Origin: Candidatus Poribacteria bacterium | GTDB taxonomy: Bacteria; Poribacteria; WGA-4E; WGA-3G | Assembly (NCBI GenBank): GCA_012270875.1 | Contig: JAAXHI010000454.1 | Span: 827-36,903 of the forward strand | Direction of reading: 5' to 3' | Length of the DNA stretch: 36,077 nt | Shown here: positions 1 through 36,077 of the stretch, piece after piece | Position numbering within the stretch: the stretch's first letter is position 1 | Layout of the letters: the number at the start of each line of letters is the position of its first letter | Notes under the pieces: model-generated | The model's input: the letters and a program-made list of their open reading frames with translations, nothing else | The model's database searches: none | What the model was told of the DNA's origin: nothing | Translations under genes and position numbers: made by a program

Positions 1-92
1 CGCCTGCGTGGGTGCCAGAGTCGTTCTTCTCTGTTTCACCAAGTGCAGAAAAAATGACAACGCTTTGGGGCGAACTCAAGCAACACGAATAG
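1..92 (+). CDS. 3' end of a secreted protein with the TTxWG C-terminal motif (probably another TolB-like propeller); 5'-truncated by the window
   Basis: Frame 3 reads PAWVPESFFSVSPSAEKMTTLWGELKQHE* (TAG 90-92), the same SVSP..TTxWGELK tail as the genes at 3758-8962. Not in the ORF track. Confidence 0.85.
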   Translation, partial: PAWVPESFFSVSPSAEKMTTLWGELKQHE

Positions 93-193
93 TTAACCCC
101 TCCAACTTACAAGGCAGGTAATGCGTCTCTGTAAGCACATGATTTTTTTCCACGATGCACGTTTTCTGTCCCGAAATCGCGTCTTTAATAATA

Positions 194-351
194 TAGCCCA
201 GGTTGCTACTAACGAGTTTTGGACGTTCTAACAGCGTTTCGCTGCCCTTTTCTTCACCCCGTAGGGGTGCTATATCTATAGAAGCGGGTATATTCAGGTG
301 ACCGCACCCCGTAGGGGTGCTATGTTTATAAATAAGTGGCAACTTGCGTTA
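194..351. mobile_element. MITE-like element with imperfect terminal inverted repeats enclosing two REP-like palindromes
   Basis: Left end TAGCCCAGGTTGCTACT (194-210) matches the reverse complement of AGTGGCAACTTGCGTTA (335-351) at 13/17 positions. A further left-end copy TAACCGAAGTTGCTACT lies at 358-374. Confidence 0.5.
255..323. repeat. Two identical REP-like hairpins CACCCC-GTA-GGGGTG-CTAT, 50 bp apart
   Basis: CACCCCGTAGGGGTGCTAT at 255-273 and 305-323. Confidence 0.85.
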
Positions 352-416
352 ATATAATAACCGAAGTTGCTACTCATAAGATTTTAGATGTTGAAACTCC
401 GTTATTTTGTACCGTG

Positions 417-447
417 ATGCACGTCGCATTTGGGTGAGTACACCGCA
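417..447. repeat. Dispersed repeat, copy 1 (copy 2 at 27958-27988)
   Basis: ATGCACGTCGCATTTGGGTGAGTACACCGCA versus ATGCACGTCGCATTTGGGCGAGTACGCCGCA. Confidence 0.85.
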
Positions 448-472
448 AAACTTTTAGTGTGCGTCTCCGCAA

Positions 473-542
473 GCACAATCTGGAAGATTATGCTACAAAG
501 CACACAATCTGGTGGCACAATCTGGAAGATTATGCTACAAAG
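473..542. repeat. Tandem REP-like palindromes GCACAATCTGGAAGATTATGCTACAAAG
   Basis: Identical 28-bp copies at 473-500 and 515-542, partial copy at 503-512. Stem GCACAATCT/AGATTATGC followed by CTAC (GTAG on the minus strand). Confidence 0.85.
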
Positions 543-626
543 AAGGTAACTGTATGCGTATGAGTCGTTCAGTTAAGTGTTTTGACGCATACCAACGGGA
601 TTGGATCCATTCGTTAGGATAGTTTC

Positions 627-3600
627 ATGAAACAAGAAAACGATGCTCAGTTAATCGACGATATCTTGTCTGGTGACACCACCGCATTTAACATTTTGGT
701 TGAAAAGTACCAAAAGAGTGTCCACGCGCTTGTCTGGCGAAAAATCGGTGATTTTCATTACGCTGAAGAAATTACACAAGACACCTTCCTACAGGCATAT
801 AAAAAACTTTCGACGCTCAAGAATCCGAATCTATTCGCTGGATGGCTGTATGTCATTGCAAATCGGCTCAGTTTCAAGTGGCTACGAGAGCAAAAACCTG
901 TTCCACAGTCGTTGGAGACTATACCTGTGAACGAGGTAGAAGCATCCTCTTATACGCGTTATGTATCCGAGCAGCGGGATATAAACACAACCGAGAATCG
1001 CCGCGAACTCGTCCAAAAACTTCTCGAAAAACTCCCCGATAGCGAACGCACGGTTGTGACACTTTACTATCTCAGCGAAATGACGACGAAGGAGATCGGC
1101 AAATTCTTGGGGGTCTCGGTGCACACGATTACGAGTCGGCTCCAGCGAGCAAGAAAGCGTTTACAGCGGGACGAAGAACGCTTGGTTCAGGAGGTGCTCG
1201 GTGGTGTACATGTATCGGCGCGTCTCAGCGAGAATATCATGCGAGAAGTCGGAAAGATAGAAACGACATCGCCACCGGTTAGCAAACCGTTGCTACCGTG
1301 GGCGGCTTTTGGTGCAGCTGCGGTCTTAATTGCCTTGCTGCTCGGCACAAGCAACCGATACCTTGCGCGCTTTCAGAAACCGTATAGTTTCGAGGCACAA
1401 TCTGAACCTACTATCGAAATTATTGATACACTTGTTACACTTGATATTGACGCAAAACCGGATGTTCGGAATCAGATTGGACAGGCTGCGTTCCCCGGTA
1501 AAAGCAACAGTACGGGTTTACAGACCTCTGAAACGTCGCTGGCAGCTACAGTTGGAGTGGATGCTGCAAAGTTTTCTACTTCTCGGTGGAGGCAGGTATC
1601 TGGTCCTCAACAGGGTCCCGCCTATGGCATCTTTACTACACCTGAAGGGACGCTCCACGTCTCTACACAGACAGGTATTTACAGATTACCAACGGGAGAA
1701 ACTGCGTGGGCGCGCATCAATGCCAATCGACCAATTAGCTGGGGCTATATGCCAATGGCAGCATATAGGGATACTCTCTATAGTGTCTCTACTAATGAAA
1801 TCTTCACTTCGAGCGACGATGGCGAGACGTGGCACGTCTTTTGCCCGCGACCCAGCGGACGCACTGTTGGATTGGTAGTAACCGATGCGCCGCAATCCAC
1901 CCGCTCACGAACAGCTGTTACAATGTATCTCGCCCTCCGAGATAAAGGCGTTTTCCAATCTACGGATGCTGGCACCGAGTGGAATTTGCTTAACGAAGGA
2001 TTAACAAACAAACGCATTTACAGAATCGCTGCGATTGAAAACACGGTATTTGTTGGGACAAACGAAGGACTCTACCGTCTCAACGCAGGTGTTTGGGAGG
2101 AATTATCGGTAGACCCTTCTAAAACTGCCCAATCCTTTGAGAACTTTGGAGACAAGACACCTGCTAACACAGACAGCGGTGTCTATCGTCTTAGCTCAGG
2201 TATTTGGGAACAGGTGCCAATAGAATTTGTTAATGCTATTCATTGCTTGACAGCCTTTGAGAACAATCTTTATGTTGGCATGGGACCGGATCTGTCTATG
2301 TGGGCGGGATCGACGAAATCGGAATTAGCGGAATTAGGCGTAATAGTGAATGTGAACTCGGTACAAGGCAAAATTTTTCACTCAGCAGATTTGGGGAAAT
2401 CATGGACTGAGATAACGCCTCAGGATAAACCGCTCTTTTTTACAGTCCTAACCGGTATAAAACTTTTGGTGGTGGGTGAGACGCTCCTCGCGCGAGGAAT
2501 CGAACAATTCCGGTCAACAGACGCGGGGCGGACTTGGACGCAACTGGACACTGCCTCTGGTCTGTCTCCACTTGATTCCCGACGAATAGTCGCGGCGGAT
2601 GAAAGGGTTTTTTACACAATTGGCGGAAACGGTGTTTATCGCACAACGGATGCTGGCGACTCATGGCACCTGTTTATGGATGGCATCATGGGGACAGGGA
2701 TCCGAAGTCTGATAGCATTCAATAACAGGCTTTGTGCGTATACCGGCAGCGACATCGTGCAGTCAACCGACGGTGGCGAATCGTGGGAAAAAATTCCGGT
2801 TGATGCTGGCGATTCCTTCATGTTATCTTATGGTTCAAAATTAAGGGTTAGCGATGGTAATCTTTATGGCATTGCATCTGAAGCGAGAAACCTTCGTATT
2901 TTCGGTCTATCAGGGGATGGTAATACCCTCGTTCTAACACAAAAAAGCCCTAATCTTGATGAAGAAACGCTTTCCACCGAGTCGTGGAAAACTCTTGCAG
3001 CGGCAGAACGGATCCGTTTACCTGATGACCTCGAAGAGAACCCTGCGTTGACAAAAACGTTGCGGAGTATGATGACCGTTGCAAGGGTCAGTGGATTTGC
3101 AGTCAGTGGTGGGACATTCTACGTCGAGTACCTGCGGCGGCTTTTCAAGTGGAAACTCGGCGACCTGGAATGGACGGATACTGGATTAATAGACCTTACG
3201 CAAAAATCCGCCTCGAGTCAGGGAGGCTATGGGTTCAAGTTAGCCGCATCCGGAGAAACCGTCTACGTCGGGAAGCGGGATGGTAAGTTATTCCAATCAT
3301 TTGACGGTGGAGACAGTTGGAGAGACATCACGCTGATCCTTCCACTTCGTTTCACGTATTTCAAGGAGATAGTTTTTGTCGGACCAACGGTTTATGTCGC
3401 AACAGATACAGGTGTTTTGGCTTCACAGAACGGGGAACACTGGCGCGTGCTGACCGATGAAATGGGGCAGCGTCCCGTTATAGACAAGTTCGCTGTAGAT
3501 GGCACCACGGTTTATGGTGCTGGCGATGCGGGTGTCTATCGTTTAGGGAACCGTGGCAAGTGGGAGCAGGTTTCGTCAAGCGTCCCGGGTAAAGTTATCT

Positions 3601-3704
3601 CTCTCGCCATCAATAACAACAGACTTTATGTTGTTACCTCACAGCGTGGGTTATTTCACATCTCGCTTGATGAGAAATTGCACAATGTCTCAACCAATGA
3701 ATAG
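627..3704 (+). CDS. ECF sigma factor fused through a TM helix to an extracytoplasmic Asp-box/BNR beta-propeller (divergent paralog)
   Basis: Region 2 AEEITQDTFLQAY..FAGWLYVIA; region 4 LPDSERTVVTLYY..EIGKFLGVSVHTITSRLQRAR; hydrophobic PWAAFGAAAVLIALLLG; repeated S-x-D-x-G-x-[TS]-W motifs. Confidence 0.92.
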   Translation: MKQENDAQLIDDILSGDTTAFNILVEKYQKSVHALVWRKIGDFHYAEEITQDTFLQAYKKLSTLKNPNLFAGWLYVIANRLSFKWLREQKPVPQSLETIPVNEVEASSYTRYVSEQRDINTTENRRELVQKLLEKLPDSERTVVTLYYLSEMTTKEIGKFLGVSVHTITSRLQRARKRLQRDEERLVQEVLGGVHVSARLSENIMREVGKIETTSPPVSKPLLPWAAFGAAAVLIALLLGTSNRYLARFQKPYSFEAQSEPTIEIIDTLVTLDIDAKPDVRNQIGQAAFPGKSNSTGLQTSETSLAATVGVDAAKFSTSRWRQVSGPQQGPAYGIFTTPEGTLHVSTQTGIYRLPTGETAWARINANRPISWGYMPMAAYRDTLYSVSTNEIFTSSDDGETWHVFCPRPSGRTVGLVVTDAPQSTRSRTAVTMYLALRDKGVFQSTDAGTEWNLLNEGLTNKRIYRIAAIENTVFVGTNEGLYRLNAGVWEELSVDPSKTAQSFENFGDKTPANTDSGVYRLSSGIWEQVPIEFVNAIHCLTAFENNLYVGMGPDLSMWAGSTKSELAELGVIVNVNSVQGKIFHSADLGKSWTEITPQDKPLFFTVLTGIKLLVVGETLLARGIEQFRSTDAGRTWTQLDTASGLSPLDSRRIVAADERVFYTIGGNGVYRTTDAGDSWHLFMDGIMGTGIRSLIAFNNRLCAYTGSDIVQSTDGGESWEKIPVDAGDSFMLSYGSKLRVSDGNLYGIASEARNLRIFGLSGDGNTLVLTQKSPNLDEETLSTESWKTLAAAERIRLPDDLEENPALTKTLRSMMTVARVSGFAVSGGTFYVEYLRRLFKWKLGDLEWTDTGLIDLTQKSASSQGGYGFKLAASGETVYVGKRDGKLFQSFDGGDSWRDITLILPLRFTYFKEIVFVGPTVYVATDTGVLASQNGEHWRVLTDEMGQRPVIDKFAVDGTTVYGAGDAGVYRLGNRGKWEQVSSSVPGKVISLAINNNRLYVVTSQRGLFHISLDEKLHNVSTNE

Positions 3705-3757
3705 GTGCTGACCTTGAGGAATTACATACGCGCAATACATTCTCGGAGAAACATGTA

Positions 3758-4780
3758 ATGAAACGAATACTCGTTTTATGTGTGCTCAGTTTAATGTTGT
3801 TATCTATGGGCATTTGTGCTGTCTCAGCGAAAGCACCGACAACGCCGAAAATCTTGTTTACGTCCGCACGCGATGGCAACTATGAAGTCTATATCATGAA
3901 CCCGGATGGTAGTGAAAAGGTGAACTTGACCCAGCATCCCGATGGTGATAGCGGGGCTGTGTGGTCTCCGAGGGGTGATAAGATTCTCTTTGCCTCGAAT
4001 CGCCAAGGCACGGGTGTGCGAGACCTGTATCTGATGGATCCAGATGGGTCGAATATCCGCCGCGTCTTCAAGAAAAAAGTAAAGGGTTGGCGACATAGAC
4101 CGGCATGGTCTCCTGATGGCAAACAGTTTGCTTACAATTATACTGACTGGGACCGTCGAAAGTACGGTCACTATCTTGGGACGTTTGGCGAAGAAGATGC
4201 CGAACCTCTCCCGTATGGGAATGGCCCTGCGTGGTCTCCAGACGGTTCCGAAATCGCCTGTTCTGTATCTCATCAATTTGGGTCTCGACTGACCTTTATC
4301 AACGTCCGCACACGAGAGACGGAACAACCGCTTCTGGATAAAGTACTCTTGTGGCAATACCATCCATCTTGGTCTGCTGCGGGGGACAGGCTGGCGATTT
4401 CTGGGAACAAACATCCCATTCCTGACATCAAGGATAAGGAGCTGCACGAGGCGAGGGAGCTGCACAACGTATGGGGAAATAAAGGCACTATCTATATCGT
4501 CAACCGCGACGGCACAGGTCTGCGCCAACTTGTTGATGAAGCCGGTCCCAGAGCATTGTGGCCTGCGTTATCGCCGGACGGTTCGGAAGTGCTTTATACA
4601 CAGGAGATTAACGGACAGTGGCAAATTTTCAAGTTGGATATAAACAGTAGGGTTCGGACGCAGCTGACGCATATTTCACGGAATTTTGGTGGGGATTGGT
4701 TTGATCCGGCGTATACGTTGGCAGTAGCACCGCAGCCGCACTTGCTATCGACGACCTGGGGAGATGTCAAAAAACAGTAG
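3758..4780 (+). CDS. Secreted TolB-like (PD40) beta-propeller with TTTWG C-terminal motif, copy A
   Basis: Signal peptide, ILFTSARDGNYEVYIMNPDG, repeated PAWSPDG, C-terminus VAPQPHLLSTTWGDVKKQ. Confidence 0.9.
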   Translation: MKRILVLCVLSLMLLSMGICAVSAKAPTTPKILFTSARDGNYEVYIMNPDGSEKVNLTQHPDGDSGAVWSPRGDKILFASNRQGTGVRDLYLMDPDGSNIRRVFKKKVKGWRHRPAWSPDGKQFAYNYTDWDRRKYGHYLGTFGEEDAEPLPYGNGPAWSPDGSEIACSVSHQFGSRLTFINVRTRETEQPLLDKVLLWQYHPSWSAAGDRLAISGNKHPIPDIKDKELHEARELHNVWGNKGTIYIVNRDGTGLRQLVDEAGPRALWPALSPDGSEVLYTQEINGQWQIFKLDINSRVRTQLTHISRNFGGDWFDPAYTLAVAPQPHLLSTTWGDVKKQ

Positions 4781-4790
4781 AGGAACTCGT

Positions 4791-5837
4791 ATGAAAACGA
4801 TACAGTCGTTAGTTCTTGTTTTATTAATCCTGTCGGTGTTAAATGTGTGTGCTTTTCCGCTCTTTGCAAAAGCACCAATAACGCCGAAAATCTTGTTTAG
4901 TTCCAGTCGGGATGGTAATTGGGAGGTGTACATGATGAACCCAGACGGTTCTGAACAGGTGAACCTGACACAGCACCGCGCTGACGATATGAGTGCAGTG
5001 TGGTCTCCGAGGGGTGATAAGATCCTCTTCGTCTCAAATCGACAAGGCACGGGTGTGCGAGACCTGTATCTGATGGACCCTGATGGCTCCAATGTCCGCC
5101 GCGTTTTCAAGAGAAGAGCAAGGGGACAGAGAACTAATCCGACATGGTCTCCCGATGGCAAACAGTTTACTTACAGTTACGTGGACTGGGATCGTTGGGA
5201 GTTCGGTCTCTATCTTGGGACGTTTGGCGAAGAAGATGCCGAAGAACTCCCGGATGGGAATTCCCCGGATTGGTCGCCGGACGGCACCGAAATCGCCTTT
5301 TCTATATCGCATCAATTTGGGTCTCGCCTGACATTTATGGATGTCCGTACCCGAAAGCTGGAACAACCGCTCCCCGATAAAGCACTACAATGGCAACGCA
5401 ATCCATCCTGGTCTGCTGTGGGAGATAGACTTGCGATTACTGGGAACAGGCATCTGTTACCGGTCATCGACGGAAAGGAACTGGACGAGGCAAGGGCTCT
5501 GCACGAGGCATGGTCGGATAAACACACAGTCTTCATCGTCAATCGCGATGGCACGGGTCTCCGGCAACTGATTGAGGAAGACGGTTCCCGAGCAAGTGCT
5601 TGTGCGTTATCGCCGGACGGTTCAGAAGTGCTTTATACACAGGAGATTAACGGACAGCGCCAAATCTTCAAGATTGATGTGAACAGCGGTGTTCGGATAC
5701 AGTTGACGCATATTCCTGGTCCTTTTCCTCAAAAAACGAGTGCTGGGGGAGATTGGTTTGATCCGGCGTATGCGTTGTCGGTTTCACCACAACCGCACTT
5801 GCTAACAACGACCTGGGGAGAACTGAAAAAGGAGTAG
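4791..5837 (+). CDS. Secreted TolB-like (PD40) beta-propeller, copy B
   Basis: Start reassigned to ATG 4791 (GAGGA RBS, signal peptide MKTIQSLVLVLL). WSPDG repeats; tail VSPQPHLLTTTWGELKKE. Confidence 0.9.
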   Translation: MKTIQSLVLVLLILSVLNVCAFPLFAKAPITPKILFSSSRDGNWEVYMMNPDGSEQVNLTQHRADDMSAVWSPRGDKILFVSNRQGTGVRDLYLMDPDGSNVRRVFKRRARGQRTNPTWSPDGKQFTYSYVDWDRWEFGLYLGTFGEEDAEELPDGNSPDWSPDGTEIAFSISHQFGSRLTFMDVRTRKLEQPLPDKALQWQRNPSWSAVGDRLAITGNRHLLPVIDGKELDEARALHEAWSDKHTVFIVNRDGTGLRQLIEEDGSRASACALSPDGSEVLYTQEINGQRQIFKIDVNSGVRIQLTHIPGPFPQKTSAGGDWFDPAYALSVSPQPHLLTTTWGELKKE

Positions 5838-5857
5838 GATTTTTAGGGGAAACAAGT

Positions 5858-6871
5858 ATGAGATTAGTGTTGATTTTTTTTCTAATTCTCTTGATGTTGA
5901 TGTGTGGCGGTGTGTGTCAGGTTTTTGCCAAAGCACCGACAACGCCGAAAATTCTGTTCACGTCCAGCCGGGATGGCAATCGAGAGGTCTACATGATGAA
6001 TCCGGATGGCTCCGAGCAGATAAACTTAACACAGCATCCCGCCCGTGATGGTAGTGCCGTATGGTCTCCGACGGGTGATCAGATTCTCTTTGTCTCCGAT
6101 CGCGGCGGGGTGCGGGACCTGTATTTGATGGACGCGGATGGCACAAATGTTCGGCGCGTCTTTAAGAAAAAAATACGGGCATCGAGATATGCTGCGGCGT
6201 GGTCGCCTGATGGTAAACAGTTTGCTTACAATTACTTGGACTGGGACCGTCGAAAATCCGGTCTCTATCTTGGGACGTTTGGTGAGGAGGGTGTTGACCC
6301 CTTGCCGAATGGGAGTTCCCCTGCGTGGTCTCCCGATGGTTCAGAGATTGCTTGCTCGGTCGCACATGCATTGGGAGCACGACTGACATTTATCAACGTT
6401 GATACACGCGATAGGGAACAACCGCTCCCAGATAAAACTCTACAATGGCAAGCGGCTCCGTGCTGGTCTGCTGCAGGGGATAGACTTGCGATTTCTGGGA
6501 ACAAACATCCGATCCCTGCCATCTTGGATAGGGACCTACACGAGGCATGGAACGATAAAGACACGGTCTTCATCCTCAACCGCGACGGAACCGGTCTACG
6601 TCAACTTGTTGAGGAAGCCGGGCCCGGAGCAGGGCCTTCTGCATTATCGCCGGATGGCTCGGAAGTGCTTTATTCACAGGAGATTAACGGACAGACGCAA
6701 ATTTTCAAGTTGGATATAAACAGCGGTGTTCGGACACAGTTGACGCATATTGGGGGTGCTTTTCGTCAAGCGAATGTTGGTGGTGAGTGGTTTGATCCGG
6801 CGTATACGTTGCCGGTATCACCACAGCCGCATTTGCTCACTACGACATGGGGAGATGTTAAAAAACAATAG
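5858..6871 (+). CDS. Secreted TolB-like (PD40) beta-propeller, copy A'
   Basis: Signal peptide MRLVLIFFLILL, WSPDG repeats, tail VSPQPHLLTTTWGDVKKQ. Confidence 0.9.
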   Translation: MRLVLIFFLILLMLMCGGVCQVFAKAPTTPKILFTSSRDGNREVYMMNPDGSEQINLTQHPARDGSAVWSPTGDQILFVSDRGGVRDLYLMDADGTNVRRVFKKKIRASRYAAAWSPDGKQFAYNYLDWDRRKSGLYLGTFGEEGVDPLPNGSSPAWSPDGSEIACSVAHALGARLTFINVDTRDREQPLPDKTLQWQAAPCWSAAGDRLAISGNKHPIPAILDRDLHEAWNDKDTVFILNRDGTGLRQLVEEAGPGAGPSALSPDGSEVLYSQEINGQTQIFKLDINSGVRTQLTHIGGAFRQANVGGEWFDPAYTLPVSPQPHLLTTTWGDVKKQ

Positions 6872-6881
6872 AGGAACTCCT

Positions 6882-7922
6882 ATGAAAACGATACAGTCGT
6901 TAGTTTTTGTCCTATTGCTCCTGTTGGTGCTGAATGTTAGCACCTTTCCGCTTTTTGCTGAGGTACCGACGATGCCGAAAATTTTGTTTACGTCCAGTCG
7001 GGATGGCAATCGTGAGATCTACATGATGAACCCAGACGGTTCTGAACAGGTGAACCTGACACAGCACCGCGCCGAAGATATGTTTGCTGTGTGGTCTCCG
7101 AGGGGTGATAAGATTCTCTTCGTCTCGAATCGCCAAGGCACGGGTGTGCGAGACCTATATCTGATGGACCCTGATGGCTCCAATGTCCGGCGCGTCTTCA
7201 AGAGAAAAGCAAAGGGTCGGAGAGAAAAGCCTGCATGGTCTACCGATGGCAAACAGTTTGTTTATAACTACACGGACTGGGATCGTGGAGAGTTCGAGTT
7301 CTATCTTGGGACGTTTGGCGAGGAAGATGCCGAACGCCTTCCGTATGGGAATTCCGCTGAATGGTCTCCTAACGGTACCGAAATCGCCTATTCTATATCT
7401 CATCAATTCGGAGCTCGCCTCACATTTATGGATGTCCAGACACGAAAACTGGAACAACCGCTGCCCGATAAAGCACTACAATGGCAACGCAATCCATCCT
7501 GGTCTGCTTCGGGAGATAGACTTGCGATTACTGGGAACAGGCATCTGTTACCGGTCATCGACGGAAAGGAACTGGATGAGGCAAGGGCTCTGCACAAGGC
7601 ATGGAACGATAAATACACAGTCTTCATCGTCAATCGCGACGGCACCGGCCTCCAGCAACTGATTGAGGAAGACGGGCCCGCGGCACGTGTTTCTGCGTTA
7701 TCGCCGGACGGTTCAGAGGTGCTTTATACACAGGAAATTAATGGACGTTACCAAATCTTCAAGATTGATGTGAACAGCGGTGTTCGGACGCAGTTGACGC
7801 ATGGCGGTATCGTTATTCAAGCGAATACTGGCGGAGATTGGTTTGATCCGGCGTATGCGTTGTCGGTTTCACCACAGCCACACTTGCTAACAACGACCTG
7901 GGGAGATGTGAAACAGAAGTAG
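6882..7922 (+). CDS. Secreted TolB-like (PD40) beta-propeller, copy B'
   Basis: Start reassigned to ATG 6882 (GAGGA RBS, MKTIQSLVFVLL). Very similar to 4791-5837 along its length. Confidence 0.9.
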   Translation: MKTIQSLVFVLLLLLVLNVSTFPLFAEVPTMPKILFTSSRDGNREIYMMNPDGSEQVNLTQHRAEDMFAVWSPRGDKILFVSNRQGTGVRDLYLMDPDGSNVRRVFKRKAKGRREKPAWSTDGKQFVYNYTDWDRGEFEFYLGTFGEEDAERLPYGNSAEWSPNGTEIAYSISHQFGARLTFMDVQTRKLEQPLPDKALQWQRNPSWSASGDRLAITGNRHLLPVIDGKELDEARALHKAWNDKYTVFIVNRDGTGLQQLIEEDGPAARVSALSPDGSEVLYTQEINGRYQIFKIDVNSGVRTQLTHGGIVIQANTGGDWFDPAYALSVSPQPHLLTTTWGDVKQK

Positions 7923-7942
7923 GATTTTTAGGGGAAATAAGT

Positions 7943-8962
7943 ATGAGATTAGTGTTGATTTTTTTTCTAATTCTCTTGATGTTAATGTGTGGCGGTGTGG
8001 GTCAGGTTTTTGCTGAGGCACCGACAACGCCGAAAATTTTGTTCACCTCCGCGCGGGACGGCAACTATGAAGTCTATATCATGAACCCAGATGGTACTGA
8101 ACAGATGAACTTAACACAACATCGCGGTGCGGATGTTGATGCCGTCTGGTCGCCTACAGGCGAGCAGATCCTTTTTGTTTCTGACCGTGATGGCATCCGG
8201 GATCTATATTTGATGGACCCAGATGGAGACAATGTCCGACGTGTTTTCAAGAAGGACGCTTATAGAGACGAACCGGCGTGGTCGCCCGATGGTAAACAGA
8301 TTGCTTATACATACGCCGAAGGGTTGGGCAGCCCATCTTTTATTTACATTGCGACCTTAGGTGATCAGAAAGAAGAACTTGTTGTGAGAGGCTTTTATCC
8401 GGCGTGGTCGCCTGACGGAACGGAAATCGTTTATATCACCTATGTCCCTATTGGACATGCCCGCCGAGTTACGTTTGTTGACATCCGCACACGGAAACTG
8501 ACACGCCTTCTGCCGAAAGAAGCAATGGATTGGCAAAACTTTCCGTCTTGGTTAGCCACAAGTGACAAACTCGTCTTTTCTTGGAATAAGCATCCGTTAC
8601 CGCCAGATTTCGATCCGTTGAAAGATCGTTTCCCCCCTGCATGGAGAAATAAGGAGACCATCTATATTGTGAATCGCGACGGCACTGATCTCCAACAGCT
8701 CGTCGATGAAGCCGGTGCCTATGCACAGTATCCCGCGGCATCGCCGAATGGAGATGATGTCCTTTATACACAAGAGGTTGATGGTCACTTCCAAATCTTC
8801 ATAATCAATGTGAACAGTGGCGTTCAGACACAGTTGACAGATGTTGCGGGAAGAAATCTTGGTGGGGATTGGTTTGATCCAGAATATGCGTTGCCCGTTT
8901 CACCGCAACCCCATTTGCTCACCACAACATGGGCAGATGTGAAAACCCACAAACAGCATTGA
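7943..8962 (+). CDS. Secreted TolB-like (PD40) beta-propeller, divergent fifth copy
   Basis: Same leader and signal peptide as 5858, divergent body, tail VSPQPHLLTTTWADVKTHKQH. Confidence 0.9.
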   Translation: MRLVLIFFLILLMLMCGGVGQVFAEAPTTPKILFTSARDGNYEVYIMNPDGTEQMNLTQHRGADVDAVWSPTGEQILFVSDRDGIRDLYLMDPDGDNVRRVFKKDAYRDEPAWSPDGKQIAYTYAEGLGSPSFIYIATLGDQKEELVVRGFYPAWSPDGTEIVYITYVPIGHARRVTFVDIRTRKLTRLLPKEAMDWQNFPSWLATSDKLVFSWNKHPLPPDFDPLKDRFPPAWRNKETIYIVNRDGTDLQQLVDEAGAYAQYPAASPNGDDVLYTQEVDGHFQIFIINVNSGVQTQLTDVAGRNLGGDWFDPEYALPVSPQPHLLTTTWADVKTHKQH

Positions 8963-9171
8963 AAACAGATACATCAATTCTTCTTCGCTGGCGGAGTTTC
9001 ATGAAGATTAAAATATTAATTCGGTAATTTCTTGTCGAAGTCCGGAGCCCCTTCCCAGTAAAGGGTGGTAGCCCTGGTTGCAAACCGCACCATAACTGTC
9101 AATTTTAGAAAAATCGGTTGTAGTATTAAACGGTGCTACAGCTACCTTTGCATGTCAGGAGGTTTTCAGCA

Positions 9172-9813
9172 ATGAAAAAAATCGGTTTCACCGCTATGGT
9201 TATTATCATTTTGGGGACTGCCTTGACGTTATATCTCAGGTGGGATCTCAACCGTTTTGCAGAGAGCCTACCCAAGGCACCACTGCAAACGCACATTGAA
9301 CAACCCACCGATATGAGAACCCAAGGCAACGTGTCTGAAAACGAAAAGGGTGAACTACCTGCGAAAGTGAATACGCTATCAGCACCTACTTCTACATCTG
9401 TTGAGGCTTCTAACGACACTGCCCACAGACCTCCAGATCATAGTGGTTTTCATTCCGATGTACATGCTCCACCAATTCGCGTTGAAGGACAACAAAAAGA
9501 CGAAGTTGTAAAACAAGAAGATGAAAGCACACTTTCTTTTATGGATTTATCCTTAGAAGAGATAATAGAACGCAACCGTCAAAAACTCATAGAAAAACAC
9601 GGTGATATTCCAGAGATAGATATATACCTCAGACTCAATGCGCCTCTTTTTGAAGCGATAAAAAATCGGGAAGCGCAGGTTAAAATACAGAGGACACTTG
9701 AAGAACATCTTGAGTTTAGCAGAGTCATGTCGGTTTTATATCCAAGTGAGGAACATGACAAGATGTATCAAGCCGCGTTACAAGAAGTAGAAAAACGAAG
9801 AAGGCGTAGGTAG
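9172..9813 (+). CDS. Hypothetical protein with N-terminal membrane anchor and low-complexity linker
   Basis: AGGAGG upstream of ATG 9172. MKKIGFTAMVIIILGTALTLYL hydrophobic segment, then a polar linker and a helical C-terminus. Confidence 0.75.
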   Translation: MKKIGFTAMVIIILGTALTLYLRWDLNRFAESLPKAPLQTHIEQPTDMRTQGNVSENEKGELPAKVNTLSAPTSTSVEASNDTAHRPPDHSGFHSDVHAPPIRVEGQQKDEVVKQEDESTLSFMDLSLEEIIERNRQKLIEKHGDIPEIDIYLRLNAPLFEAIKNREAQVKIQRTLEEHLEFSRVMSVLYPSEEHDKMYQAALQEVEKRRRRR

Positions 9814-9935
9814 TATCCGCTAATGTCTCCATTGCTGACGACTGGTGGCACTTTCTCGTAACTGCTGACCACTAACAACCTACAACTAAATACTCCCATG
9901 TTCCCATCTTAGGACATACATAGACTGTTAGTATA

Positions 9936-9944
9936 TGCTATAAT
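9936..9944 (+). promoter_or_regulatory. Extended -10 housekeeping-sigma element TGCTATAAT
   Basis: Perfect TGnTATAAT upstream of the ECF gene; same pattern at 22122, 25460 and 28043. Confidence 0.55.
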
Positions 9945-9997
9945 ACTAATGGTCCTCCTCGAAAAGAAACGTCCAACAATTCTGAAATTCATTTTTA

Positions 9998-10028
9998 TGC
10001 ACCAGTTTGACTTATAAGTCGCGTCACT
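9998..10028 (+). promoter_or_regulatory. Putative ECF-dependent (autoregulatory) promoter TGCACC-N18-CGTCACT
   Basis: Motif conserved upstream of six ECF genes. Bipartite layout with a CGT-containing -10 is typical of ECF promoters. Confidence 0.75.
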
Positions 10029-10074
10029 GGTGTTAATCCGAGATGACGAACGCTCCTTTCCCATGGGATAATTG

Positions 10075-13000
10075 ATGAAAAACGACGATGCTCAACTCAT
10101 CCAACGCGTCCTCGCTGGCGATGAAACTGCGTTCTCTACGCTTGTGAAGAAATACCAGAAGTCGGTGCATGCGCTTGCGTGGCGGAAGGTTGGAGATTTT
10201 CACATTGCCGAGGAGATTACGCAGGATACCTTTTTAAAAGCGTATCAGCGACTTTCTACACTAAAGGAACCACAGCGTTTTCTGAGCTGGCTTTATGTGA
10301 TCGCGACGAACCTCTGTAAAGCGTGGCTTCGGAAAAAGCGTTTGCGAACACAGTCGTTGGAAAACACAGAGAGCATAGCGTTAGAAAAAGCGGCGTATTC
10401 AGGATATGTTATTTCAGAAAATGAACAGACAGCGATAGAAGCGCAACGCGAAGCCGTCAAAAAGTTGCTTGCTAAACTCCAAGAGAGTGAACGCACGGTT
10501 GTCACACTGCACTACTTCAGTGAGATGTCGAGTGCGGAGATTGGCGCGTTCTTAGGTGTTTCGGCAAATACAGTGAGAAGTCGTTTACGCCGCGCACAGC
10601 AACGTTTGAAAAGGGAGGAACCGATGATCCGAGAGGCTTTAGAGAATTTCCAAATCACACCAAATCTTACCGAGAACATCATGTGCGAGATTTCGCGTCT
10701 GAAACCAGTTGCGCCATCTGGCAGTAAACCGTTCGCACCATGGGCAATCGGCGTTTCCACATTAGCGGTTGTCTTATTGATGTTAGGCATCGGCAACCAA
10801 CAGTTATCGCGTTTCCAAAAGCCCTATGATTTCAATGCCGCCTCAGAAATGACGGTAGAGATTATTGAAGCACCCATCGTGCTAAACCTTGACTCTAAGC
10901 CAGATGTTCAGACACAGATCGGCAATTCTACTACACTCAGTAGTAACGGTGGTTCAGGGCAGCAACCAGATGATATCTTATTCGCCGCCGCACAAGCTGA
11001 TGGAGAAAACATCTCTACCCCTAAACAAGAATGGATTCAGGCGGAACCCCTCAAAGGGAGTGATGCCACTGCTTTATCTGTCACACCTGACGGTGAACTT
11101 TACACTGTTGCTGATGAGCGTATCTACAAAATCGGATCCGGCGGGAAAATGTGGCAACAGATCACCGATATTAACGCACTGGGTGTTAATTATATGTGGA
11201 CCGCCCGTATAGAAAAGTGGAATGATACACTCTATCTATCAGTGAGTAATGCACTCCTTGCTTCAAAAGATAACGGCAAGACGTGGGAATTGGTTCACTC
11301 TTTCCCAATAGATTATGGCTTGTTTGCTTTTGATTTGGAACTAACACCACAAGCGTTTTATATTATTTTCTCTGATTCCACTGCTTTTCGGTCTGAAGAT
11401 TTGGGTAAGACTTGGAAGGCAATGAACGTTGTCGGATTTCCAGAGAGACCCAACGCTATGGTCGTGTTCCAAGATACGCTGTTTGCCGGAACAGGTAATG
11501 GACTCTACCGATTGAAGGATAACAACTGGGAACGCGTGGACTTTCCAGTCCCTGTCGGAGAAACCCTTTCAATTGCCACGACTGAAGGAAAAATTTATGT
11601 TGCGGCAAAGTTTAATCAAGATAGAACCAGTTCTCAGCGAGTTCGTCAGGGACAGGCACGTGGCTGGTGGATATTCCGATCAACGGACTTCGGCGATTCG
11701 TGGGACGATATAACACCGACAAACGCTTGGCAGGTCATGGGGTTGCCACCAGAAATCAAACTCGTTGCTACGGGTGAAACGCTTCTGGCAATGGAACGGG
11801 GTATGGTTCGCTCTACCGATAGTGGAGACACATGGCTGCCTCGACAATTACCCGGCACCTCACCCCCAATGGACAGATTTAGTTCGGCTGTCGTAGTGAA
11901 CGACAACACCATTTATATTGGTAGCAGCGACGGTCTTTATCGTTCCACGGATGCTGGTATATCATGGAACGCGGTTAACATCAATAGACAGAATCGGAGT
12001 GGCATATATAATCTAACCGCATATACAGGACAGAATACACCGCCAACGCTTTACGCGATGTTCGGCGGAGAGATCGTAAAAACGACCAACAAGGGCAAAT
12101 CTTGGAGAACGATTCAGATGGGAACACCGATGACAGCACCTGATAGAGAAAAACCACCAACTTTTACGCAGATACGTGAATTCGGTGGGAGTGTCTATGC
12201 CAAAACAATGGGTTCTCGTGGTCCTGGCAACGCGCATAAAACCGGTTTATACCGCATTTCTGCAGACGGTAATACAGTCATGCCGATACAAGACGTGCCG
12301 CTCTTTGACTCACAGGAATTAAGTCGATTTTGGAATATAGGAAGGACAGGTGCTTTAGATGTGTCAGATAAGTCGTTCATTGAACAGTTGAAAGAAAATT
12401 TTAAGGGAGCAGACCAGTTCTTTAAAACGTTGGCACGAGGTGGCACTTTCAATCAACAAGAACTTCTTCGGCAACCACTTTATCAGGACCAGTATCGACT
12501 TATACGGAGGGGTATAAGTGGTGCTTTTGCGGTCAGTGACGACACGTTTTACGTGGAATACAACTTTAAACTCTACCGATGGAAGCCGGGCGAAACCGAA
12601 TGGTACGACACGGGTGTGCAAGAGACCGGCGAACTCCTTTATAGGGAAGCAATGAAGGCATTTGAAGGCATAGGTATGCCAGAGGTAAAGATCGATGAAG
12701 TTCTCTCGACTTGGCGGGGGTTCACACTTGCGGTTTCAGGAAACACGGTCTACGTTGGCAAACGGGATGGACACCTCGTTGCCTCGTTTGATATGGGAAA
12801 TAATTGGCTCGACCTCACGTCAGCACTGCCGTTCCCTGTTAAAGCCTTCAAAACCATCGTGTTTGTAGGATCCACCGTGTATGTAGCAACAGATGCAGGT
12901 GTCGCCGCGTCGGATGATGGAAAACAGTGGCATCCTGTTACCAATGCATCAGGAACGTGTCTCAATATGGGACAACTAACTGTTGCGGGAGACACCCTTT

Positions 13001-13164
13001 ACGGTTTTATCAAAGACACAGGTATCTATCGTTTGGAAAGCGGCACTTGGGAACAGGTTGTCTCAGAAATGCCGGATCATGTAGAGGGGTTCGCCGTTGG
13101 CGAGAATACCTTATACGTGAACACGCGGGACAGCAATGTGCTCCATTTCAACCTCGAAAAATAA
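10075..13164 (+). CDS. ECF sigma factor-TM-Asp-box/BNR beta-propeller fusion
   Basis: MKNDDAQLIQRVLAGD start shared with paralogs (ATG 10075). Region 4 EMSSAEIGAFLGVSANTVRSRLRRA, TM PWAIGVSTLAVVLLMLG, RSTDxGxxW repeats. Confidence 0.93.
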   Translation: MKNDDAQLIQRVLAGDETAFSTLVKKYQKSVHALAWRKVGDFHIAEEITQDTFLKAYQRLSTLKEPQRFLSWLYVIATNLCKAWLRKKRLRTQSLENTESIALEKAAYSGYVISENEQTAIEAQREAVKKLLAKLQESERTVVTLHYFSEMSSAEIGAFLGVSANTVRSRLRRAQQRLKREEPMIREALENFQITPNLTENIMCEISRLKPVAPSGSKPFAPWAIGVSTLAVVLLMLGIGNQQLSRFQKPYDFNAASEMTVEIIEAPIVLNLDSKPDVQTQIGNSTTLSSNGGSGQQPDDILFAAAQADGENISTPKQEWIQAEPLKGSDATALSVTPDGELYTVADERIYKIGSGGKMWQQITDINALGVNYMWTARIEKWNDTLYLSVSNALLASKDNGKTWELVHSFPIDYGLFAFDLELTPQAFYIIFSDSTAFRSEDLGKTWKAMNVVGFPERPNAMVVFQDTLFAGTGNGLYRLKDNNWERVDFPVPVGETLSIATTEGKIYVAAKFNQDRTSSQRVRQGQARGWWIFRSTDFGDSWDDITPTNAWQVMGLPPEIKLVATGETLLAMERGMVRSTDSGDTWLPRQLPGTSPPMDRFSSAVVVNDNTIYIGSSDGLYRSTDAGISWNAVNINRQNRSGIYNLTAYTGQNTPPTLYAMFGGEIVKTTNKGKSWRTIQMGTPMTAPDREKPPTFTQIREFGGSVYAKTMGSRGPGNAHKTGLYRISADGNTVMPIQDVPLFDSQELSRFWNIGRTGALDVSDKSFIEQLKENFKGADQFFKTLARGGTFNQQELLRQPLYQDQYRLIRRGISGAFAVSDDTFYVEYNFKLYRWKPGETEWYDTGVQETGELLYREAMKAFEGIGMPEVKIDEVLSTWRGFTLAVSGNTVYVGKRDGHLVASFDMGNNWLDLTSALPFPVKAFKTIVFVGSTVYVATDAGVAASDDGKQWHPVTNASGTCLNMGQLTVAGDTLYGFIKDTGIYRLESGTWEQVVSEMPDHVEGFAVGENTLYVNTRDSNVLHFNLEK

Positions 13165-13174
13165 TGTACCTATC

Positions 13175-13200
13175 AGGGCGGTCCTAAATGCCGCCCTTTC
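13175..13200 (+). terminator. Probable intrinsic terminator hairpin
   Basis: AGGGCGG-tcctaaatg-CCGCCCT-TTC 10 nt after the stop codon. Homologous hairpins at 25353 and 31138. Confidence 0.65.
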
Positions 13201-13237
13201 CTACCTCTACCCTATCTCCCTGTTCAACGTTAACATC

Positions 13238-13265
13238 TTGACAAACCCATCTGGTTTAGTAAAAT
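13238..13265 (+). promoter_or_regulatory. Sigma70-type promoter TTGACA-N16-TAAAAT
   Basis: Consensus -35 at 13238-13243, near-consensus -10 at 13260-13265. Confidence 0.6.
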
Positions 13266-13305
13266 AGTATTTCACTACATCCAACCCTATTTTTCATAAC
13301 ACATG

Positions 13306-13345
13306 CAGAATTATGCACCAGTTTGCCCCTTAAAAAGCGTCACTA
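13306..13345 (+). promoter_or_regulatory. Putative ECF promoter CAGAATTATGCACC-N18-CGTCACTA
   Basis: Same conserved motif; shares TATGCACCAGTTTG with the 9998 copy. Confidence 0.75.
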
Positions 13346-13366
13346 TAGCGCGATCGGAGGGAATTC

Positions 13367-16300
13367 ATGAAAACCACTGATGTTGAGCTCATCTATCGCG
13401 TTCTTGATGGCGACGATACCGCTTTTACTGTGCTTGTGAAAAAATATCATAAACCGGTTCACGCGCTCGTGTGGCGGAAGATTGGGGATTTCCATATCGC
13501 CGAAGAGATTACGCAGGATACATTCTTAAAGGCATATCAGGAGTTAGCAACGCTGAAGAAACCGCAGAGTTTTGCGAGTTGGCTCTATGTGATTGCTGCC
13601 AACAACTGTAGTACGTGGTTGCGTAAAAGGCGTTTATCGACGGAACCATTTGAAGATGCCCGCCTACAAGAGGCGACGTATTCCGGGTATGTCGTTGCCG
13701 AAAACGAGCGGACAGAAGCAGAGGCACAACGCGAAGTCGTCAAAAAGTTGCTTGCGAAACTCCAAGAGAGTGACCGCACGGTTATCACGCTGCATTACTT
13801 CGGTGAGATGTCCAGTGCGGAGATCGGCGCGTTTTTAGGGGTATCGGCAAACACGGTGAGGAGCCGTCTCCGCCGCGCACAGCAACGTTTGAAAAGGGAG
13901 GAACCGATGATACGAGAAGCATTAGAGAATTTCCAAATCACACCAAACCTTACAGAAAACATTATGCGCGAGGTTTCGCGTCTGAAACCTACTGCGCCAT
14001 CAGGTGGCAAACCGTTGGTGCCGTGGGCGATGGGTGTTTCCGTATTAGCAGTCGTCTTTTTGATATTCGGTATCGCAAACCATCAATCCTTATCGCGTTT
14101 CCAGAAGCCTTACAGTTTCAACGCTGCTTCAGAGTTGAAGGTTGAGTTGATTGACGCTCCGGTTGTGCTAAATCTTGAAGCCGAACCCGATAACCGCACG
14201 CAGCTCGGAAATGCCAACGCGCAGGATAAGAGCAATGGCGTTGGTAACCAAGTTGATGATACCGCGCCGTTTGACTTGGAAACAATCATCAGGAAAATAA
14301 AGCACTACGATAATGCTGTCACCTCCGTAACCGGTGATTTCATCATGGAAAGACAGAGTGGCTTGGGGATCTCGAAAAGAGAATACACACTGACGTTTGC
14401 AGGCGAGAAAGTCCGAATGGATCAGGAACAGGATCATACTCGCGTCCAGCTTTGGGATGGAAAACGACATTGGGAAGCACGCGAAGATAGAAGGATGATC
14501 TTTGAATTTGAAATTGCACCCGGCAAGGAAAAGACAGATATTGAGACGATTCGACAGGCATTCAAACATAACGGTATTGATCTCGCGGACGATGTACGCA
14601 TCGTTGATGACGACGAACCCCAAGATTTCACACTTATTGAAAACGAGACAGATCAAAAATACTATTTCTGGTTGGAGGGAGAGACGACGCTGTTGGTTTA
14701 TGACCTTAATCATCTTCAATATGATGTTCGACCTGGGTGGACAGGTAGTGCTGACAATGATCCGCGGTTTTGGCTCACCTTTCGTCCTGCTTCAAACAAT
14801 TCTTATCTATCCGAACCGCTGTGGTACTTGCTTGAGCAACATGAGAGTGAAATTATCGGGAATGAGATATTGAACGGAGACAAGACATCCGTGATTCGTT
14901 TGAATATACCAGCTCAGTCAAAAGGGGACTTCAAAAGACCTGCCCAGTCCGTTAAACTTTGGATTTCCCATGACAAAGGTTTCCGTCTGGTTAAGTTAGA
15001 AGAAAGTGCCTATACTATAGATAACCGGTCAGCGGGGCTCGGTTTCAAAGCGGGTGTAACCTATATTTCAAGCCGAGAAATTGCGTATCACGAATATCTA
15101 CCGGATGTCTGGTTTCCTGAGAGAATTGAGATATCTATTGCTCCTGTGTCATCACCGGACCAACAAGAGAAAGGTGAACCTGTACTCAAAAAGGTTCTAC
15201 TCACAAAGCAGTGTCGATTAAACACTGATGTCACAGGGTTGCTGGATTTAGGTCTACCGCTTGATACATCTATTTTCGATTACGGAACTGGTAAACCGAG
15301 TACAGTCGGCGATGTGTTAAATCCTGTATCGAAACCAGATATTCGGAAACTCTTCGGAAGTTCCGCTATGCCGGTTAAAAGCGATGGATCTGACCAACAC
15401 ACCTATAATCCATCTGTGTTTGACTTGGAAGCGATCATCACACAGATGAAGCACGCTGATAGTTCTGTCGTTTCCGCAAGCGGCAACTTCGTCATTGAAC
15501 ACCATAGAAAGCCGGGAATCGCGAAAACTGAGTATGCCTTAACGTTTGAAGGTGATGGAATCCGAGTAGAACGAGGATGGGGTTCCCCGCTTGCAGTAAA
15601 AGATTATCCACGCCTCAAAAAGGTTTTTCCGTCTGTTGAACTCGACGATGGAGAACGGCGATGGGAGATATATAAGTACAAAAAACACCTCTTTAGCGTT
15701 GAGATCACACTCGATAAGAAGCAGACAGCTCTTGAAACAATTCGACAGGCGTTCAAACAGCAAGAGATAGCACTTGCTGACGATGTACGCATCGTCGCGA
15801 GTGAAGAACCGGAGAGTTACACGCTTATTGAGAACCAGACGGGTAAAACCTACTTCATCTTGTGGGAAGGCGAAACAACGCTGAAAGTTTATGACCTTCA
15901 ACATACCGAATATGGTATCCGCGATCCATTTCGACGCAAAGTTTCTGACCGTCGTTTCGAGAGTCCACTTCGCTATCAGTGGAATATGCTTGCTGATCTC
16001 GATCCGAGATATTGGCTCACGTATCCAAGTGCTGGTGGAAGGACCTATCTCACAGAACCGCTTTGGCAGCTCCTTGAGAAGCACGAGAGCGAACTCTTGG
16101 GTAGTGAAGTTTTGAACGGTGATGAGACTTCAGTTATTCGTCTAAAGTTACCTGATGAGTCCCTTATCATCTGGATTTCTCATGAGAAGGGTTTTCGTCC
16201 GGTTAAGCTGCAAAGAGCATTTCCGCTTGAGAATCATCCGGTGGATATTATCGCAATGAAGTACTTCCAGTCGGGTGTGAACTATATAGAGACACGGGAA

Positions 16301-16810
16301 ATTGATTATCGCGAATATTTACCCGATGTCTGGTTTCCCAAGAAGATTGAACGGTACTTTACACCGATCGCAGCAGCAGATCTGCCACACGTCGCTGAAA
16401 TCATCCTAAAGACTGTGATTCACACGAAGCAGTGTCGGTTAAACACGGATGTTGCTGAGTTACTCCGTTTAAACCTGTCGCCTGATACACCTGTTCTCGG
16501 TTTAAAACCAGACGACGATACACCAATAGCGGAAAAAGTGGCATATTTACGTCAAGAAATCCCGCGTATCCTTAAACACCGCCTTGACTTAGAGAAACTG
16601 GATGATGAAATTGCTGAGTCTTACGGGGAAGACCCAGATCTTACCTTACTAAGGGATCAAGCTGCAGATGAAGCATTCGCACTGAAAGGGACTATCAGCC
16701 TTTTAACTTTAGACTACATACGATTTGCCGCGGATTCCTCAGCTCTTAAACCGGGCGGAGATTTTTATGAACTGTTGGAGAAAAACGGCATTTTTTATGA
16801 TTTTGAATAA
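13367..16810 (+). CDS. ECF sigma factor-TM fusion with a tandemly duplicated extracytoplasmic domain of about 380 aa (possible LolA/RseB-like fold)
   Basis: ECF regions 2 and 4, then TM. Repeats start FDLETII (14270) and FDLEAII (15419); each contains DPRxWLT, YLxEPLW, WISHxKGFR and EYLPDVWFP. Confidence 0.9.
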   Translation: MKTTDVELIYRVLDGDDTAFTVLVKKYHKPVHALVWRKIGDFHIAEEITQDTFLKAYQELATLKKPQSFASWLYVIAANNCSTWLRKRRLSTEPFEDARLQEATYSGYVVAENERTEAEAQREVVKKLLAKLQESDRTVITLHYFGEMSSAEIGAFLGVSANTVRSRLRRAQQRLKREEPMIREALENFQITPNLTENIMREVSRLKPTAPSGGKPLVPWAMGVSVLAVVFLIFGIANHQSLSRFQKPYSFNAASELKVELIDAPVVLNLEAEPDNRTQLGNANAQDKSNGVGNQVDDTAPFDLETIIRKIKHYDNAVTSVTGDFIMERQSGLGISKREYTLTFAGEKVRMDQEQDHTRVQLWDGKRHWEAREDRRMIFEFEIAPGKEKTDIETIRQAFKHNGIDLADDVRIVDDDEPQDFTLIENETDQKYYFWLEGETTLLVYDLNHLQYDVRPGWTGSADNDPRFWLTFRPASNNSYLSEPLWYLLEQHESEIIGNEILNGDKTSVIRLNIPAQSKGDFKRPAQSVKLWISHDKGFRLVKLEESAYTIDNRSAGLGFKAGVTYISSREIAYHEYLPDVWFPERIEISIAPVSSPDQQEKGEPVLKKVLLTKQCRLNTDVTGLLDLGLPLDTSIFDYGTGKPSTVGDVLNPVSKPDIRKLFGSSAMPVKSDGSDQHTYNPSVFDLEAIITQMKHADSSVVSASGNFVIEHHRKPGIAKTEYALTFEGDGIRVERGWGSPLAVKDYPRLKKVFPSVELDDGERRWEIYKYKKHLFSVEITLDKKQTALETIRQAFKQQEIALADDVRIVASEEPESYTLIENQTGKTYFILWEGETTLKVYDLQHTEYGIRDPFRRKVSDRRFESPLRYQWNMLADLDPRYWLTYPSAGGRTYLTEPLWQLLEKHESELLGSEVLNGDETSVIRLKLPDESLIIWISHEKGFRPVKLQRAFPLENHPVDIIAMKYFQSGVNYIETREIDYREYLPDVWFPKKIERYFTPIAAADLPHVAEIILKTVIHTKQCRLNTDVAELLRLNLSPDTPVLGLKPDDDTPIAEKVAYLRQEIPRILKHRLDLEKLDDEIAESYGEDPDLTLLRDQAADEAFALKGTISLLTLDYIRFAADSSALKPGGDFYELLEKNGIFYDFE

Positions 16811-16874
16811 GAAAAATTTATAGATCATAGGGGCAGGCGATGGTTTTCGAGTCAGTGAATATTAGGAGCAAGCA

Positions 16875-18239
16875 ATGCCAAAAAATTCAGTCCGATCCAT
16901 AAATGTTTTTATCATAACGATGCTACTACTTTCCGTTATTAACATCGGATGCAGTTCAAAGGTTTTTGAGCAGCACCAAGAAGACGGTTCTGAACAGTCT
17001 CAAAAGACGGTTACCTCTGCAAAACCGAAAGGGACGAGCATTTTCACTGTGATAGAGCTCGAAGATTTAGAGCATCCGACCCTTGCGGCTTCTATTGAAC
17101 TACCGTACCGCGTCTGTCCAAACAACACTGTGATTCTCTCAGGTGAACACGCATATCTCACAACAGAAAAGCACCTACACGTCATTGATGTTTCGCTCCC
17201 GCAACGTCCCTCTTATCTGACATCTCTGGCGTTTCCTAAAGTGATCGGCAAAGTCCTTGCCGCTGGAGACCATCTCGTTATCGAGACACCGGTAAACTTT
17301 CATCTTGTCAATGTTTCACAGCCGTCGCATCCGGTACTTGAATTTACTGGGCATTTACCACAGTTACATGCAATCAAAGACCTTGATGTTCTTGAGGATC
17401 ATCTCTATGTTATGGGAGGAAATGAGTATCTATATATTTTTTACGCGCCTCGCGGACACGCACAACTCGTCAAGACTGTTGAATTGTCGCCGCGCTGGTG
17501 GTTGTTCAGTCCGAAAGCCGTCCGTCCCAATATTCAACAGGTTGAGGCATCAAAGTTAGAACGTCTACCGAGTGGTATCTCTGAAGCACTCCGGTCTCAA
17601 CGCGGATTTTTACAACTCCGCAGCGGCAAAGACCAGAAAGTTCGCGCATCGCCGCATTGCTTGGTCATGGAGCAGATACAAAACCCTATGAGATCCGCAC
17701 AGTGTGATCTGTTGATTTACTCAGCATACAGAAAAAGTAGTGACGAGCTGCAAAAGCACGAGGCACGTTTCAAGTACATGTTCGGTAAGGATTTTCCGGC
17801 GGGTGGTGGAACCGTAGCCGCAGAACTCTACTACGTGGGTGCAGAAGGTCTTCATCATCTCAGGGCAGAAGCAGAAAACGATCCGCTCAAGGCTAAAGAA
17901 GGAAAGATACTTACTCGCGGCAAACCGAAAATTGCGTATACTGTCAGTGCCGGAAAGATGCAGCAAATCGAGCAATATCCACCAGAAACGATAGTCCTCA
18001 ACGACAAACAATTAGAACTCCCGGTGGGTCCCGTCACGGATTTTCAAATCTTGGAGGGTCTGCTTTACGTCGTCAGTGCAAACGGGTTCTTTTCTATCAG
18101 AAGCCTTATTACAGTCAAAGAATATTTTCAGGGAGATGACGCGCAGTTTATATCCGTCACTCCGCTTCAGGCAAATCGACCGATAAGTTTGGCAGTTGGG
18201 AAAAACTTCGCCTACGTGTTAGCCACACCGAAAGATTGA
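16875..18239 (+). CDS. Putative lipoprotein with LVIVD-like repeats
   Basis: AGGAG RBS; hydrophobic leader ending INIG-C; repeats HAYLTTEKHLHVIDVSLPQRP, FHLVNVSQPSHP, HLYVMGG. Confidence 0.75.
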   Translation: MPKNSVRSINVFIITMLLLSVINIGCSSKVFEQHQEDGSEQSQKTVTSAKPKGTSIFTVIELEDLEHPTLAASIELPYRVCPNNTVILSGEHAYLTTEKHLHVIDVSLPQRPSYLTSLAFPKVIGKVLAAGDHLVIETPVNFHLVNVSQPSHPVLEFTGHLPQLHAIKDLDVLEDHLYVMGGNEYLYIFYAPRGHAQLVKTVELSPRWWLFSPKAVRPNIQQVEASKLERLPSGISEALRSQRGFLQLRSGKDQKVRASPHCLVMEQIQNPMRSAQCDLLIYSAYRKSSDELQKHEARFKYMFGKDFPAGGGTVAAELYYVGAEGLHHLRAEAENDPLKAKEGKILTRGKPKIAYTVSAGKMQQIEQYPPETIVLNDKQLELPVGPVTDFQILEGLLYVVSANGFFSIRSLITVKEYFQGDDAQFISVTPLQANRPISLAVGKNFAYVLATPKD

Positions 18240-18252
18240 AAAAGATAAAAAA

Positions 18253-18281
18253 TTGACTGTCCCCGGAATTTGTGGTAAAAT
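18253..18281 (+). promoter_or_regulatory. Sigma70 promoter of the TA operon: TTGACT-N17-TAAAAT with TG extension
   Basis: -35 at 18253-18258, TGG at 18273-18275, -10 at 18276-18281. Confidence 0.7.
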
Positions 18282-18320
18282 ACTGGAAACTGTGACCTTG
18301 GACAAGGAGAAGCTTAAAAG

Positions 18321-18554
18321 ATGACCAGAGAGCAAATCATAACCCAAGACCCAGATATTCATGGCGGAGTGCCCGTGTTTACAGGCACCCGTGTGCCTGT
18401 CAAAAGTCTCATTGATCATCTCAAATCCGGCGAAAGCCTTGACTATTTTCTTGAAGGTTTCCCTTCTGTTTCTCGGCAACAGGCAGTCGCTTTTTTAGAA
18501 ATCGCATTGGTATCGGTTTCCATCGAAAATCCTCTGCATCGCGCAGACGGGTGA
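18321..18554 (+). CDS. DUF433-family antitoxin (VapB45-like)
   Basis: Signature ITQDPDIHGGVPVFTGTRVPVKSLIDHL..FLEGFPSVSRQQAVAFLE; 77 aa; AAGGAG RBS. Confidence 0.92.
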   Translation: MTREQIITQDPDIHGGVPVFTGTRVPVKSLIDHLKSGESLDYFLEGFPSVSRQQAVAFLEIALVSVSIENPLHRADG

Positions 18555-18567
18555 GGTCGAAAAATAG

Positions 18568-18897
18568 ATGCGCGTTCTACTCGATGAAAACTTAGACTGG
18601 CGGTTGGTCCGCTATTTTGACGCTGATTTTCAAGTCACGACGGTTTCTCAGCAAGGTTGGAAAGGCATGCGAAATGGCGAACTTCTTAGGCGAGCCGCCA
18701 AAGCCTTTGACGCACTTATCACAATGGATAGAGGGATTGAACATCAACAAAACCTCCGCAAATACACCATCGGTGTTATCCTCATCTCCGCCAAAAGCAA
18801 TCGGCTTCAAGACATTCAACCTGCTATGCACCGCGTCAATCAACTTCTAAAAACTCTTGAATCCGGACAGGTCATCCCCGTGTTGGTCAGCACCTAA
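18568..18897 (+). CDS. DUF5615-family PIN-like toxin (VapC45-like)
   Basis: MRVLLDENL..GWKGMRNGELL..FDALITMDRGIEHQQN; directly downstream of the DUF433 gene. Confidence 0.9.
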   Translation: MRVLLDENLDWRLVRYFDADFQVTTVSQQGWKGMRNGELLRRAAKAFDALITMDRGIEHQQNLRKYTIGVILISAKSNRLQDIQPAMHRVNQLLKTLESGQVIPVLVST

Positions 18898-18959
18898 CCG
18901 TTCGTTGTCAAAAAATTAGAATCTCAACCCTCTTATCATGAACCCACTCCATTTTTTTG

Positions 18960-18998
18960 CAGAATTGTGTGACTTTCTCATCTCAAACGGCGTCACTA
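18960..18998 (+). promoter_or_regulatory. Putative ECF promoter CAGAATTGTGTGAC-N17-CGTCACTA
   Basis: Conserved motif ending 45 nt upstream of ATG 19044. Confidence 0.75.
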
Positions 18999-19043
18999 TG
19001 TGTTGATATGAAATACTGAACATTCCCTATCCAGAGGTATCCG

Positions 19044-21881
19044 ATGAAAAACAGTGATGTTCAACTTATCCAACGCGTGCTTGATGGCGATGATACGGCG
19101 TTCTCCGCACTCGTGAAAAAATATCAGCGATCTGTTCATGCGCTTGCGTGGCGGAAGGTCGGAGATTTCCACATCGCCGAGGATATCACACAAGAGACGT
19201 TCCTAAAAGCGTATCAGGGACTCTCTACGCTAAAGGAACCACAGTCCTTTGCGAGTTGGCTCTATGTGATAACGGCGAACCGTTGTAATACTTGGCTGCG
19301 TAAGAAACGTTTACGGACGCAGTCGTTGGAAGACACAAGCAGCACACAGTTAGAAAAAGCGACGTATTCTGGATATGTCATTGAAGAAAACGAGCGGATG
19401 ACGGTCGAAACACAACGCGAAGTCGTCAAAAAACTACTCGCAAAATTAAAAGAAAGCGATCGGACTGTCATCACGCTTTATTACTTCGGGGGAATGACGT
19501 ACGAAGAGATCAGCAAGTTTCTGGGTGTATCGGTAGGTGCGATTAAAAATCGTGTTTACCGTGCTCAAGAACGTCTGAAGAAGGAGGAACCGATGATACG
19601 AGAGGCTTTAGAGCATTTCCAAATCACACCGAGCCTTACGGACAACATCATGCAAGAAATCTCACGTTTGAAACCTGTTGCGCCATCAAGCAGTAAACCG
19701 TTAATTCCATGGGCGGTAGGTGTTTCCGCGTTGGTCGTCGTGTTTTTGATGTTGGGGGTCGGGACGCAATACTTATCGCGTTTCCAGAAACCTTACAGTT
19801 TCGATGCTGCAGCTGAGATGACAGTTGAGCTCATTGAAGCACCCGTCGTGCTAAACCTTGAATCTAAACCGGATGTTCGGACGCAGTTGGGGAATGTCAG
19901 CACGCCGAGCAAAAGCGATACCGCCAATCAGCATCCTAACGAGGTTTCAGCATTGGTCGCTGAATCACAAGCAGATAATACGGTTAATAAAGACTATTCA
20001 CAAGGGGAACTGCCGAAAGAGGCGAAAGCACGGTTCGGAAAAGGTGGTATTAATACGATCCAGTTTTCACCGGACGGCACGCAACTTGCAGTTGGAAGTG
20101 ACATCGGTGTATGGCTGTACAATGTTGAAACAGGTAAAGAGGAGTCTCTGTTTGCAGGGATGTGCCATACGCTTGCATTTTCACCCGATGGTCGCTTCTT
20201 GGTGAATAGCGGTGGCATGTTTCGCGGGCAGGAACTCCAATTGTGGGACATGGCTGCTGCCCGTAAGGTCCCCCTCATTGGTGGACCCTTTGCCGGATCT
20301 GCATTGCAGTTTTCTGAAGATAGCAAAACACTCATCAGTTTAGGTAACTTCGGGGACAGACTTTTCCGGTTAGATGTTGAAAGTGGACAAGGAAATGTGC
20401 AGAAGACCGAAGCAGAATTTGGTATGGGGAGACCTTATCCTGAGGTCTTCGCACTCACATACGATAAAATTGCGATTGGATGGGATGATGGGAAAATACA
20501 GTTGTGGGATCCAAAAACGGGTAAAGCGTTATCGACGCTCGACGGACATGCAATGCCAGCGGATATGTCGGATGATAAAAAAGTCTTAGCATTAGCATTT
20601 TCACCCGATGGTACTCGCCTTGCCAGTGGAAGCAAGGATAAGACGGTGCGCTTATGGGATCTCACCAACGCCGACGACGGGATTATCCTTCAAAAACATA
20701 CCGGATGGACAAATGTGTTAGTGTTTTCGCCGGACGGGAAAATGCTTGCTAGTGGGAGTGTCGATAAAACAGTGCAGTTGTGGGATACTGCCACGGGTGA
20801 GTCACTCGCGACATTGACTGGCAATACCAGTAGTATTAATGCGCTAACGTTTTCACCTGATAATAGTGTGCTTGTAAGCGGAGGGGCGGATGGCACTCTC
20901 CGATTTTGGAATACAGAAACAGGAGTTTCGCTACCGCTCCATATCATAGGACACATGGCATCGATGAGAGCAGCGACTTTTTTTCAAGGTAGTTCCACGC
21001 TTGTAGGTGTAGCATTTAATGGGGAAATTACCTTTTGGAATCTGAAAACGCCGCATAAGTCTATTGTTCATACGGCAGGCCATCGAGATTTGTTCCCGAC
21101 TTTAGCGTTTTCACCGGATGGTACGAAACTCGCCAGTGTTGGTGCCGAGGGCAGCATAATCTTCGGTGTACGCGGTATCGCCAGTTGGTGTCCAGATTCT
21201 TTGATTCGTTTGACGGATGTCAGCACGGGGAACGAATTGGCGACCCTTACAGATATTGGAGTCCCTTCAAACCTGACTTTTTCGCCTGATGGAAAAATAG
21301 TAGCCTTTAGTAGTCACGGTAAAATTAGCTTGTGGAATACAGAAACAGGGATTTTAGTTGATACCTTTCTTCCGCCCGCGAGTGCTTTGGCATTCTCATC
21401 AGACGGGAAAAAACTCGTTACTGGCACTAAGGAGGGAGATGTTGAGATGTGGAATGCGGAAACCGGGGTTGCGGTAACTTCCTCTATAGAACTTGATGGT
21501 TTTAGCAATACTGTAGCACCTATCAGAGCCTTGGTATTCTCTCCAAATGGTACGCTGCTTGCTGTGGCAAAGGATGAAGGCATTTATTTGTTGGGAAGTA
21601 ATAAAGAAATTCATCTTAAAGAAAGGCACCACCGTGGTGGCAGAACGTTAGCGTTTTCGCCAGATAGTACTGTATTTGTTGTTGGACTTAGATATGGCAA
21701 CATTGAGTTATGGGATTTGATAAAGGGAAACAAACTTACTACACTCAATGGACATACAGAAGAAGTGAAGATGTTAGCATTTTCACCTGATGGTCAAACG
21801 CTTGTCAGCACAGGAGAAGATGGCACAATTCTCTTGTGGGATTGGGATGAAATCCTCACAGGTTCATCTAAAAACGAATAA
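19044..21881 (+). CDS. ECF sigma factor-TM-WD40 repeat fusion
   Basis: ECF regions 2 and 4 (GMTYEEISKFLGVSVGAIKNRVYRA), TM, then LPKEAKARFGKG and many AFSPDG..LASGSxDKTVxLWD repeats. Confidence 0.93.
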   Translation: MKNSDVQLIQRVLDGDDTAFSALVKKYQRSVHALAWRKVGDFHIAEDITQETFLKAYQGLSTLKEPQSFASWLYVITANRCNTWLRKKRLRTQSLEDTSSTQLEKATYSGYVIEENERMTVETQREVVKKLLAKLKESDRTVITLYYFGGMTYEEISKFLGVSVGAIKNRVYRAQERLKKEEPMIREALEHFQITPSLTDNIMQEISRLKPVAPSSSKPLIPWAVGVSALVVVFLMLGVGTQYLSRFQKPYSFDAAAEMTVELIEAPVVLNLESKPDVRTQLGNVSTPSKSDTANQHPNEVSALVAESQADNTVNKDYSQGELPKEAKARFGKGGINTIQFSPDGTQLAVGSDIGVWLYNVETGKEESLFAGMCHTLAFSPDGRFLVNSGGMFRGQELQLWDMAAARKVPLIGGPFAGSALQFSEDSKTLISLGNFGDRLFRLDVESGQGNVQKTEAEFGMGRPYPEVFALTYDKIAIGWDDGKIQLWDPKTGKALSTLDGHAMPADMSDDKKVLALAFSPDGTRLASGSKDKTVRLWDLTNADDGIILQKHTGWTNVLVFSPDGKMLASGSVDKTVQLWDTATGESLATLTGNTSSINALTFSPDNSVLVSGGADGTLRFWNTETGVSLPLHIIGHMASMRAATFFQGSSTLVGVAFNGEITFWNLKTPHKSIVHTAGHRDLFPTLAFSPDGTKLASVGAEGSIIFGVRGIASWCPDSLIRLTDVSTGNELATLTDIGVPSNLTFSPDGKIVAFSSHGKISLWNTETGILVDTFLPPASALAFSSDGKKLVTGTKEGDVEMWNAETGVAVTSSIELDGFSNTVAPIRALVFSPNGTLLAVAKDEGIYLLGSNKEIHLKERHHRGGRTLAFSPDSTVFVVGLRYGNIELWDLIKGNKLTTLNGHTEEVKMLAFSPDGQTLVSTGEDGTILLWDWDEILTGSSKNE

Positions 21882-21961
21882 CGGTAAAACAGATTGTAGC
21901 GGAGGTAATTACCTATGGATTACAAGTGTATTGCCTCCGTCTCCTTGATCCCTTTTGTCTT

Positions 21962-22075
21962 ATACCATTTCTAAATGTTTATCGGACATTACCGGTTTTG
22001 ATGTAATGTCTGGCGATGCGGAACAAACTGGAAGTTTATTCTACATAAAGAGGGATTTATTAACAGAAATGGTAT
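21962..22075. mobile_element. MITE-like element with 11-bp perfect terminal inverted repeats and internal hairpins
   Basis: ATACCATTTCT (21962-21972) / AGAAATGGTAT (22065-22075). Internal GACATTAC..GTAATGTC (21985-22010) and a REP-like hairpin at 22021-22045. A 17-bp exact reverse copy of the left end lies at 28034-28050. Confidence 0.6.
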
Positions 22076-22250
22076 TAGTATTACACCTTCCGATTTCTAT
22101 TACGCTTCTTCGCTAAATTTGTGCTATAATCCCACTCACAGAAAGCAGCAATTACAAGCCCTCCTTATCCCTCATTATCACCATAACCGAATCTTGACCC
22201 ACTTTTCATGAACCTGTATCTCCGGACGAAGCGGGTTAAACAAAAATTTT

Positions 22251-22289
22251 CAGAATTGTGAAACTTTTTAATGACTCGTCGCGTCACTA
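22251..22289 (+). promoter_or_regulatory. Putative ECF promoter CAGAATTGTGAAAC-N17-CGTCACTA
   Basis: Conserved motif. TGAAAC..CGT resembles classical ECF promoters. Extended -10 TGCTATAAT further upstream at 22122-22130. Confidence 0.78.
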
Positions 22290-22334
22290 AGGGTTGATGT
22301 AAAGTAATGAACATTCCCTGTCCAGAGGTATCCG

Positions 22335-25331
22335 ATGAAAAATGACGATGTTCAGCTCATTCAACGCGTCCTTGAAGGCGATGATACGGCGTTCTCCACA
22401 CTTGTGAAAAAATATCAGCGATCTGTTCATGCGCTTGCGTGGCGGAAGGTCGGAGATTTCCATATTGCCGAGGATATTACACAGGATTCGTTCCTCAAAG
22501 CGTATCAGCGACTCTCTACGTTGAAGGAGCCACAGTCCTTTGCGAGTTGGCTGTACGTCATCACCGCAAATCAGTGTAAAGCGTGGATTCGGAAGAAACG
22601 GACGTGGATTCAGTCGTTGGAAGACACAAGCAGCGTACAGTTAGAAAGAGCGACCTACTCTGGACATATCATTGCGGAGAACGAGCAGATGACAGAAGAA
22701 GCACAACGTGAAGTCGTCAAGAAACTACTCGCCAAATTACAAGAAAGTGACCGAACGGTCATTACGCTCTATTACCTCGGGGGAATGACGTATGAAGAAA
22801 TTAGCAATTTTTTAGGTGTATCGGTAGGTGCGATTAAAAGTCGGCTTCACCGAGCAAGGCAGCGCTTAAAAAAGGAGGAACCGATGATTAGAGAGGCTTT
22901 AGGCAATTTCCAAATTACGCCGAATCTTACCGAGAATATCATGCAAGAAATCTCGCGTCTGAAACCGATTGCACCATCAGGTAGCAAACCGATTGTGCCG
23001 TGGGGAATCATAGGTGTTTCCACAATAGCAGTCGTCTTTTTAATATTAGGTGTTGGCACGGAGTACTTATCGCGTTTTCAAAAACCGTACAGTTTTGATG
23101 CGACATCAGAAATGATGGTTGATATTATTGAAACGCCAATCGTATTAGATATTGAATCGAAACCCGATGTCCGGACGCAACTTGGCAGCACTACCGCGCT
23201 CAGTAAAAACGATGGTGCCGGTCAGCAACCTGATGAGGTCTTATTTGCTGCTGCACAAGCAGAAGGAGAGGACGTTTCTGTCCCGAAACAGCAGTGGATC
23301 CGGGCAGGACCGATCAAAGGAAGTAGAGCAGAAGGTTTACTTGCGACATCTGAGGGTGAGTTTTACACTTTTGCTGATATGCAAATTTACAAATTAGAAA
23401 CCGATGGAAAAAAGGGGCGACACATCTTTGATTTTAGGTCCCTGGTAAATTCTCGTCCGCCAGCTGCACCGCTCGCAAAGTGGAAAGACACCCTCTACAT
23501 TATGCTGGCAAACGAACTTCTTGCTTCAAAGGACGACGGTCAGACATGGAATTTGGTACACACTTTGCCAGCCGTACATTACTTTGCGATTGGTTTGATA
23601 CTAACGGATCAAGCGTTCTATGCCGCTTTTGAGGACGGTATTTTCCGTTCTGAGGACCTTGGCAAAACGTGGAAGGCAATAAACGATGGATTAATGATGG
23701 GGGATATGGGGTATATCCGTTCTATCGTCAATATTCAAGACACATTGTTTGCTGGGACCAGCAACGGACTCTACCGCCTCAGTGCTGACAGTTGGCAACG
23801 TGTGGCGTTTCCAGTATCCGTTGGACGGATCCGTTCAGCTGCAGCGACTGAAGAGAAACTTTACGTTGTTGCGGAGATGGCTGATACGGATCCTCGTAAA
23901 GTTTCCAGGGGGCTGCAGCGGGCTTGGTCAATATTTCGCTCAACTGATTTGGGGAGTTCGTGGGACGATATTACACCAACAAACGCTTGGGCAGTAAAAG
24001 GATGGCCACCCTCTATTAAACTTATTGCTGCTGGCGACACACTTTTAGCGATGGAACAAGGGATGGTGCGCTCTACCGATGGTGGAAACACGTGGCTGCC
24101 CACACAATTACCCGGGACATCCCCTACAATGAATGCTGATGTAGACGTTGCGATAGCAGTAAACGACGTTTTTTATGTTGGGAGTTGGCGTAGTGGACTC
24201 CATCGTTCTACCGATGCTGGCAAATCGTGGAACATCGTAAACATCACGCCGGATACAGGTCAAATAGGTAATCTCATCGCGCATAGAAAAAACAACACAC
24301 CTCTGACGCTCTACGCGAGATATGAAGAAGAAAAGGTCGTAAAAACCACTGATAGAGGTAAGTCTTGGAAGACCGTTCAAATAGAAATGCCGATGACAGT
24401 GCCTCGCAGAGAAAGCATACCAAGTATTACCCATATCGTCAAAGCCGATGGTAAAATCTATGCCAAAGGTGGCGATGTGCTTGGTAGAGGAAAGACGCGA
24501 ATATATCGCGTATCTACAGATAGCAATTCGCTTGTTCCGATACAAGGCATGCCGATCTTTGACGGAATGCCTTTAACGTTCGAGTCAAGTCGAATAAGGG
24601 GAATGAGAAGGGACGGGGCTAACTTGTCAGATGCCTCAGTCATTGAGCAGTTGCGAGAAAAGGCTCCTGGTGCGGACGAATTCTTCAGGCAGTTGGTAGA
24701 ATGGGATCCTCTACAGCCAGATGTCTATATACAATTAGGGTTCCGTAGGGGGGCGTTTGCTGTTAGTGGCGACACGTTCTACATGGAATACAACTATAAA
24801 CTCTTCCGATGGGAACCCGGTGATACTGAATGGTACGACACCGAACAGGAAGCAACCGTTGAACTGTCTCTGGGCTTAGCATCCAGAAAGCTTAAGCTCG
24901 CGACTTCAGGGAACACCGTCTACGTCGGCAAACGGGATGGGCACCTCGTGGTCTCGTTTGATAAAGGAAACAATTGGATTGATCTCACGCCGATCTTACC
25001 CTTTCCCATCAAAGCCTTTTATGATATAGTGTTTGTGGGTTCCACGGTATATGTAGCAACGGATGCGGGTGTCGCTGCATCAAGTGATGGCAAACAGTGG
25101 CGTGCGATCACCGATGCAACGGGCACGCCTCTTATTATCGGGCCGTTGGCAGTTGATGGCACAAACGTTTATGGTGTTTCCAAGTCAGGTGTCCATCGGT
25201 TGGAAAACGGCACATGGAAAGAGGTTATTTCAGAGAGACCAAATAGCATGACCTCGCTTGCTGTTGATGGGAACATGTTGTACGTCGGCACGCAGGACAG
25301 CGGGGTGCTGCATTTCAATCTTGACGAATAA
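22335..25331 (+). CDS. ECF sigma factor-TM-Asp-box/BNR beta-propeller fusion
   Basis: Region 4 GMTYEEISNFLGVSVGAIKSRLHRA. Sensor closely related to 10075 (WDDITPTNAW, VYVGKRDGHLV). Confidence 0.93.
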   Translation: MKNDDVQLIQRVLEGDDTAFSTLVKKYQRSVHALAWRKVGDFHIAEDITQDSFLKAYQRLSTLKEPQSFASWLYVITANQCKAWIRKKRTWIQSLEDTSSVQLERATYSGHIIAENEQMTEEAQREVVKKLLAKLQESDRTVITLYYLGGMTYEEISNFLGVSVGAIKSRLHRARQRLKKEEPMIREALGNFQITPNLTENIMQEISRLKPIAPSGSKPIVPWGIIGVSTIAVVFLILGVGTEYLSRFQKPYSFDATSEMMVDIIETPIVLDIESKPDVRTQLGSTTALSKNDGAGQQPDEVLFAAAQAEGEDVSVPKQQWIRAGPIKGSRAEGLLATSEGEFYTFADMQIYKLETDGKKGRHIFDFRSLVNSRPPAAPLAKWKDTLYIMLANELLASKDDGQTWNLVHTLPAVHYFAIGLILTDQAFYAAFEDGIFRSEDLGKTWKAINDGLMMGDMGYIRSIVNIQDTLFAGTSNGLYRLSADSWQRVAFPVSVGRIRSAAATEEKLYVVAEMADTDPRKVSRGLQRAWSIFRSTDLGSSWDDITPTNAWAVKGWPPSIKLIAAGDTLLAMEQGMVRSTDGGNTWLPTQLPGTSPTMNADVDVAIAVNDVFYVGSWRSGLHRSTDAGKSWNIVNITPDTGQIGNLIAHRKNNTPLTLYARYEEEKVVKTTDRGKSWKTVQIEMPMTVPRRESIPSITHIVKADGKIYAKGGDVLGRGKTRIYRVSTDSNSLVPIQGMPIFDGMPLTFESSRIRGMRRDGANLSDASVIEQLREKAPGADEFFRQLVEWDPLQPDVYIQLGFRRGAFAVSGDTFYMEYNYKLFRWEPGDTEWYDTEQEATVELSLGLASRKLKLATSGNTVYVGKRDGHLVVSFDKGNNWIDLTPILPFPIKAFYDIVFVGSTVYVATDAGVAASSDGKQWRAITDATGTPLIIGPLAVDGTNVYGVSKSGVHRLENGTWKEVISERPNSMTSLAVDGNMLYVGTQDSGVLHFNLDE

Positions 25332-25352
25332 TAGAAATCAATATATCTTACC

Positions 25353-25380
25353 TGGGCGGTGCAACAATACCGCCCATTCT
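25353..25380 (+). terminator. Probable terminator hairpin
   Basis: TGGGCGGT-gcaacaat-ACCGCCCA-TTCT after the stop codon. Confidence 0.6.
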
Positions 25381-25529
25381 CTCCGTATTCAAATCCTCAA
25401 TAATTTACGCAAATATTTACACGCCCTTTCCAGATCAGATGCGCTTTTAGCTGCATTTGTGGTATAATATTTTGATATAAGTGAGAATTGCTTGGATTGT
25501 GCCTACTACGGCTTAAGGAGGGAACCCCC

Positions 25530-27860
25530 ATGATTTGCGACGCTTTAGACAATATTCAATTCATGCCAAATGCTACACAGCGCGTAGGACGTGAAATGCT
25601 ATGTACCAAATCTACTAAACTGTTAGTGTCATGGACAATCGCTGCTTTGATGGTGATTGTGCTGCTGATGCAGACACATCAGGTCTTAGCCAACCAAGAG
25701 GACTATACCCGATGGGGATTACCTAAAGGTGCCAAAGCACGGATCGGGAAAGGTGTGTTCACTGATATGCAGCTATCACCGGATGGCACGCGTTTGGCGA
25801 TTGCGAGTTCCGCAGGTGTCTGGCTTTATGATGTCAGTACAGGGGATGAGATTGCGCTTATCACGGAGAATACGACTCTCATCGGACAGGTCGCCTTTTC
25901 TCCTGACAGTACAACGCTTGCGACTGCTGGTGGGGACAACAAATGTCAAATCTGGGATGTTGAAAGTCGGACACTTCTACTGACATTCAAGATGCCTGAT
26001 TATTGGATCAAGACATTGGCATTCATGGATGACGGAAAAACCCTCGTCGGCGAAGGGATAATTGACAAAATCTCACACCCTCTGTTGGGGGGTGGACCTT
26101 GGATGTGGGATGTTCCCAAGGTCTGGATGTGGGATATCCAGACTGGAAAGCAGTTAGATACTTTCACCACTGAACTGCCGAGATTCAATCCGATGAAAGA
26201 TGTGCGGTCCAGTGTCATGGTAAAGGCATTTGCCAATAACGATCGTGTTATATTTGCCTTTGAGAATAAAGACGGAACGATTAGCGTCAAAGATGGACGC
26301 ACTAACCGCGAAGTAGCTGTGCTTCCCAATCTTAATGACGAGGTAAAAGCGTTCGGTTTTTCACCAGATGGTAAAGGGGTTGCCATTGCGACTTCAAGGG
26401 ACGTACATCTCTGGGACCTTGAGACAGGAGAACAGATACTAACATTTCCAAAGCAGGTTGCAGATTTCTATGGAAATCCGTCTATACTGGCATTCTCAAA
26501 AGATGGAAAAACGCTTGCCGTTGCGGGTTTAGACGACATTGAGATATGGAATATGGATACGCATTCGCATGTTGCTACACTTAAAAATACAGATGGCGGT
26601 TTGTGGGAATTTGTGTTATCAAGGGACGGCGCAACCGTCATCACTATGAATCACCACGGCAGGGTAGATTTGTGGTCGGCACAGACCGGCAAACATGAAC
26701 GCACCTTGACGATAGGATATACGAATAGATTCTCCAAGTTGGCGTTCGCGCCCGATGGGAAAACGATTGCGAGTAGCACGGGTAGCAAAGTTCACCTGTG
26801 GGATACAAACACTCGGACTGAAAGATTGCGGATGCAACTGCCCGGACGCATTGAAAATGAAAAAAAACGGGTTGAACCGGATTTGCGAGCCGCTGTGCCG
26901 ATAGAACGTGGAAGTGAAATCATCGGCTTAGCGTTTTCTGAATATAACACACCGCTCGCTGCTGCCGCGTATAGCAAAACTCTCGTCGCTTTTACCGTTT
27001 CCGGCAAAGTTGAAATATGGGATGTCGCTACTGGAGAATATAGTGCCGATTATACCCTCGCGGACATGCCTCGTAAAGGGATGCCAGGGCTGTTAGCACC
27101 CGATTTGACTGCTGTGCCAACGCCTCGGACCCCGGGAATATATCACCTCTTCGCAACACCGTTTGAGAGATCAGGTCACGCCTTGTATGCAGCTGCCTTT
27201 TCACCAGATGGTGAAAAACTAACTGTTAAAAATCGGGACGACGTGATGGAGATATGGGATGTTCTGACCCGTAGACGCTTATGCACACTCCCAGATCGCT
27301 CTCCAAACAAGAGTGCCGCGTTGGCATCTACGTTGGCATTCACACCGGATGGCGAAGTGCTTGCGATTGGTGAAGGTGCGGATGTCCATCTGTCACATAC
27401 GGATACAGGTGAAACGTTTGCCATATTCAGCGTCTCTCAGGAGAAACCGAATGCGATAGATAAATTACAAGGATTGTTCGACTCGCAGCGTTTTGATGTA
27501 TCGGTCGGTGCCGTAGCATTAGCGCGCCCTGGAAAACTTCCGGCTGTTGCTGCGAGTGGAGGCAAGACAATTTATTTTTGGAACATCGCAAAGCGGGAAC
27601 CTATTACGCTCAAAGAACATACAAGTGAAGTCTGTAAACTGGCGTTCACACCCGACGGCACTGTTCTGGCAAGTGGTGATGTTGATGGGACAATTCACTT
27701 GTGGTCGCTGCCCGCAGGAGACAAAATTGCCACATTCAATCCGTATGTGAGTCCCGTTAGTCAGTTAGTTTTCTCACCTGATGGAAAAACTCTTGCAAGC
27801 ACAAACCTACATTCTCGTTTTGCTGGAACGATACTCCTTTGGGACGTTCCACCCAAGTAA
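25530..27860 (+). CDS. Membrane-anchored or secreted WD40 protein; sigma-less paralog of the ECF-WD40 fusions
   Basis: AAGGAGGG RBS before ATG 25530. N-terminus MICDALDNIQFMPNATQRVGREM..KLLVSWTIAALMVIVLLM aligns with the ECF linker + TM. EDYTRWGLPKGAKARIGKG then WD40 repeats. TGGTATAAT at 25460-25468. Confidence 0.88.
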   Translation: MICDALDNIQFMPNATQRVGREMLCTKSTKLLVSWTIAALMVIVLLMQTHQVLANQEDYTRWGLPKGAKARIGKGVFTDMQLSPDGTRLAIASSAGVWLYDVSTGDEIALITENTTLIGQVAFSPDSTTLATAGGDNKCQIWDVESRTLLLTFKMPDYWIKTLAFMDDGKTLVGEGIIDKISHPLLGGGPWMWDVPKVWMWDIQTGKQLDTFTTELPRFNPMKDVRSSVMVKAFANNDRVIFAFENKDGTISVKDGRTNREVAVLPNLNDEVKAFGFSPDGKGVAIATSRDVHLWDLETGEQILTFPKQVADFYGNPSILAFSKDGKTLAVAGLDDIEIWNMDTHSHVATLKNTDGGLWEFVLSRDGATVITMNHHGRVDLWSAQTGKHERTLTIGYTNRFSKLAFAPDGKTIASSTGSKVHLWDTNTRTERLRMQLPGRIENEKKRVEPDLRAAVPIERGSEIIGLAFSEYNTPLAAAAYSKTLVAFTVSGKVEIWDVATGEYSADYTLADMPRKGMPGLLAPDLTAVPTPRTPGIYHLFATPFERSGHALYAAAFSPDGEKLTVKNRDDVMEIWDVLTRRRLCTLPDRSPNKSAALASTLAFTPDGEVLAIGEGADVHLSHTDTGETFAIFSVSQEKPNAIDKLQGLFDSQRFDVSVGAVALARPGKLPAVAASGGKTIYFWNIAKREPITLKEHTSEVCKLAFTPDGTVLASGDVDGTIHLWSLPAGDKIATFNPYVSPVSQLVFSPDGKTLASTNLHSRFAGTILLWDVPPK

Positions 27861-27949
27861 AACCGACCGCGTCATGGGTAACACCAAATCAGAAAGATAA
27901 AGTCACATTATAGAGATTTTGGAACGCTATGAGGTATCGGTCTGTAAGA

Positions 27950-28003
27950 GCGCAATAATGCACGTCGCATTTGGGCGAGTACGCCGCAGAATTGCGCTAC
28001 TAC
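27950..28003. repeat. REP-like stem GCGCAAT..ATTGCGC-TACTAC enclosing dispersed repeat copy 2
   Basis: GCGCAAT 27950-27956 pairs with ATTGCGC 27991-27997; the inner 31 bp match 417-447. Confidence 0.75.
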
Positions 28004-28059
28004 GAGCGGGTTTTTCCTTAGTGAGAGGCGTTTATTTAGAAATGGTATAATCATTATTG

Positions 28060-28099
28060 CAGAATTATGCAACCGTTTTCCGCCTAAGTCGCGTCACTA
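28060..28099 (+). promoter_or_regulatory. Putative ECF promoter CAGAATTATGCAAC-N18-CGTCACTA
   Basis: Conserved motif. It lies inside the ORF-track extension 28057-28143, which supports ATG 28144 as the true start. Confidence 0.75.
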
Positions 28100-28143
28100 A
28101 GAGTCAATGTGGAATATTGAACTCCCTATTTTGGAGAAGTCTG

Positions 28144-29754
28144 ATGAAAAACGACGATACCCGACTGATTCAATGCGTCCTTGCCGGCGATGATACTGCT
28201 TTTGCTGAGCTTGTGAAAAAGTACCAGAAGCCGGTTCACGCGCTTGTGTGGCGGAAAGTTGGTGATTTCCACGTCGCCGAGGAAATTACACAGGACACCT
28301 TCCTGAAGGCATACCAGAAACTGACGACGCTCAAGGAGCCGCAGCGTTTTGTGAGTTGGCTTTATGTAATAGCCACGAACCGTTGCAAGGCATGGCTGCG
28401 TAGGAAACGTTTATGGATGCAGTCGTTGGATGCCACGAGTAGTAGGCAGTTGGAAAAGGCTACATATTCTGAATATGTCATTTCGGAGAACGAACGCGTA
28501 ACAGTAGAAACACAGCGCGAAGTCGTCAAAAAGCTGCTTGCGAAGTTACAGGAGAGTGAGCGGACAGTCATGACACTCCACTATTTCGGGGAGATGACGT
28601 GTGAAGATATTAGCAAGTTTTTGGGTGTATCGGTAGGTGCGATTAAGAGTCGGCTCAGGCGTGCGCGCCACCGCTTAAAGAAGGAGGAACCCATGATACG
28701 CGAGGCTTTAGAACATTTCCAAATCACACCGAATCTGACAGAGGATATCATGCGCGAGGTTTCGCGTCTGAAACCGATTGCGCCGTCTGGTAGCAAGCCG
28801 TTCGTGCCGTGGGCAATCGGCGTTTCTACGTTAGCAGTCATCCTTTTGATGTTAGGTGTCGGAAACCGTCAATACCTGTCGCGTTTCCAAAAATCGTATA
28901 GTTTTGATGCGACTTTAGAGATGAGCGTTGAACTCATTGATGCACCGATTGTGTTGAATCTTGAATCCAAACCTGATGTTCGGACGCAGCTCGGCAATGC
29001 TGCCACCCCCAGTAAAAACGACGGGTTCAGTCAACAACTCGATCAACCAGAACATACAACCCTATTTGCTGCCGCGCAGGTAGATCAAACTGAGAAACCT
29101 ACTGTTACTGATAAAGGTAATCGCTACATCATCCTTGAGACAAGCACCCATGAGGAAGGTGGAGAAGTTTTTGCGAGCGGAAGTTTTTCTTTTACGAGAA
29201 CAGGTGAGATTTTGACAGTTACAAAGGCTGGAACTACCGGGACCGGTAAAGGTGACGCAACCCCGATGTACGTGTTGATGAGTTATATTCTCAACCATAA
29301 TATTGACCTTTTCAAGTTCCCTTTGGTTATAGGAGATACTTGGACACAGAAAGGTCCCTGGGCCCCACACATACAGACGACCTTAGTGGGTTATGAAAAG
29401 GTAGAAGTTGCCGGAGGGACTTTCACGGACTGCCTTAAGCATGAAACGCTTTTTACAAACGCGAGGGTAGGTGCTGGCACGCGTTATTTGTGGTTTGCCA
29501 AAGGGGTTGGTGTCGTTAAAATGCGCTATGAACATTCCAACGGTGTCACCACTGAAGCAGAATTGCTTAACTACAATGTTCCGAAAGGCGAAGAATATCT
29601 CCCTTTGCAATACGGTAATATGTGGACCTACAGATTGCAAAACGAGTCTCAAGAAAAACCGATTATTGAAAAGTGCGAGGTTGTCGAAAATAGCGATCAG
29701 CCCTTAGATTCTGTCGATTCTTATTTTTTTCTCACGCTCCTCCAAAAGCTCTGA
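28144..29754 (+). CDS. ECF sigma factor-TM fusion, 5' part; appears to continue by a -1 frameshift at T7 (29724-29730) into the next ORF
   Basis: MKNDDTRLIQ start with GGAGA RBS, ECF regions 2 and 4, TM, then a domain with VEVAGGTFTDCLK..WFAKGVGVVK. Ends with a short tail after the T-run. Confidence 0.88.
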   Translation: MKNDDTRLIQCVLAGDDTAFAELVKKYQKPVHALVWRKVGDFHVAEEITQDTFLKAYQKLTTLKEPQRFVSWLYVIATNRCKAWLRRKRLWMQSLDATSSRQLEKATYSEYVISENERVTVETQREVVKKLLAKLQESERTVMTLHYFGEMTCEDISKFLGVSVGAIKSRLRRARHRLKKEEPMIREALEHFQITPNLTEDIMREVSRLKPIAPSGSKPFVPWAIGVSTLAVILLMLGVGNRQYLSRFQKSYSFDATLEMSVELIDAPIVLNLESKPDVRTQLGNAATPSKNDGFSQQLDQPEHTTLFAAAQVDQTEKPTVTDKGNRYIILETSTHEEGGEVFASGSFSFTRTGEILTVTKAGTTGTGKGDATPMYVLMSYILNHNIDLFKFPLVIGDTWTQKGPWAPHIQTTLVGYEKVEVAGGTFTDCLKHETLFTNARVGAGTRYLWFAKGVGVVKMRYEHSNGVTTEAELLNYNVPKGEEYLPLQYGNMWTYRLQNESQEKPIIEKCEVVENSDQPLDSVDSYFFLTLLQKL

Positions 29755-29825
29755 GGACTATACCTGATTTATCTGAAAAAGTTTCAATAATTATAGAGGA
29801 CATACGGATCGGTTTCAGTGAGGTA

Positions 29826-31064
29826 ATGATGGATGCTGATATTGCGTATACAAGTGTACCAATAGGCGACCTTAAATGGGTAGACGGCGGTAGAACCCTT
29901 GTTATCCCGTTGAGTCAACCCCTATTACCTTCAAAAACCTATAGGCTTATATTGGCGGAAGGCTATAGGAATATGGCAGGCGTTGTGTTCCCAGAATATA
30001 CGCTCACTTTTACAACCGAAGGTCCCGAACCGGTTACGCCTACTTTTGTGGACACCACGCCTGTCTATGTGGCAGATATTGAAGAATTGAACCTCTCAAA
30101 TGAACTGCTCTGCCGCGTTACCGTGAATCCGACAGTGGGTTTTAACTTCCCGTATTATCTGTTCATTCCACAAGGGATAAACTTGAACAAACCTGTTCAT
30201 CTGCTCGTGGAACCCTGCAACACAGGGGTGAGTCAGACTCGTAAAAGTCTTGATAGAAAGACAAAGGCTTTGGCTGAAGCATCTCATGCGACTGTCATCG
30301 CCAAAAGACTGGGAGTCCCGTTGCTCGTGCCTGTTTTTCCGAGACCCGGCGGAGATCAATGGCTCGTGCCTGTTTCTCCGAAACCCGGTAAAGATCAATG
30401 GCAAGCCTACACGCATGCCTTGGATAGAGACACCCTCCTGATTAGAGATGGCGACCTCAAGAGAATCGACCTGCAACTCATCAATATGATTGCGCATGCG
30501 CAAAGGCTCCTACGACACAATAATATGAAAGTGAATGAGAAGGTCTTTATGAACGGGTTTTCGGCTTCTGGGACGTTTGCAAATCGGTTTGCTATTTTAC
30601 ATCCAACAATTGTCCGAGCGGTTGCAACTGGCGGCATCAATAGCATCCCGACCTTTCCGACAGAGCGTTGGGATGATGTCACTATGCGGTATCCGGTTGG
30701 CATCGCGGATGTGAAAGAGATCGCTGATATTAAATTTGATGAAGAGGCGTATAAACGTGTCTCCCAATACATCTACATGGGAGCTTTGGATGACAATGAT
30801 ACTGTTTCGTATCGAGATGCCTACGATGTAGTGGATGCCGAGTTGGTCAAAAGCCTCATTGGAGCTGAAATGATGCCAGATCGATGGGACATGAGTCAGT
30901 CGATATACAGGGCACTTGAGATTCCTGCGCAGTTTGTTACATACGAAAATACTGGGCATCAAATCAAGAATGAGATGATAGATGATATTGTCGCTTTTTT
31001 CGAGGCAAACTCCGAGGATGAGATAGTTGAAATCGTCCCACATCAATATCCATCCGCTGAGTGA
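29826..31064 (+). CDS. Ig-like (Big_5-like) domain + alpha/beta-hydrolase-fold domain; probably the 3' part of the 28144 fusion
   Basis: Frame open from 29694: PPKALRTIP..IRIGFSEVM..WVDGGRTLVIPLSQPLLPSKTYRL..YTLTFTT. Nucleophile elbow GFSASG, Asp in GALDDND, His in NTGH. No signal peptide of its own. Confidence 0.8.
   Translation: MMDADIAYTSVPIGDLKWVDGGRTLVIPLSQPLLPSKTYRLILAEGYRNMAGVVFPEYTLTFTTEGPEPVTPTFVDTTPVYVADIEELNLSNELLCRVTVNPTVGFNFPYYLFIPQGINLNKPVHLLVEPCNTGVSQTRKSLDRKTKALAEASHATVIAKRLGVPLLVPVFPRPGGDQWLVPVSPKPGKDQWQAYTHALDRDTLLIRDGDLKRIDLQLINMIAHAQRLLRHNNMKVNEKVFMNGFSASGTFANRFAILHPTIVRAVATGGINSIPTFPTERWDDVTMRYPVGIADVKEIADIKFDEEAYKRVSQYIYMGALDDNDTVSYRDAYDVVDAELVKSLIGAEMMPDRWDMSQSIYRALEIPAQFVTYENTGHQIKNEMIDDIVAFFEANSEDEIVEIVPHQYPSAE
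30323..30402 (+). repeat. 39-bp in-frame tandem duplication
   Basis: Encodes LVPVFPRPGGDQW followed by LVPVSPKPGKDQW. Confidence 0.85.
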
Positions 31065-31137
31065 AAGTGAGTGAGGTCTATCACAAGAGAGATACCTGAC
31101 CCTTTTATCCGCTAAGTATGAATTAGTTTATTTTGTC

Positions 31138-31164
31138 AGGGCGGTGCTAAATGCCGCCCTTTTC
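31138..31164 (+). terminator. Probable terminator hairpin
   Basis: AGGGCGGT-gctaaat-GCCGCCCT-TTTC, nearly identical to 13175. Confidence 0.65.
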
Positions 31165-31203
31165 CACCTTTCCTCTTCTCTTTCCTTCACAATCCACTTT
31201 TTT

Positions 31204-31243
31204 CAGAATTAAGCAACCATTTTGCCCCTAAATTGCGTCACTA
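31204..31243 (+). promoter_or_regulatory. Putative ECF promoter CAGAATTAAGCAAC-N18-CGTCACTA
   Basis: Conserved motif ending 46 nt upstream of ATG 31290. Confidence 0.75.
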
Positions 31244-31289
31244 TAGGTTGATATGTTATTAATCAACTACCGCTTTCTGGAGGCAGCTG

Positions 31290-34200
31290 ATGAAAAACAA
31301 CGATGTTGCACTTATTCAACGAGTTCTCGCTGGTGATGAAACCGCTTTTGCTGAACTGATAAAAAAATATCAAAAGCCAGTTCACACGTTGGCGTGGCGA
31401 AAAATCGGGGATTTTCATATCGCTGAGGACATCACCCAGGAGGTCTTCCTGAAAGCGTATCAGAGACTCCATATCCTGAAAGATCCGAACCAGTTTTCTG
31501 GATGGCTTTATGTGATTACGGCGAACTTATGTGCCACATGGCTCCGCAAAAAACGGATACAGACGCAACCGTTGGGGGACACAGAACCAACGATGATACA
31601 AGAAGATACTTATTCTCGACATGTTGTAGAAGAGCGAATGAAAACCACAGCGGAATCACAACGCGAAGTCGTCAAAAAGCTGCTGGCGAAGTTGAAAGAG
31701 AGTGAACGCACAGTGATGACGCTCCACTACCTTGGTGAGATGACGGTTGCAGAAATTAGCCGATTTTTAGGCGTATCGGCGAGTACCATTAAAAGTCGTT
31801 TGAGACGGGCACGAAACCGTTTAAAAGAGGAGGAGCCGATGATTAGAGAAGCACTTGAGCATTTCCAAATTACACCGAATCTTACAGAGAATATCATGCA
31901 AGAGATATCGCGGTTGAAACCGGTTGCACCGTCAGGCAGTAAGCCGTTAGTGCCGTGGGCAATGGCTGCTTCTACAGTAGCAATCGTCCTTTTGATGTTC
32001 GGCATGGGAAATCAGTATATGTCGCGTTTCCAAGAGCCGTATAGTTTCGACGCGCCATCAGAGATGACAGTTGAGCTCATTGAAGCACCCCTTGTGCTGA
32101 ACCTTGAGGTCTCCAAACCCGATATTCGGACGCAACTTGGGAGTGTTCGCACACCGAACGAGGGAAAGATCTCCAACCAGCAGCCTAACGACGTTTCGGC
32201 ATCGGCTGCAGAAGCCGAAGCAGATGAGAGAATTAAAAACTACGCGCATTGGAAGCTGCCCAAAGCCGCAAAAGCACGTTTCGGAAAAGGTGGGATTACC
32301 ACAATTCAGTTTTCACCGGATGGAACCCTACTCGCAGTGGGTAGTAATATCGGGGTATGGCTGTATGATGTGGCAACAGGTGAGGAGAAATTTTTGTTTG
32401 GTAGTGGAATGTGTGAAGCCCTCCAATTTTCACCTGATGGCCGTTTCCTTACTGCTTCTTCTGAGGAGACGCTCATCCAATTATGGGAGATCGCTACCGG
32501 GCGCGAAGTGCCGCTTATTGATTTGTACGGAGAAGCTTCCGTATTGCGATTCTCTTCAGATGGGAAAACGCTGATCGGTTTGTATAGTGATGGGCATGCT
32601 GCGATTACGCGATTGAATATTGAGAGCGGTAAAGGGAAAACAAAACACCTTAAAACTGGGTTATTCGGGATCGGTCTCTTGAGTTGGGAGGATTTTAGTG
32701 GTGTTTACGCGATGACGGGCGATAAAATCGCGATTGGCAAACCGGACGGGACGATTCAGTTATGGGACGTAGCAACCCGTAAAAAGTTATCGACGCTCAG
32801 AGGACACGTAGATTTGCCGCTTCAGCCGTTAGATAAACTTGTGCATCGCAAACGTCCGTTTAGCAGACGGATTTTAGCAGTGGCGTTTTCGCCGGATGGT
32901 ACCCGTCTCGCCAGTGGTGGGGCAGATAATACAGTCCGATTGTCGAATCTCACTGGCGATCGAGATTCGATGACGTTGCAGAAACATACTGGACCGGCAA
33001 ATGTGCTGGCGTTTTCACCCGATGGAAAAATGCTTGCCAGCGGCAGTACCGATAAAACAGTGCAATTGTGGGACACCGCCACTGGCGAACCCCTCCTGAC
33101 GCTCACCGGCCATATCAACGGTATTACGGCGTTAGCATTTTCACCCGACGGTAACCACTCGTAAGCGGGAGTACGGATGGCACAATCCGATTCTGGCAGA
33201 CAGCAACTGGGGCTCCAGCAGATACCCTTATTACTGGACACACACAATCCATAAAAGCGGCGACCTTCTTTCAAGATCGTAATAGGGGCGAGGTGACCTT
33301 GAAGAAACACCCAAGCAAAAACCCCCTACTGGTAAGTGCGGCGTTTAACGGTGAAATTACCTTTTGGGATGTGGACGCAGCGCAGCGTAGGGACGAGGTG
33401 ACCACGCCCCTACGCCAAAATAGTGGACATCGGGATTGGTACTTAGCTTTAGCGTTTTCACCGGATGGCACGAAACTCGTCAGTGCAGGGACAGACGGTA
33501 CGAAAGTTTTCGGTGGGTTCCCTACTGGATTCTCTATTATTACGAAGCCAGATAATCTAACTCGGTTGACGGATGTATCGACTGGAGCCGAACTTGCGAC
33601 GTTGCAGCGAGGAAGCAGCAAACTTATCTTTTCTCCTGACGATAGAACTAAAACGGTGGCGATTACTTCGAGAGGTGCCATTCGCTTATGGAATACGGAA
33701 ACAGGCGATGAATTGGTCATTCCGATTCATGATGACCTACCCCTCGGCTTTCACCACAATGTGCCAACGGTTTTGGCAGTGGCGTTTTCGCCAGATGGTA
33801 GATGGCTTGTGAGTGGAACTACAGAAGGGGAAATCCGAATGTGGGACGTTGCGACCGGTGAAGCTTTGACCGTCTTTTCAGAACTGACAGAACCGATGGA
33901 ACAAGAGCATCTGAGGCATATTTCGGCATTGGCGTTTTCACCGGACCGCGCCTTGCTCGCTGCGGGTACACCGACGCAACTCCATTTATGGGACGTGCGT
34001 ACCGGTCATAAACTTTTTTCGGTTAGCACTGTGTATACACGCGGTTGGCGGACATACCATGATTATCCAAAACCGTTGGTGTTTTCGCCGGATAGTGCAA
34101 TTCTCCTCAGTGGGCATGGGGGCGGGACAATCCAATTATGGGATGCCAAGACTGGAGACAGCATCGCTGCGCTTGATGGGCATACACAGCAAGTGGAGAC

Positions 34201-34300
34201 GTTGAAATTTTCGCCTGATGGGGAAATGTTGGTTAGCACGGCACAGGATGGCACAATCTTTTTGTGGGATTGGGATGAGGCTATCACCGAATTACGTTAA
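31290..34300 (+). pseudogene. ECF sigma factor-TM-WD40 fusion split by a 1-nt deletion near 33156 (ORF-track pieces 31290-33164 and 33293-34300)
   Basis: After FSPDGN the WD40 text continues in the other frame as LVSGSTDGTIRFWQTATG, colinear with LVSGGADGTLRFWNTETG of 19044. Restored length about 1003 aa, ending DGTIFLWDWDE like 19044. Confidence 0.85.
33385..33415. repeat. REP-like palindrome inside the coding frame
   Basis: GCGTAGGG-acgaggtgaccacgc-CCCTACGC, encoding RRDEVTTPLR. Related TAGGGGCGAGGTGACCT..CCCCTAC at 33283-33329. Confidence 0.75.
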
Positions 34301-36077
34301 AGTTCTGCGCTGACGGTCATCTCTAAACGGTGTTCGGGTTTTCGCTCTTTCGTTGAGAGTAGACGGTAATTGAGTCGAAACAATAGGTCGGTGAATTTCC
34401 GCAACCTGTAGTCTGCTATCGTTCGGATTTCGTGACTGATGCCTTCGTAAAAGGTATATTGTGCGAAGGCGATGCCGCCGCTGCTCTTGCCGTAGCCGAG
34501 CTTGTAGTTGAAATCAATGCGTCCTTTGCCGATGAGACTAAACGTGACGCGGTTTTCAAACGAAAGGGTGCGTGTTTTGGCTTCGGGTTCCTCGTCAAGT
34601 TGTTCTTCGTCGGTTGTCTGTTTATAGCCGCTGATACCGCTCCATCGCAGGGCATTACTCAACTGGTATCGGAGGTTCAGTTCAGTTATCTGCTCAAGTT
34701 GACGCAGGTCTGAGATAGGTGTCGAAGAAGGATCTTTCACGCCTTCCTGCGCGAGGTCTTCAAAATCGAATTGGCTATATTTTTCAGTCTCCCGACGTTG
34801 TTCCCAGTTCGCGCCGACAGACAAGCGTTTCGTAGGATTCAGGGAGAAACCGACATCCCATGTATTGTGAAGTCTGTGGCGTTCTTGGTTGTTAATCCGT
34901 TTGTTGAGGGACTCTCCTGTACGGAAGTTAAGTTCAAAACTGAACGCCGTTGAAGGGACAAATTCGAGTCGGTGATGTTGGTTCACACGCCCGAAAAGCG
35001 TATCTGAACCCTGTAAGTTTTGAAGTAGATATAGAGATACTGCATCTTCTACCTCCTGTTCTTCGGTTAGCCAGAGTCGTGTATAACCTCTGAGCGCGCT
35101 CAGAAACCATTCTAAATGGCTTTCGGTTTTCGGTTTTCGGCTTTCGGCAAGAGGGTTCTCGGTTTTCGGTTGTCGGCTATTTCGTGTTGGACGTAGACTA
35201 TCACCTTGCAACAGTGCCTCGCGTTGCTGCTGTTGCCGCGCCCGGTCGCGGCGTGTGAAAAACTGGCGGGGTTGAAAGCGGATACGGAAGTCCGCATCTA
35301 CTGCCGTTGTCGGTTTATCACCGACGTTTTGGTAAATTTTGATGTAAGTGCCTTCTTCGGGATCCTCTACATAGTGCAGATCGTCCAACTTCACGTAATA
35401 TCCGTCACCGGGTTGGAGCAGCACACCGGTGTGTGGATGGATGTTGGTATAGACTTCGCGGCGTTGGCTTGTCAATTTTTTATCTAATTCGTAGGTGAAT
35501 TCTATGTCAATTGCTCGGCTTAGGGGTGTCAACTGAATGTTAATATCCGCGAGTTGCGTCGTCGTATCCGCGCCGAGATCGGTGTGTGCTTTCAGCATCC
35601 GACGTGCGAGATTTGCGCTCAGATTCATACCGCCGCTGAGAAAGGATTTCTGCTGTGAAAAGATGCCGACTTTCCATGTGCGTCCGGTCGTACTCTGCTG
35701 CCAATCGGATAGACCGATGGGTTCGTCATCAACAGTGAGCAACGGTTCTTTCGCGTAAGCCTCCTCAAGTTCGTAACTGGTGTTCAGAGATGCCCAACTA
35801 AAATCAACGAGATTGATACGTCCAATTGCTCGGTTCCGCTTTCGGTTGAGCGTTGCATTGCGCGCCTCGCTTGATTCCACCCTGCCCAATGTTCCCATGA
35901 TTCTGAACGGACCGATCGGGTAAGCCAAGTTGCCTTCCTGCCGTAACTTCTGCTGCGATTGTGTCCGTGTTGAATCCTCACTCTCGACACGCGAACTGCT
36001 CCGATAGTCATCCCAACGGAAATTCGGTAATTTCTTGAGCAGCTGCGCGCCTTTAGATGGATTTTGTTCCGATGCCG
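34297..36077 (-). CDS. Large beta-strand-rich protein, probably an outer-membrane beta-barrel; 5'-truncated
   Basis: Frame stays open from 35928 to the window end. Alternating amphipathic strands (WDVGFSLNP, LSVGANWEQ, LLFRLNYRL, HRLEMTVSAEL). Convergent 4-bp stop overlap TTAA at 34297-34300. Confidence 0.75.
   Translation of the reverse strand, partial: ASEQNPSKGAQLLKKLPNFRWDDYRSSSRVESEDSTRTQSQQKLRQEGNLAYPIGPFRIMGTLGRVESSEARNATLNRKRNRAIGRINLVDFSWASLNTSYELEEAYAKEPLLTVDDEPIGLSDWQQSTTGRTWKVGIFSQQKSFLSGGMNLSANLARRMLKAHTDLGADTTTQLADINIQLTPLSRAIDIEFTYELDKKLTSQRREVYTNIHPHTGVLLQPGDGYYVKLDDLHYVEDPEEGTYIKIYQNVGDKPTTAVDADFRIRFQPRQFFTRRDRARQQQQREALLQGDSLRPTRNSRQPKTENPLAESRKPKTESHLEWFLSALRGYTRLWLTEEQEVEDAVSLYLLQNLQGSDTLFGRVNQHHRLEFVPSTAFSFELNFRTGESLNKRINNQERHRLHNTWDVGFSLNPTKRLSVGANWEQRRETEKYSQFDFEDLAQEGVKDPSSTPISDLRQLEQITELNLRYQLSNALRWSGISGYKQTTDEEQLDEEPEAKTRTLSFENRVTFSLIGKGRIDFNYKLGYGKSSGGIAFAQYTFYEGISHEIRTIADYRLRKFTDLLFRLNYRLLSTKERKPEHRLEMTVSAEL
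35118..35183. repeat. Heptamer tandem repeat (GGYTTTC)n within the CDS
   Basis: GGCTTTC GGTTTTC GGTTTTC GGCTTTC .. GGTTTTC GGTTGTC; translates as NSRQPKTENPLAESRKPKTESH. Confidence 0.8.

What the first reader, a model, noticed from the sequence alone, without database searches (positions are those of the whole stretch)
627..34300. Array of seven one-piece transmembrane ECF sigma factors with interchangeable extracytoplasmic sensors
Seen: seven genes share about 280 aa (sigma2, sigma4, linker, single TM, juxtamembrane motif) and then carry four unrelated C-terminal types: BNR propeller x3, WD40 x2, a duplicated 380-aa domain, and Ig + hydrolase. No conventional separate anti-sigma genes are adjacent. 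Known: ECFs are usually held by a co-encoded anti-sigma, and ECFs with membrane-anchored C-terminal extensions are described mainly in Planctomycetes. Inference: a receptor repertoire in which each sigma is tethered and released by regulated proteolysis, expanded by cassette duplication.
Basis: partly seen in the sequence, partly recalled or inferred. Interest (0 to 1): 0.85.

Follow-up and report, generated by a model that had tools for sequence, protein, structure and literature searches.

The report
Membrane-tethered ECF sigma factor array, Poribacteria
A sponge-symbiont-type bacterium (Candidatus Poribacteria) carries a tandem array of sigma factors, each fused through one membrane helix to a different outside domain; this is a large lineage-specific expansion of a design already described in Planctomycetes.

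Summary
Seven + strand genes share a ~290-aa module (ECF sigma2-sigma4, a 40-aa linker, one TM helix, a conserved juxtamembrane motif). They then diverge into BNR propellers (3), WD40 (2), a duplicated ~375-aa domain (1), and a DUF3108-like + Ig + hydrolase-like tail (1).

- Two genes (S6, S7) are each split by a frameshift.
- An eighth, sigma-less paralog lies at 25530-27860.

The organism is Candidatus Poribacteria. The array is part of a family:
- 32 full-module ORFs in this 81%-complete MAG.
- 7-63 matches per genome in the two closest genera, 1-5 in two sister families, and none in 7 more distant genomes of the phylum.
- Only 257 clusters among 1.84 billion representative proteins, carrying at least 13 kinds of outer domain.

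Sensor type is nearly random on the module tree. Six of the seven genes carry an ECF-type promoter (GCAMC/GWRAC-N17-19-CGTCACT).

Most likely these are one-component, autoregulated, membrane-tethered sigma factors released by proteolysis. The release step is inferred, not shown.

ECFs with WD40 extensions (ECF57) and duplicated ECF cores with unrelated extensions are already described in Planctomycetes. I therefore rate this a new variant of a known kind, of moderate interest.

The parts
627..3704 (+). S1: ECF sigma - linker - TM - juxtamembrane motif - BNR/Sortilin-type propeller (1025 aa). Divergent member, 46-50% identical to the others in the module.
10072..13164 (+). S2: same module + BNR/Sortilin-type propeller (1029-1030 aa).
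13367..16810 (+). S3: same module + two copies of a ~375-aa beta-rich domain without a family name (46% identical to each other) + a helical tail (1147 aa).
19044..21881 (+). S4: same module + WD40 propellers (945 aa).
22335..25331 (+). S5: same module + BNR/Sortilin-type propeller (998 aa). Its module is nearest to that of its WD40 neighbour S4.
25530..27860 (+). T: sigma-less paralog. It starts at the Met that corresponds to 'PMIREAL' of the linker and has its own AAGGAGG ribosome-binding site. It then has the TM helix and WD40 repeats, but no juxtamembrane motif (776 aa).
28144..29754 (+). S6, first piece: same module + ~200-aa domain (weak DUF3108_like). The reading frame ends after a frameshift located between about 29707 and 29739.
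29694..31064 (+). S6, second piece in another frame: Ig-like (Big_5 in the relatives' precomputed Pfam) + hydrolase-like domain. It is colinear with residues 539-968 of the intact 970-aa relative P0045.
31290..33164 (+). S7, first piece: same module + WD40. The frame is broken near 33150-33160.
33155..34300 (+). S7, second piece: WD40 repeats, colinear with S4 residues 610-939.
9997..10028 (+). ECF-type promoter-like motif upstream of S2 (GCACC-N-GCGTCACT). The same bipartite motif ends at 13344 (S3), 18997 (S4), 22288 (S5), 28098 (S6) and 31242 (S7), 22-47 nt before each ATG.
3758..8962 (+). Five tandem paralogs of a secreted PD40 (TolB-like) beta-propeller protein directly downstream of S1 (54-nt gap). 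Possible co-transcribed targets, not tested.

Best explanation
Each gene encodes a one-component transmembrane signalling protein. An ECF (group 4) sigma factor sits in the cytoplasm. A conserved ~40-aa two-helix linker and one TM helix tether it to a variable extracytoplasmic domain that acts as the input. Tethering keeps the sigma domain away from RNA polymerase and promoters. A signal at the outer domain leads to cleavage in or near the conserved juxtamembrane segment, then to intramembrane cleavage by a site-2 protease. The freed sigma domain transcribes its own gene from an ECF-type promoter, and probably other genes. The family grew by tandem duplication, with exchange of the sensor part behind a constant ~290-aa adaptor.

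Shown: the architecture, the family, its distribution, sensor shuffling and the promoter motif.
Inferred: topology, tether-based inhibition, proteolytic release and autoregulation.
For: Architecture:
- Sigma2 + sigma4 in all seven genes. TIGR02937 scored 97-110 bits against a cut-off of 42.9 in the three modules scanned, S1, S2 and S4.
- One hydrophobic window (H 1.5-2.5) at ~218-243 in 32 of 32 full-module ORFs of the genome, with no second one.
- AF2 with 108 sequences: sigma2/sigma4 pLDDT >90, linker helices 182-192 and 198-208 (block means 68-84), TM helix 223-238 (50-58).
- No anti-sigma Pfam family and no Cys/His in the linker.

Constraint on the adaptor:
- Invariant or >=90% conserved positions in the linker, before the TM helix and in the RFQKPY motif, across 33 and 108 sequences.

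Relatives of the sigma domain:
- The best solved matches are SigW, AlgU and RpoE.
- By my recall, not from any call here, these three are controlled by single-pass anti-sigmas that are degraded by regulated intramembrane proteolysis.

Proteases:
- A full-length M50 site-2 protease (563-587-aa frames, E~1e-68) in 5 of 5 near-complete relatives.
- A small M50 and three S41 peptidases in this MAG.

Precedent:
- The IutY sigma/anti-sigma hybrid is released by Prc and RseP (passages of PMC8999054).

Autoregulation:
- GCGTCACT occurs 6 times in the window, each just upstream of S2-S7; 0 of 100 shuffles reach 6.
- The bipartite motif lies upstream of 14 of 31 full-module genes, against 4 of 3614 background ORFs.

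Expansion and shuffling.
Against: - No cleavage, expression or topology data. Two RNA runs gave 0 reads, which is no test.
- The positive-inside bias is weak: 2.4 against 1.7 K/R in the 15 residues on either side of the TM helix.
- AF2 gives the juxtamembrane segment no structure (pLDDT <50), so its role is a guess.
- Site-2 and S41 proteases are near-universal. The controls ring in 14 of 14 and 10 of 14 genomes, so their presence says little.
- 17 of 31 family genes lack the strict promoter motif, including S1.
- Two of the seven genes are frameshifted. No indel was listed in contigs of two DNA runs, so part of the array may be decaying.
- Dozens of paralogs with near-identical promoters raise an unsolved specificity problem.
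Confidence: 0.55

Rival explanations
1. The proteins are never cleaved. They act while tethered, like ToxR/CadC-type membrane-bound transcription factors, or are switched by a conformational change passed through the helix and the conserved linker.
For: - The cytoplasmic linker is strongly conserved and predicted as two helices, more than a passive tether would need.
- No site-1 protease is encoded in the array.
- For ECF57, activation through protein interaction rather than proteolysis has been suggested (passage of PMC8999054).
Against: - A ~40-aa tether leaves little room for a sigma factor to enter RNA polymerase holoenzyme at the membrane (inference).
- The nearest sigma relatives are SigW, AlgU and RpoE, which by my recall are RIP-controlled.
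- The only characterised sigma/TM hybrid in the review passages I read is released by RIP.
Confidence: 0.15
2. Each gene of the S2-S7 clade gives two products. A Shine-Dalgarno-like AAGGAGGAACCG-ATG sits inside the reading frame at the sigma4/linker junction. It starts a sigma-less membrane protein (linker-TM-sensor) that works in trans as an anti-sigma-like partner or decoy. The fused form is only one state of a sigma/anti-sigma pair.
For: - The internal GGAGG-N5-6-ATG is present in all six of S2-S7 and in close paralogs.
- The sigma-less gene T starts at exactly this Met with its own AAGGAGG.
- Sigma-less full-length WD40 proteins in the database start at the same Met (P0167 801 aa, P0209 889 aa).
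Against: - The motif is encoded by K-(K/R)-E-E-P-M and may simply be inherited within one young clade.
- The other clade, including S1, has Leu, Val or Ile instead of Met and GAA GAA codons.
- Sigma-less database entries may be gene calls made on broken genes.
- The sigma-versus-linker complex job gave no verdict (listed under Tried and rejected).
Confidence: 0.1
3. The array is mostly evolutionary debris or a pool of surface repeat proteins. The outer 'eukaryote-like' repeat domains (WD40, BNR, LRR, Kelch) are the functional part, for example for host contact. The sigma domains are inactive passengers.
For: - Two of the seven genes are frameshifted and one copy has lost the sigma domain.
- No indel was listed in contigs of two DNA runs.
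- WD40 and other repeats have been read as eukaryote-like proteins in Poribacteria (passages of PMC3909097).
Against: - The sigma domain is the best conserved part. Many positions are invariant across 108 representatives that are at most ~50% identical to each other overall.
- Intact arrays are kept in many genomes of two genera.
- A specific ECF-type promoter is kept upstream.
Confidence: 0.05

Closest known systems
ECF57 (formerly ECF01-Gob), Planctomycetes
   Same: - An ECF core with a long C-terminal extension rich in WD40-like repeats, no anti-sigma partner, and several paralogs per genome. The average is 5.3 per planctomycetal genome (passages of PMC8999054 and PMC7826278).
- A TM helix after sigma4 is my recollection of Jogler et al. 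2012, which I could not read.
   Different: - Different phylum. All named relatives of the module are Candidatus Poribacteria.
- WD40 is only one of at least 13 sensor kinds.
- ECF57 is described with two conserved cysteines linking sigma2 and sigma4. Here only one Cys (C81) is conserved.
- Match counts reach 63 per genome.
- Group HMMs were not available, so membership is open.
Recently duplicated planctomycetal ECFs with unrelated C-terminal extensions (Pinto and da Fonseca 2020, PMC7671368)
   Same: Highly conserved sigma2/sigma4 with C-terminal extensions of low identity and many different Pfam families. The core tree and the extension tree disagree (passages). The same incongruence is seen here.
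   Different: - There, the conserved unit is the sigma core, and the authors propose insertion of a duplicated core into other genes.
- Here, the constant unit runs on through a linker, the TM helix and a juxtamembrane motif (~290 aa), and the genes stand in tandem arrays.
IutY of Pseudomonas putida (ECF243), a sigma/anti-sigma hybrid
   Same: A single polypeptide with an ECF sigma, a membrane span and a periplasmic part. It is activated by Prc and RseP, and the truncated form is constitutively active (passage of PMC8999054). It is the best functional model for the release step proposed here.
   Different: IutY carries a FecR-type anti-sigma part and works with a TonB-dependent transducer. No FecR or other anti-sigma family was hit here.
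ECF48/ECF52/ECF53 of Actinobacteria (e.g. SCO4117)
   Same: A sigma fused to a membrane-spanning extension with an outer (carbohydrate-binding) domain; predicted proteolytic activation (passage of PMC8999054).
   Different: Those carry a zinc-finger (ZAS-like) domain between sigma4 and the membrane. The linker here has no Cys or His and no zf-HC2 hit.
SigW-RsiW, AlgU-MucA and RpoE-RseA two-protein systems
   Same: - The closest solved sigma domains: phmmer E 1e-25 to 3e-20 and Foldseek E 6e-7 to 2e-6.
- The promoter logic, with AAC in the -35 element and CGT in the -10 element, is recalled as typical of ECFs.
   Different: There the anti-sigma is a separate protein with a full cytoplasmic anti-sigma domain. 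Here sigma and membrane part are one chain, and the cytoplasmic spacer is only ~40 aa.

Membership tests
ECF (group 4) sigma-70 family | Sigma2 and sigma4 domains only, with no sigma3 or sigma1 | tested here: met
   Sigma70_r2, Sigma70_r4_2 and Sigma70_ECF hits in all seven genes. TIGR02937 scored 97-110 bits against a cut-off of 42.9 for S1, S2 and S4. No equivalog-level NCBIfam model reached its cut-off.
ECFs with a membrane-spanning C-terminal regulatory extension (one-component ECFs) | An extension of more than 50 aa fused after sigma4 that contains a TM helix | tested here: met
   One hydrophobic window at ~218-243 in 32 of 32 ORFs. AF2 helix at 223-238, at low pLDDT. Extensions of 300-900 aa.
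ECFs with a membrane-spanning C-terminal regulatory extension (one-component ECFs) | No co-encoded anti-sigma factor | tested here: met
   No anti-sigma Pfam family in 18 window ORFs at E<=0.01. Of the small ORFs listed in three intergenic stretches, only the DUF433/DUF5615 pair was scanned. An unrecognised kind of partner cannot be excluded.
ECF57 (ECF01-Gob) | Assignment by the ECF classification's group HMM | not testable with these tools
   ECF group HMMs are not in any library offered. Supplementary Text S2 and Table S2 of PMC7826278 were closed.
ECF57 (ECF01-Gob) | Prevalence of WD40-like repeats in the extension | tested here: not met
   WD40 in 2 of 7 window genes (plus the sigma-less T), 7 of 32 in the genome, and 34 of 107 representatives.
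ECF57 (ECF01-Gob) | Two conserved cysteines that could link sigma2 and sigma4 (as described in PMC8999054) | tested here: not met
   Only C81 is >=90% conserved in 33 and in 108 sequences. No conserved Cys in sigma4.
Sigma/anti-sigma hybrids of the FecI/FecR type (IutY, ECF243) | A FecR-type anti-sigma domain after sigma4 | tested here: not met
   No FecR hit in Pfam scans at E<=0.01.
ZAS-fused ECFs (ECF48/52/53) | A zinc-finger anti-sigma domain between sigma4 and the TM helix | tested here: not met
   No zf-HC2 hit. The linker sequence has no Cys or His.
Substrates of regulated intramembrane proteolysis | Site-1 and site-2 cleavage that releases the cytoplasmic part | not testable with these tools
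   Only the presence of M50 and S41 peptidases in the lineage could be checked.

The most novel reading that the evidence does not exclude
The ~120-aa linker-TM-juxtamembrane cassette is a lineage-specific 'plug-and-play' adaptor. It turns almost any periplasmic domain into the input of a sigma factor; domains seen include BNR, WD40, LRR, Kelch, LamG-like, thioredoxin-like, trypsin-like protease and transglutaminase-like. Dozens of such sensors per cell feed into closely similar promoters, giving a many-inputs, shared-output network. In one clade an internal ribosome-binding site also makes sigma-less decoy receptors from the same genes. Much of the 'eukaryote-like repeat protein' load of Poribacteria would then be transcriptional sensing, perhaps of the sponge host, rather than effector function.
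Probability: 0.2. Interest if true: 0.75.

Novelty: new variant of a known kind. Interest (0 to 1): 0.5.

Why it matters
Poribacteria are dominant sponge symbionts (abstract of PMC3909097); that they remain uncultivated is my recall. If these proteins work as proposed, a genome of 5-6 Mb spends 30-60 genes on single-chain transmembrane sigma sensors. That would be one of the densest such repertoires I know of.

It would re-read part of the 'eukaryote-like' WD40, LRR and Kelch load of these symbionts as signal input. It would offer a natural series of one constant output module joined to many inputs, useful for asking how sensor domains are coupled to proteolytic release and how paralogous sigmas with similar promoters avoid or exploit cross-talk.

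It would also extend the fused-ECF design beyond Planctomycetes, Actinobacteria and Pseudomonas.

Tried and rejected
- **Complex prediction, sigma domain (1-176) against linker (177-217):** no verdict (score 0.06, mark 0.32). No evidence either way.
- **ESM Atlas look-up of the adaptor:** best scores 0.83 and 0.75, below the level that means anything.
- **Full-length AF2 of S3:** mean pLDDT 50.9, too poor for a fold search of the duplicated domain. The secondary-structure line shows a helix followed by many strands in each copy.
- **Fold search of the module model:** returned only sigma factors. Compact anti-sigma-bound forms matched at lower rmsd (9-13 A) than holoenzyme forms (~23-25 A). I give this no weight.
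- **Sigma-70 promoter and terminator scans:** terminators not above shuffles; promoter-like sites at most about 2.6 sd above (37 against 23.0, sd 5.4). No use made of them.
- **RNA evidence:** no RNA holder listed. Two RNA runs with the same species label as the DNA run X2 gave 0 reads. No test of expression.
- **First two promoter scripts:** used a wrong spacing or register and were replaced.
- **Regulon:** the strict motif also lies upstream of a TonB-dependent-receptor-like gene beside another array on C169 and of a 3196-aa TPR protein on C343. Shuffles give 2-5 strict hits genome-wide, so I claim no regulon.
- **Literature:** no paper in the library joins Poribacteria with ECF or sigma-70 factors of this kind. 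One search found only general WD40 counts. Jogler 2012 and Wiegand 2020 were not held. Supplements of the ECF classification, which may already list poribacterial ECFs or describe ECF57 in detail, were closed.
- **PF25852:** shown among the precomputed Pfam domains of relatives, but not in the Pfam copy at hand.
- **Assembly error as the cause of the two frameshifts:** no indel was listed in contigs of runs X2 and X6, and all 30 bins were covered. One or both runs may be the source of the MAG, and contigs hide rare variants.


Full report
**What is in the window**

The 36-kb window is part of contig C350 of a 5.74-Mb, 598-contig MAG with 47% G+C, 81% complete. It carries 20 ORFs of 220 aa or more, mostly on the + strand.

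Seven of these begin with Sigma70_r2 and Sigma70_r4_2 domains. They share a module of about 290 residues:
- sigma2;
- a long sigma2-sigma4 connector;
- sigma4;
- a conserved linker (consensus EEPMIREALxxFQITPNLTENIMREIxRxKPxAPSxSKPxxPW);
- one hydrophobic helix;
- a conserved outer segment (LSRFQKPYSFDAxSEMTVELIxAPxVLNLExKPDxRTQxG).

Identity in the module is 64-76% among S2-S7 and 46-50% between S1 and the rest. At DNA level the module forms repeat families of six to seven copies. After a short Ser/Gly/Gln/Asn-rich spacer the proteins become unrelated:
- BNR/Sortilin/Ycf48-type propellers in S1, S2 and S5;
- WD40 in S4 and S7;
- two copies of a ~375-aa domain in S3, 46% identical (E 3e-108), with no Pfam or NCBIfam name;
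- a weak DUF3108-like domain in S6.

**Corrections to the observation**

- The Ig + hydrolase part assigned to S6 lies in a different frame. One intact 970-aa relative (P0045) covers both pieces colinearly, at 64% identity over S6 and 73% over the second piece. S6 is therefore one gene split by a frameshift between about 29707 and 29739.
- S7 is split in the same way near 33150-33160. Its second piece aligns with S4 residues 610-939.
- Contigs from two DNA runs of two studies list no indel across 18900-34400, and every bin is covered. The breaks are therefore probably not peculiar to this assembly. One or both runs may be its source, though, and contigs hide minority variants.
- An eighth paralog, T (25530-27860), has no sigma domain. 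It starts with its own AAGGAGG site at the Met that corresponds to the 'PMIREAL' Met of the linker. It keeps the TM helix and continues straight into WD40 repeats.
- None of the 18 window ORFs scanned hit an anti-sigma family.

**Organism and family**

Relatives that carry a source name are all Candidatus Poribacteria.

A profile of the seven modules finds 32 ORFs with the full module in this MAG. It also finds about ten more with a closely related sigma part but another continuation; two of these carry AhpC/Redoxin domains.

By C-terminus the 32 ORFs divide as follows:
- 18 BNR
- 7 WD40
- 2 S3-type
- 1 S6-type
- 1 Trypsin_2 + TPR
- 1 Kelch
- 2 with short C-terminal stubs (63 and 74 aa; one abuts a contig end)

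The 120-aa linker-TM-juxtamembrane piece alone was searched in 61 genomes of the phylum:
- 50 of 61 genomes have a match.
- In the window's own family, 34 of 36 genomes match, with 7-63 matches each in the two main genera.
- In two sister families, 4 of 6 and 11 of 11 genomes match, with 1-5 matches each at much weaker E-values.
- In five more distant families, 0 of 7 genomes match.

Matches are not exact copy numbers. Several relatives show the same tandem arrangement, for example seven matches within 22 kb in G057 and nine within 37 kb in G055.

Against 1.84 billion representative proteins the piece finds only 257 clusters at E<=0.001. In nearly all of the 150 listed it sits at residues ~176-300, that is, behind a sigma domain.

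Of 107 such representatives:
- 38 have BNR-type tails and 34 have WD40-type tails;
- 8 have LRR;
- 4 hold the S3-type domain (two of them together with WD40);
- 4-5 have CarboxypepD_reg;
- single clusters carry Transglut_core, Redoxin/AhpC, Trypsin_2 + TPR, Peptidase_M16_C, Kelch, Reg_prop and Big_5 + hydrolase.

One further representative (P0257) has a long tail. In one search that tail matched records outside Poribacteria, while its N-terminal module matched Poribacteria only.

**Are the sensors interchangeable?**

On a maximum-likelihood tree of 31 modules from this genome, sensor type needs 10 changes. Shuffled labels need 8-12, mean 11.3. Sensor type is thus almost uncorrelated with module history.

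Neighbours pair despite different sensors: S4 (WD40) with S5 (BNR), support 92/85; and a WD40 and a BNR gene on C280, support 98/92. Two histories fit this: tandem duplication followed by replacement of the sensor, or gene conversion of the module between neighbours. I cannot tell these apart.

**Promoter**

Upstream of S2-S7, 22-47 nt before the ATG, lies a bipartite motif: (GCAAC, GCACC or GWRAC), 17-19 nt, then CGTCACT.
- The octamer GCGTCACT occurs six times in the window, only at these six places. None of 100 shuffles reaches six.
- Genome-wide the bipartite pattern precedes 14 of 31 full-module genes. It precedes 0 of 9 genes with only the related sigma part, 0 of 15 other ECF-like genes, and 4 of 3614 background ORFs.
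- Its AAC/CGT logic is, from my knowledge of ECF promoters, typical of the family and of autoregulation.
- S1 lacks it.

**Structure and mechanism**

AF2 on the first 300 residues of S2 with 108 diverse sequences gives mean pLDDT 72.7:
- sigma2 and sigma4 above 90;
- two linker helices (182-192, 198-208) with block means 68-84;
- a TM helix at 223-238 (50-58);
- no confident structure for the juxtamembrane segment.

The closest solved sigma domains are SigW, AlgU and RpoE. No classical anti-sigma domain fits in the 40-residue linker, which also lacks Cys and His.

The proteases needed for release are present in the lineage but are almost universal:
- A full-length RseP-like M50 protease is present in 5 of 5 near-complete relatives.
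- This 81%-complete MAG shows only a small 227-aa M50 with HEWGH and LDG motifs, plus three S41 peptidases.

I therefore favour tethering plus proteolytic release, as shown for IutY and proposed for ECF48/52/53 (passages of PMC8999054). Every step after the architecture is inference. The conserved RFQKPYSF segment about 10 residues outside the membrane is my candidate for the first cut or for protease recognition. This is a guess.

**An unexpected detail**

In the S2-S7 clade the codons for K-(K/R)-E-E-P-M at the sigma4/linker junction read AAGGAGGAACCG-ATG. That is a good ribosome-binding site followed by a start codon. T and two database WD40 proteins of 801 and 889 aa start exactly there. 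This could give sigma-less isoforms, or it could be inherited codon choice. The other clade lacks both the Met and the GAG codon.

**Comparison with what is known**

- ECFs with C-terminal extensions are the second most common regulatory type, found in 19 groups (passage of PMC7826278).
- ECF57, formerly ECF01-Gob, shows WD40-like repeats and averages 5.3 copies per planctomycetal genome.
- Pinto and da Fonseca described recently duplicated planctomycetal ECFs whose conserved cores carry unrelated extensions with many Pfam families. They proposed insertion of duplicated cores into other genes (passages of PMC7671368).

The principle seen here is thus in print for another phylum. The differences are:
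- the lineage, Poribacteria;
- the length of the constant unit, which includes linker, TM helix and a juxtamembrane motif found only in this order-level group;
- the scale, up to 63 matches per genome;
- the tandem arrays;
- the shared promoter;
- only one conserved cysteine, where ECF57 is described with two.

I found no paper linking Poribacteria to such sigma factors. Kamke et al. 2014 count WD40 among 'eukaryote-like' repeats without mention of sigma factors (passages). Membership in ECF57 or another group could not be tested, because group HMMs and the classification's supplements were unavailable.

**Verdict**

It is a lineage-specific, very large expansion of one-component membrane-tethered ECF sigma factors with swapped sensor domains: a new variant of a known kind. 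The proteolytic release mechanism is plausible but untested. Interest is moderate (0.5).

Noticed in passing
window 3758-8962: Five tandem paralogs (~340 aa each, with signal peptide and PD40/TolB-like beta-propeller repeats) directly downstream of S1. At DNA level they form 3-5-copy repeat families of 63-88% identity.
   Followed up: partly
window 18321-18554 and 18568-18897: A DUF433 (E 3.5e-17) and DUF5615 (E 6e-10) gene pair sits between S3's neighbour and S4. By my recollection this pairing is typical of a toxin-antitoxin-like module.
   Followed up: partly
window ~21959-22079, ~27878-28050 and 343-626: Short intergenic elements that recur across the MAG, with 29, 69 and 76 BLAST hits (up to 98% identity for the ~120-nt one). 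Read depth in two DNA runs spikes at two of these places (188-261x against ~25x). They look like MITE- or REP-like dispersed repeats.
   Followed up: partly
window 10600-10630 and the same place in S3-S7: An in-frame AAGGAGGAACCG-ATG (Shine-Dalgarno-like site plus Met) at the sigma4/linker junction in all six genes of the S2-S7 clade. It is absent from S1 and its clade. The sigma-less gene T starts at the equivalent Met.
   Followed up: partly
G000 contigs C231:38405-40330 and C156:4250-6439 (L039, L042): Further fused ECFs with a closely related sigma part but a different continuation, ending in AhpC-TSA/Redoxin (thioredoxin-like) domains. This is a second kind of fused ECF in the same genome.
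   Followed up: partly
G000 contig C169:27511-27541 and downstream: The strict promoter motif also precedes a 921-aa protein whose sequence looks like a TonB-dependent receptor preceded by Ig-like repeats (my reading of the sequence; no Pfam scan). It lies next to another three-gene array of the family. Shuffles give 2-5 strict hits genome-wide, so this is only a lead.
   Followed up: no
window 16875-18239 and 9133-9813: A 454-aa probable lipoprotein with a weak LVIVD repeat hit, and a 226-aa protein with an N-terminal hydrophobic stretch and no family. Both lie inside the array and neither looks like an anti-sigma factor.
   Followed up: no
G000 contig C227:13626-16052 (L043): One family member carries a Trypsin_2 (HtrA/DegP-like) protease domain plus TPR repeats as its outer part. 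This raises the possibility of a sensor that cuts itself or its paralogs.
   Followed up: no

Follow-up and report, generated by a model that had tools for sequence, protein, structure and literature searches.

Autoregulation of ECF sigma factors is established, as is the code by which sigma4 residues are matched to the -35 element and sigma2 residues to the -10 element of the promoter. The recognition code itself is already published and is not new here. Todor et al. (2020, PNAS) demonstrated for about 42,000 ECFs that the bases of autoregulatory promoters covary with sigma residues, and the pairs named in the part of that paper cited here are Ser172/-34, Arg171/-31, Asn84/-13/-12 and Phe175/-32 (PMC7776599). 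An AAC-type -35 and a CGT-type -10 element are hallmarks of ECF promoters (PMC7776599, PMC5758882) and, in the sections of Gaballa et al. (2018) drawn on here, partly overlapping promoter recognition is described among the paralogous factors sigma-M/W/X/V of Bacillus subtilis (PMC5758882). Among tethered ECFs, IutY of Pseudomonas putida (ECF243) is a sigma/anti-sigma hybrid that is freed by Prc and RseP, and the groups ECF52, ECF48 and ECF53 of Actinobacteria (e.g., SCO4117) have a long C-terminal extension that contains transmembrane helices and a sensing domain on the outside, and they also possess a proline-rich region and an anti-sigma module of the zinc-finger (ZAS-like) kind, as described in part of PMC8999054. 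A literature search on Poribacteria with sigma factor or ECF, by title and abstract, yielded no published work on the proteins or promoters considered below.

The window, a stretch of 36,077 nucleotides from Candidatus Poribacteria, a sponge symbiont, carries six paralogous genes on its + strand, each encoding an ECF sigma factor followed by a short tether, one hydrophobic helix and a variable outer domain. Their residues at the specificity positions 153, 168, 169, 171 and 172 are given here in that order, with paralog 4 as the numbering reference for all residues. Paralog 1 (10075-13164, 1029 aa, S R S L R), with sigma2 and sigma4 regions, and paralog 4 (22335-25331, 998 aa, Y K S L H) both end in a BNR/Sortilin-type propeller. 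Paralog 2 (13367-16810, 1147 aa, S R S L R) has an internally duplicated outer domain and paralog 5 (28144-29754, 536 aa from its ATG, C K S L R) a small one, neither of which matched a family. Paralog 3 (19044-21881, 945 aa, Y K N V Y) carries WD40 propellers and paralog 6 (31290-33164, V K S L R) a WD40 domain. The frame of paralog 6 stops early, and WD40 sequence resumes in another frame at 33293-34300. A seventh paralog (627-3704, + strand) shows 50% identity over the sigma module and has T at residue 168.

Judged by their sequences, the six genes belong to the ECF group (group 4) within the sigma-70 family. Pfam domains Sigma70_r2 and Sigma70_r4_2/r4 occur in all seven window paralogs, with no other sigma region listed (neither sigma3 nor sigma1.1), and the three paralogs tested scored 109.8, 91.1 and 95.7 bits with TIGR02937 (sigma70-ECF; cut-off 42.9). 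None of these three reached an equivalog or subfamily cut-off; the best-scoring models were SigW and RpoE, which are also the closest solved relatives. Proximity to SigW and RpoE rather than to the FecI type separates the Poribacteria sigmas from IutY. An AlphaFold model of residues 1-300, from 47 sequences, shows sigma2 and sigma4 as helical domains modelled with confidence, both inside residues 1-190; the conserved tether of about 35 residues and the membrane part are modelled below pLDDT 50. About 20 hydrophobic residues (about 222-241) are kept in all seven window paralogs and form a putative membrane-spanning helix.

Like IutY, as described in part of PMC8999054, each protein of the family is a single chain that begins with an ECF sigma, spans the membrane and ends in an outer portion. 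Unlike IutY, the Poribacteria proteins have no detected FecR-type or other anti-sigma domain in the Pfam lists shown: the FecR, zf-HC2/ZAS and RskA families were absent from the full hit lists of the five other paralogs (proteins 1, 2, 3, 5 and 6), and for the two WD40 paralogs no anti-sigma family stood among the best 25 Pfam families listed. Moreover, their outer domains are swappable propellers and they occur in dozens of copies per genome, with at least 41 in their own genome in addition to 15 further, more distant ECF-like tblastn matches. The long C-terminal extension, membrane-spanning segment and outer domain are likewise shared with ECF52, ECF48 and ECF53, whereas neither the zinc-finger module nor the proline-rich region of those groups was found in the Poribacteria proteins. 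The actinobacterial groups also belong to a different phylum, and to our knowledge they do not occur as large tandem paralog arrays. By analogy with IutY, the obvious model would be release of the Poribacteria sigmas by regulated intramembrane proteolysis, such that their activity would need proteolytic release from the membrane. The genome carries a Peptidase_M50 (site-2-type protease) gene, which lends weak support to proteolytic activation, as each of the 14 control genomes has such a gene too.

The original prediction was that a conserved ECF promoter, with an invariant octamer and, in five copies, an upstream CAGAATT, precedes the six genes. The octamer GCGTCACT does occur six times in the window, always on the + strand (10021, 13337, 18990, 22281, 28091 and 31235) and always upstream of the paralogous genes, 22-47 nt from their ATG. 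None of 100 dinucleotide-preserving shuffles matched this number (shuffle mean 1.09), and the window holds six of the 85 copies present on both strands of the whole genome. CAGAATT lies 30-31 nt 5' of the octamer, abutting the -35 element, at 13306, 18960, 22251, 28060 and 31204, and is replaced by ATTCATTTTT upstream of the copy at 10021. As a word it is not enriched, with 10 occurrences in the window against 7.0 expected and 21 of 100 shuffles reaching 10.

All six candidate promoters combine a -35 hexamer with a -10 CGTCACT on the + strand, the spacer between hexamer and CGTC being 18 nt in four copies and, as had been predicted, 1 nt shorter in the two of GGMTYEEIS type. P1 (9998-10028) has TGCACC at 9998-10003, an 18-nt spacer and CGTCACT at 10022-10028. 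P2 (13304-13344) shares this hexamer (13314-13319) and spacer length, with ..GCAGAATT upstream and CGTCACT at 13338-13344. The 17-nt spacers are those of P3 (18958-18997; TTGCAGAATT, TGTGAC at 18968-18973, CGTCACT at 18991-18997) and P4 (22249-22288; TTTCAGAATT, TGAAAC at 22259-22264, CGTCACT at 22282-22288). P5 (28058-28098) reads TTGCAGAATT, TGCAAC at 28068-28073, 18 nt and CGTCACT at 28092-28098, and its PWM score of 57.8 bits is the genome maximum. P6 (31202-31242) reads TTTCAGAATT, AGCAAC at 31212-31217, 18 nt and CGTCACT at 31236-31242. TGCACC (P1, P2) pairs with a sigma4 helix ..SANTVRSRLRRA, TGCAAC (P5) and AGCAAC (P6) with ..IKSRLRRA, TGAAAC (P4) with AIKSRLHRA and TGTGAC (P3) with AIKNRVYRA. 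These pairs are as originally proposed, the 'GCAACC' given there being the TGCAAC/AGCAAC element read one base rightward; that register was dropped, since TGCAAC aligns all copies. The GCGTCACT promoter was not found at the seventh paralog (627-3704).

In a pooled set of 205 paralog starts, from the own genome and 71 related loci, the promoter TTGCAGAATT-aTGCAAC-N17/18-CGTCACT is present at 177 (PWM >10 bits), the maximum on shuffled upstream regions being 5.8 bits; the PWM did not find it at 28 starts, among them that at 627 in the window. A stricter earlier finder, requiring C at -31 and CGTC at -10, located it at 132 of the 205 and missed TGAGAT, CATC and AGTC variants. Across the 177 sites the spacer always measures 17 or 18 nt and varies in sequence, and the distance from the end of the -10 element to the start codon is 45-49 nt in 109 of them. 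Entropy is low in the -35 and -10 blocks, in contrast to the variable columns of the mid-spacer and downstream. Conservation also extends to the upstream TTGCAGAATT block and to parts of the approximately 46-nt leader, and neither covaried with the protein in branch tests on both trees. The promoter grammar is closely similar to that given for B. subtilis sigma-M/W/X/V in the cited part of PMC5758882, with its AAC-type -35, T-tract just downstream and CGT-type -10; for this comparison the Poribacteria spacer of 17-18 nt is our own count. Partial overlap in what paralogous ECFs recognise would be a further likeness. However, B. subtilis employs four stand-alone sigmas with separate anti-sigmas, and the Poribacteria at least 40 tethered fusions.

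We consider it likely that each site serves the gene behind it as an ECF-type promoter under autoregulation and that promoters and sigmas have diverged together. The site comprises a -35 TGCAAC or variant, a T-tract, a spacer of 17-18 nt and a -10 CGTCACT, and the genes belong to a large family of Poribacteria signalling proteins that combine in one polypeptide a cytoplasmic N-terminal ECF sigma, a tether, a membrane helix and an outer domain. During the radiation of this family to at least 41 copies in this genome, promoter and sigma would have changed in step: changes of bases at -34/-33, -31/-30 and -13 are matched by changes of residues at the positions of RpoE Ser172, Arg171 and Asn84/Val87, on which base preference depends across ECF sigma factors. 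The outcome would be a handful of promoter 'dialects' that bias each sigma to its own promoter. We infer that the sites fire as promoters, each read by its own sigma, and that the dialects lower cross-talk.

In the alignment to E. coli RpoE, S169 corresponds to Ser172, K168 to Arg171, A83 to Asn84 and R86 to Val87. Raw counts link CA with S169 (103 of 104), AG with N169 (49/49) and TG with T or N169 (11/11); at -13, C accompanies R86 in 157 of 158 cases and A accompanies S or G86 in 12 of 13. The contrast between TVR- and IK-type helices in the original prediction corresponds to a K168/R168 switch, whose partner includes the base after the hexamer: Cc or Ct occurs with K168 (131/132), Ca with R168 (32/33) and Tt with R168 (8/8). 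In a mutual information analysis of 132 pairs, the sigma4 helix-turn-helix, with 23 of the 164 variable columns, supplies 6-8 of the top 10 partners of each -35 core column, whereas most control DNA columns have 0-3 such partners and the flanking columns m35_1, sL2 and d3 have 4.

Changes co-occurring on tree branches were then compared with a branch-length-weighted null, over 352 branches and 177 pairs; the parsimony is approximate, with a quick maximum-likelihood tree from about 215 columns, SH-aLRT support only and an arbitrary root. Seven of nine S169 changes are shared with -34/-33 (expected 0.24, p about 1e-5). For K168, six of nine changes are shared with -30 (p about 1e-5) and three of nine with -31 (p 7.5e-4), and -13 shares four of eight changes with R86 (p 2e-5) and 5 of 29 with A83 (p 9e-4). 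Three control column sets yielded 0, 1 and 2 of 174 columns at p<0.01, all of them outside 50-92 and 146-178. A second tree, from which columns 78-90 and 146-178 were omitted, recovers these pairs (S169 with -34/-33, 11/12, p<=2e-5; K168 with -31, 4/13, p 1.6e-4, and with -30, 7/13; A83 with -13, 5/35, p 3e-4); a -15/A83-K82 signal is weaker there (A83 p 0.038). Thus, the phylogeny-corrected association proposed as a check is found on two trees, for -35 bases with sigma4 residues and for -13 with sigma2 residues, and the covariation of the -35 element with the sigma4 helix, claimed from the window, extends to 177 pairs with null control columns. The covariation is genuine and more than shared descent, which argues for autoregulation. 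The proposed link between the shorter spacer and the GMTYEEIS type is seen in the window but goes no further: spacer length changed on 9 branches, with no protein column at p<0.01, and is therefore inseparable from descent.

Shared ancestry of the cassettes had been put forward as part of the cause, and the main promoter dialects do mostly coincide with orthologous clades across genomes. Pure hitch-hiking, in which promoter and gene were copied together, some common cause preserves the motif and the variants are neutral clade marks with no link to sigma contacts, is nevertheless unlikely. It is favoured by the small number of independent events (promoter changes on 10 branches for -34/-33, 4 for -31 and 7 for -13) and by independent-pairs sign tests of 12 trait pairs, which were underpowered at 4-9 supported pairs each and gave p values of 0.125-1, none significant, with a direction that is consistent except in a few random pairings. 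However, it predicts equal covariation with all clade-marking protein columns, whereas the -35 partners lie only in the helix-turn-helix and the -13 partners are 83 and 86. For these -35 and -13 partner positions, base specificity has been demonstrated by experiment in other ECFs, and control DNA columns from these regions lack such partners. R168, moreover, accompanies Ca on two separate -32 backgrounds, a third clade combines it with Tt, and the position-specific co-change survives tree correction.

The co-divergence of promoters and sigmas accords with the published code (PMC7776599) in that S169, K168 and A83 pair with matching or adjacent base positions. The signal of Todor et al. spans all bacteria; here it arises within one young paralog family of a single phylum, where most of the protein and promoter is constant. 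K168 also tracks -30, more strongly than -31, the published partner of Arg171, and the cited part of Todor et al. (2020; PMC7776599) does not name R86/-13 as a pair. Of the two published partners of Asn84, -12 changes on only 3 branches. The published Phe175/-32 pair has a strong raw counterpart (-32 C with R172, 47/49) that tree correction does not confirm, residue 172 not being significant with -32 in either branch test.

Real ECF promoters could also be served by a single master sigma of the family or a small number of them, or by a stand-alone ECF, in a cascade or shared regulon without self-loops. A nearly invariant -10 element would suit such an arrangement, as would the combination of TGCAACc with an 18-nt spacer common to 9 of 27 own-genome paralogs, the occurrence of 28 PWM sites before non-sigma genes (13 of TGCACCc type) and the 15 more distant ECF-like matches, but it fails to predict promoter variants that track the contact residues of the directly downstream sigma and we regard it as quite improbable. 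Under the autoregulatory reading, the 28 sites imply that the promoters are not purely autoregulatory, and the regulons of certain members of the family are probably broader. Since the 9 of 27 paralogs share one promoter type, insulation would be at most partial and group-wise, and strict self-specificity is unlikely. That the conserved block is instead another regulator's binding site or a transcribed leader element is very improbable, for although TTGCAGAATT and parts of the leader are conserved without protein covariation, the cited part of PMC5758882 gives as ECF hallmarks a -35 containing AAC and followed by a T-tract, and a -10 containing CGT, the spacer keeps its two lengths in 177/177 sites despite its variable sequence and both elements covary with sigma DNA-contact residues.

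The autoregulatory reading makes the locus a natural experiment, with dozens of near-identical sigma modules in one genome differing mainly at known contact residues, each beside a promoter whose corresponding bases differ as well. For single swaps it predicts effects of K168R at -31/-30, of S169N/T at -34/-33 and of R86S at -13, and it opens a route to studying how duplicated signalling channels come to be insulated from one another. As regards the biology of sponge symbionts, it favours a view of many 'eukaryote-like' WD40/BNR repeat proteins of Poribacteria as transcription switches that amplify themselves and bear these repeats as their outer sensor heads. More tentatively, and with some doubt, we suggest that the radiation of at least 40 tethered sigmas per genome may owe its functional insulation to selection acting on a minimal code of single-residue/single-base switches (168, 169, 86/83, perhaps 153 and 172), giving each sensor a private positive-feedback loop, with a few members, those of TGCACCc type, as wider regulators. 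If true, the family would provide a natural set of near-isogenic orthogonal sigma/promoter pairs and a direct record of new regulatory channels arising after duplication.

Three RNA runs of the same species label gave no reads on 9900-29899 at 90% likeness and constitute no test of expression; a DNA contig run covered 25 of 30 bins, in pieces. Terminator-like sites numbered 17 against 19.1 by chance, and thus show no excess. A scan for sigma70-type promoters revealed no site coincident with any ECF motif. The only strong sigma70-like site near a paralog, TTGACA-16-TAAAAT, lies at 13238-13265, upstream of P2.

Six copies of GCGTCACT were recovered in the window, all on the plus strand and at the predicted positions (10021, 13337, 18990, 22281, 28091 and 31235), and none of 100 dinucleotide-preserving shuffles gave six. 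They precede six paralogous genes starting at 10075, 13367, 19044, 22335, 28144 and 31290 (all plus strand), and alignment of the upstream regions defined a common block, TTGCAGAATT-(A/G)-TG[C/A/T][A/G][A/C]C-..TTT..-N-GCGTCACTA, followed by a leader that contains a ribosome site of GGAG type and then ATG-AAA-AA. Re-reading of the six copies reproduced the sigma4 helices, the spacers (18, 18, 17, 17, 18 and 18 nt, in order) and the -35 hexamers of the original prediction, except that its GCAACC, a genuine element, was set in the wrong register, being TGCAAC shifted one base to the right. CAGAATT, which had been noted before five copies, does lie at a constant distance, 30–31 nt 5′ of GCGTCACT; as a word it is not enriched in the window (10 occurrences, 7.0 expected). 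The TTGCAGAATT block directly 5′ of the -35 element (13304–13313, 18958–18967, 22249–22258, 28058–28067 and 31202–31211) is conserved across the family, covaries with no protein column in the branch tests described below, on either tree, and could act as an UP-like element or bind a common factor.

All six ORFs, and a seventh at 627–3704, carry N-terminal Sigma70_r2 and Sigma70_r4_2 domains. They passed the ECF superfamily model TIGR02937 and none of the narrower models, and the nearest solved relatives of the sigma module are SigW and E. coli RpoE. After sigma4 follow about 35 conserved residues (EEPMIREALENFQITPNLTENIM..), about 20 hydrophobic residues, a conserved juxtamembrane sequence SRFQKPYSFDA.. 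and a variable C-terminal region made up of propellers (BNR/Sortilin-type or WD40) or of domains that match no family; no anti-sigma domain occurs among the family matches listed for the paralogs. In an AlphaFold model of residues 1–300, sigma2 and sigma4 are confident and the tether is unmodelled; Y153 (numbering of the 22335 gene product throughout) starts the first helix of the helix-turn-helix and residues 164–188 form the recognition helix. The host genome (5.74 Mb in 598 contigs, 81% complete) yielded 41 tblastn matches to the sigma-tether module at 46–100% identity, and at least 577 stretches of public genomes encode a relative, the best 71 loci being almost all labelled Candidatus Poribacteria.

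Pooling the host genome with these 71 loci gave 205 distinct paralog starts. A first template search located the motif before 132 of them, and a PWM built from those 132 extended this to 177 at >10 bits, against a maximum of 5.8 bits in shuffled upstream regions. Among the 177, the -35 hexamers are TGCACC (46), TGAGAC (40), TGCAAC (38), AGCAAC (12), TGTGAC (11), TGAAAC (8), TGAGAT (8) and rarer ones, while the -10 element is CGTCACT in 85, with CGTCATT, CATCATT and AGTCACT among the others. Spacers are of 18 nt (93) or 17 nt (84), and the start codon lies 45–49 nt past the end of the -10 element in 109. A T-tract 3′ of the -35 element is conserved across the family and resembles a selectivity element reported from ECF promoters of B. 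subtilis (PMC5758882).

With the AAC of the hexamer numbered -33 to -31, following the RpoE convention, promoter bases and protein residues pair almost without exception. At -34/-33, S169 accompanies CA in 103 of 104 family pairs and N169 accompanies AG in all 49, and every one of the 11 pairs with TG has T or N at 169. At -31/-30, Cc or Ct accompanies K168 (131/132), and Ca and Tt accompany R168 (32/33 and 8/8, respectively). C at -32 is found with R172 in 47 of 49 cases, and at -13, C goes with R86 (157/158) and A with S or G86 (12/13). Clades alone can generate clean tables of this kind and, therefore, three controls for shared descent were run.

Mutual information, computed on the 132-pair set, placed six to eight of the ten best partners of the -35 core columns in the sigma4 helix-turn-helix, which comprises 23 of the 164 variable protein columns; control columns upstream, in mid-spacer and downstream mostly had zero to three such partners, and three flanking columns had four. 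Independent-pairs sign tests, with only four to nine supported pairs each, were not significant, and their direction was constant save for a few random pairings. For the third control, changes were mapped by Fitch parsimony onto the 352 branches of a maximum-likelihood tree of 177 sigma modules, counting protein-column changes that fall on branches where the promoter column also changes, against a null in which branches were drawn in proportion to total protein changes, thereby correcting for long branches.

The -34/-33 bases change on 10 branches, and seven of the nine changes at S169 fall on these (0.24 expected, p ~1e-5); the partners at p<0.01 are four columns, all within the helix-turn-helix. 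For -30 (15 branches) co-changes were found for K168 (6/9, p ~1e-5) and Y153 (7/20), for -31 (4 branches) for K168 (3/9, p 7.5e-4), and for -13 (7 branches) for R86 (4/8, p 2e-5) and A83 (5/29, p 9e-4). In three sets of control columns the number of protein columns, out of 174, with p<0.01 was 0, 1 and 2, and none of these lay in the helix-turn-helix or residues 50–92. The test was repeated on a second tree built without columns 78–90 and 146–178, and the pairs hold at -34/-33 (S169, 11/12), -30 (K168, 7/13; Y153, 10/22), -31 (K168, 4/13) and -13 (R86, 5/8; A83, 5/35). Residue 172 with -32 was not significant in the branch test on either tree, the signal of -15 with A83/K82 was lost (A83, p 0.038 on the second tree), and spacer length, which changes on nine branches, had no significant protein partner. 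The smallest p-values are at the resolution limit of the simulation and, with about 2,300 tests on the first tree, the Bonferroni bound is satisfied by the top three or four pairs alone; the placement of all the top partners is a stronger argument than the p-values.

Aligned to E. coli RpoE (1or7_A) with phmmer, K168, S169 and H172 correspond to Arg171, Ser172 and Phe175 and, in sigma2, A83 and R86 correspond to Asn84 and Val87. Todor et al. (2020; PMC7776599) describe a code, derived from some 42,000 ECFs and subsequently demonstrated by saturation mutagenesis, in which Arg171 sets the -31 base, Ser172 the -34 base and Asn84 the -13/-12 bases, with Phe175 paired with -32 by modelling. Three pairs of that code, as described there, are reproduced in the Poribacteria family at the same or an adjacent base, which is difficult to account for unless every promoter is recognised by the sigma factor encoded downstream of it; the covariation, therefore, doubles as the strongest evidence at hand for autoregulation.

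The prediction that the -35 element covaries with the sigma4 recognition helix thus extends beyond shared descent on both trees, but the partly orthogonal loops envisaged with it would be insulated only in part. The 27 promoter-bearing paralogs of the host genome have 21 distinct signatures at residues 153, 168, 169, 171 and 172; nine of them share TGCAACc with an 18-nt spacer, and the contact residues of the 10075 and 13367 gene products, both with TGCACCa, are identical, so that insulation between paralog sigmas can only be partial. Moreover, PWM matches of at least 18 bits precede non-sigma genes at 28 host-genome sites outside the window, 13 of them TGCACCc, and some family members, therefore, probably have wider regulons; the 28 sites may represent that of members of the [A/C]KSLR type. 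Loci with such sites include C439:655, C385, C181, C420, C537, C440 and C343, and among the genes behind them are an ABC ATPase-like ORF, an ORF of 3196 aa and a gene for a secreted WD40 protein.

We propose that each paralog gene is transcribed from its own putative ECF promoter in a positive loop, that the outer domain would perceive a signal whereupon the sigma module is released or activated, and that three or four differing contact residues would bias each sigma towards its own promoter variant. Release could occur by regulated intramembrane proteolysis, on the model of IutY (ECF243) and the ECF52 group described in PMC8999054; an M50 protease gene is present in the host genome, such genes being near-universal. 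Already known were ECF autoregulation, the residue-base code and fusions of sigma factors to extensions that span the membrane. What is new is the combination: tethered ECFs lacking a recognisable anti-sigma domain have radiated to very large numbers within one genome, and their promoters have diverged along with the contact residues. No paper on this combination was found in the literature on Poribacteria sigma and ECF factors, and a group corresponding to this family, or further residue-base pairs, may already be given in supplements of the papers on ECF classification and the code (PMC7826278 and PMC7776599). The system is of moderate interest, being less a surprise than a clean natural test bed.

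Several further features of the region were observed. The leader of about 46 nt (18998–19043, 22289–22334 and relatives; ..TTGATATGAAAT.ATGAACATTCCCT.TCCAGAGGTATCCG-ATG) is conserved in many paralogs well past the ribosome-binding site and may be a second regulatory element. The 13367 gene could additionally be served by a basal promoter, since a strong site of sigma70-like type, TTGACA-16-TAAAAT (13238–13265, plus strand; 11/12), stands about 50 nt 5′ of its ECF -35 element. A paralog without a sigma module (25488–27860, plus strand), starting 157 nt past the end of the 22335 gene, retains a degenerate tether (..LKEGTPMICDALDNIQFMPNATQRV..), the hydrophobic helix and an ectodomain of WD40 type; it could be a partner that acts as sensor only or as decoy, or a remnant. 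In the sixth paralog (31290–33164, plus strand) the WD40 ectodomain ends early and resumes in another frame at 33293–34300, with about 35 residues disrupted relative to the 19044 protein; the gene could be a pseudogene, or the break a frameshift or an error of assembly. The seventh paralog (627–3704, plus strand) has no CGTCACT promoter and is preceded, at 450–626, by a twice-repeated block ..ATCTGGAAGATTATGCTACAAAG.., which also lies upstream of another paralog of the genome, C275_224; both proteins have T or H at position 168. Five tandem TolB-like PD40 propeller genes (3758–8962, plus strand) follow the seventh paralog.

What the first reader, a model, noticed from the sequence alone, without database searches (positions are those of the whole stretch)
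10611..31841. Hidden in-frame internal start (GGAGG-N5-ATG) right after sigma4 in six ECF genes: a possible sigma-less anti-sigma/sensor isoform
Seen: at the end of region 4 each gene reads AAGGAGGAACCGATG or a variant, with in-frame ATGs at 10624, 13907, 19593, 22884, 28693 and 31839 (the Met of PMIREAL). The codon before GAG varies (AAG Lys, AGG Arg, GAG Glu) yet always ends in G, and the next Glu is always GAG, so GGAGG survives amino-acid changes. This SD is as good as or better than those at the annotated starts (10075 has only GGGATA). Inference: each gene may make both the full fusion and a linker-TM-sensor protein acting as an in-trans anti-sigma or decoy. Alternatively, the site is a fossil of an ancestral sigma/anti-sigma operon junction. 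The divergent 627 paralog lacks it.
Basis: partly seen in the sequence, partly recalled or inferred. Interest (0 to 1): 0.9.

Follow-up and report, generated by a model that had tools for sequence, protein, structure and literature searches.

The report
Conserved internal start in sigma-sensor genes
Six membrane-anchored sigma-factor/sensor fusion genes of a sponge-symbiont (Poribacteria) genome carry, just after the sigma domain, a ribosome-binding site plus ATG that evolution has kept at silent codon positions across the phylum, so each gene probably also makes a shorter, sigma-less sensor protein, although no such protein has yet been seen.

Summary
All six ECF sigma–linker–TM–sensor genes carry GGAGG-N5-ATG in frame, 4-5 residues after region 4.

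- Genus g1 (95 homologs, 25 genomes): 85 keep GGAGG-N5-ATG. The two free third-position Gs rank 1st and about 5th-6th slowest of 61 comparable columns.
- Families f2/f3: the same two positions rank 1st and 2nd-3rd of 24.
- Genus g9: they are the only two G-fixed columns of 54.
- Distant relatives keep AGGAG/GGAGG 8-12 nt before ATG, with different amino acids in between.
- Where the Met is replaced by Leu/Ile/Val, the motif is weakened or gone (112 of 116 ATG sequences have an SD, against 8 of 28 others).

The genome uses SD sites at this spacing, has a canonical anti-SD, and otherwise under-uses GGAGG in coding sequence. Sigma-less stand-alone copies, including window gene 25530-27860, start at exactly this SD-ATG.

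Best reading, about 0.6: a maintained internal initiation site that makes a sigma-less TM-sensor isoform. The product and its anti-sigma or decoy role are not shown, because no usable expression data were found.

Fused sigma/anti-sigma proteins and in-frame internal starts are each known. Their combination is a new variant.

The parts
10075..13164 (+). ECF sigma (r2+r4) - two-helix linker - TM - BNR/Sortilin-type propeller sensor fusion gene
   Evidence: ORF; Pfam Sigma70_r2, r4, Sortilin-Vps10, PSII_BNR
10614..10626 (+). Internal GGAGG-N5-ATG (AGG GAG GAA CCG ATG); Met is residue 184
13367..16810 (+). ECF sigma - linker - TM - sensor of unknown family fusion gene
13897..13909 (+). Internal GGAGG-N5-ATG (AGG GAG GAA CCG ATG)
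19044..21881 (+). ECF sigma - linker - TM - WD40 propeller fusion gene; used as the reference in the alignments and the fold
19583..19595 (+). Internal GGAGG-N5-ATG (AAG GAG GAA CCG ATG); AAGGAGG is a 7-nt complement of the 16S 3' end
22335..25331 (+). ECF sigma - linker - TM - BNR-type propeller fusion gene
22874..22886 (+). Internal GGAGG-N5-ATG
25460..25468 (+). TGGTATAAT extended -10-like box upstream of the sigma-less gene
   Evidence: Read; the same box stands before the G009 ortholog
25517..25532 (+). GGAGG-N8-ATG. A remnant of the sigma4 end (cggcttAAGGAGGgaaccccc) now serves as SD and start of a stand-alone gene
25530..27860 (+). Sigma-less paralog (linker - TM - WD40) that starts at the Met homologous to the internal Met
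   Evidence: Intact orthologs in G009 (L083) and in L137; decayed in G008 and G021
28144..29754 (+). ECF sigma - linker - TM - small sensor fusion gene
28683..28695 (+). Internal GGAGG-N5-ATG (AAG GAG GAA CCC ATG)
31290..33164 (+). ECF sigma - linker - TM - WD40 fusion gene. The ORF is broken and the WD40 part continues in another frame at 33293-34300
31829..31841 (+). Internal GGAGG-N5-ATG (GAG GAG GAG CCG ATG)
627..3704 (+). Divergent paralog (about 50% identity) of the same architecture that lacks both SD and ATG (GAC GAA GAA CGC TTG)

Best explanation
Each of the six genes encodes a one-component, membrane-tethered ECF sigma factor. The order is sigma2-sigma4, two short helices, a single TM helix, a conserved juxtamembrane segment, then a variable propeller or other sensor.

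The AAGGAGG-N5-ATG at the sigma4/linker border is a selectively maintained internal translation initiation site on the same mRNA. Ribosomes that bind there would make a second, in-frame product about 183 residues (about 21 kDa) shorter. It has a cytoplasmic two-helix stub, the TM helix and the same sensor, which is the N-in single-pass topology of a classical anti-sigma factor.

What is shown: the motif, its match to the organism's SD usage, its conservation at synonymous sites in three clades, its co-variation with the ATG, and its use as the real start of sigma-less derivative genes.

What is inferred: that it initiates inside the full-length mRNA, and that the short isoform modulates signalling. 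It could do so as a sigma-less twin that competes for ligand or protease, or that re-binds the released sigma through the two helices. The ratio of the two products would be set by the two competing SD sites.
For: **1. The organism uses SD sites at this spacing.**
- GGAG peaks at -11/-10 before first start codons. 34% of 3564 crude starts carry an SD-like motif, against 4.6% of 20,235 internal in-frame ATGs.
- The 16S 3' end reads GATCACCTCCTTT.

**2. GGAGG is under-used in coding sequence.**
- In 3619 [K/E/Q]-E-[G..] contexts it occurs at 10.6%, against 14.6% expected.
- Genome codon usage is GAG 35%, AAG 34% and AGG 7%.

**3. Genus g1: 95 non-identical homologs from 25 genomes.**
- 85 have GGAGG-N5-ATG and 2 have GGAGG-N8-ATG.
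- The tree was built without the junction columns.
- The third base of column 180 is G in 88 and A in 7, with 2 changes, which ranks 1st of 61 purine-ending columns. This holds although the residue there varies (K 65, E 16, R 11, Q 3).
- Column 181 is GAG in 91 and GAA in 4, with 4 changes, which ranks about 5th-6th of 61.
- The neighbouring L, K179, P183 and I185 codons vary freely.

**4. The result repeats in two other clades.**
- Families f2/f3 (20 sequences, tree length 5.2): 19 of 19 G with 0 changes (rank 1 of 24), and GAG 18 of 20 (rank 2-3). The background is GAG 46% and AAG 44%.
- Genus g9: 20 of 20 have [AC]AG GAG GAA NNN ATG. Of 54 columns, 8 are invariant, and the only two fixed for G are these two.

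**5. The motif is restored by different routes.**
- 2 of the 4 GAA exceptions recreate GGAGG 3 nt upstream.
- L106 builds AGGAG from AAA GGA GAG, that is K-G-E.

**6. The motif and the ATG go together.**
- Of 144 family members, 112 of 116 with ATG have an SD motif, against 8 of 28 without ATG.
- Paralogs with Leu or another non-Met residue at that column mostly read GAA GAA there.

**7. The pairing is deep.** Nine homologs from four other families or classes keep AGGAG/GGAGG 9-12 nt before ATG(ATG).

**8. The mRNA is open at the site.** 50-nt windows at the ATG are the least structured part of the first 900 nt (z = +1.06 ± 0.09, 40 sequences).

**9. Sigma-less genes start exactly here.**
- Window gene 25530-27860, its orthologs L083 and L137, and L043/L122.
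- 5 of the best 120 database proteins begin MIREAL....

**10. The position fits a domain boundary.**
- The ATG lies 4-5 residues after the Pfam r4 match.
- It sits at the start of a confidently predicted helix, 182-191, with pLDDT about 90.
Against: - There is no direct evidence of a second product. The only holder on record as RNA gave contigs of relatives, and three raw-read RNA runs laid 0 reads.
- Other synonymous sites are as conserved or more so with no known reason: D277 GAT with 0 changes, D17, S252 and Q58. Site-specific constraint is therefore not unique to this motif.
- In the 12 paralogs of this genome alone, the site was not exceptional.
- Paralogs in tandem arrays can exchange sequence, and kin are not independent, so the ranks overstate significance.
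- A large part of the family works without the site. 22 of 39 junctions in this genome have no ATG there.
- 7 non-start sequences still keep an SD-like 4-5-mer, for example C304 with GGAGG before TTA.
- Met and K/E-E could be kept for protein reasons.
- The stand-alone sigma-less WD40 gene is truncated or N-terminally deleted in G008 and G021, and matches were found in only 7 of 31 genus genomes. A sigma-less protein is therefore not clearly under selection.
- No + strand promoter-like site lies before the internal ATGs. This is neutral for internal initiation but gives no separate transcript.
- No anti-sigma family matches the linker.
Confidence: 0.6

Rival explanations
1. The SD-like GGAGG is kept for a nucleotide-level reason other than initiation, and no sigma-less protein is made from the full-length mRNA. 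One possibility is transient anti-SD pairing that slows elongation at the domain border, giving time for sigma folding before the linker and TM emerge. Another is an RNA or DNA element.
For: The synonymous constraint shows selection on the motif, not its purpose. The motif sits exactly at a domain boundary. Several sequences without a start codon still carry GAGG or GGAGG (7 of 21 non-start sequences).
Against: The motif co-varies with an ATG at SD-like spacing of 5-11 nt (112 of 116 against 8 of 28). It is weakened or lost in most lineages that lose the ATG. The spacing matches the genome's real starts. The same site is the working start of the sigma-less genes. Whether SD-like pausing occurs in vivo at all is disputed in the literature; this is recalled and was not read here.
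Confidence: 0.17
2. Ancestry and protein constraint only. The K/E-E-E-P-M sequence is a structural feature of the sigma4 C-cap and linker, possibly left by an old sigma/anti-sigma operon junction. The silent Gs persist through shared descent, gene conversion among tandem paralogs and chance.
For: The six window copies are recent paralogs. Within this genome's 12-member subclade the codons are not unusually conserved. 70 internal in-frame GGAGG-N4-10-ATG sites occur in 3564 long ORFs, and 61 of them lie outside this family, so single occurrences are common. Other invariant codons exist. The K to R and K to E changes do not touch the third base.
Against: Three clades, with tree lengths of 3.6 to 11 substitutions per site, each put the same two third positions at or near the top. 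Adjacent synonymous sites are scrambled. G is the disfavoured ending. The motif is rebuilt from different codons or a different register. Clades that keep E-E but have Leu instead of Met mostly use GAA GAA.
Confidence: 0.13
3. The site is silent in intact genes, occluded by elongating ribosomes, and matters only as a standby start. Because it is there, deletions or frameshifts of the sigma part leave an expressible TM-sensor gene. Selection, if any, acts through the repeated birth of sigma-less sensors.
For: Sigma-less derivatives repeatedly begin within 18-24 nt upstream of this ATG. Gene callers choose this start in 5 of 120 close database homologs.
Against: Selection for future use cannot maintain silent sites. 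The derivatives are few and partly decaying. The constraint is seen in the intact genes themselves.
Confidence: 0.1

Closest known systems
Sigma/anti-sigma hybrid ECF proteins, such as IutY of Pseudomonas putida (ECF243), SCO4117 (ECF52), and groups ECF48 and ECF53. From passages of the review PMC8999054 and of PMC5411451.
   Same: A single polypeptide has an N-terminal ECF sigma domain, one TM segment and an extracytoplasmic sensing part. These proteins are thought to be activated by regulated proteolysis that frees the sigma domain (passages read).
   Different: No FecR-type or zinc-finger anti-sigma domain is detectable here. The sensors are BNR or WD40 propellers. The family is expanded to dozens of copies per genome. 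An internal start was not mentioned in the passages of those two papers that I read. Proteolytic activation was not tested here.
In-frame internal translation initiation sites that give N-terminally truncated isoforms, for example ArcB-C in E. coli, with infB, clpB and mrcB also named. From passages of bioRxiv 10.1101/520783.
   Same: An SD-like sequence plus an in-frame start inside an ORF would yield a stand-alone C-terminal module of a signalling protein. Local synonymous-site conservation is used as supporting evidence (passages read; here).
   Different: Those sites were mapped by retapamulin ribosome profiling and confirmed by western blot and mutation. Here the evidence is comparative only. 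Here the site separates a sigma factor from its membrane tether and is conserved across a phylum-wide paralog family.
Canonical ECF sigma / anti-sigma operon junction, where the anti-sigma SD lies in the 3' end of the sigma gene
   Same: An SD lies in the last codons of region 4, followed by the ATG of a single-pass, N-in membrane protein. One classical junction of another ECF group in a related genome is locus L118.
   Different: There is no stop codon, so the reading frame runs through. No split form of this family turned up among the junction-covering matches, so a fusion origin is an inference.
Class II anti-sigma CnrY bound to CnrH (PDB 4cxf)
   Same: The AF2 model's compact sigma2/sigma4 arrangement is closest to anti-sigma-bound ECF sigmas: 4cxf_A with TMt 0.76 and rmsd 4.3, and SigW/RsiW 5wur with E 2e-7. 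The stub before the TM is short, about 42 residues with two helices. That CnrY is a short two-helix anti-sigma is recalled, not read here.
   Different: There is no sequence similarity. Contacts between the helices and the sigma domains could not be inspected.

Membership tests
ECF (group 4) sigma-70 factors | Sigma regions 2 and 4 only, at the N-terminus | tested here: met
   Pfam Sigma70_r2, Sigma70_r4/r4_2 and Sigma70_ECF score above their cut-offs in the 5 full-length proteins scanned. For the 19044 gene the sigma rows fell outside the 25 rows shown. Foldseek's best hits are ECF sigmas SigW, AlgU, RpoE and CnrH.
Sigma/anti-sigma hybrid, membrane-tethered one-component ECF (IutY / ECF52 type) | Sigma domain, a single TM helix and an extracytoplasmic domain in one uninterrupted ORF | tested here: met
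   The ORFs are continuous. A hydrophobic helix is modelled at 228-243. Propeller domains lie downstream. No dedicated TM predictor was run.
Sigma/anti-sigma hybrid, membrane-tethered one-component ECF (IutY / ECF52 type) | A recognisable anti-sigma domain (FecR, zinc-finger/ZAS, RskA) in the extension | tested here: not met
   No such Pfam family was found even at E up to 10 on the linker-TM segment. There was no PDB sequence match.
Sigma/anti-sigma hybrid, membrane-tethered one-component ECF (IutY / ECF52 type) | Activation by site-1/site-2 proteolysis that releases the sigma domain | not testable with these tools
   This needs biochemistry or genetics.
Genes with a functional in-frame internal translation initiation site | An in-frame start codon preceded by an SD at the organism's usual spacing | tested here: met
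   GGAGG-N5-ATG is present six times. The genome-wide SD peak is at the same spacing. The anti-SD is CCUCC.
Genes with a functional in-frame internal translation initiation site | Conservation of the start and local excess of synonymous-site conservation | tested here: met
   Ranks are 1 and about 5-6 of 61, 1 and 2-3 of 24, and the only two G-fixed columns of 54. ATG is present in 91 of 95 sequences.
Genes with a functional in-frame internal translation initiation site | Initiating ribosomes or a second protein product are detected, and they depend on the SD and ATG | not testable with these tools
   No ribosome profiling or proteome is available. The RNA runs were uninformative.
Anti-sigma factors (functional class) | The cytoplasmic part binds and inhibits its cognate sigma | not testable with these tools
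   There are only indirect hints: two confident helices after sigma4 and a compact sigma conformation in the model.

The most novel reading that the evidence does not exclude
Poribacteria run a phylum-wide 'two-in-one' signalling gene. Each of the 25 to 60 or more paralogous ECF sigma-TM-sensor genes per genome would co-produce, from one mRNA and one reading frame, a membrane-tethered sigma factor and its own sigma-less twin. The ratio would be set by two competing Shine-Dalgarno sites. The twin has the same sensor and the same two-helix stub. It would act as a paralog-specific anti-sigma or insulator that sets the threshold of its own pathway and prevents crosstalk among dozens of near-identical sigmas.
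Probability: 0.25. Interest if true: 0.85.

Novelty: new variant of a known kind. Interest (0 to 1): 0.66.

Why it matters
If the internal start is used, one ORF encodes both a regulator and a truncated form that can modulate it. This combination was not described in what I could search, either for sigma or anti-sigma systems or for Poribacteria. The term pair 'internal translation initiation' plus 'anti-sigma' found only 3 unrelated listings. Poribacteria combined with 'sigma factor' and WD40, or with 'extracytoplasmic function', found 0 papers. Supplements were closed.

The result would bear on several questions:
- how a genome can hold dozens of nearly identical membrane-tethered sigma factors without crosstalk;
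- a mechanism for setting sigma to anti-sigma stoichiometry without a second gene;
- a route by which fused and split sigma/anti-sigma architectures can interconvert.

It is also a well-replicated case of synonymous-site constraint marking a likely internal start in an uncultivated phylum. It can be tested directly in a heterologous or cell-free system, because the SD is a perfect 7-nt match to a canonical anti-SD.

Tried and rejected
- **Within-genome test alone.** With 12 paralogs the E181, E182 and P183 codons were not exceptional. At that point I leaned towards 'ordinary', and the wider sampling reversed this.
- **Complex prediction, sigma 1-183 with linker 184-230.** The verdict was 'no answer', with scores of 0.09 and 0.05 against a mark of 0.32, and the controls were not run. 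It counts neither for nor against binding.
- **RNA evidence.** 4 of 20 listed runs held part of the stretch, and one of them is on record as RNA. Only contigs 92-99% alike were laid for that run (X1). Three raw-read RNA runs laid 0 reads. There is no information on transcription, 5' ends or isoforms. The depth spike at 27828-28491 is a dispersed repeat.
- **Internal promoter.** No + strand promoter-like site lies within about 200 nt before the internal ATGs at 19593, 22884, 28693 or 31839.
- **Rfam on the window.** 0 matches.
- **Anti-sigma identity of the linker.** Pfam at E up to 10 and PDB sequences gave nothing.
- **Frameshift reading.** A_AAA_AAG occurs before the motif in some copies, but the K179 codon is AAA in only 25 of 88, so there is no conserved slippery site. 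Rejected.
- **A repeat element upstream of the sigma-less gene as the cause of the deletion.** The exact pattern occurs once in the genome and the upstream 200 nt are single-copy. Rejected.
- **Operon-junction origin.** No split homolog was found, so this stays open.
- **The search of earlier findings.** It was closed.
- **Supplements.** They are closed. Supplementary Text S2 and Table S2 of PMC7826278 may describe ECF groups with TM-containing extensions that bear on the classification.

Full report
**What is in the window**

The 36-kb window is G000:C350:827-36903, from a 5.74-Mb, 598-contig, 47% GC assembly. It holds seven paralogous genes with the same N-terminal 290 residues and different C-termini. 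Pfam finds Sigma70_r2 and Sigma70_r4 at the N-terminus. Downstream it finds BNR/Sortilin-type or WD40 propellers, or nothing.

Names attached to close database homologs, and the record titles of related loci, place the organism in Candidatus Poribacteria.

An AlphaFold2 model of residues 1-260 of the 19044 gene used a 75-row alignment and reached mean pLDDT 79. It gives the ECF sigma fold, then two confident helices (182-191 and 198-209, pLDDT about 90), a low-confidence Pro/Ser/Gly stretch, and a hydrophobic helix at 228-243. Foldseek's best hits are ECF sigmas in their anti-sigma-bound compact state: SigW/RsiW 5wur at E 2e-7, and CnrH/CnrY 4cxf_A at TMt 0.76 and rmsd 4.3.

The genes are therefore one-component, membrane-tethered ECF sigma/sensor fusions. 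That architecture is known from IutY, ECF52 and related groups (passages of PMC8999054 and PMC5411451).

**Check of the observation**

GGAGG-N5-ATG occurs on the + strand at 10614, 13897, 19583, 22874, 28683 and 31829, plus two unrelated places. That is 8 hits against 0.87 expected from shuffles. All six ATGs are in frame and read ...RLK[K/R/E]EEP-M-IREAL.

The Met lies 4-5 residues after the Pfam r4 match. The 627 paralog has GAC GAA GAA CGC TTG instead.

Two qualifications apply. The six copies are paralogs, so they are not six independent events. And Lys to Arg or Glu (AAG to AGG or GAG) are single changes at codon positions 1 or 2, so they do not test the third-position G.

**Does the organism use such sites?**

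Yes. Even with crude 'first start codon' calls on 3564 ORFs of at least 200 aa, GGAG peaks sharply at -11/-10. An SD-like motif at spacing 4-10 precedes 34% of these starts, against 4.6% of 20,235 internal in-frame ATGs.

The 16S 3' end is GATCACCTCCTTT, so AAGGAGG is a perfect 7-nt complement.

Internal in-frame GGAGG-N4-10-ATG is not rare as a single event. There are 70 in the genome and 9 of them lie in this family. Even so, GGAGG is under-used in coding sequence. In 3619 [K/E/Q]-E-[G..] contexts the G-GAG-G form is 10.6%, against 14.6% expected. GAG, AAG and AGG are all minority codons, at 35%, 34% and 7%.

**The family in this genome**

tblastn finds 56 HSPs, 39 of which cover the junction. 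At the Met column:
- 17 have ATG;
- 1 has GTG;
- 8 have TTG;
- 13 have CTG, CTA, CTT, CTC, TTA, ATT, ATA, GTC or TTC.

The nearest 12 paralogs (at least 58% identity) have P-M or P-V. Of these, 8 carry GGAGG, 2 carry only GAGG and 2 carry no motif. With these 12 alone, the codons at E181 (GAG 9 of 11), E182 (GAA 10 of 12) and P183 (CCG 11 of 12) are not exceptional among 66 two-fold and 47 four-fold columns. Taken alone, this would have pointed to an ordinary explanation.

**Wider sampling reverses that view**

The family is present in 41 of 41 genomes sampled from the order, with 24 to 57 or more matches per genome in genus g1. It is present in 109 of 121 genomes sampled from the phylum.

I collected the best hit from each of 24 other g1 genomes and tandem arrays from ten genomes. 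That gave 133 full-length N-termini, 120 after dropping identical, short or N-containing ones. Of these, 95 are at least 65% identical to the 19044 gene.

Among the 95:
- 85 have GGAGG-N5-ATG;
- 2 have GGAGG-N8-ATG;
- 2 have GAGG-N5-ATG;
- 1 has AGGA and 1 has no motif;
- 3, forming one clade, have GAGG followed by CTC;
- 1 has GAGG followed by GTG.

I built a FastTree tree without the junction columns (total length 11) and counted Fitch changes.
- The third base of column 180 is G in 88 and A in 7, with 2 changes. It is the slowest of 61 purine-ending columns, even though the residue there is the most variable (K 65, E 16, R 11, Q 3).
- Column 181 is GAG in 91 and GAA in 4, with 4 changes. 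It ranks about 5th-6th of 61, and 6th of 68 two-fold columns.
- The flanking codons are ordinary: L178 with 18 changes, K179 with 14, E182 with 8, P183 with 16 and I185 with 24.
- Two of the four GAA exceptions rebuild GGAGG three bases upstream, as AAG GAG GAA GAA and GAG GAG GAA GAA.

Against this, several other codons are as invariant or more so with no SD explanation (D277 GAT, D17, S252 AGT, Q58 CAG).

**Replication in two other clades**

Families f2/f3 of the same order gave 20 sequences with a tree length of 5.2. The motif sits one codon further from the ATG, as in AAG GAG ATG ATA CCG ATG ATG, GAG GAG CTA ATT AAA ATG and AAG GAG GAA TTA ACG ATG. The same two third positions rank 1st (G 19 of 19, 0 changes, residues E 11 and K 9) and 2nd-3rd (GAG 18 of 20) of 24 columns. 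The background is GAG 46% and AAG 44%.

In genus g9, one hit from each of 20 genomes gave 20 of 20 reading [AC]AG GAG GAA NNN ATG. The codon just upstream is A-ending in 18 of 20. Of 54 purine-ending columns, 8 are invariant, and the only two fixed for G are the two SD positions. The background G-ending share is 36-39%.

Further out, in four other families or classes, nine homologs at 31-44% identity keep AGGAG/GGAGG 9-12 nt before ATG(ATG). One of them, L106, makes AGGAG from AAA GGA GAG, which encodes different amino acids. Eight others lack both motif and ATG.

**Co-variation of motif and start**

Across 144 family members:

| Codon at the Met column | With SD motif | Without SD motif |
|---|---|---|
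| ATG (116) | 112 | 4 |
| Non-start codon (21) | 7 | 14 |
| GTG or TTG (7) | 1 | 6 |

Lineages that lost the ATG mostly show a weakened or absent motif:
- the CTC clade has AAA GAG G;
- C502 has AGA GAG with GTG;
- L091 has AAA GCG GAA with CTG;
- C186 has AAA GAG GAA with ATA;
- most of the Leu-type paralogs read GAA GAA.

L053 is the exception: it has GTA but keeps AGGAG. Kin are not independent, so these counts overstate the case. The direction is nevertheless consistent across clades.

**Other supporting observations**

Fifty-nucleotide windows around the internal ATG are the least structured stretch of the first 900 nt. Mean dG is -6.3 and -4.2 kcal/mol at offsets 0 and +30, against about -9 elsewhere (z = +1.06 ± 0.09, 40 of the 95 sequences drawn at random). 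The purine-rich composition may explain part of this.

Window gene 25530-27860 is a sigma-less paralog. A 24-nt remnant of the sigma4 end (cggcttAAGGAGGgaaccccc) now serves as SD for the homologous ATG, and a TGGTATAAT box lies 62 nt upstream. Intact orthologs with the same arrangement exist in G009 (L083: TGGTATAAT, GGGAGG-N6-ATG) and in another MAG (L137: AAGGAG-N6-ATG). In G008 the SD is lost and the ORF is cut to 464 aa. In G021 the N-terminus is deleted.

A second, independent sigma-less copy is L043/L122. It has a decayed sigma4 remnant, about 110 nt of other sequence, then ATAAAGAAGGAGGAACCC ATG.

Five of the best 120 database homologs are called from MIREAL..., two of them on contigs of 62 and 160 kb.

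These cases show that the site works as a start when it stands at the 5' end of a gene. They do not show that it works inside the full-length mRNA.

**What could not be shown**

- No expression evidence was obtained.
- No + strand promoter-like site precedes the internal ATGs, so any short product would come from the full-length mRNA.
- The linker matches no anti-sigma family or solved chain by sequence.
- No split sigma-plus-sensor form of this family turned up among the junction-covering matches, so an origin by fusion at an operon junction remains an inference. One classical junction of another ECF group, L118, shows what such a junction looks like.

**Interpretation**

The most economical reading of a perfect SD at the organism's preferred spacing, with the properties below, is a maintained internal initiation site.
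- It lies before a conserved in-frame ATG at a domain border.
- It is kept at silent positions, against codon bias, in three clades.
- It is rebuilt in different registers.
- It is lost together with the ATG.

The site would yield a sigma-less linker-TM-sensor isoform. I put this at about 0.6.

The isoform would have the topology of a single-pass anti-sigma factor and the same sensor as its parent. It could act as a threshold-setting twin, a decoy for ligand or protease, or a re-binder of released sigma. That part is inference.

The rivals are:
- a non-initiating role of the SD-like motif (0.17);
- ancestry plus protein constraint plus gene conversion (0.13);
- a standby start that matters only after loss of the sigma part (0.10).

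**Comparison with what is known, and novelty**

Fused sigma/anti-sigma proteins are known (passages of PMC8999054 and PMC5411451, and passages of PMC7826278). In-frame internal starts that give stand-alone modules of signalling proteins are known too, for example ArcB-C, supported there by profiling, western blot and synonymous conservation (passages of bioRxiv 10.1101/520783; a review, PMC13515050, was checked by term search).

The literature searches were as follows.
- 'Internal translation initiation' with 'anti-sigma' gave 3 unrelated listings.
- Poribacteria with 'sigma factor' and WD40 gave 0 papers.
- Poribacteria with 'extracytoplasmic function' gave 0 papers.

Supplements were closed, and subscription journals are not in the library.

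I therefore file this as a new variant of known kinds, supported by comparative evidence only.

Noticed in passing
window 27900-28060: This intergenic stretch holds a dispersed repeat of about 150 nt, with a core near 27950-28005. It gives roughly 95 blastn hits on about 85 contigs of the same genome, and one short copy lies near window 417-450. It explains the depth spike (205) and the loose ends in the metatranscriptome contigs.
   Followed up: partly
window 25460-25468 and 28043-28051; L083, L084: Identical TGGTATAAT (extended -10-like) boxes stand upstream of the sigma-less gene 25530 and of ECF gene 28144. The same box precedes the sigma-less ortholog in G009 and the N-terminally deleted remnant in G021.
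   Followed up: partly
window 31290-34300: The sixth ECF gene is broken. Its ORF ends at 33164, and the rest of the WD40 domain continues in another frame at 33293-34300. This is a likely frameshift or pseudogene.
   Followed up: no
window about 19015-19025, 22306-22316, 28115-28125, 31262-31270: A conserved TGAAC(A/T)(T/C)CC-like word lies about 25 nt upstream of the annotated ATG of several ECF genes, and also in paralogs on other contigs. It may be a shared 5' UTR or promoter element.
   Followed up: no
window 3758-8962: There are five tandem paralogs of secreted PD40/TolB-like beta-propeller proteins of about 340 aa, each with a signal peptide. One of them has a chance GGAGG-N5-ATG at 4922.
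   Followed up: no
G008:C1:1524000-1575000 (L031-L033) and similar arrays in G001, G002, G009, G013, G019, G021, G023: The ECF sigma-sensor genes form tandem arrays of up to about 14 copies. The N-terminal 290 residues are conserved and the sensor domains are swapped (BNR propeller, WD40, others). This suggests modular shuffling downstream of the juxtamembrane segment.
   Followed up: no
L118 (G081:C144): This is a classical ECF sigma / zinc-finger-type anti-sigma operon junction of another ECF group in a related genome. An SD-like AAAGGGGAA sits in the last sigma codons, a stop follows, and the anti-sigma start comes a few bases later.
   Followed up: no

Follow-up and report, generated by a model that had tools for sequence, protein, structure and literature searches.

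Gene content of the array and its family

The window, that is, the whole stretch of 36,077 nucleotides analysed (window coordinate = contig C350 coordinate minus 826), comes from the MAG of a sponge symbiont, Candidatus Poribacteria, in 598 contigs and 81% complete, and it belongs to a tandem array of paralogs, each coding for signalling in a single protein. It holds seven same-strand paralogs of one family, here called A to G. In each, an ECF sigma domain, made up of sigma2 and sigma4, is followed by a short linker, a single transmembrane (TM) helix and a conserved juxtamembrane segment, the linker and the segment each measuring about 40 residues. The C-terminal sensor beyond them varies: it can be a BNR/sortilin-like or WD40 double propeller, or belong to a "C-type", an "F-type" or another class. 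The features of the locus are the following:

627..3704, + strand: gene A; ECF sigma, TM helix, BNR/sortilin-like sensor (Pfam Sigma70_r2, r4_2, Sortilin-Vps10/BNR)
9992..10029, + strand: promoter of B; -35 type TGCACC, spacer 17, -10 CGTCACTG, PWM score 21.8
10075..13164, + strand: gene B; sigma, TM helix, BNR sensor (Pfam)
10441..10701, + strand: conversion tract in B common with C (alignment columns 130-219, about residues 123-209)
13308..13345, + strand: promoter of C; -35 type TGCACC, PWM score 32.3
13367..16810, + strand: gene C; sigma, TM helix, C-type sensor
18962..18998, + strand: promoter of D; -35 type TGTGAC, spacer 16, PWM score 23.5
19044..21881, + strand: gene D; sigma, TM helix, double WD40 propeller sensor (Pfam)
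19584..19898, + strand: conserved block of D, comprising linker, TM helix and juxtamembrane segment (residues 181-285)
22253..22289, + strand: promoter of E; -35 type TGAAAC, spacer 16, PWM score 27.3
22335..25331, + strand: gene E; sigma, TM helix, BNR sensor (Pfam)
25530..27860 (ORF 25488-27860), + strand: sigma-less derivative; sigma4-end/linker remnant, TM helix, WD40 sensor
28062..28099, + strand: promoter of F; -35 type TGCAAC, PWM score 33.6
28144..29754, + strand: gene F; sigma, TM helix, short F-type sensor (weakly DUF3108-like)
31206..31243, + strand: promoter of G; -35 type AGCAAC, PWM score 29.6
31290..34300, + strand: gene G; sigma, TM helix, WD40 sensor, in two frames (tblastn)

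Pfam recognizes Sigma70_r2, r4_2 and ECF domains and propellers among the seven genes. Sigma70_r2, Sigma70_r4_2 and Sigma70_ECF lie above cut-off in A, B, C, E and F and are also found in G; the sigma domains of D are not among the best 25 Pfam matches listed, and D was typed as ECF by NCBIfam TIGR02937 (109.8 bits; 101.1 bits for B; cut-off 42.9). When D and B were searched, no narrower NCBIfam sigma model reached its own cut-off; TIGR02989, the Rhodopirellula/Verrucomicrobium family, gave 92.7 bits, under its cut-off of 124.55. With sigma2 and sigma4 as its only sigma regions and matches to the general ECF models, the family falls among the ECF (group IV) sigma-70 proteins.

Several members have features of their own. 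Gene A belongs to a more distant subfamily, its N-module being about 50% identical to that of D; no family promoter lies within 150 nt upstream of it, and it has a stable orthologue in genome G002 (sigma 87%, juxtamembrane 89%, sensor 84%). Gene D has an orthologue in genome G005 (sigma 90%, sensor 90-91%); its TM helix spans approximately residues 222-241 and its juxtamembrane segment residues 246-283, and the invariant or nearly invariant columns of the block include K218, P219, P222, W223, F247, Q248, P250, Y251 and A255. The sigma-less derivative begins with "RLKEGTPMICDALDNIQF..", which aligns with the family's "RLKKEEPMIREALEHFQI..", and its orthologue G008_17041m lies in the array of another genome, G008 (76% identity over 440 aa). 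Because the F promoter lies 3' of the TTG at 28057, the ATG at 28144 is the true start of F. Gene G carries a frameshift near 33152-33158, such that the gene at 31290 and the ORF 33293-34300 are one split gene: in tblastn with its G005 orthologue, an open frame of 996 aa, the match to residues 1-629 ends at 33152 and resumes in a different frame at 33158 with residues 632-989.

The sensor of C has two internal repeats and no Pfam family, and the F-type domain occurs in relatives within sensors of 670-802 residues. Searched with Pfam, the C and F sensors, like three neighbouring ORFs, gave weak matches only (DUF3108-like, E 0.0009; LVIVD, E 0.00011), and the protein atlas provided leads only, for the F sensor as well as for the C sensor, the latter towards planctomycetal hypothetical proteins and TP_0789-like proteins.

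The source genome encodes at least 31 full family members, counted from 44 tblastn matches after leaving out two with N runs, three weak ones and eight without the TM module; 18 have BNR sensors, seven WD40 and six others. All 18 genus genomes searched contain the family, with 19-76 matches each. The N-module is kept across 49 aligned sequences, with strong constraint on sigma4 and the linker. Because composite C-type+WD40 sensors exist in the family, single-linkage sensor clustering across genomes merged the C-type with WD40, and it was replaced by labelling against reference sensors.

Sigma4 types, cognate promoters and targets

Promoters of the family are built on one frame (AATT.TG..AC, 16-17 nt, CGTCAcTA), and 19 of the 31 genes carry the strict pattern. 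ECF sigma factors typically recognize their own promoters through an "AAC"-like -35 element, a 16-17 nt spacer and a "CGT"-containing -10 element, and these features are found here. Six cognate sigma4/-35 types are distinguished (TGCACC, TGAAAC, TGTGAC, AGCAAC, TGCAAC and TGAGAC), and each major type is combined with two to six sensor classes. The -35 hexamer tracks the sigma4.2 segment only, at residues 151-180 (Mantel r 0.40, 0/2000 permutations; partial Mantel 0.41), compared with r -0.04 to 0.21 for other residue windows. From the sigma4 type, the hexamer was predicted correctly for 44 of 46 further genes from other MAGs, where 13.7 would be expected by chance. On these comparisons, the sigma4/-35 pairing is judged to be real. 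A simpler residue rule, by which the G or S before F in "EIGxF"/"EISxF" would set a -35 base, fails across the sigma4/-35 table.

Scanning the genome at a score of at least 20 returned 48 promoter sites, compared with six in shuffled DNA, and 23 of the 48 precede family genes. Likely further targets are found only for TGCACC (15 other sites versus one shuffled hit in all) and TGCAAC (four); the TGCACC sites precede non-sigma genes encoding ABC transporter parts, an M16 peptidase, a MoxR ATPase and a STAS protein. TGAGAC and AGCAAC have three other sites each, of doubtful quality. For the types of D (TGTGAC) and E (TGAAAC), only the own-gene promoter was found in this 81%-complete genome, with three and two hits in shuffled DNA; four of the six types thus have no clear target beyond their own promoter in the genome scan.

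Recombination among the paralogs

Four pairings in the window prompted the preliminary description to propose that sensor type and sigma4/promoter type are uncoupled, and all four are borne out. Genes B and C have an identical 26-residue sigma4 motif, 84 of 92 identical residues at alignment columns 126-220 and a common 15-nt -35 stretch, TTATGCACCAGTTTG, but different sensors: that of B is BNR/sortilin-like by Pfam, and that of C has no BLAST match to it. D and E have in common the leader GAACATTCCCT[A/G]TCCAGAGGTATCCGATG and the motif GGMTYEEIS, with a WD40 sensor in D versus a BNR sensor in E by Pfam. Conversely, the BNR sensors of B and E are 53% identical over 739 aa and sisters at 100/100 in the BNR sensor tree, and their types are TGCACC versus TGAAAC; likewise, D and G have WD40 sensors 57% identical over 308-323 aa on types TGTGAC versus AGCAAC. 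The observed pairings are more than chance.

The uncoupling is upheld by change counts on the N-module tree, by reciprocal AU tests and by PHI. Sensor class changes 11 times on that tree, where the minimum is 2 and shuffled labels need 12.0 on average (55 of 200 shufflings needed as few as observed); its starred branches force at least 5-6 changes. Separate segment trees, which had been proposed as a check, are incongruent in both directions, so that the congruence that would have counted against the proposal was not found. Sigma residues 1-215 reject, by AU, the clades {B,E} (p 0.02) and {D,G,C314,C221} (p 0.006), and the sigma data reject the sensor-defined clade {C502, C169_32861, C169_40699, C204, C169_36046} (p-AU 8e-41); the BNR sensors in turn are incompatible with {B, E, C502, C169_32861}, a group defined on sigma (AU, p 0.00018). 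In most deeper clades the BNR sensor tree agrees with the N-module tree, and on this evidence much of the family is vertically diverged too.

The breakpoint signal is strong by both PHI and triplet tests. PHI is 0.429 for six window genes versus 0.479 +/- 0.006 permuted, and 0.686 for 11 close paralogs versus 0.718 +/- 0.005, with 0/1000 permutations as low in either case. Eight triplets, picked after viewing sliding windows, each gave 0/300 permutations, with chi-square values up to 99.5; the weakest (19.2) would fail a family-wide correction. Gene B illustrates the pattern: its 5' leader and sigma2 are nearest D/E, and its -35, sigma4 and linker are nearest C. With B as the child and C and D as parents, 55 sites inside the tract favour C and 9 favour D, compared with 52 and 91 outside (chi-square 43.5, 0/300 permutations); the partner segment in C lies at about 13724-13984. 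The N-module of E is nearest D over residues 1-180 only.

The same signal appears at four-fold synonymous sites and so stems from common ancestry rather than from amino-acid convergence. B and C are identical at 28 of 37 such sites in columns 126-220 versus 3 of 13 in columns 61-125 (0.76 in the tract; family median 0.47), D and E at 21 of 25 in codons 1-60 (0.84), and C502 and C169_36046 at 0.57 in their tract versus 0.20-0.31 elsewhere. Incongruent segment trees, breakpoint signal and synonymous-site signal together mark a family of mosaic paralogs, and they show, at the level of sequence, that sensors and sigma/promoter types have been brought into new combinations time and again by homologous recombination between same-strand paralogs. 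To this extent the evolutionary side of the preliminary reading is supported.

Breakpoints were estimated for 68 genes, of which 24 are clearly discordant, 11 concordant and 33 unclear; since residues 1-180 serve to define the sigma parent, this map can contain no breakpoint before residue 177. Fourteen of the 24 discordant genes switch inside the linker/TM/juxtamembrane block (8 at residues 212-240, 6 at 254-274), three at residues 177-190 and seven at or beyond 288. In C502 and C169_32861, for instance, the parent changes at alignment column 230-234 (about residue 220-224), at the cytoplasmic edge of the TM helix. Across the block, linkage to the sensor climbs (Mantel r 0.15-0.18, then 0.27, 0.30 and 0.44). 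The block is therefore the main crossover zone of the family, as had been proposed; the common sigma4 of B and C does not fit that proposal, being an internal conversion patch (about residues 123-209) and not a block crossover, so sigma2 and sigma4 are likewise uncoupled. Recombination is shown to take two forms: conversion patches of about 0.3 kb, which also cut within the sigma domain, and crossovers from the sigma4 end onward, most of them inside the block.

Comparison across species extends this picture. In one relative, the gene G002_22601 pairs the sigma of G with the sensor of D: identity to the G-type sigma is 0.87-1.00 over most of residues 1-210 (0.77 at 91-135), and from residue 376 onward identity to the D-type sensor is 0.72-0.96, with the switch between residues ~210 and 375. 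The best matches to the D and E sensors in whole-genome searches fall in the arrays compared. Among 27 orthologue-level directed comparisons, in which the genes are kin and reciprocal pairs are counted twice, sigma and sensor pointed to the same gene in 13 and to different genes in 14. These comparisons show re-assortment that, on the sequences, continued after the species of the genus diverged.

Two readings would deny the mosaics a biological origin by recombination. They could be assembly chimeras, with the conserved block as the place at which short-read metagenome assembly switched from one paralog to another. The 598 contigs of the MAG might suggest this, as might window paralogs that match exactly over 59 nt (D-E) and 41 nt (B-C) and Logan contigs that break inside N-modules. 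We consider an assembly origin extremely improbable: other window pairs have exact repeats of at most 30 nt; contigs of run X5, which belongs to another study and to a different sample not flagged as the source, read through from sigma4 or sigma2 to the sensor with 0 differences in C (13882-18089), D (19584-21846) and E (22433-23795); the D and G combinations recur in the assembly of another species, G005, at 86-96% identity; and G002_22601, the clearest chimera, sits in a single-contig 6.3-Mb genome. Logan contigs from four public runs also contain paralog joints (e.g. 19028 to 22323, 19885 to 23197, 10218 to 19767), whose sides are only 20-31 letters long and which may stem from other paralogs or strains. 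Purely vertical divergence, with the common sigma4 and leader stretches produced by convergence or by unequal selection on protein function, is very unlikely. It would accord with the constraint on sigma4 and linker and with the congruence of the deeper BNR clades, but it is contradicted by the excess similarity of the B-C and D-E tracts at four-fold sites, and it leaves the PHI result of 0/1000, the AU rejections in both directions and the presence of orthologous sensors on different sigma modules in different species to be explained.

A further alternative accepts recombination and denies it any wiring consequence: the exchanges would be mostly homogenising gene conversion of neighbours (concerted evolution), with the sigma types cross-talking on near-identical promoters or activating only their own gene, and little would change for the cell. 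Neighbours are indeed often sisters in the N-module (D/E, C280_9615/C280_7528 at 99/94, C169_36046/C169_40699), one promoter frame is common to all types, and four of the six lack a convincing target besides the own promoter in the genome scan. Yet the hexamer follows sigma4.2 and not the physically closer sigma2 (r 0.14-0.18), the pairing held in the new genes as selection for specific recognition would give, the types are kept across species while sensors vary, and TGCACC sites stand before non-sigma genes; on balance we find this alternative rather improbable. Our preferred reading, a one-protein sigma-sensor array whose parts are re-assorted by recombination and whose signalling we infer, has in our estimate a probability of roughly 0.8.

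Proposed signalling and relation to known systems

Under the preferred reading, an external cue would be bound by the outward-facing sensor, and the resulting signal would free or activate the sigma, with regulated proteolysis in the juxtamembrane/TM block as the most likely means, by analogy with IutY-type fusions. The sigma would then drive its own promoter along with anything else that bears the matching -35 type. If the path does run from sensor cue through sigma release to promoters of the matching -35 type, each crossover would link an old input to a different output; the preliminary phrase that recombination "rewires inputs to outputs" is inferred in the same way as sensing and release. 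An AlphaFold2 model of D residues 1-300, built with 49 sequences, is confident for sigma2 and moderate for sigma4 and gives no confident structure for residues 191-300 (pLDDT below 50, pTM 0.33), so linker-sigma packing is not readable from it. The genome contains a Peptidase_M50 gene; since the family occurs in all 14 control genomes, its presence is uninformative.

Three kinds of known protein bear comparison. The family's design resembles that of planctomycetal ECF57 (formerly ECF01-Gob), which is likewise multicopy and joins an ECF core to a long WD40-like C-terminal extension. According to passages of PMC7826278 and PMC8999054, ECF57 has 5.3 copies per planctomycetal genome; a passage of PMC8567305 adds that most planctomycetal ECF sigma factors have WD40 domains and that paralogisation and domain shuffling shaped such families. 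Likened here by description, the two differ in phylum, in number, the 18 genomes searched in the poribacterial genus having 19-76 matches each, and in the C-terminal part, which in the poribacterial family is not confined to WD40 but is of at least five kinds on the same N-module: a WD40-like extension is present in D and G and absent from A, B and E (BNR) and from C and F. Two conserved cysteines possibly link sigma2 and sigma4 in ECF57 (PMC8999054, in the passage concerned); in our 49 sequences only C81 is nearly invariant, and the sigma4 cysteine ("MTC") is found in F and is absent from B, C, D, E and G. For ECF57, the passages of these papers describe neither recombination breakpoints nor cognate sigma4/-35 types.

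IutY of Pseudomonas putida (ECF243), a sigma/anti-sigma hybrid, also joins a cytoplasmic ECF sigma to a TM helix and an outer domain, and it is activated by regulated proteolysis, by Prc and then RseP, which releases the sigma part (PMC8999054, in the passage on IutY). By analogy, it is the best model for how the poribacterial proteins may switch on. IutY has a FecR-like anti-sigma domain, whereas the poribacterial linker of about 40 residues has no Pfam match, and none of the seven window proteins matches FecR or another anti-sigma Pfam family; the poribacterial sensors, unlike that of IutY, are propellers. ECF41, ECF42, ECF56 and similar groups, with soluble C-terminal extensions, likewise hold sigma and regulator in one protein ("one-component"). 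In ECF groups with fused extensions, the extension type clusters with the core, which is taken as a sign of extension-core contact (PMC7826278, in the passage concerned). In the poribacterial family, by contrast, a membrane helix separates the variable part from the core, the two are uncoupled, and only the linker/TM/juxtamembrane block stays with the family.

Searches of the open literature, which leave subscription papers outside their scope, found no paper joining Poribacteria with an ECF sigma factor and, among the matches listed, none on Poribacteria, sigma-70 and WD40 together; on gene conversion or domain shuffling among ECF sigma paralogs, only PMC8567305 was relevant. For the ECF field, the family breaks the core-extension rule as given in the passage of PMC7826278, in that its variable part lies beyond the membrane and its copies recombine in a membrane-adjoining constant block. 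It also offers a natural series of sigma4/-35 pairs whose specificity is directly testable and which are of practical interest for orthogonal gene switches. Sponge-associated Poribacteria have abundant "eukaryote-like" WD40 proteins, for which the passages of PMC3909097 mention no sigma factors; at least in part, these would be sensors of membrane-tethered sigma factors. We tentatively raise the further possibility, itself somewhat doubtful, of a natural "mix-and-match" toolkit, in which at least six mutually orthogonal sigma4/-35 pairs are combined with a sensor library and the block serves as both signal-release device and recombination cassette. If so, the tandem arrays would quickly make and test new sensor-to-promoter links inside sponges, a bacterial counterpart of the recombination-driven diversification of eukaryotic receptor families. 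With 19-76 matches in each of 18 genomes, the family is a good system for determining the rate at which paralog recombination rewires a signalling network.

Architecture and distribution of the membrane-anchored sigma factor family

The window covers positions 827-36903 of contig C350. Seven of its genes, A to G, share an N-terminal module of about 290 residues, in which ECF sigma2 and sigma4 regions are followed by a linker ('EEPMIREALE.FQITPNLTENIM.EISRLKP'), one hydrophobic helix and a juxtamembrane block ('SRFQKPYSFDA..EMTVELIEAP.VLNLESKPDVRTQLG'). A low-complexity spacer separates this N-module from mutually unrelated C-terminal sensor domains. The genes, all on the same strand, and the features between them are as follows.

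Gene A, start 627: BNR/sortilin-like sensor
3758-8962, directly downstream of A: five tandem PD40 (TolB-like) beta-propeller paralogs of 337-390 aa each
Gene B, start 10075: BNR/sortilin-like sensor
Gene C, start 13367: repeat domain without a Pfam family
16875-18897, between C and D: a 454-aa protein (weak LVIVD-repeat match) and a 109-aa DUF5615 protein, which may be co-transcribed with C
Gene D, start 19044: WD40 sensor
21960-22078: dispersed intergenic repeat of about 118 nt, with some 20 further genome copies (87-98% identity)
Gene E, start 22335: BNR/sortilin-like sensor
25488-27860, directly after E: sigma-less ORF
27945-28015: second dispersed intergenic repeat, about 65 nt long and matched roughly 60 times by BLAST
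Gene F, start 28144: short sensor, weakly DUF3108-like
Gene G, start 31290: WD40 sensor

In public runs, both intergenic repeat families stand out by peaks in depth and numerous loose ends. Among the runs searched, no RNA run contained the window.

Two earlier gene readings are corrected here. Gene G and the ORF at 33293-34300 constitute a single gene with a frameshift near 33152-33158; the orthologue in G005, another genome of the genus, is an open frame of 996 aa without it; either the gene was recently inactivated or the shift was introduced in assembly or sequencing. In the ORF at 25488-27860 only the end of sigma4, the linker, the transmembrane helix and a WD40 part remain, and a similarly sigma-less orthologue (76% identity) occurs in the array fetched from genome G008; the ORF may be a deletion product turned stand-alone membrane protein.

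The source genome (5.7 Mb, 598 contigs, 81% complete) encodes at least 31 full members, taken from 44 tblastn matches; the remainder comprise three weak matches, two excluded for runs of N and eight sigma genes with other, non-membrane C-terminal extensions, whose sigma domain is 45-57% identical to that of D (contigs C231, C157, C149, C156, C568 and C174). When the parts from residue 301 onward were compared by all-against-all BLAST, 18 of the 31 sensors fell into a BNR class and 7 into a WD40 class, and 6 stood alone. Each of the 18 genomes of the genus that were searched gave 19-76 matches (E <= 1e-30), frequently arranged in long tandem arrays, and the same search of three other families of the order returned 3-13 matches or none. 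At the protein level, at least 5340 relatives were found among 8000 scored candidates. For the best 120 of these, whose N-modules share at least 80% identity with that of D, we read the Pfam annotation as giving a WD40 sensor in about 86, BNR/sortilin in 19, transglutaminase-like in 7, CarboxypepD_reg-like in 2, Big_5 in 1 and no recognised sensor in 5.

The same design, an ECF sigma with a membrane helix and a WD40-rich extension in several copies, is described for ECF57/ECF01-Gob of Planctomycetes in PMC8999054, PMC7826278 and PMC8567305, and the first of these also describes IutY, in which proteolysis can free a sigma that is joined to a membrane segment. PMC7826278 states in general that a given extension type goes with a given ECF core, a rule that fails for the outer domains of the Poribacteria family. 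A search of non-subscription papers yielded none that ties ECF sigma factors to Poribacteria; in the accessible part of a single-cell genomics study of Poribacteria (PMC3909097), WD40 domains are described as abundant and the word 'sigma' is absent.

Exchange between sigma modules and sensors

The preliminary description held that sensor type and sigma4/promoter type are uncoupled, and the four pairings on which it relied are correct: B and C share a near-identical sigma4 and -35 hexamer with unrelated sensors, D and E share the 5' leader and GGMTYEEIS with WD40 versus BNR sensors, and B/E (BNR) and D/G (WD40) share a sensor with unlike sigma4. The mosaic is directly visible in nucleotide identity by segment: B and C are 0.89 identical in sigma4 versus 0.71 in sigma2, where B is closer to D (0.80) and E (0.79), and D and G reach 0.81 in the juxtamembrane part. 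On the maximum-likelihood N-module tree of the 31 genes, sensor class changes 11 times (minimum 2, shuffled mean 12.0, 55 of 200 shuffles as low as 11), which bears out the uncoupling; its well-supported branches alone force 5-6 changes.

Separate sigma and sensor trees are likewise incongruent, with AU rejections in both directions. A single group of the four BNR genes of subfamily 1 is rejected by the BNR sensor tree (p-AU 0.00018), and sigma residues 1-215 reject the sensor groups {B,E} (p-AU 0.02), {D,G,C314,C221} (p-AU 0.006) and {C502, C169_32861, C169_40699, C204, C169_36046} (p-AU 8e-41), where the C-handles denote family genes of the same genome named by contig. Most deeper clades agree between the BNR sensor and N-module trees, and the family has therefore also diverged vertically.

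A breakpoint signal was found by both PHI and triplet tests. No PHI value as low as observed arose in 1000 permutations, either for 11 close paralogs or for six window genes, and the triplet maximum chi-square gave 0/300 permutations in each of eight triplets, which were picked after viewing sliding windows, so that the largest values survive any correction and the smallest (19.2) would not. Gene B contains a patch resembling C that spans alignment columns 130-219, or about residues 123-209 (sites 55 vs 9 inside, 52 vs 91 outside). In C502 and C169_32861 the parent changes at column 230-234 (about residue 220-224), on the inner edge of the helix: it belongs to subfamily 1 before this point and is C169_36046-like after it (chi-square 99.5 for C502 and 97.3 for C169_32861). 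Amino-acid convergence is excluded as the source of these tracts, since four-fold synonymous sites are also most alike within them: B and C share 28/37 in the patch versus 3/13 adjoining, the patch value being the maximum among all subfamily pairs (median 0.47), D and E share 21/25 over codons 1-60, and C502 and C169_36046 reach 0.57 in the 3' part versus 0.20-0.31 elsewhere. As to the assembly, the longest exact repeats shared by window paralogs measure 59 nt between D and E and 41 nt between B and C, and no other pair exceeds 30 nt; contigs of another study's run bridge sigma to sensor without differences in C, D and E.

Arrays fetched from four further members of the genus show sigma-sensor combinations both kept and re-paired. 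G005 keeps those of D (sigma 90%, sensor 90% identity) and G (96% and 86%). In G001 an E-type sigma (93%) bears a WD40 sensor. The key chimera, G002_22601, from the single-contig genome G002, joins a G-type sigma (0.87-1.00 over most of residues 1-210, 0.77 at residues 91-135) to a D-type sensor (0.72-0.96 identical from residue 376). The best whole-genome matches of the D and E sensors fall in the fetched arrays. Both parts had a best match at orthologue level in 27 directed comparisons (author-set thresholds of sigma >= 85% and sensor >= 75%; reciprocal pairs counted twice), and the two matches were the same gene in 13 and different genes in 14. The sensor part is itself modular, as seen from composites in which a C-type domain precedes a WD40 propeller in one sigma-TM protein (L141, G002_29572p; L146, G008_35811m; L148, G001_14262p).

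The positions of exchange were estimated from 68 genes (31 from the source genome and 37 from the fetched arrays). The correlation of local nucleotide distance with sensor distance grows toward the sensor, with Mantel r of 0.15-0.18 for residues 1-120, 0.17-0.23 for 121-210, 0.27 for 211-240, 0.30 for 241-270 and 0.44 for 271-295. Nearest sigma and nearest sensor relatives clearly differ in 24 genes, are concordant in 11 and unclear in 33. Single-breakpoint estimates, which cannot fall before the end of the region defining the sigma parent, lie at residues 177-190 in 3 of the 24, 212-240 in 8, 254-274 in 6 and >=288 in 7. The proposed location of recombination in the linker, helix and juxtamembrane block holds for 14 of the 24 breakpoints (212-240 or 254-274), and the B/C and D/E patches show that there are conversion breaks within the sigma domain and at the 5' leader as well.

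Promoter types and candidate targets

A strict ECF-type promoter occurs within 150 nt in 19 of the 31 genes, and a weight matrix built from these finds 48 genome sites at score >= 20 (6 in shuffled DNA), 23 before family genes and 25 elsewhere. Distance between -35 blocks correlates with residues 151-180 (sigma4.2; r 0.40, permutations 0/2000) versus -0.04 to 0.21 for every other segment, the adjoining 5' gene end included; a partial Mantel test controlling for the other segments gives 0.41 (0/2000). Six -35 types, each with its own sigma4 motif, were distinguished, and each major type includes several sensor classes.

Table. The -35 types: spacer; genes; sensor classes; sites not before a family gene in type-specific scans of the source genome; matches in shuffled DNA (all sites counted)
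TGCACC; 17; 14; BNR 7, C-type 3, F-type 1, WD40 3; 15; 1
TGCAAC; 17 (16 in one); 11; –; 4; 0
TGAGAC; 16; 10; BNR 1, C-type 1, C-type+WD40 1, F-type 2, WD40 4, other 1 (further genes: BNR 9, F-type 3, WD40 5, other 1); 3; 0
TGTGAC (D type); 16; 6; further genes: BNR 4, WD40 6; 0 besides own promoter; 3
AGCAAC; 16 or 17; 6; –; 3; 0
TGAAAC (E type); 16; 3; further genes: BNR 4, C-type+WD40 1, F-type 1, WD40 5; 0 besides own promoter; 2

A recognisable promoter is present in 46 of 61 additional genes taken from other Poribacteria MAGs, and the nearest sigma4 motif predicts the hexamer in 44 of these (chance expectation 13.7); as these genes are relatives, the result constitutes replication, not independence.

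In the scan of the 81%-complete genome, four of the six types showed no clear target other than the promoter of the gene itself. ORFs behind the non-family sites include ABC transporter parts, a DUF5694 protein, an M16 peptidase, a MoxR ATPase and a STAS protein. The TGCACC-type promoter, with the extended consensus AAATTATGCACCCTTTTCGCC..AAATTGCGTCAyTA, precedes non-sigma genes (ABC-2 permease, ABC ATPase, DUF5694, M16 peptidase, MoxR AAA ATPase, STAS protein) on contigs C142, C149, C181, C385, C420, C439 and others of the source genome (loci L151-L161), which are candidate regulon members on the basis of this promoter match. Regarding activation, the AlphaFold model is not confident past residue 190, and the genome contains a gene of the site-2-protease family, which is ubiquitous. 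Shuffling of sensors among sigma modules is supported as the reading of this family, and the functional rewiring of inputs to outputs that it would bring is putative.

Follow-up and report, generated by a model that had tools for sequence, protein, structure and literature searches.

The window analysed here, the whole stretch of 36,077 nt of Candidatus Poribacteria bacterium (GCA_012270875.1 JAAXHI010000454.1:827-36903; host genome G000, 5.74 Mb), encodes seven ECF sigma fusions (A to G; Table 1), each composed of a sigma domain, a linker of ~35 aa, one transmembrane (TM) helix, and a large outside domain that is BNR/sortilin-like, WD40, or without assignment. Sigma70_r2/r4 matches are listed by Pfam for the neighbouring fusions E, C, F, and G. 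Such sigma/sensor hybrids are hugely expanded across this marine genus: a genus-wide search returned 2586 matches, of which the best 150 are listed, and each of the 65 genomes contributed 4-83 of them. The ECF promoter GCGTCACT, a -10-like box, occurs six times in the window, each time 30-55 nt upstream of one of fusions B-G, and none of 100 shuffles reached six copies; a scan of the window found no exact copy upstream of fusion A. The target of this study is a WD40 gene located between fusions E and F that, as a preliminary description of this DNA had claimed, is not preceded by an ECF promoter, since all six copies belong to fusions B-G. A G+C-rich hairpin after the stop codon of fusion E appears terminator-like and would separate fusion E from the target gene. 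This hairpin is kept at the locus of the ortholog in genome G008 and is without a T-run, hence it was not flagged by the scan. An Rfam search of the window returned no RNA family. Three RNA runs with the host-organism label yielded 0 reads over positions 22000-30000, a count that does not bear on whether the gene is expressed.

Table 1. Coordinates of the sigma fusions and of the features of the sigma-less WD40 gene, counted from the first nucleotide of the window.
Feature	Position	Strand	Remarks
Fusion A	627..3704		
Fusion B	10072..13164		
Fusion C	13367..16810		
Fusion D	19044..21881		
Fusion E	22335..25331		Directly upstream neighbour of the target
Hairpin, G+C-rich, after stop of fusion E	25354..25375	+	7-bp stem; read from the sequence
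Conserved promoter module ending in extended -10 box TGGTATAAT	25439..25468	+	Box at 25460-25468, 61 nt upstream of the ATG
5' leader retaining some homology to the final sigma region 4 codons (RLKE..P)	25487..25529	+	nhmmer against fused paralogs
Shine-Dalgarno AAGGAGG	25515-25521	+	8 nt upstream of the ATG at 25530
Target gene, sigma-less WD40	25530..27860	+	776 aa
Start codon and linker relic, residues 1-29	25530..25616	+	Predicted cytoplasmic; HMM, alignments
Alternative start Met23 (MLCTKS)	25596..25598	+	Weak Shine-Dalgarno
Hydrophobic segment, residues 31-47, homologous to fusion TM helix	25620..25670	+	DNA HMM; best Kyte-Doolittle window
V-L-A, residues 52-54, immediately behind the hydrophobic segment; candidate signal-peptidase site	25683..25691	+	Spacer-deletion junction just upstream
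WD40 beta-propeller region, residues 58-776, and stop codon	25701..27860	+	~14 blades
Fusion F	~28144..29754		Target sits between E and F
Fusion G	31290..33164		Broken

The product of the target gene matched Pfam models PF00400 (WD40; E=4e-38, 128.6 bits against a cut-off of 27) and PF25173 (179 against 154) along with many other propeller models. The best 25 of 48 families are WD40/propeller families only and include no sigma model, in keeping with the earlier claim that the sigma domain is missing. An AF2 model (8-row alignment, mean pLDDT 58, low confidence) predicts a helix at residues 33-49 followed by an all-beta fold of ~56 strands, a number that would be consistent with two seven-bladed propellers; residues 1-29 were modelled with pLDDT <50.

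The N-terminal part of the product resembles the fusions. The in-frame codons upstream of the start, RLKEGTP, match RLK(K/E/R)EEP of six fusions and are followed in the target by Met-Ile-Cys-Asp-Ala-Leu; in the six fusions, the codons for K/R-E-E-P-M have the DNA (A/G)GGAGGA(A/G)CC(G/C)ATG. When scored with a protein HMM of the linker (35 aa, 10 fused paralogs), the target frame reached E=0.004 in a search of the entire genome split into 70,990 six-frame segments, and with an HMM that includes the TM helix it reached E=8e-6 genome-wide, all better matches being sigma fusions. A DNA HMM of the paralogs aligned to positions 25487-25670 (E=4e-14 for an 801-base target), with its strongest stretches between the ATG and codon 17 and at the beginning of the TM helix. 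By alignment, target and fusions also share the WD40 opener Y..W.LPK.AKAR.GKG, and the RFQKPYSF spacer is absent from the target, the place of the spacer being a gap of 62-66 residues against a fused ortholog in genome G061 (see below). The HMM matches together with the motif counts confirm that this resemblance is not due to chance, and the alignment of the N-terminus to linker and TM helix that had been proposed by eye is thus significant at both the protein and the DNA level.

Homology to the fusions extends a short distance upstream of the ATG. In the target, the alignment to the fused paralogs begins at 25487, with low posterior probability upstream of ~25510 (nhmmer), such that the remnant of region 4 in the upstream DNA comprises at most its last ~14 codons; in the orthologs, homology begins 14-45 nt upstream of the ATG, or perhaps 70 nt in G076. 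This upstream homology indicates that the leader is the tail of region 4 and that the Shine-Dalgarno sequence AAGGAGG, found before the Met as previously described, corresponds to the K-E-E codons. Further upstream, all 8 sigma-less orthologs have TTT(G/A)TGGTATAAT without variation, at 25-63 nt from the ATG, and the proposal that the gene has a promoter of its own, with TGGTATAAT upstream, was thereby substantiated in the form of a conserved -10 box. No -35 match accompanies TGGTATAAT, and a sigma-70 scan omits this promoter, the -35 being below threshold. The host genome contains a second copy of the promoter module (blastn; nhmmer E=5e-7): it lies on contig C312, where a further ECF-WD40 fusion follows ~240 nt downstream, and it has 12 further bases after the -10 box in common with the orthologs of G076 and G049. 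An HMM of the eight leaders, when searched against the host genome, matched only the target itself and the C312 copy, and region-4 sequences were not among the significant matches. The idea that the TGGTATAAT promoter represents decayed region-4 coding DNA, hinted at by one nhmmer alignment (G076), was rejected as unsupported.

A search with target residues 1-200 against 65 genomes of the genus (threshold E<=1e-45) identified orthologs in nine genomes including the host. Residues 1-200 are covered in eight of these, all of them sigma-less (G000, G038, G043, G050, G008, G076, G009, and G049), and all eight begin with M(I/V)(R/C)(D/N)AL, so that the search for further sigma-less genes in relatives yielded the same ATG and the same -10 box in 8 of 65 genomes. 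The open frames are 792-797 aa long in 7 of the 8 species; the G008 ortholog has undergone an in-frame internal loss of ~330 residues, leaving a frame of 464 aa. Genome G009 also contains a second sigma-less gene, which is split by a MITE. A comparison of the host with G038 by sliding identity showed nothing sharp that would mark a recombination breakpoint. The ninth ortholog, from G061, matches from residue 48 onward, inside a frame of 1025 aa in which sigma2-sigma4, a KKEEP-MIREAL linker, a TM helix, the RFQKPYSF spacer, NQVLANQ-EGYTRWGLPEDAKARIGKG, and the orthologous WD40 domain follow one another. DNA identity between the target and G061 is 80% from position 25678 onward (392 nt aligned) and 72% in the linker (57 nt, E=0.001), and the sigma-less proteins show one gap relative to G061, the gap of 62-66 residues, which opens where the TM helix ends and closes at NQVLANQ. 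The fused and the sigma-less form do not occur together in any of the nine ortholog genomes. It should be noted that no comparable fusion array surrounds the fused gene of G061, which is thus not an ortholog by position but a homolog that has the ancestral layout; its use as the ancestral state would draw on its homology and the relic of region 4, and not on gene order.

A quick maximum-likelihood tree was also built from 52 WD40 domains. Four rows had been removed, of which two were duplicates stemming from overlapping loci, one was a fragment of 22 aa, and one was a fragment at a contig edge; the label of one contig-edge row was changed to fused. In this tree, G061 falls into one clade with the eight sigma-less genes (SH-aLRT 100), the sigma-less genes being on one side of a branch with support 79, and the sister of this clade is a clade of the signal-peptide type (support 98). 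Rows of the fused and of the signal-peptide type are intermingled, the fused label requiring 6 changes for 8 rows, which means that WD40 domains have moved repeatedly between the two layouts. Taken with the homology of the N-terminus, the full-length fused ortholog bears out the proposal that the target is a sigma-deleted sibling of the ECF fusions.

Selection on the sigma-less genes differs along their length, as estimated by dN/dS (Nei-Gojobori) pooled over 28 non-independent pairs, with only 14-20 codons in the short regions. The WD40 region is under purifying selection (dN/dS 0.24, pS ~0.40), the TM segment has a dN/dS of 0.53, codons 1-14 have 0.34, and codons 15 to the TM segment are near-neutral (0.92). 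Residues 15-28 of the linker have a mean identity of 82% among 12 fused paralogs of the host genome, the outside domains of which differ, versus 39% among the eight sigma-less orthologs, and the latter match the fused consensus at 1-4 of 14 positions in this segment versus 7-11 of 14 in residues 1-14. Likewise, in the linker relic of the target, residues 1-14 are still recognisable and residues 15-29 are degenerate. Codons 1-14 are thus fairly conserved, which would be left unexplained if the linker were purely a relic. Could the whole gene be a decaying remnant without function? An origin by deletion, the shortened G008 ortholog, and the MITE-split gene of G009, a precedent for such remnants, would all fit a pseudogene. 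However, the open frame retained in 7 of 8 species, the low dN/dS of the WD40 region at the above pS, and the invariance of promoter and ATG make this explanation extremely improbable.

The same eight genes bear on where translation begins. Met1, which is homologous to the internal Met of the fusions, is encoded by ATG in all eight orthologs, and the reading frame that it opens is preserved: the linker lengths (84, 87 in four cases, 90, and 102 nt in two) are all multiples of 3 and none of the eight contains a stop, unlike the 5' leaders, the lengths of which (25, 53, 53, 59, 61, 61, 61, and 63 nt) do not keep to multiples of 3. The Shine-Dalgarno duplex at Met1 reaches -9.5 kcal/mol or lower in 5 of 8 orthologs and is weak in G043, G050, and G008. 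A downstream start at Met23, with codons 1-22 as untranslated leader, would turn the product into an ordinary Sec signal-peptide WD40 protein with a canonical n-h-c signal peptide, and the near-neutral drift of codons 15-29 would fit an untranslated leader in the five genomes that have Met23. Nevertheless, Met23 is missing from G043, G050, and G009, the last of which has no in-frame ATG at all between codons 1 and 40, and in the host genome the duplex energy is -4.2 kcal/mol at Met23 versus -12.6 kcal/mol at Met1. Along with the preservation of linker frame, this renders a start at Met23 unlikely, and the conservation of the Shine-Dalgarno sequence and ATG shows that this pair is kept as the predicted start. 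The preliminary description had taken the gene as natural evidence that the internal start of the fusions is usable. This holds to the extent that the Shine-Dalgarno sequence and ATG are conserved as the start of a selected gene; initiation inside full-length fusion mRNAs is not demonstrated thereby.

A further suggestion had been that the product acts in trans as an anti-sigma factor or decoy, either because the retained linker binds paralogous sigma domains or because the WD40 part titrates away a fused sensor's ligand. In favour of such a role, the linker relic corresponds by homology to the stretch that joins region 4 to the TM helix, its first 14 residues remain fairly conserved, and the gene lies within an array of six fusions with one common promoter motif. 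Yet it is residues 15-28, the most conserved part in the fusions, that drift in the sigma-less orthologs, and no anti-sigma family is listed by Pfam for the target or the fusions (best 25 rows for the WD40 proteins). Moreover, among the fused paralogs of the host genome none has a WD40 domain close to that of the target, the best match being 28.8% identical, and fused and sigma-less forms were not found together in any of the nine genomes. On these grounds, a role as anti-sigma factor or decoy is considered very unlikely. A predicted complex of the sigma domain of fusion E (residues 1-183) with the tail of the target (residues 1-34) had a score of 0.01, which lends no support to binding and does not count against it either.

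Several features point instead to a function outside the cytoplasm. The hydrophobic segment is preceded by basic and followed by acidic residues, and this charge pattern, together with the need of the fused relatives for their sigma domain to be inside the cell, suggests that the WD40 part should lie outside the cytoplasm. By inspection, an N-terminal region of 30 aa precedes a hydrophobic stretch of 17 residues, followed by QTHQ-VLA/NQ (putative cleavage at the slash, judged by eye), and residues L53 and A54 are invariant in the eight orthologs. The same string, NQVLANQ, closes the spacer of the fused G061 gene, and this speaks against reading VLA/NQ as a c-region inherited from a signal-peptide paralog. 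The host genome also encodes 27 standalone ORFs with the same WD40 opener, which in most of them immediately follows an N-terminus resembling a signal peptide. The hydrophobic stretch, VLA/NQ, and paralogs of the signal-peptide type collectively favour an exported WD40 protein. Most likely, the product is an exported or membrane-anchored twin-propeller WD40 protein that would be uncoupled from transcription, with a form released by signal peptidase appearing somewhat more likely than an anchored form. Of the earlier idea of a secreted co-receptor, the 'secreted' half is possible.

If the standalone gene begins at a Met that is internal in the fusions, intact fusions might also initiate there. 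At the aligned codon in 33 fusions of the host genome, 15 have ATG and 1 has GTG, and the other 17 have codons for L, I, or V, including 7 TTG. The Shine-Dalgarno duplex at this codon has a mean of -9.2 kcal/mol where it is ATG or GTG, with 9 of 16 at -10 or lower, versus -3.4 kcal/mol and 0 of 17 at the other codons (Mann-Whitney p=7e-5, although the copies are related and the counts not independent). As background, 0.46% of 3046 internal ATGs reach -10. With a start codon in 16 of 33 fusions, Met is not universal in the family, but a Shine-Dalgarno sequence accompanies it where present. One might speculate that this pair at the boundary of region 4 and the linker is a second start by which fusions yield both the sensor and a sigma-less TM isoform, the standalone gene, fixed in eight species, and the MITE-split gene of G009 being lasting versions of the short isoform; we regard this as rather doubtful. 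If true, the short isoform could have a role of its own, for example as a partner or buffer of the sensors.

The observations outlined above lead us to consider it probable that the target is a sigma-deleted derivative of a sigma-linker-TM-spacer-WD40 sensor that starts at Met1, is exported, carries a decaying linker, and has no role in transcription. The homology, the fused ortholog, the conserved start, frame, and promoter, and the pattern of selection support this derivation directly; what we infer from them is in which direction the change went, how the protein is oriented in the membrane, that it may be cleaved, and that any role connected with sigma was lost. The ancestor would have been a single polypeptide with an ECF sigma domain, linker, TM helix, spacer, and WD40 sensor. 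Two pieces would have been lost. One comprises the ECF promoter and the whole sigma domain, the loss of which joined a sigma-70-type extended -10 promoter to the last region-4 codons, which now would serve as leader and Shine-Dalgarno sequence. In a simple model, this deletion would have extended from just after an upstream sigma-70-type promoter, comparable to the copy on C312, to the end of region 4. The other is the juxtamembrane RFQKPYSF spacer (~62-66 residues), the loss of which would have placed the TM helix beside V-L-A and the first blade, shortening the hydrophobic stretch to ~17 residues with V-L-A/N-Q right behind. Translation would then begin at the Met found inside the fusions, and insertion with the N-terminus in and the C-terminus out would leave two WD40 propellers outside the cytoplasm, anchored or released by signal peptidase. 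The protein may then function like the many signal-peptide WD40 paralogs of the host genome, with the linker relic decaying rather than acting as an anti-sigma factor.

Comparisons with known systems help to place this gene. IutY of Pseudomonas putida is described as an ECF243 sigma/anti-sigma hybrid that is released by regulated proteolysis (PMC8999054; IutY is also listed in PMC5411451). IutY is like the parent family of the target in being one polypeptide with an ECF sigma, one TM helix, and an extracytoplasmic C-terminal part. It is unlike the parent family in that the latter has a linker of only ~35 aa, without a FecR-like or other Pfam anti-sigma domain, and a WD40, BNR, or other outside domain, and it is unlike the target in that the target is without any sigma domain. 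By analogy, the parent family may work like hybrids of the IutY type. ECF57, which is reported to be enriched in Planctomycetes and to have WD40-like repeats in a C-terminal extension (PMC8999054; PMC7826278), resembles the fusions of the window in the joining of an ECF sigma to WD40 repeats and in the many copies per genome, a likeness by description and not a group assignment. Its control is discussed as conformational or based on protein interaction rather than as a TM-tethered sensor (PMC8999054), and the target differs from it in having no sigma part. Also similar in layout are the signal-peptide WD40 paralogs, for example those of the sister clade (C494 of G000, G002, G015, and G050b), which have the same opener behind a hydrophobic segment and a small-x-small motif and no sigma. 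In contrast to these, the target has an N-terminal extension of 30 aa from the fusion linker and a hydrophobic segment that is homologous to the TM helix of the fusions, not to their signal peptides. A limited literature search on ECF-WD40/TM fusions, IutY hybrids, and ECF57 found no description of sigma-less derivatives.

The gene can be read as a natural deletion experiment, in which the part downstream of region 4 proved separable and has long been kept as an independent, selected gene by means of an in-frame Shine-Dalgarno sequence and ATG. That the constraint on the linker helix was lost once sigma was gone points to a role of this helix in cis with sigma. For annotation, such genes are a warning that an alignment with the linker alone does not make them anti-sigma factors. 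For the family, the gene is a record of exchange between WD40 proteins that are secreted and WD40 sensors that are fused to sigma.

The sigma-less WD40 gene starts at a Met that is internal in the sigma-linker-TM-spacer-WD40 fusions, and its first 14 codons (window 25530-25571) are conserved with a dN/dS of 0.34. Residues 1-14 of the target type match the consensus of the fused genes at 7-11 of 14 positions; the linker beyond residue 14, in contrast to these conserved codons, drifts. In the ortholog from G008, another genome of the genus, an in-frame loss has removed about 330 residues from the interior, leaving a 464-aa frame (L017 / L003, G008:C1), and the leader is 36 nt shorter, with a weak Shine-Dalgarno sequence.

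A second, independent sigma-less gene, of 799 aa, lies just downstream of the target's ortholog in G009 (G009:C75, L024:8890-11487). On the WD40 tree its sister is the intact fusion from G076 (support 99), and its frame begins at the same internal Met as the target. In the product the linker is complete, and the TM helix, the RFQKPYSF spacer and the WD40 domain are retained as well; upstream of the gene a relic of sigma region 4 of ~23 codons is still present. An inserted repeat of ~120 nt sits precisely at the junction of the RL codons with the KKEEPM codons; a total of 27 matches to this repeat occur in G009, of which 3 are full-length.

Fusion gene G of the window is divided into two ORFs (see the table). 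The frame switches near 33155, and WD40 sequence runs on in another frame to about 33280; the G076 counterpart is a single intact frame (L025:10270-13194). The split gene is either a pseudogene or the product of an assembly error. A REP-like palindromic repeat with CTACTACGAAC, noted at window ~28000-28050 and in the upstream region of locus L021, occurs 31 times in the target's genome, G000, versus ~2.7 expected. In G061 and G009, copies related to it border fusion genes.

Features of the window
Feature	Position	Description
Fusion gene G, two ORFs	31290..33164 and 33293..34300	sigma-TM-WD40; within window 31290-34300
Five tandem paralogs	3758-8962	~340-390 aa; signal peptides and PD40 (TolB-like) repeats

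Six fusion genes share a -10-like box, GCGTCACT (window 10021, 13337, 18990, 22281, 28091 and 31235), preceded by a -35-like stretch, CAGAATT..TG..AAC, so there may be cross-recognition of promoters among the paralogous sigmas. Several of the six also have a sigma-70-like element farther upstream, for example TGGTATAAT before fusion gene F.

Judged from sequence matches, the sigma-TM fusions are very greatly expanded across the genus. A query comprising region 4 and the linker gave 2586 matches in total, at 4-83 places per genome and in 65 of 65 genomes, and G000 alone holds 33 copies with the linker. On the WD40 tree, the sigma-fused and signal-peptide genes of G000 are intermingled: for example, C316_5207, which has a signal peptide, is sister to the fused C455_12937, and C455_15822 is sister to the fused C203. 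This interleaving suggests that the N-terminal module of the WD40 genes has been swapped repeatedly.
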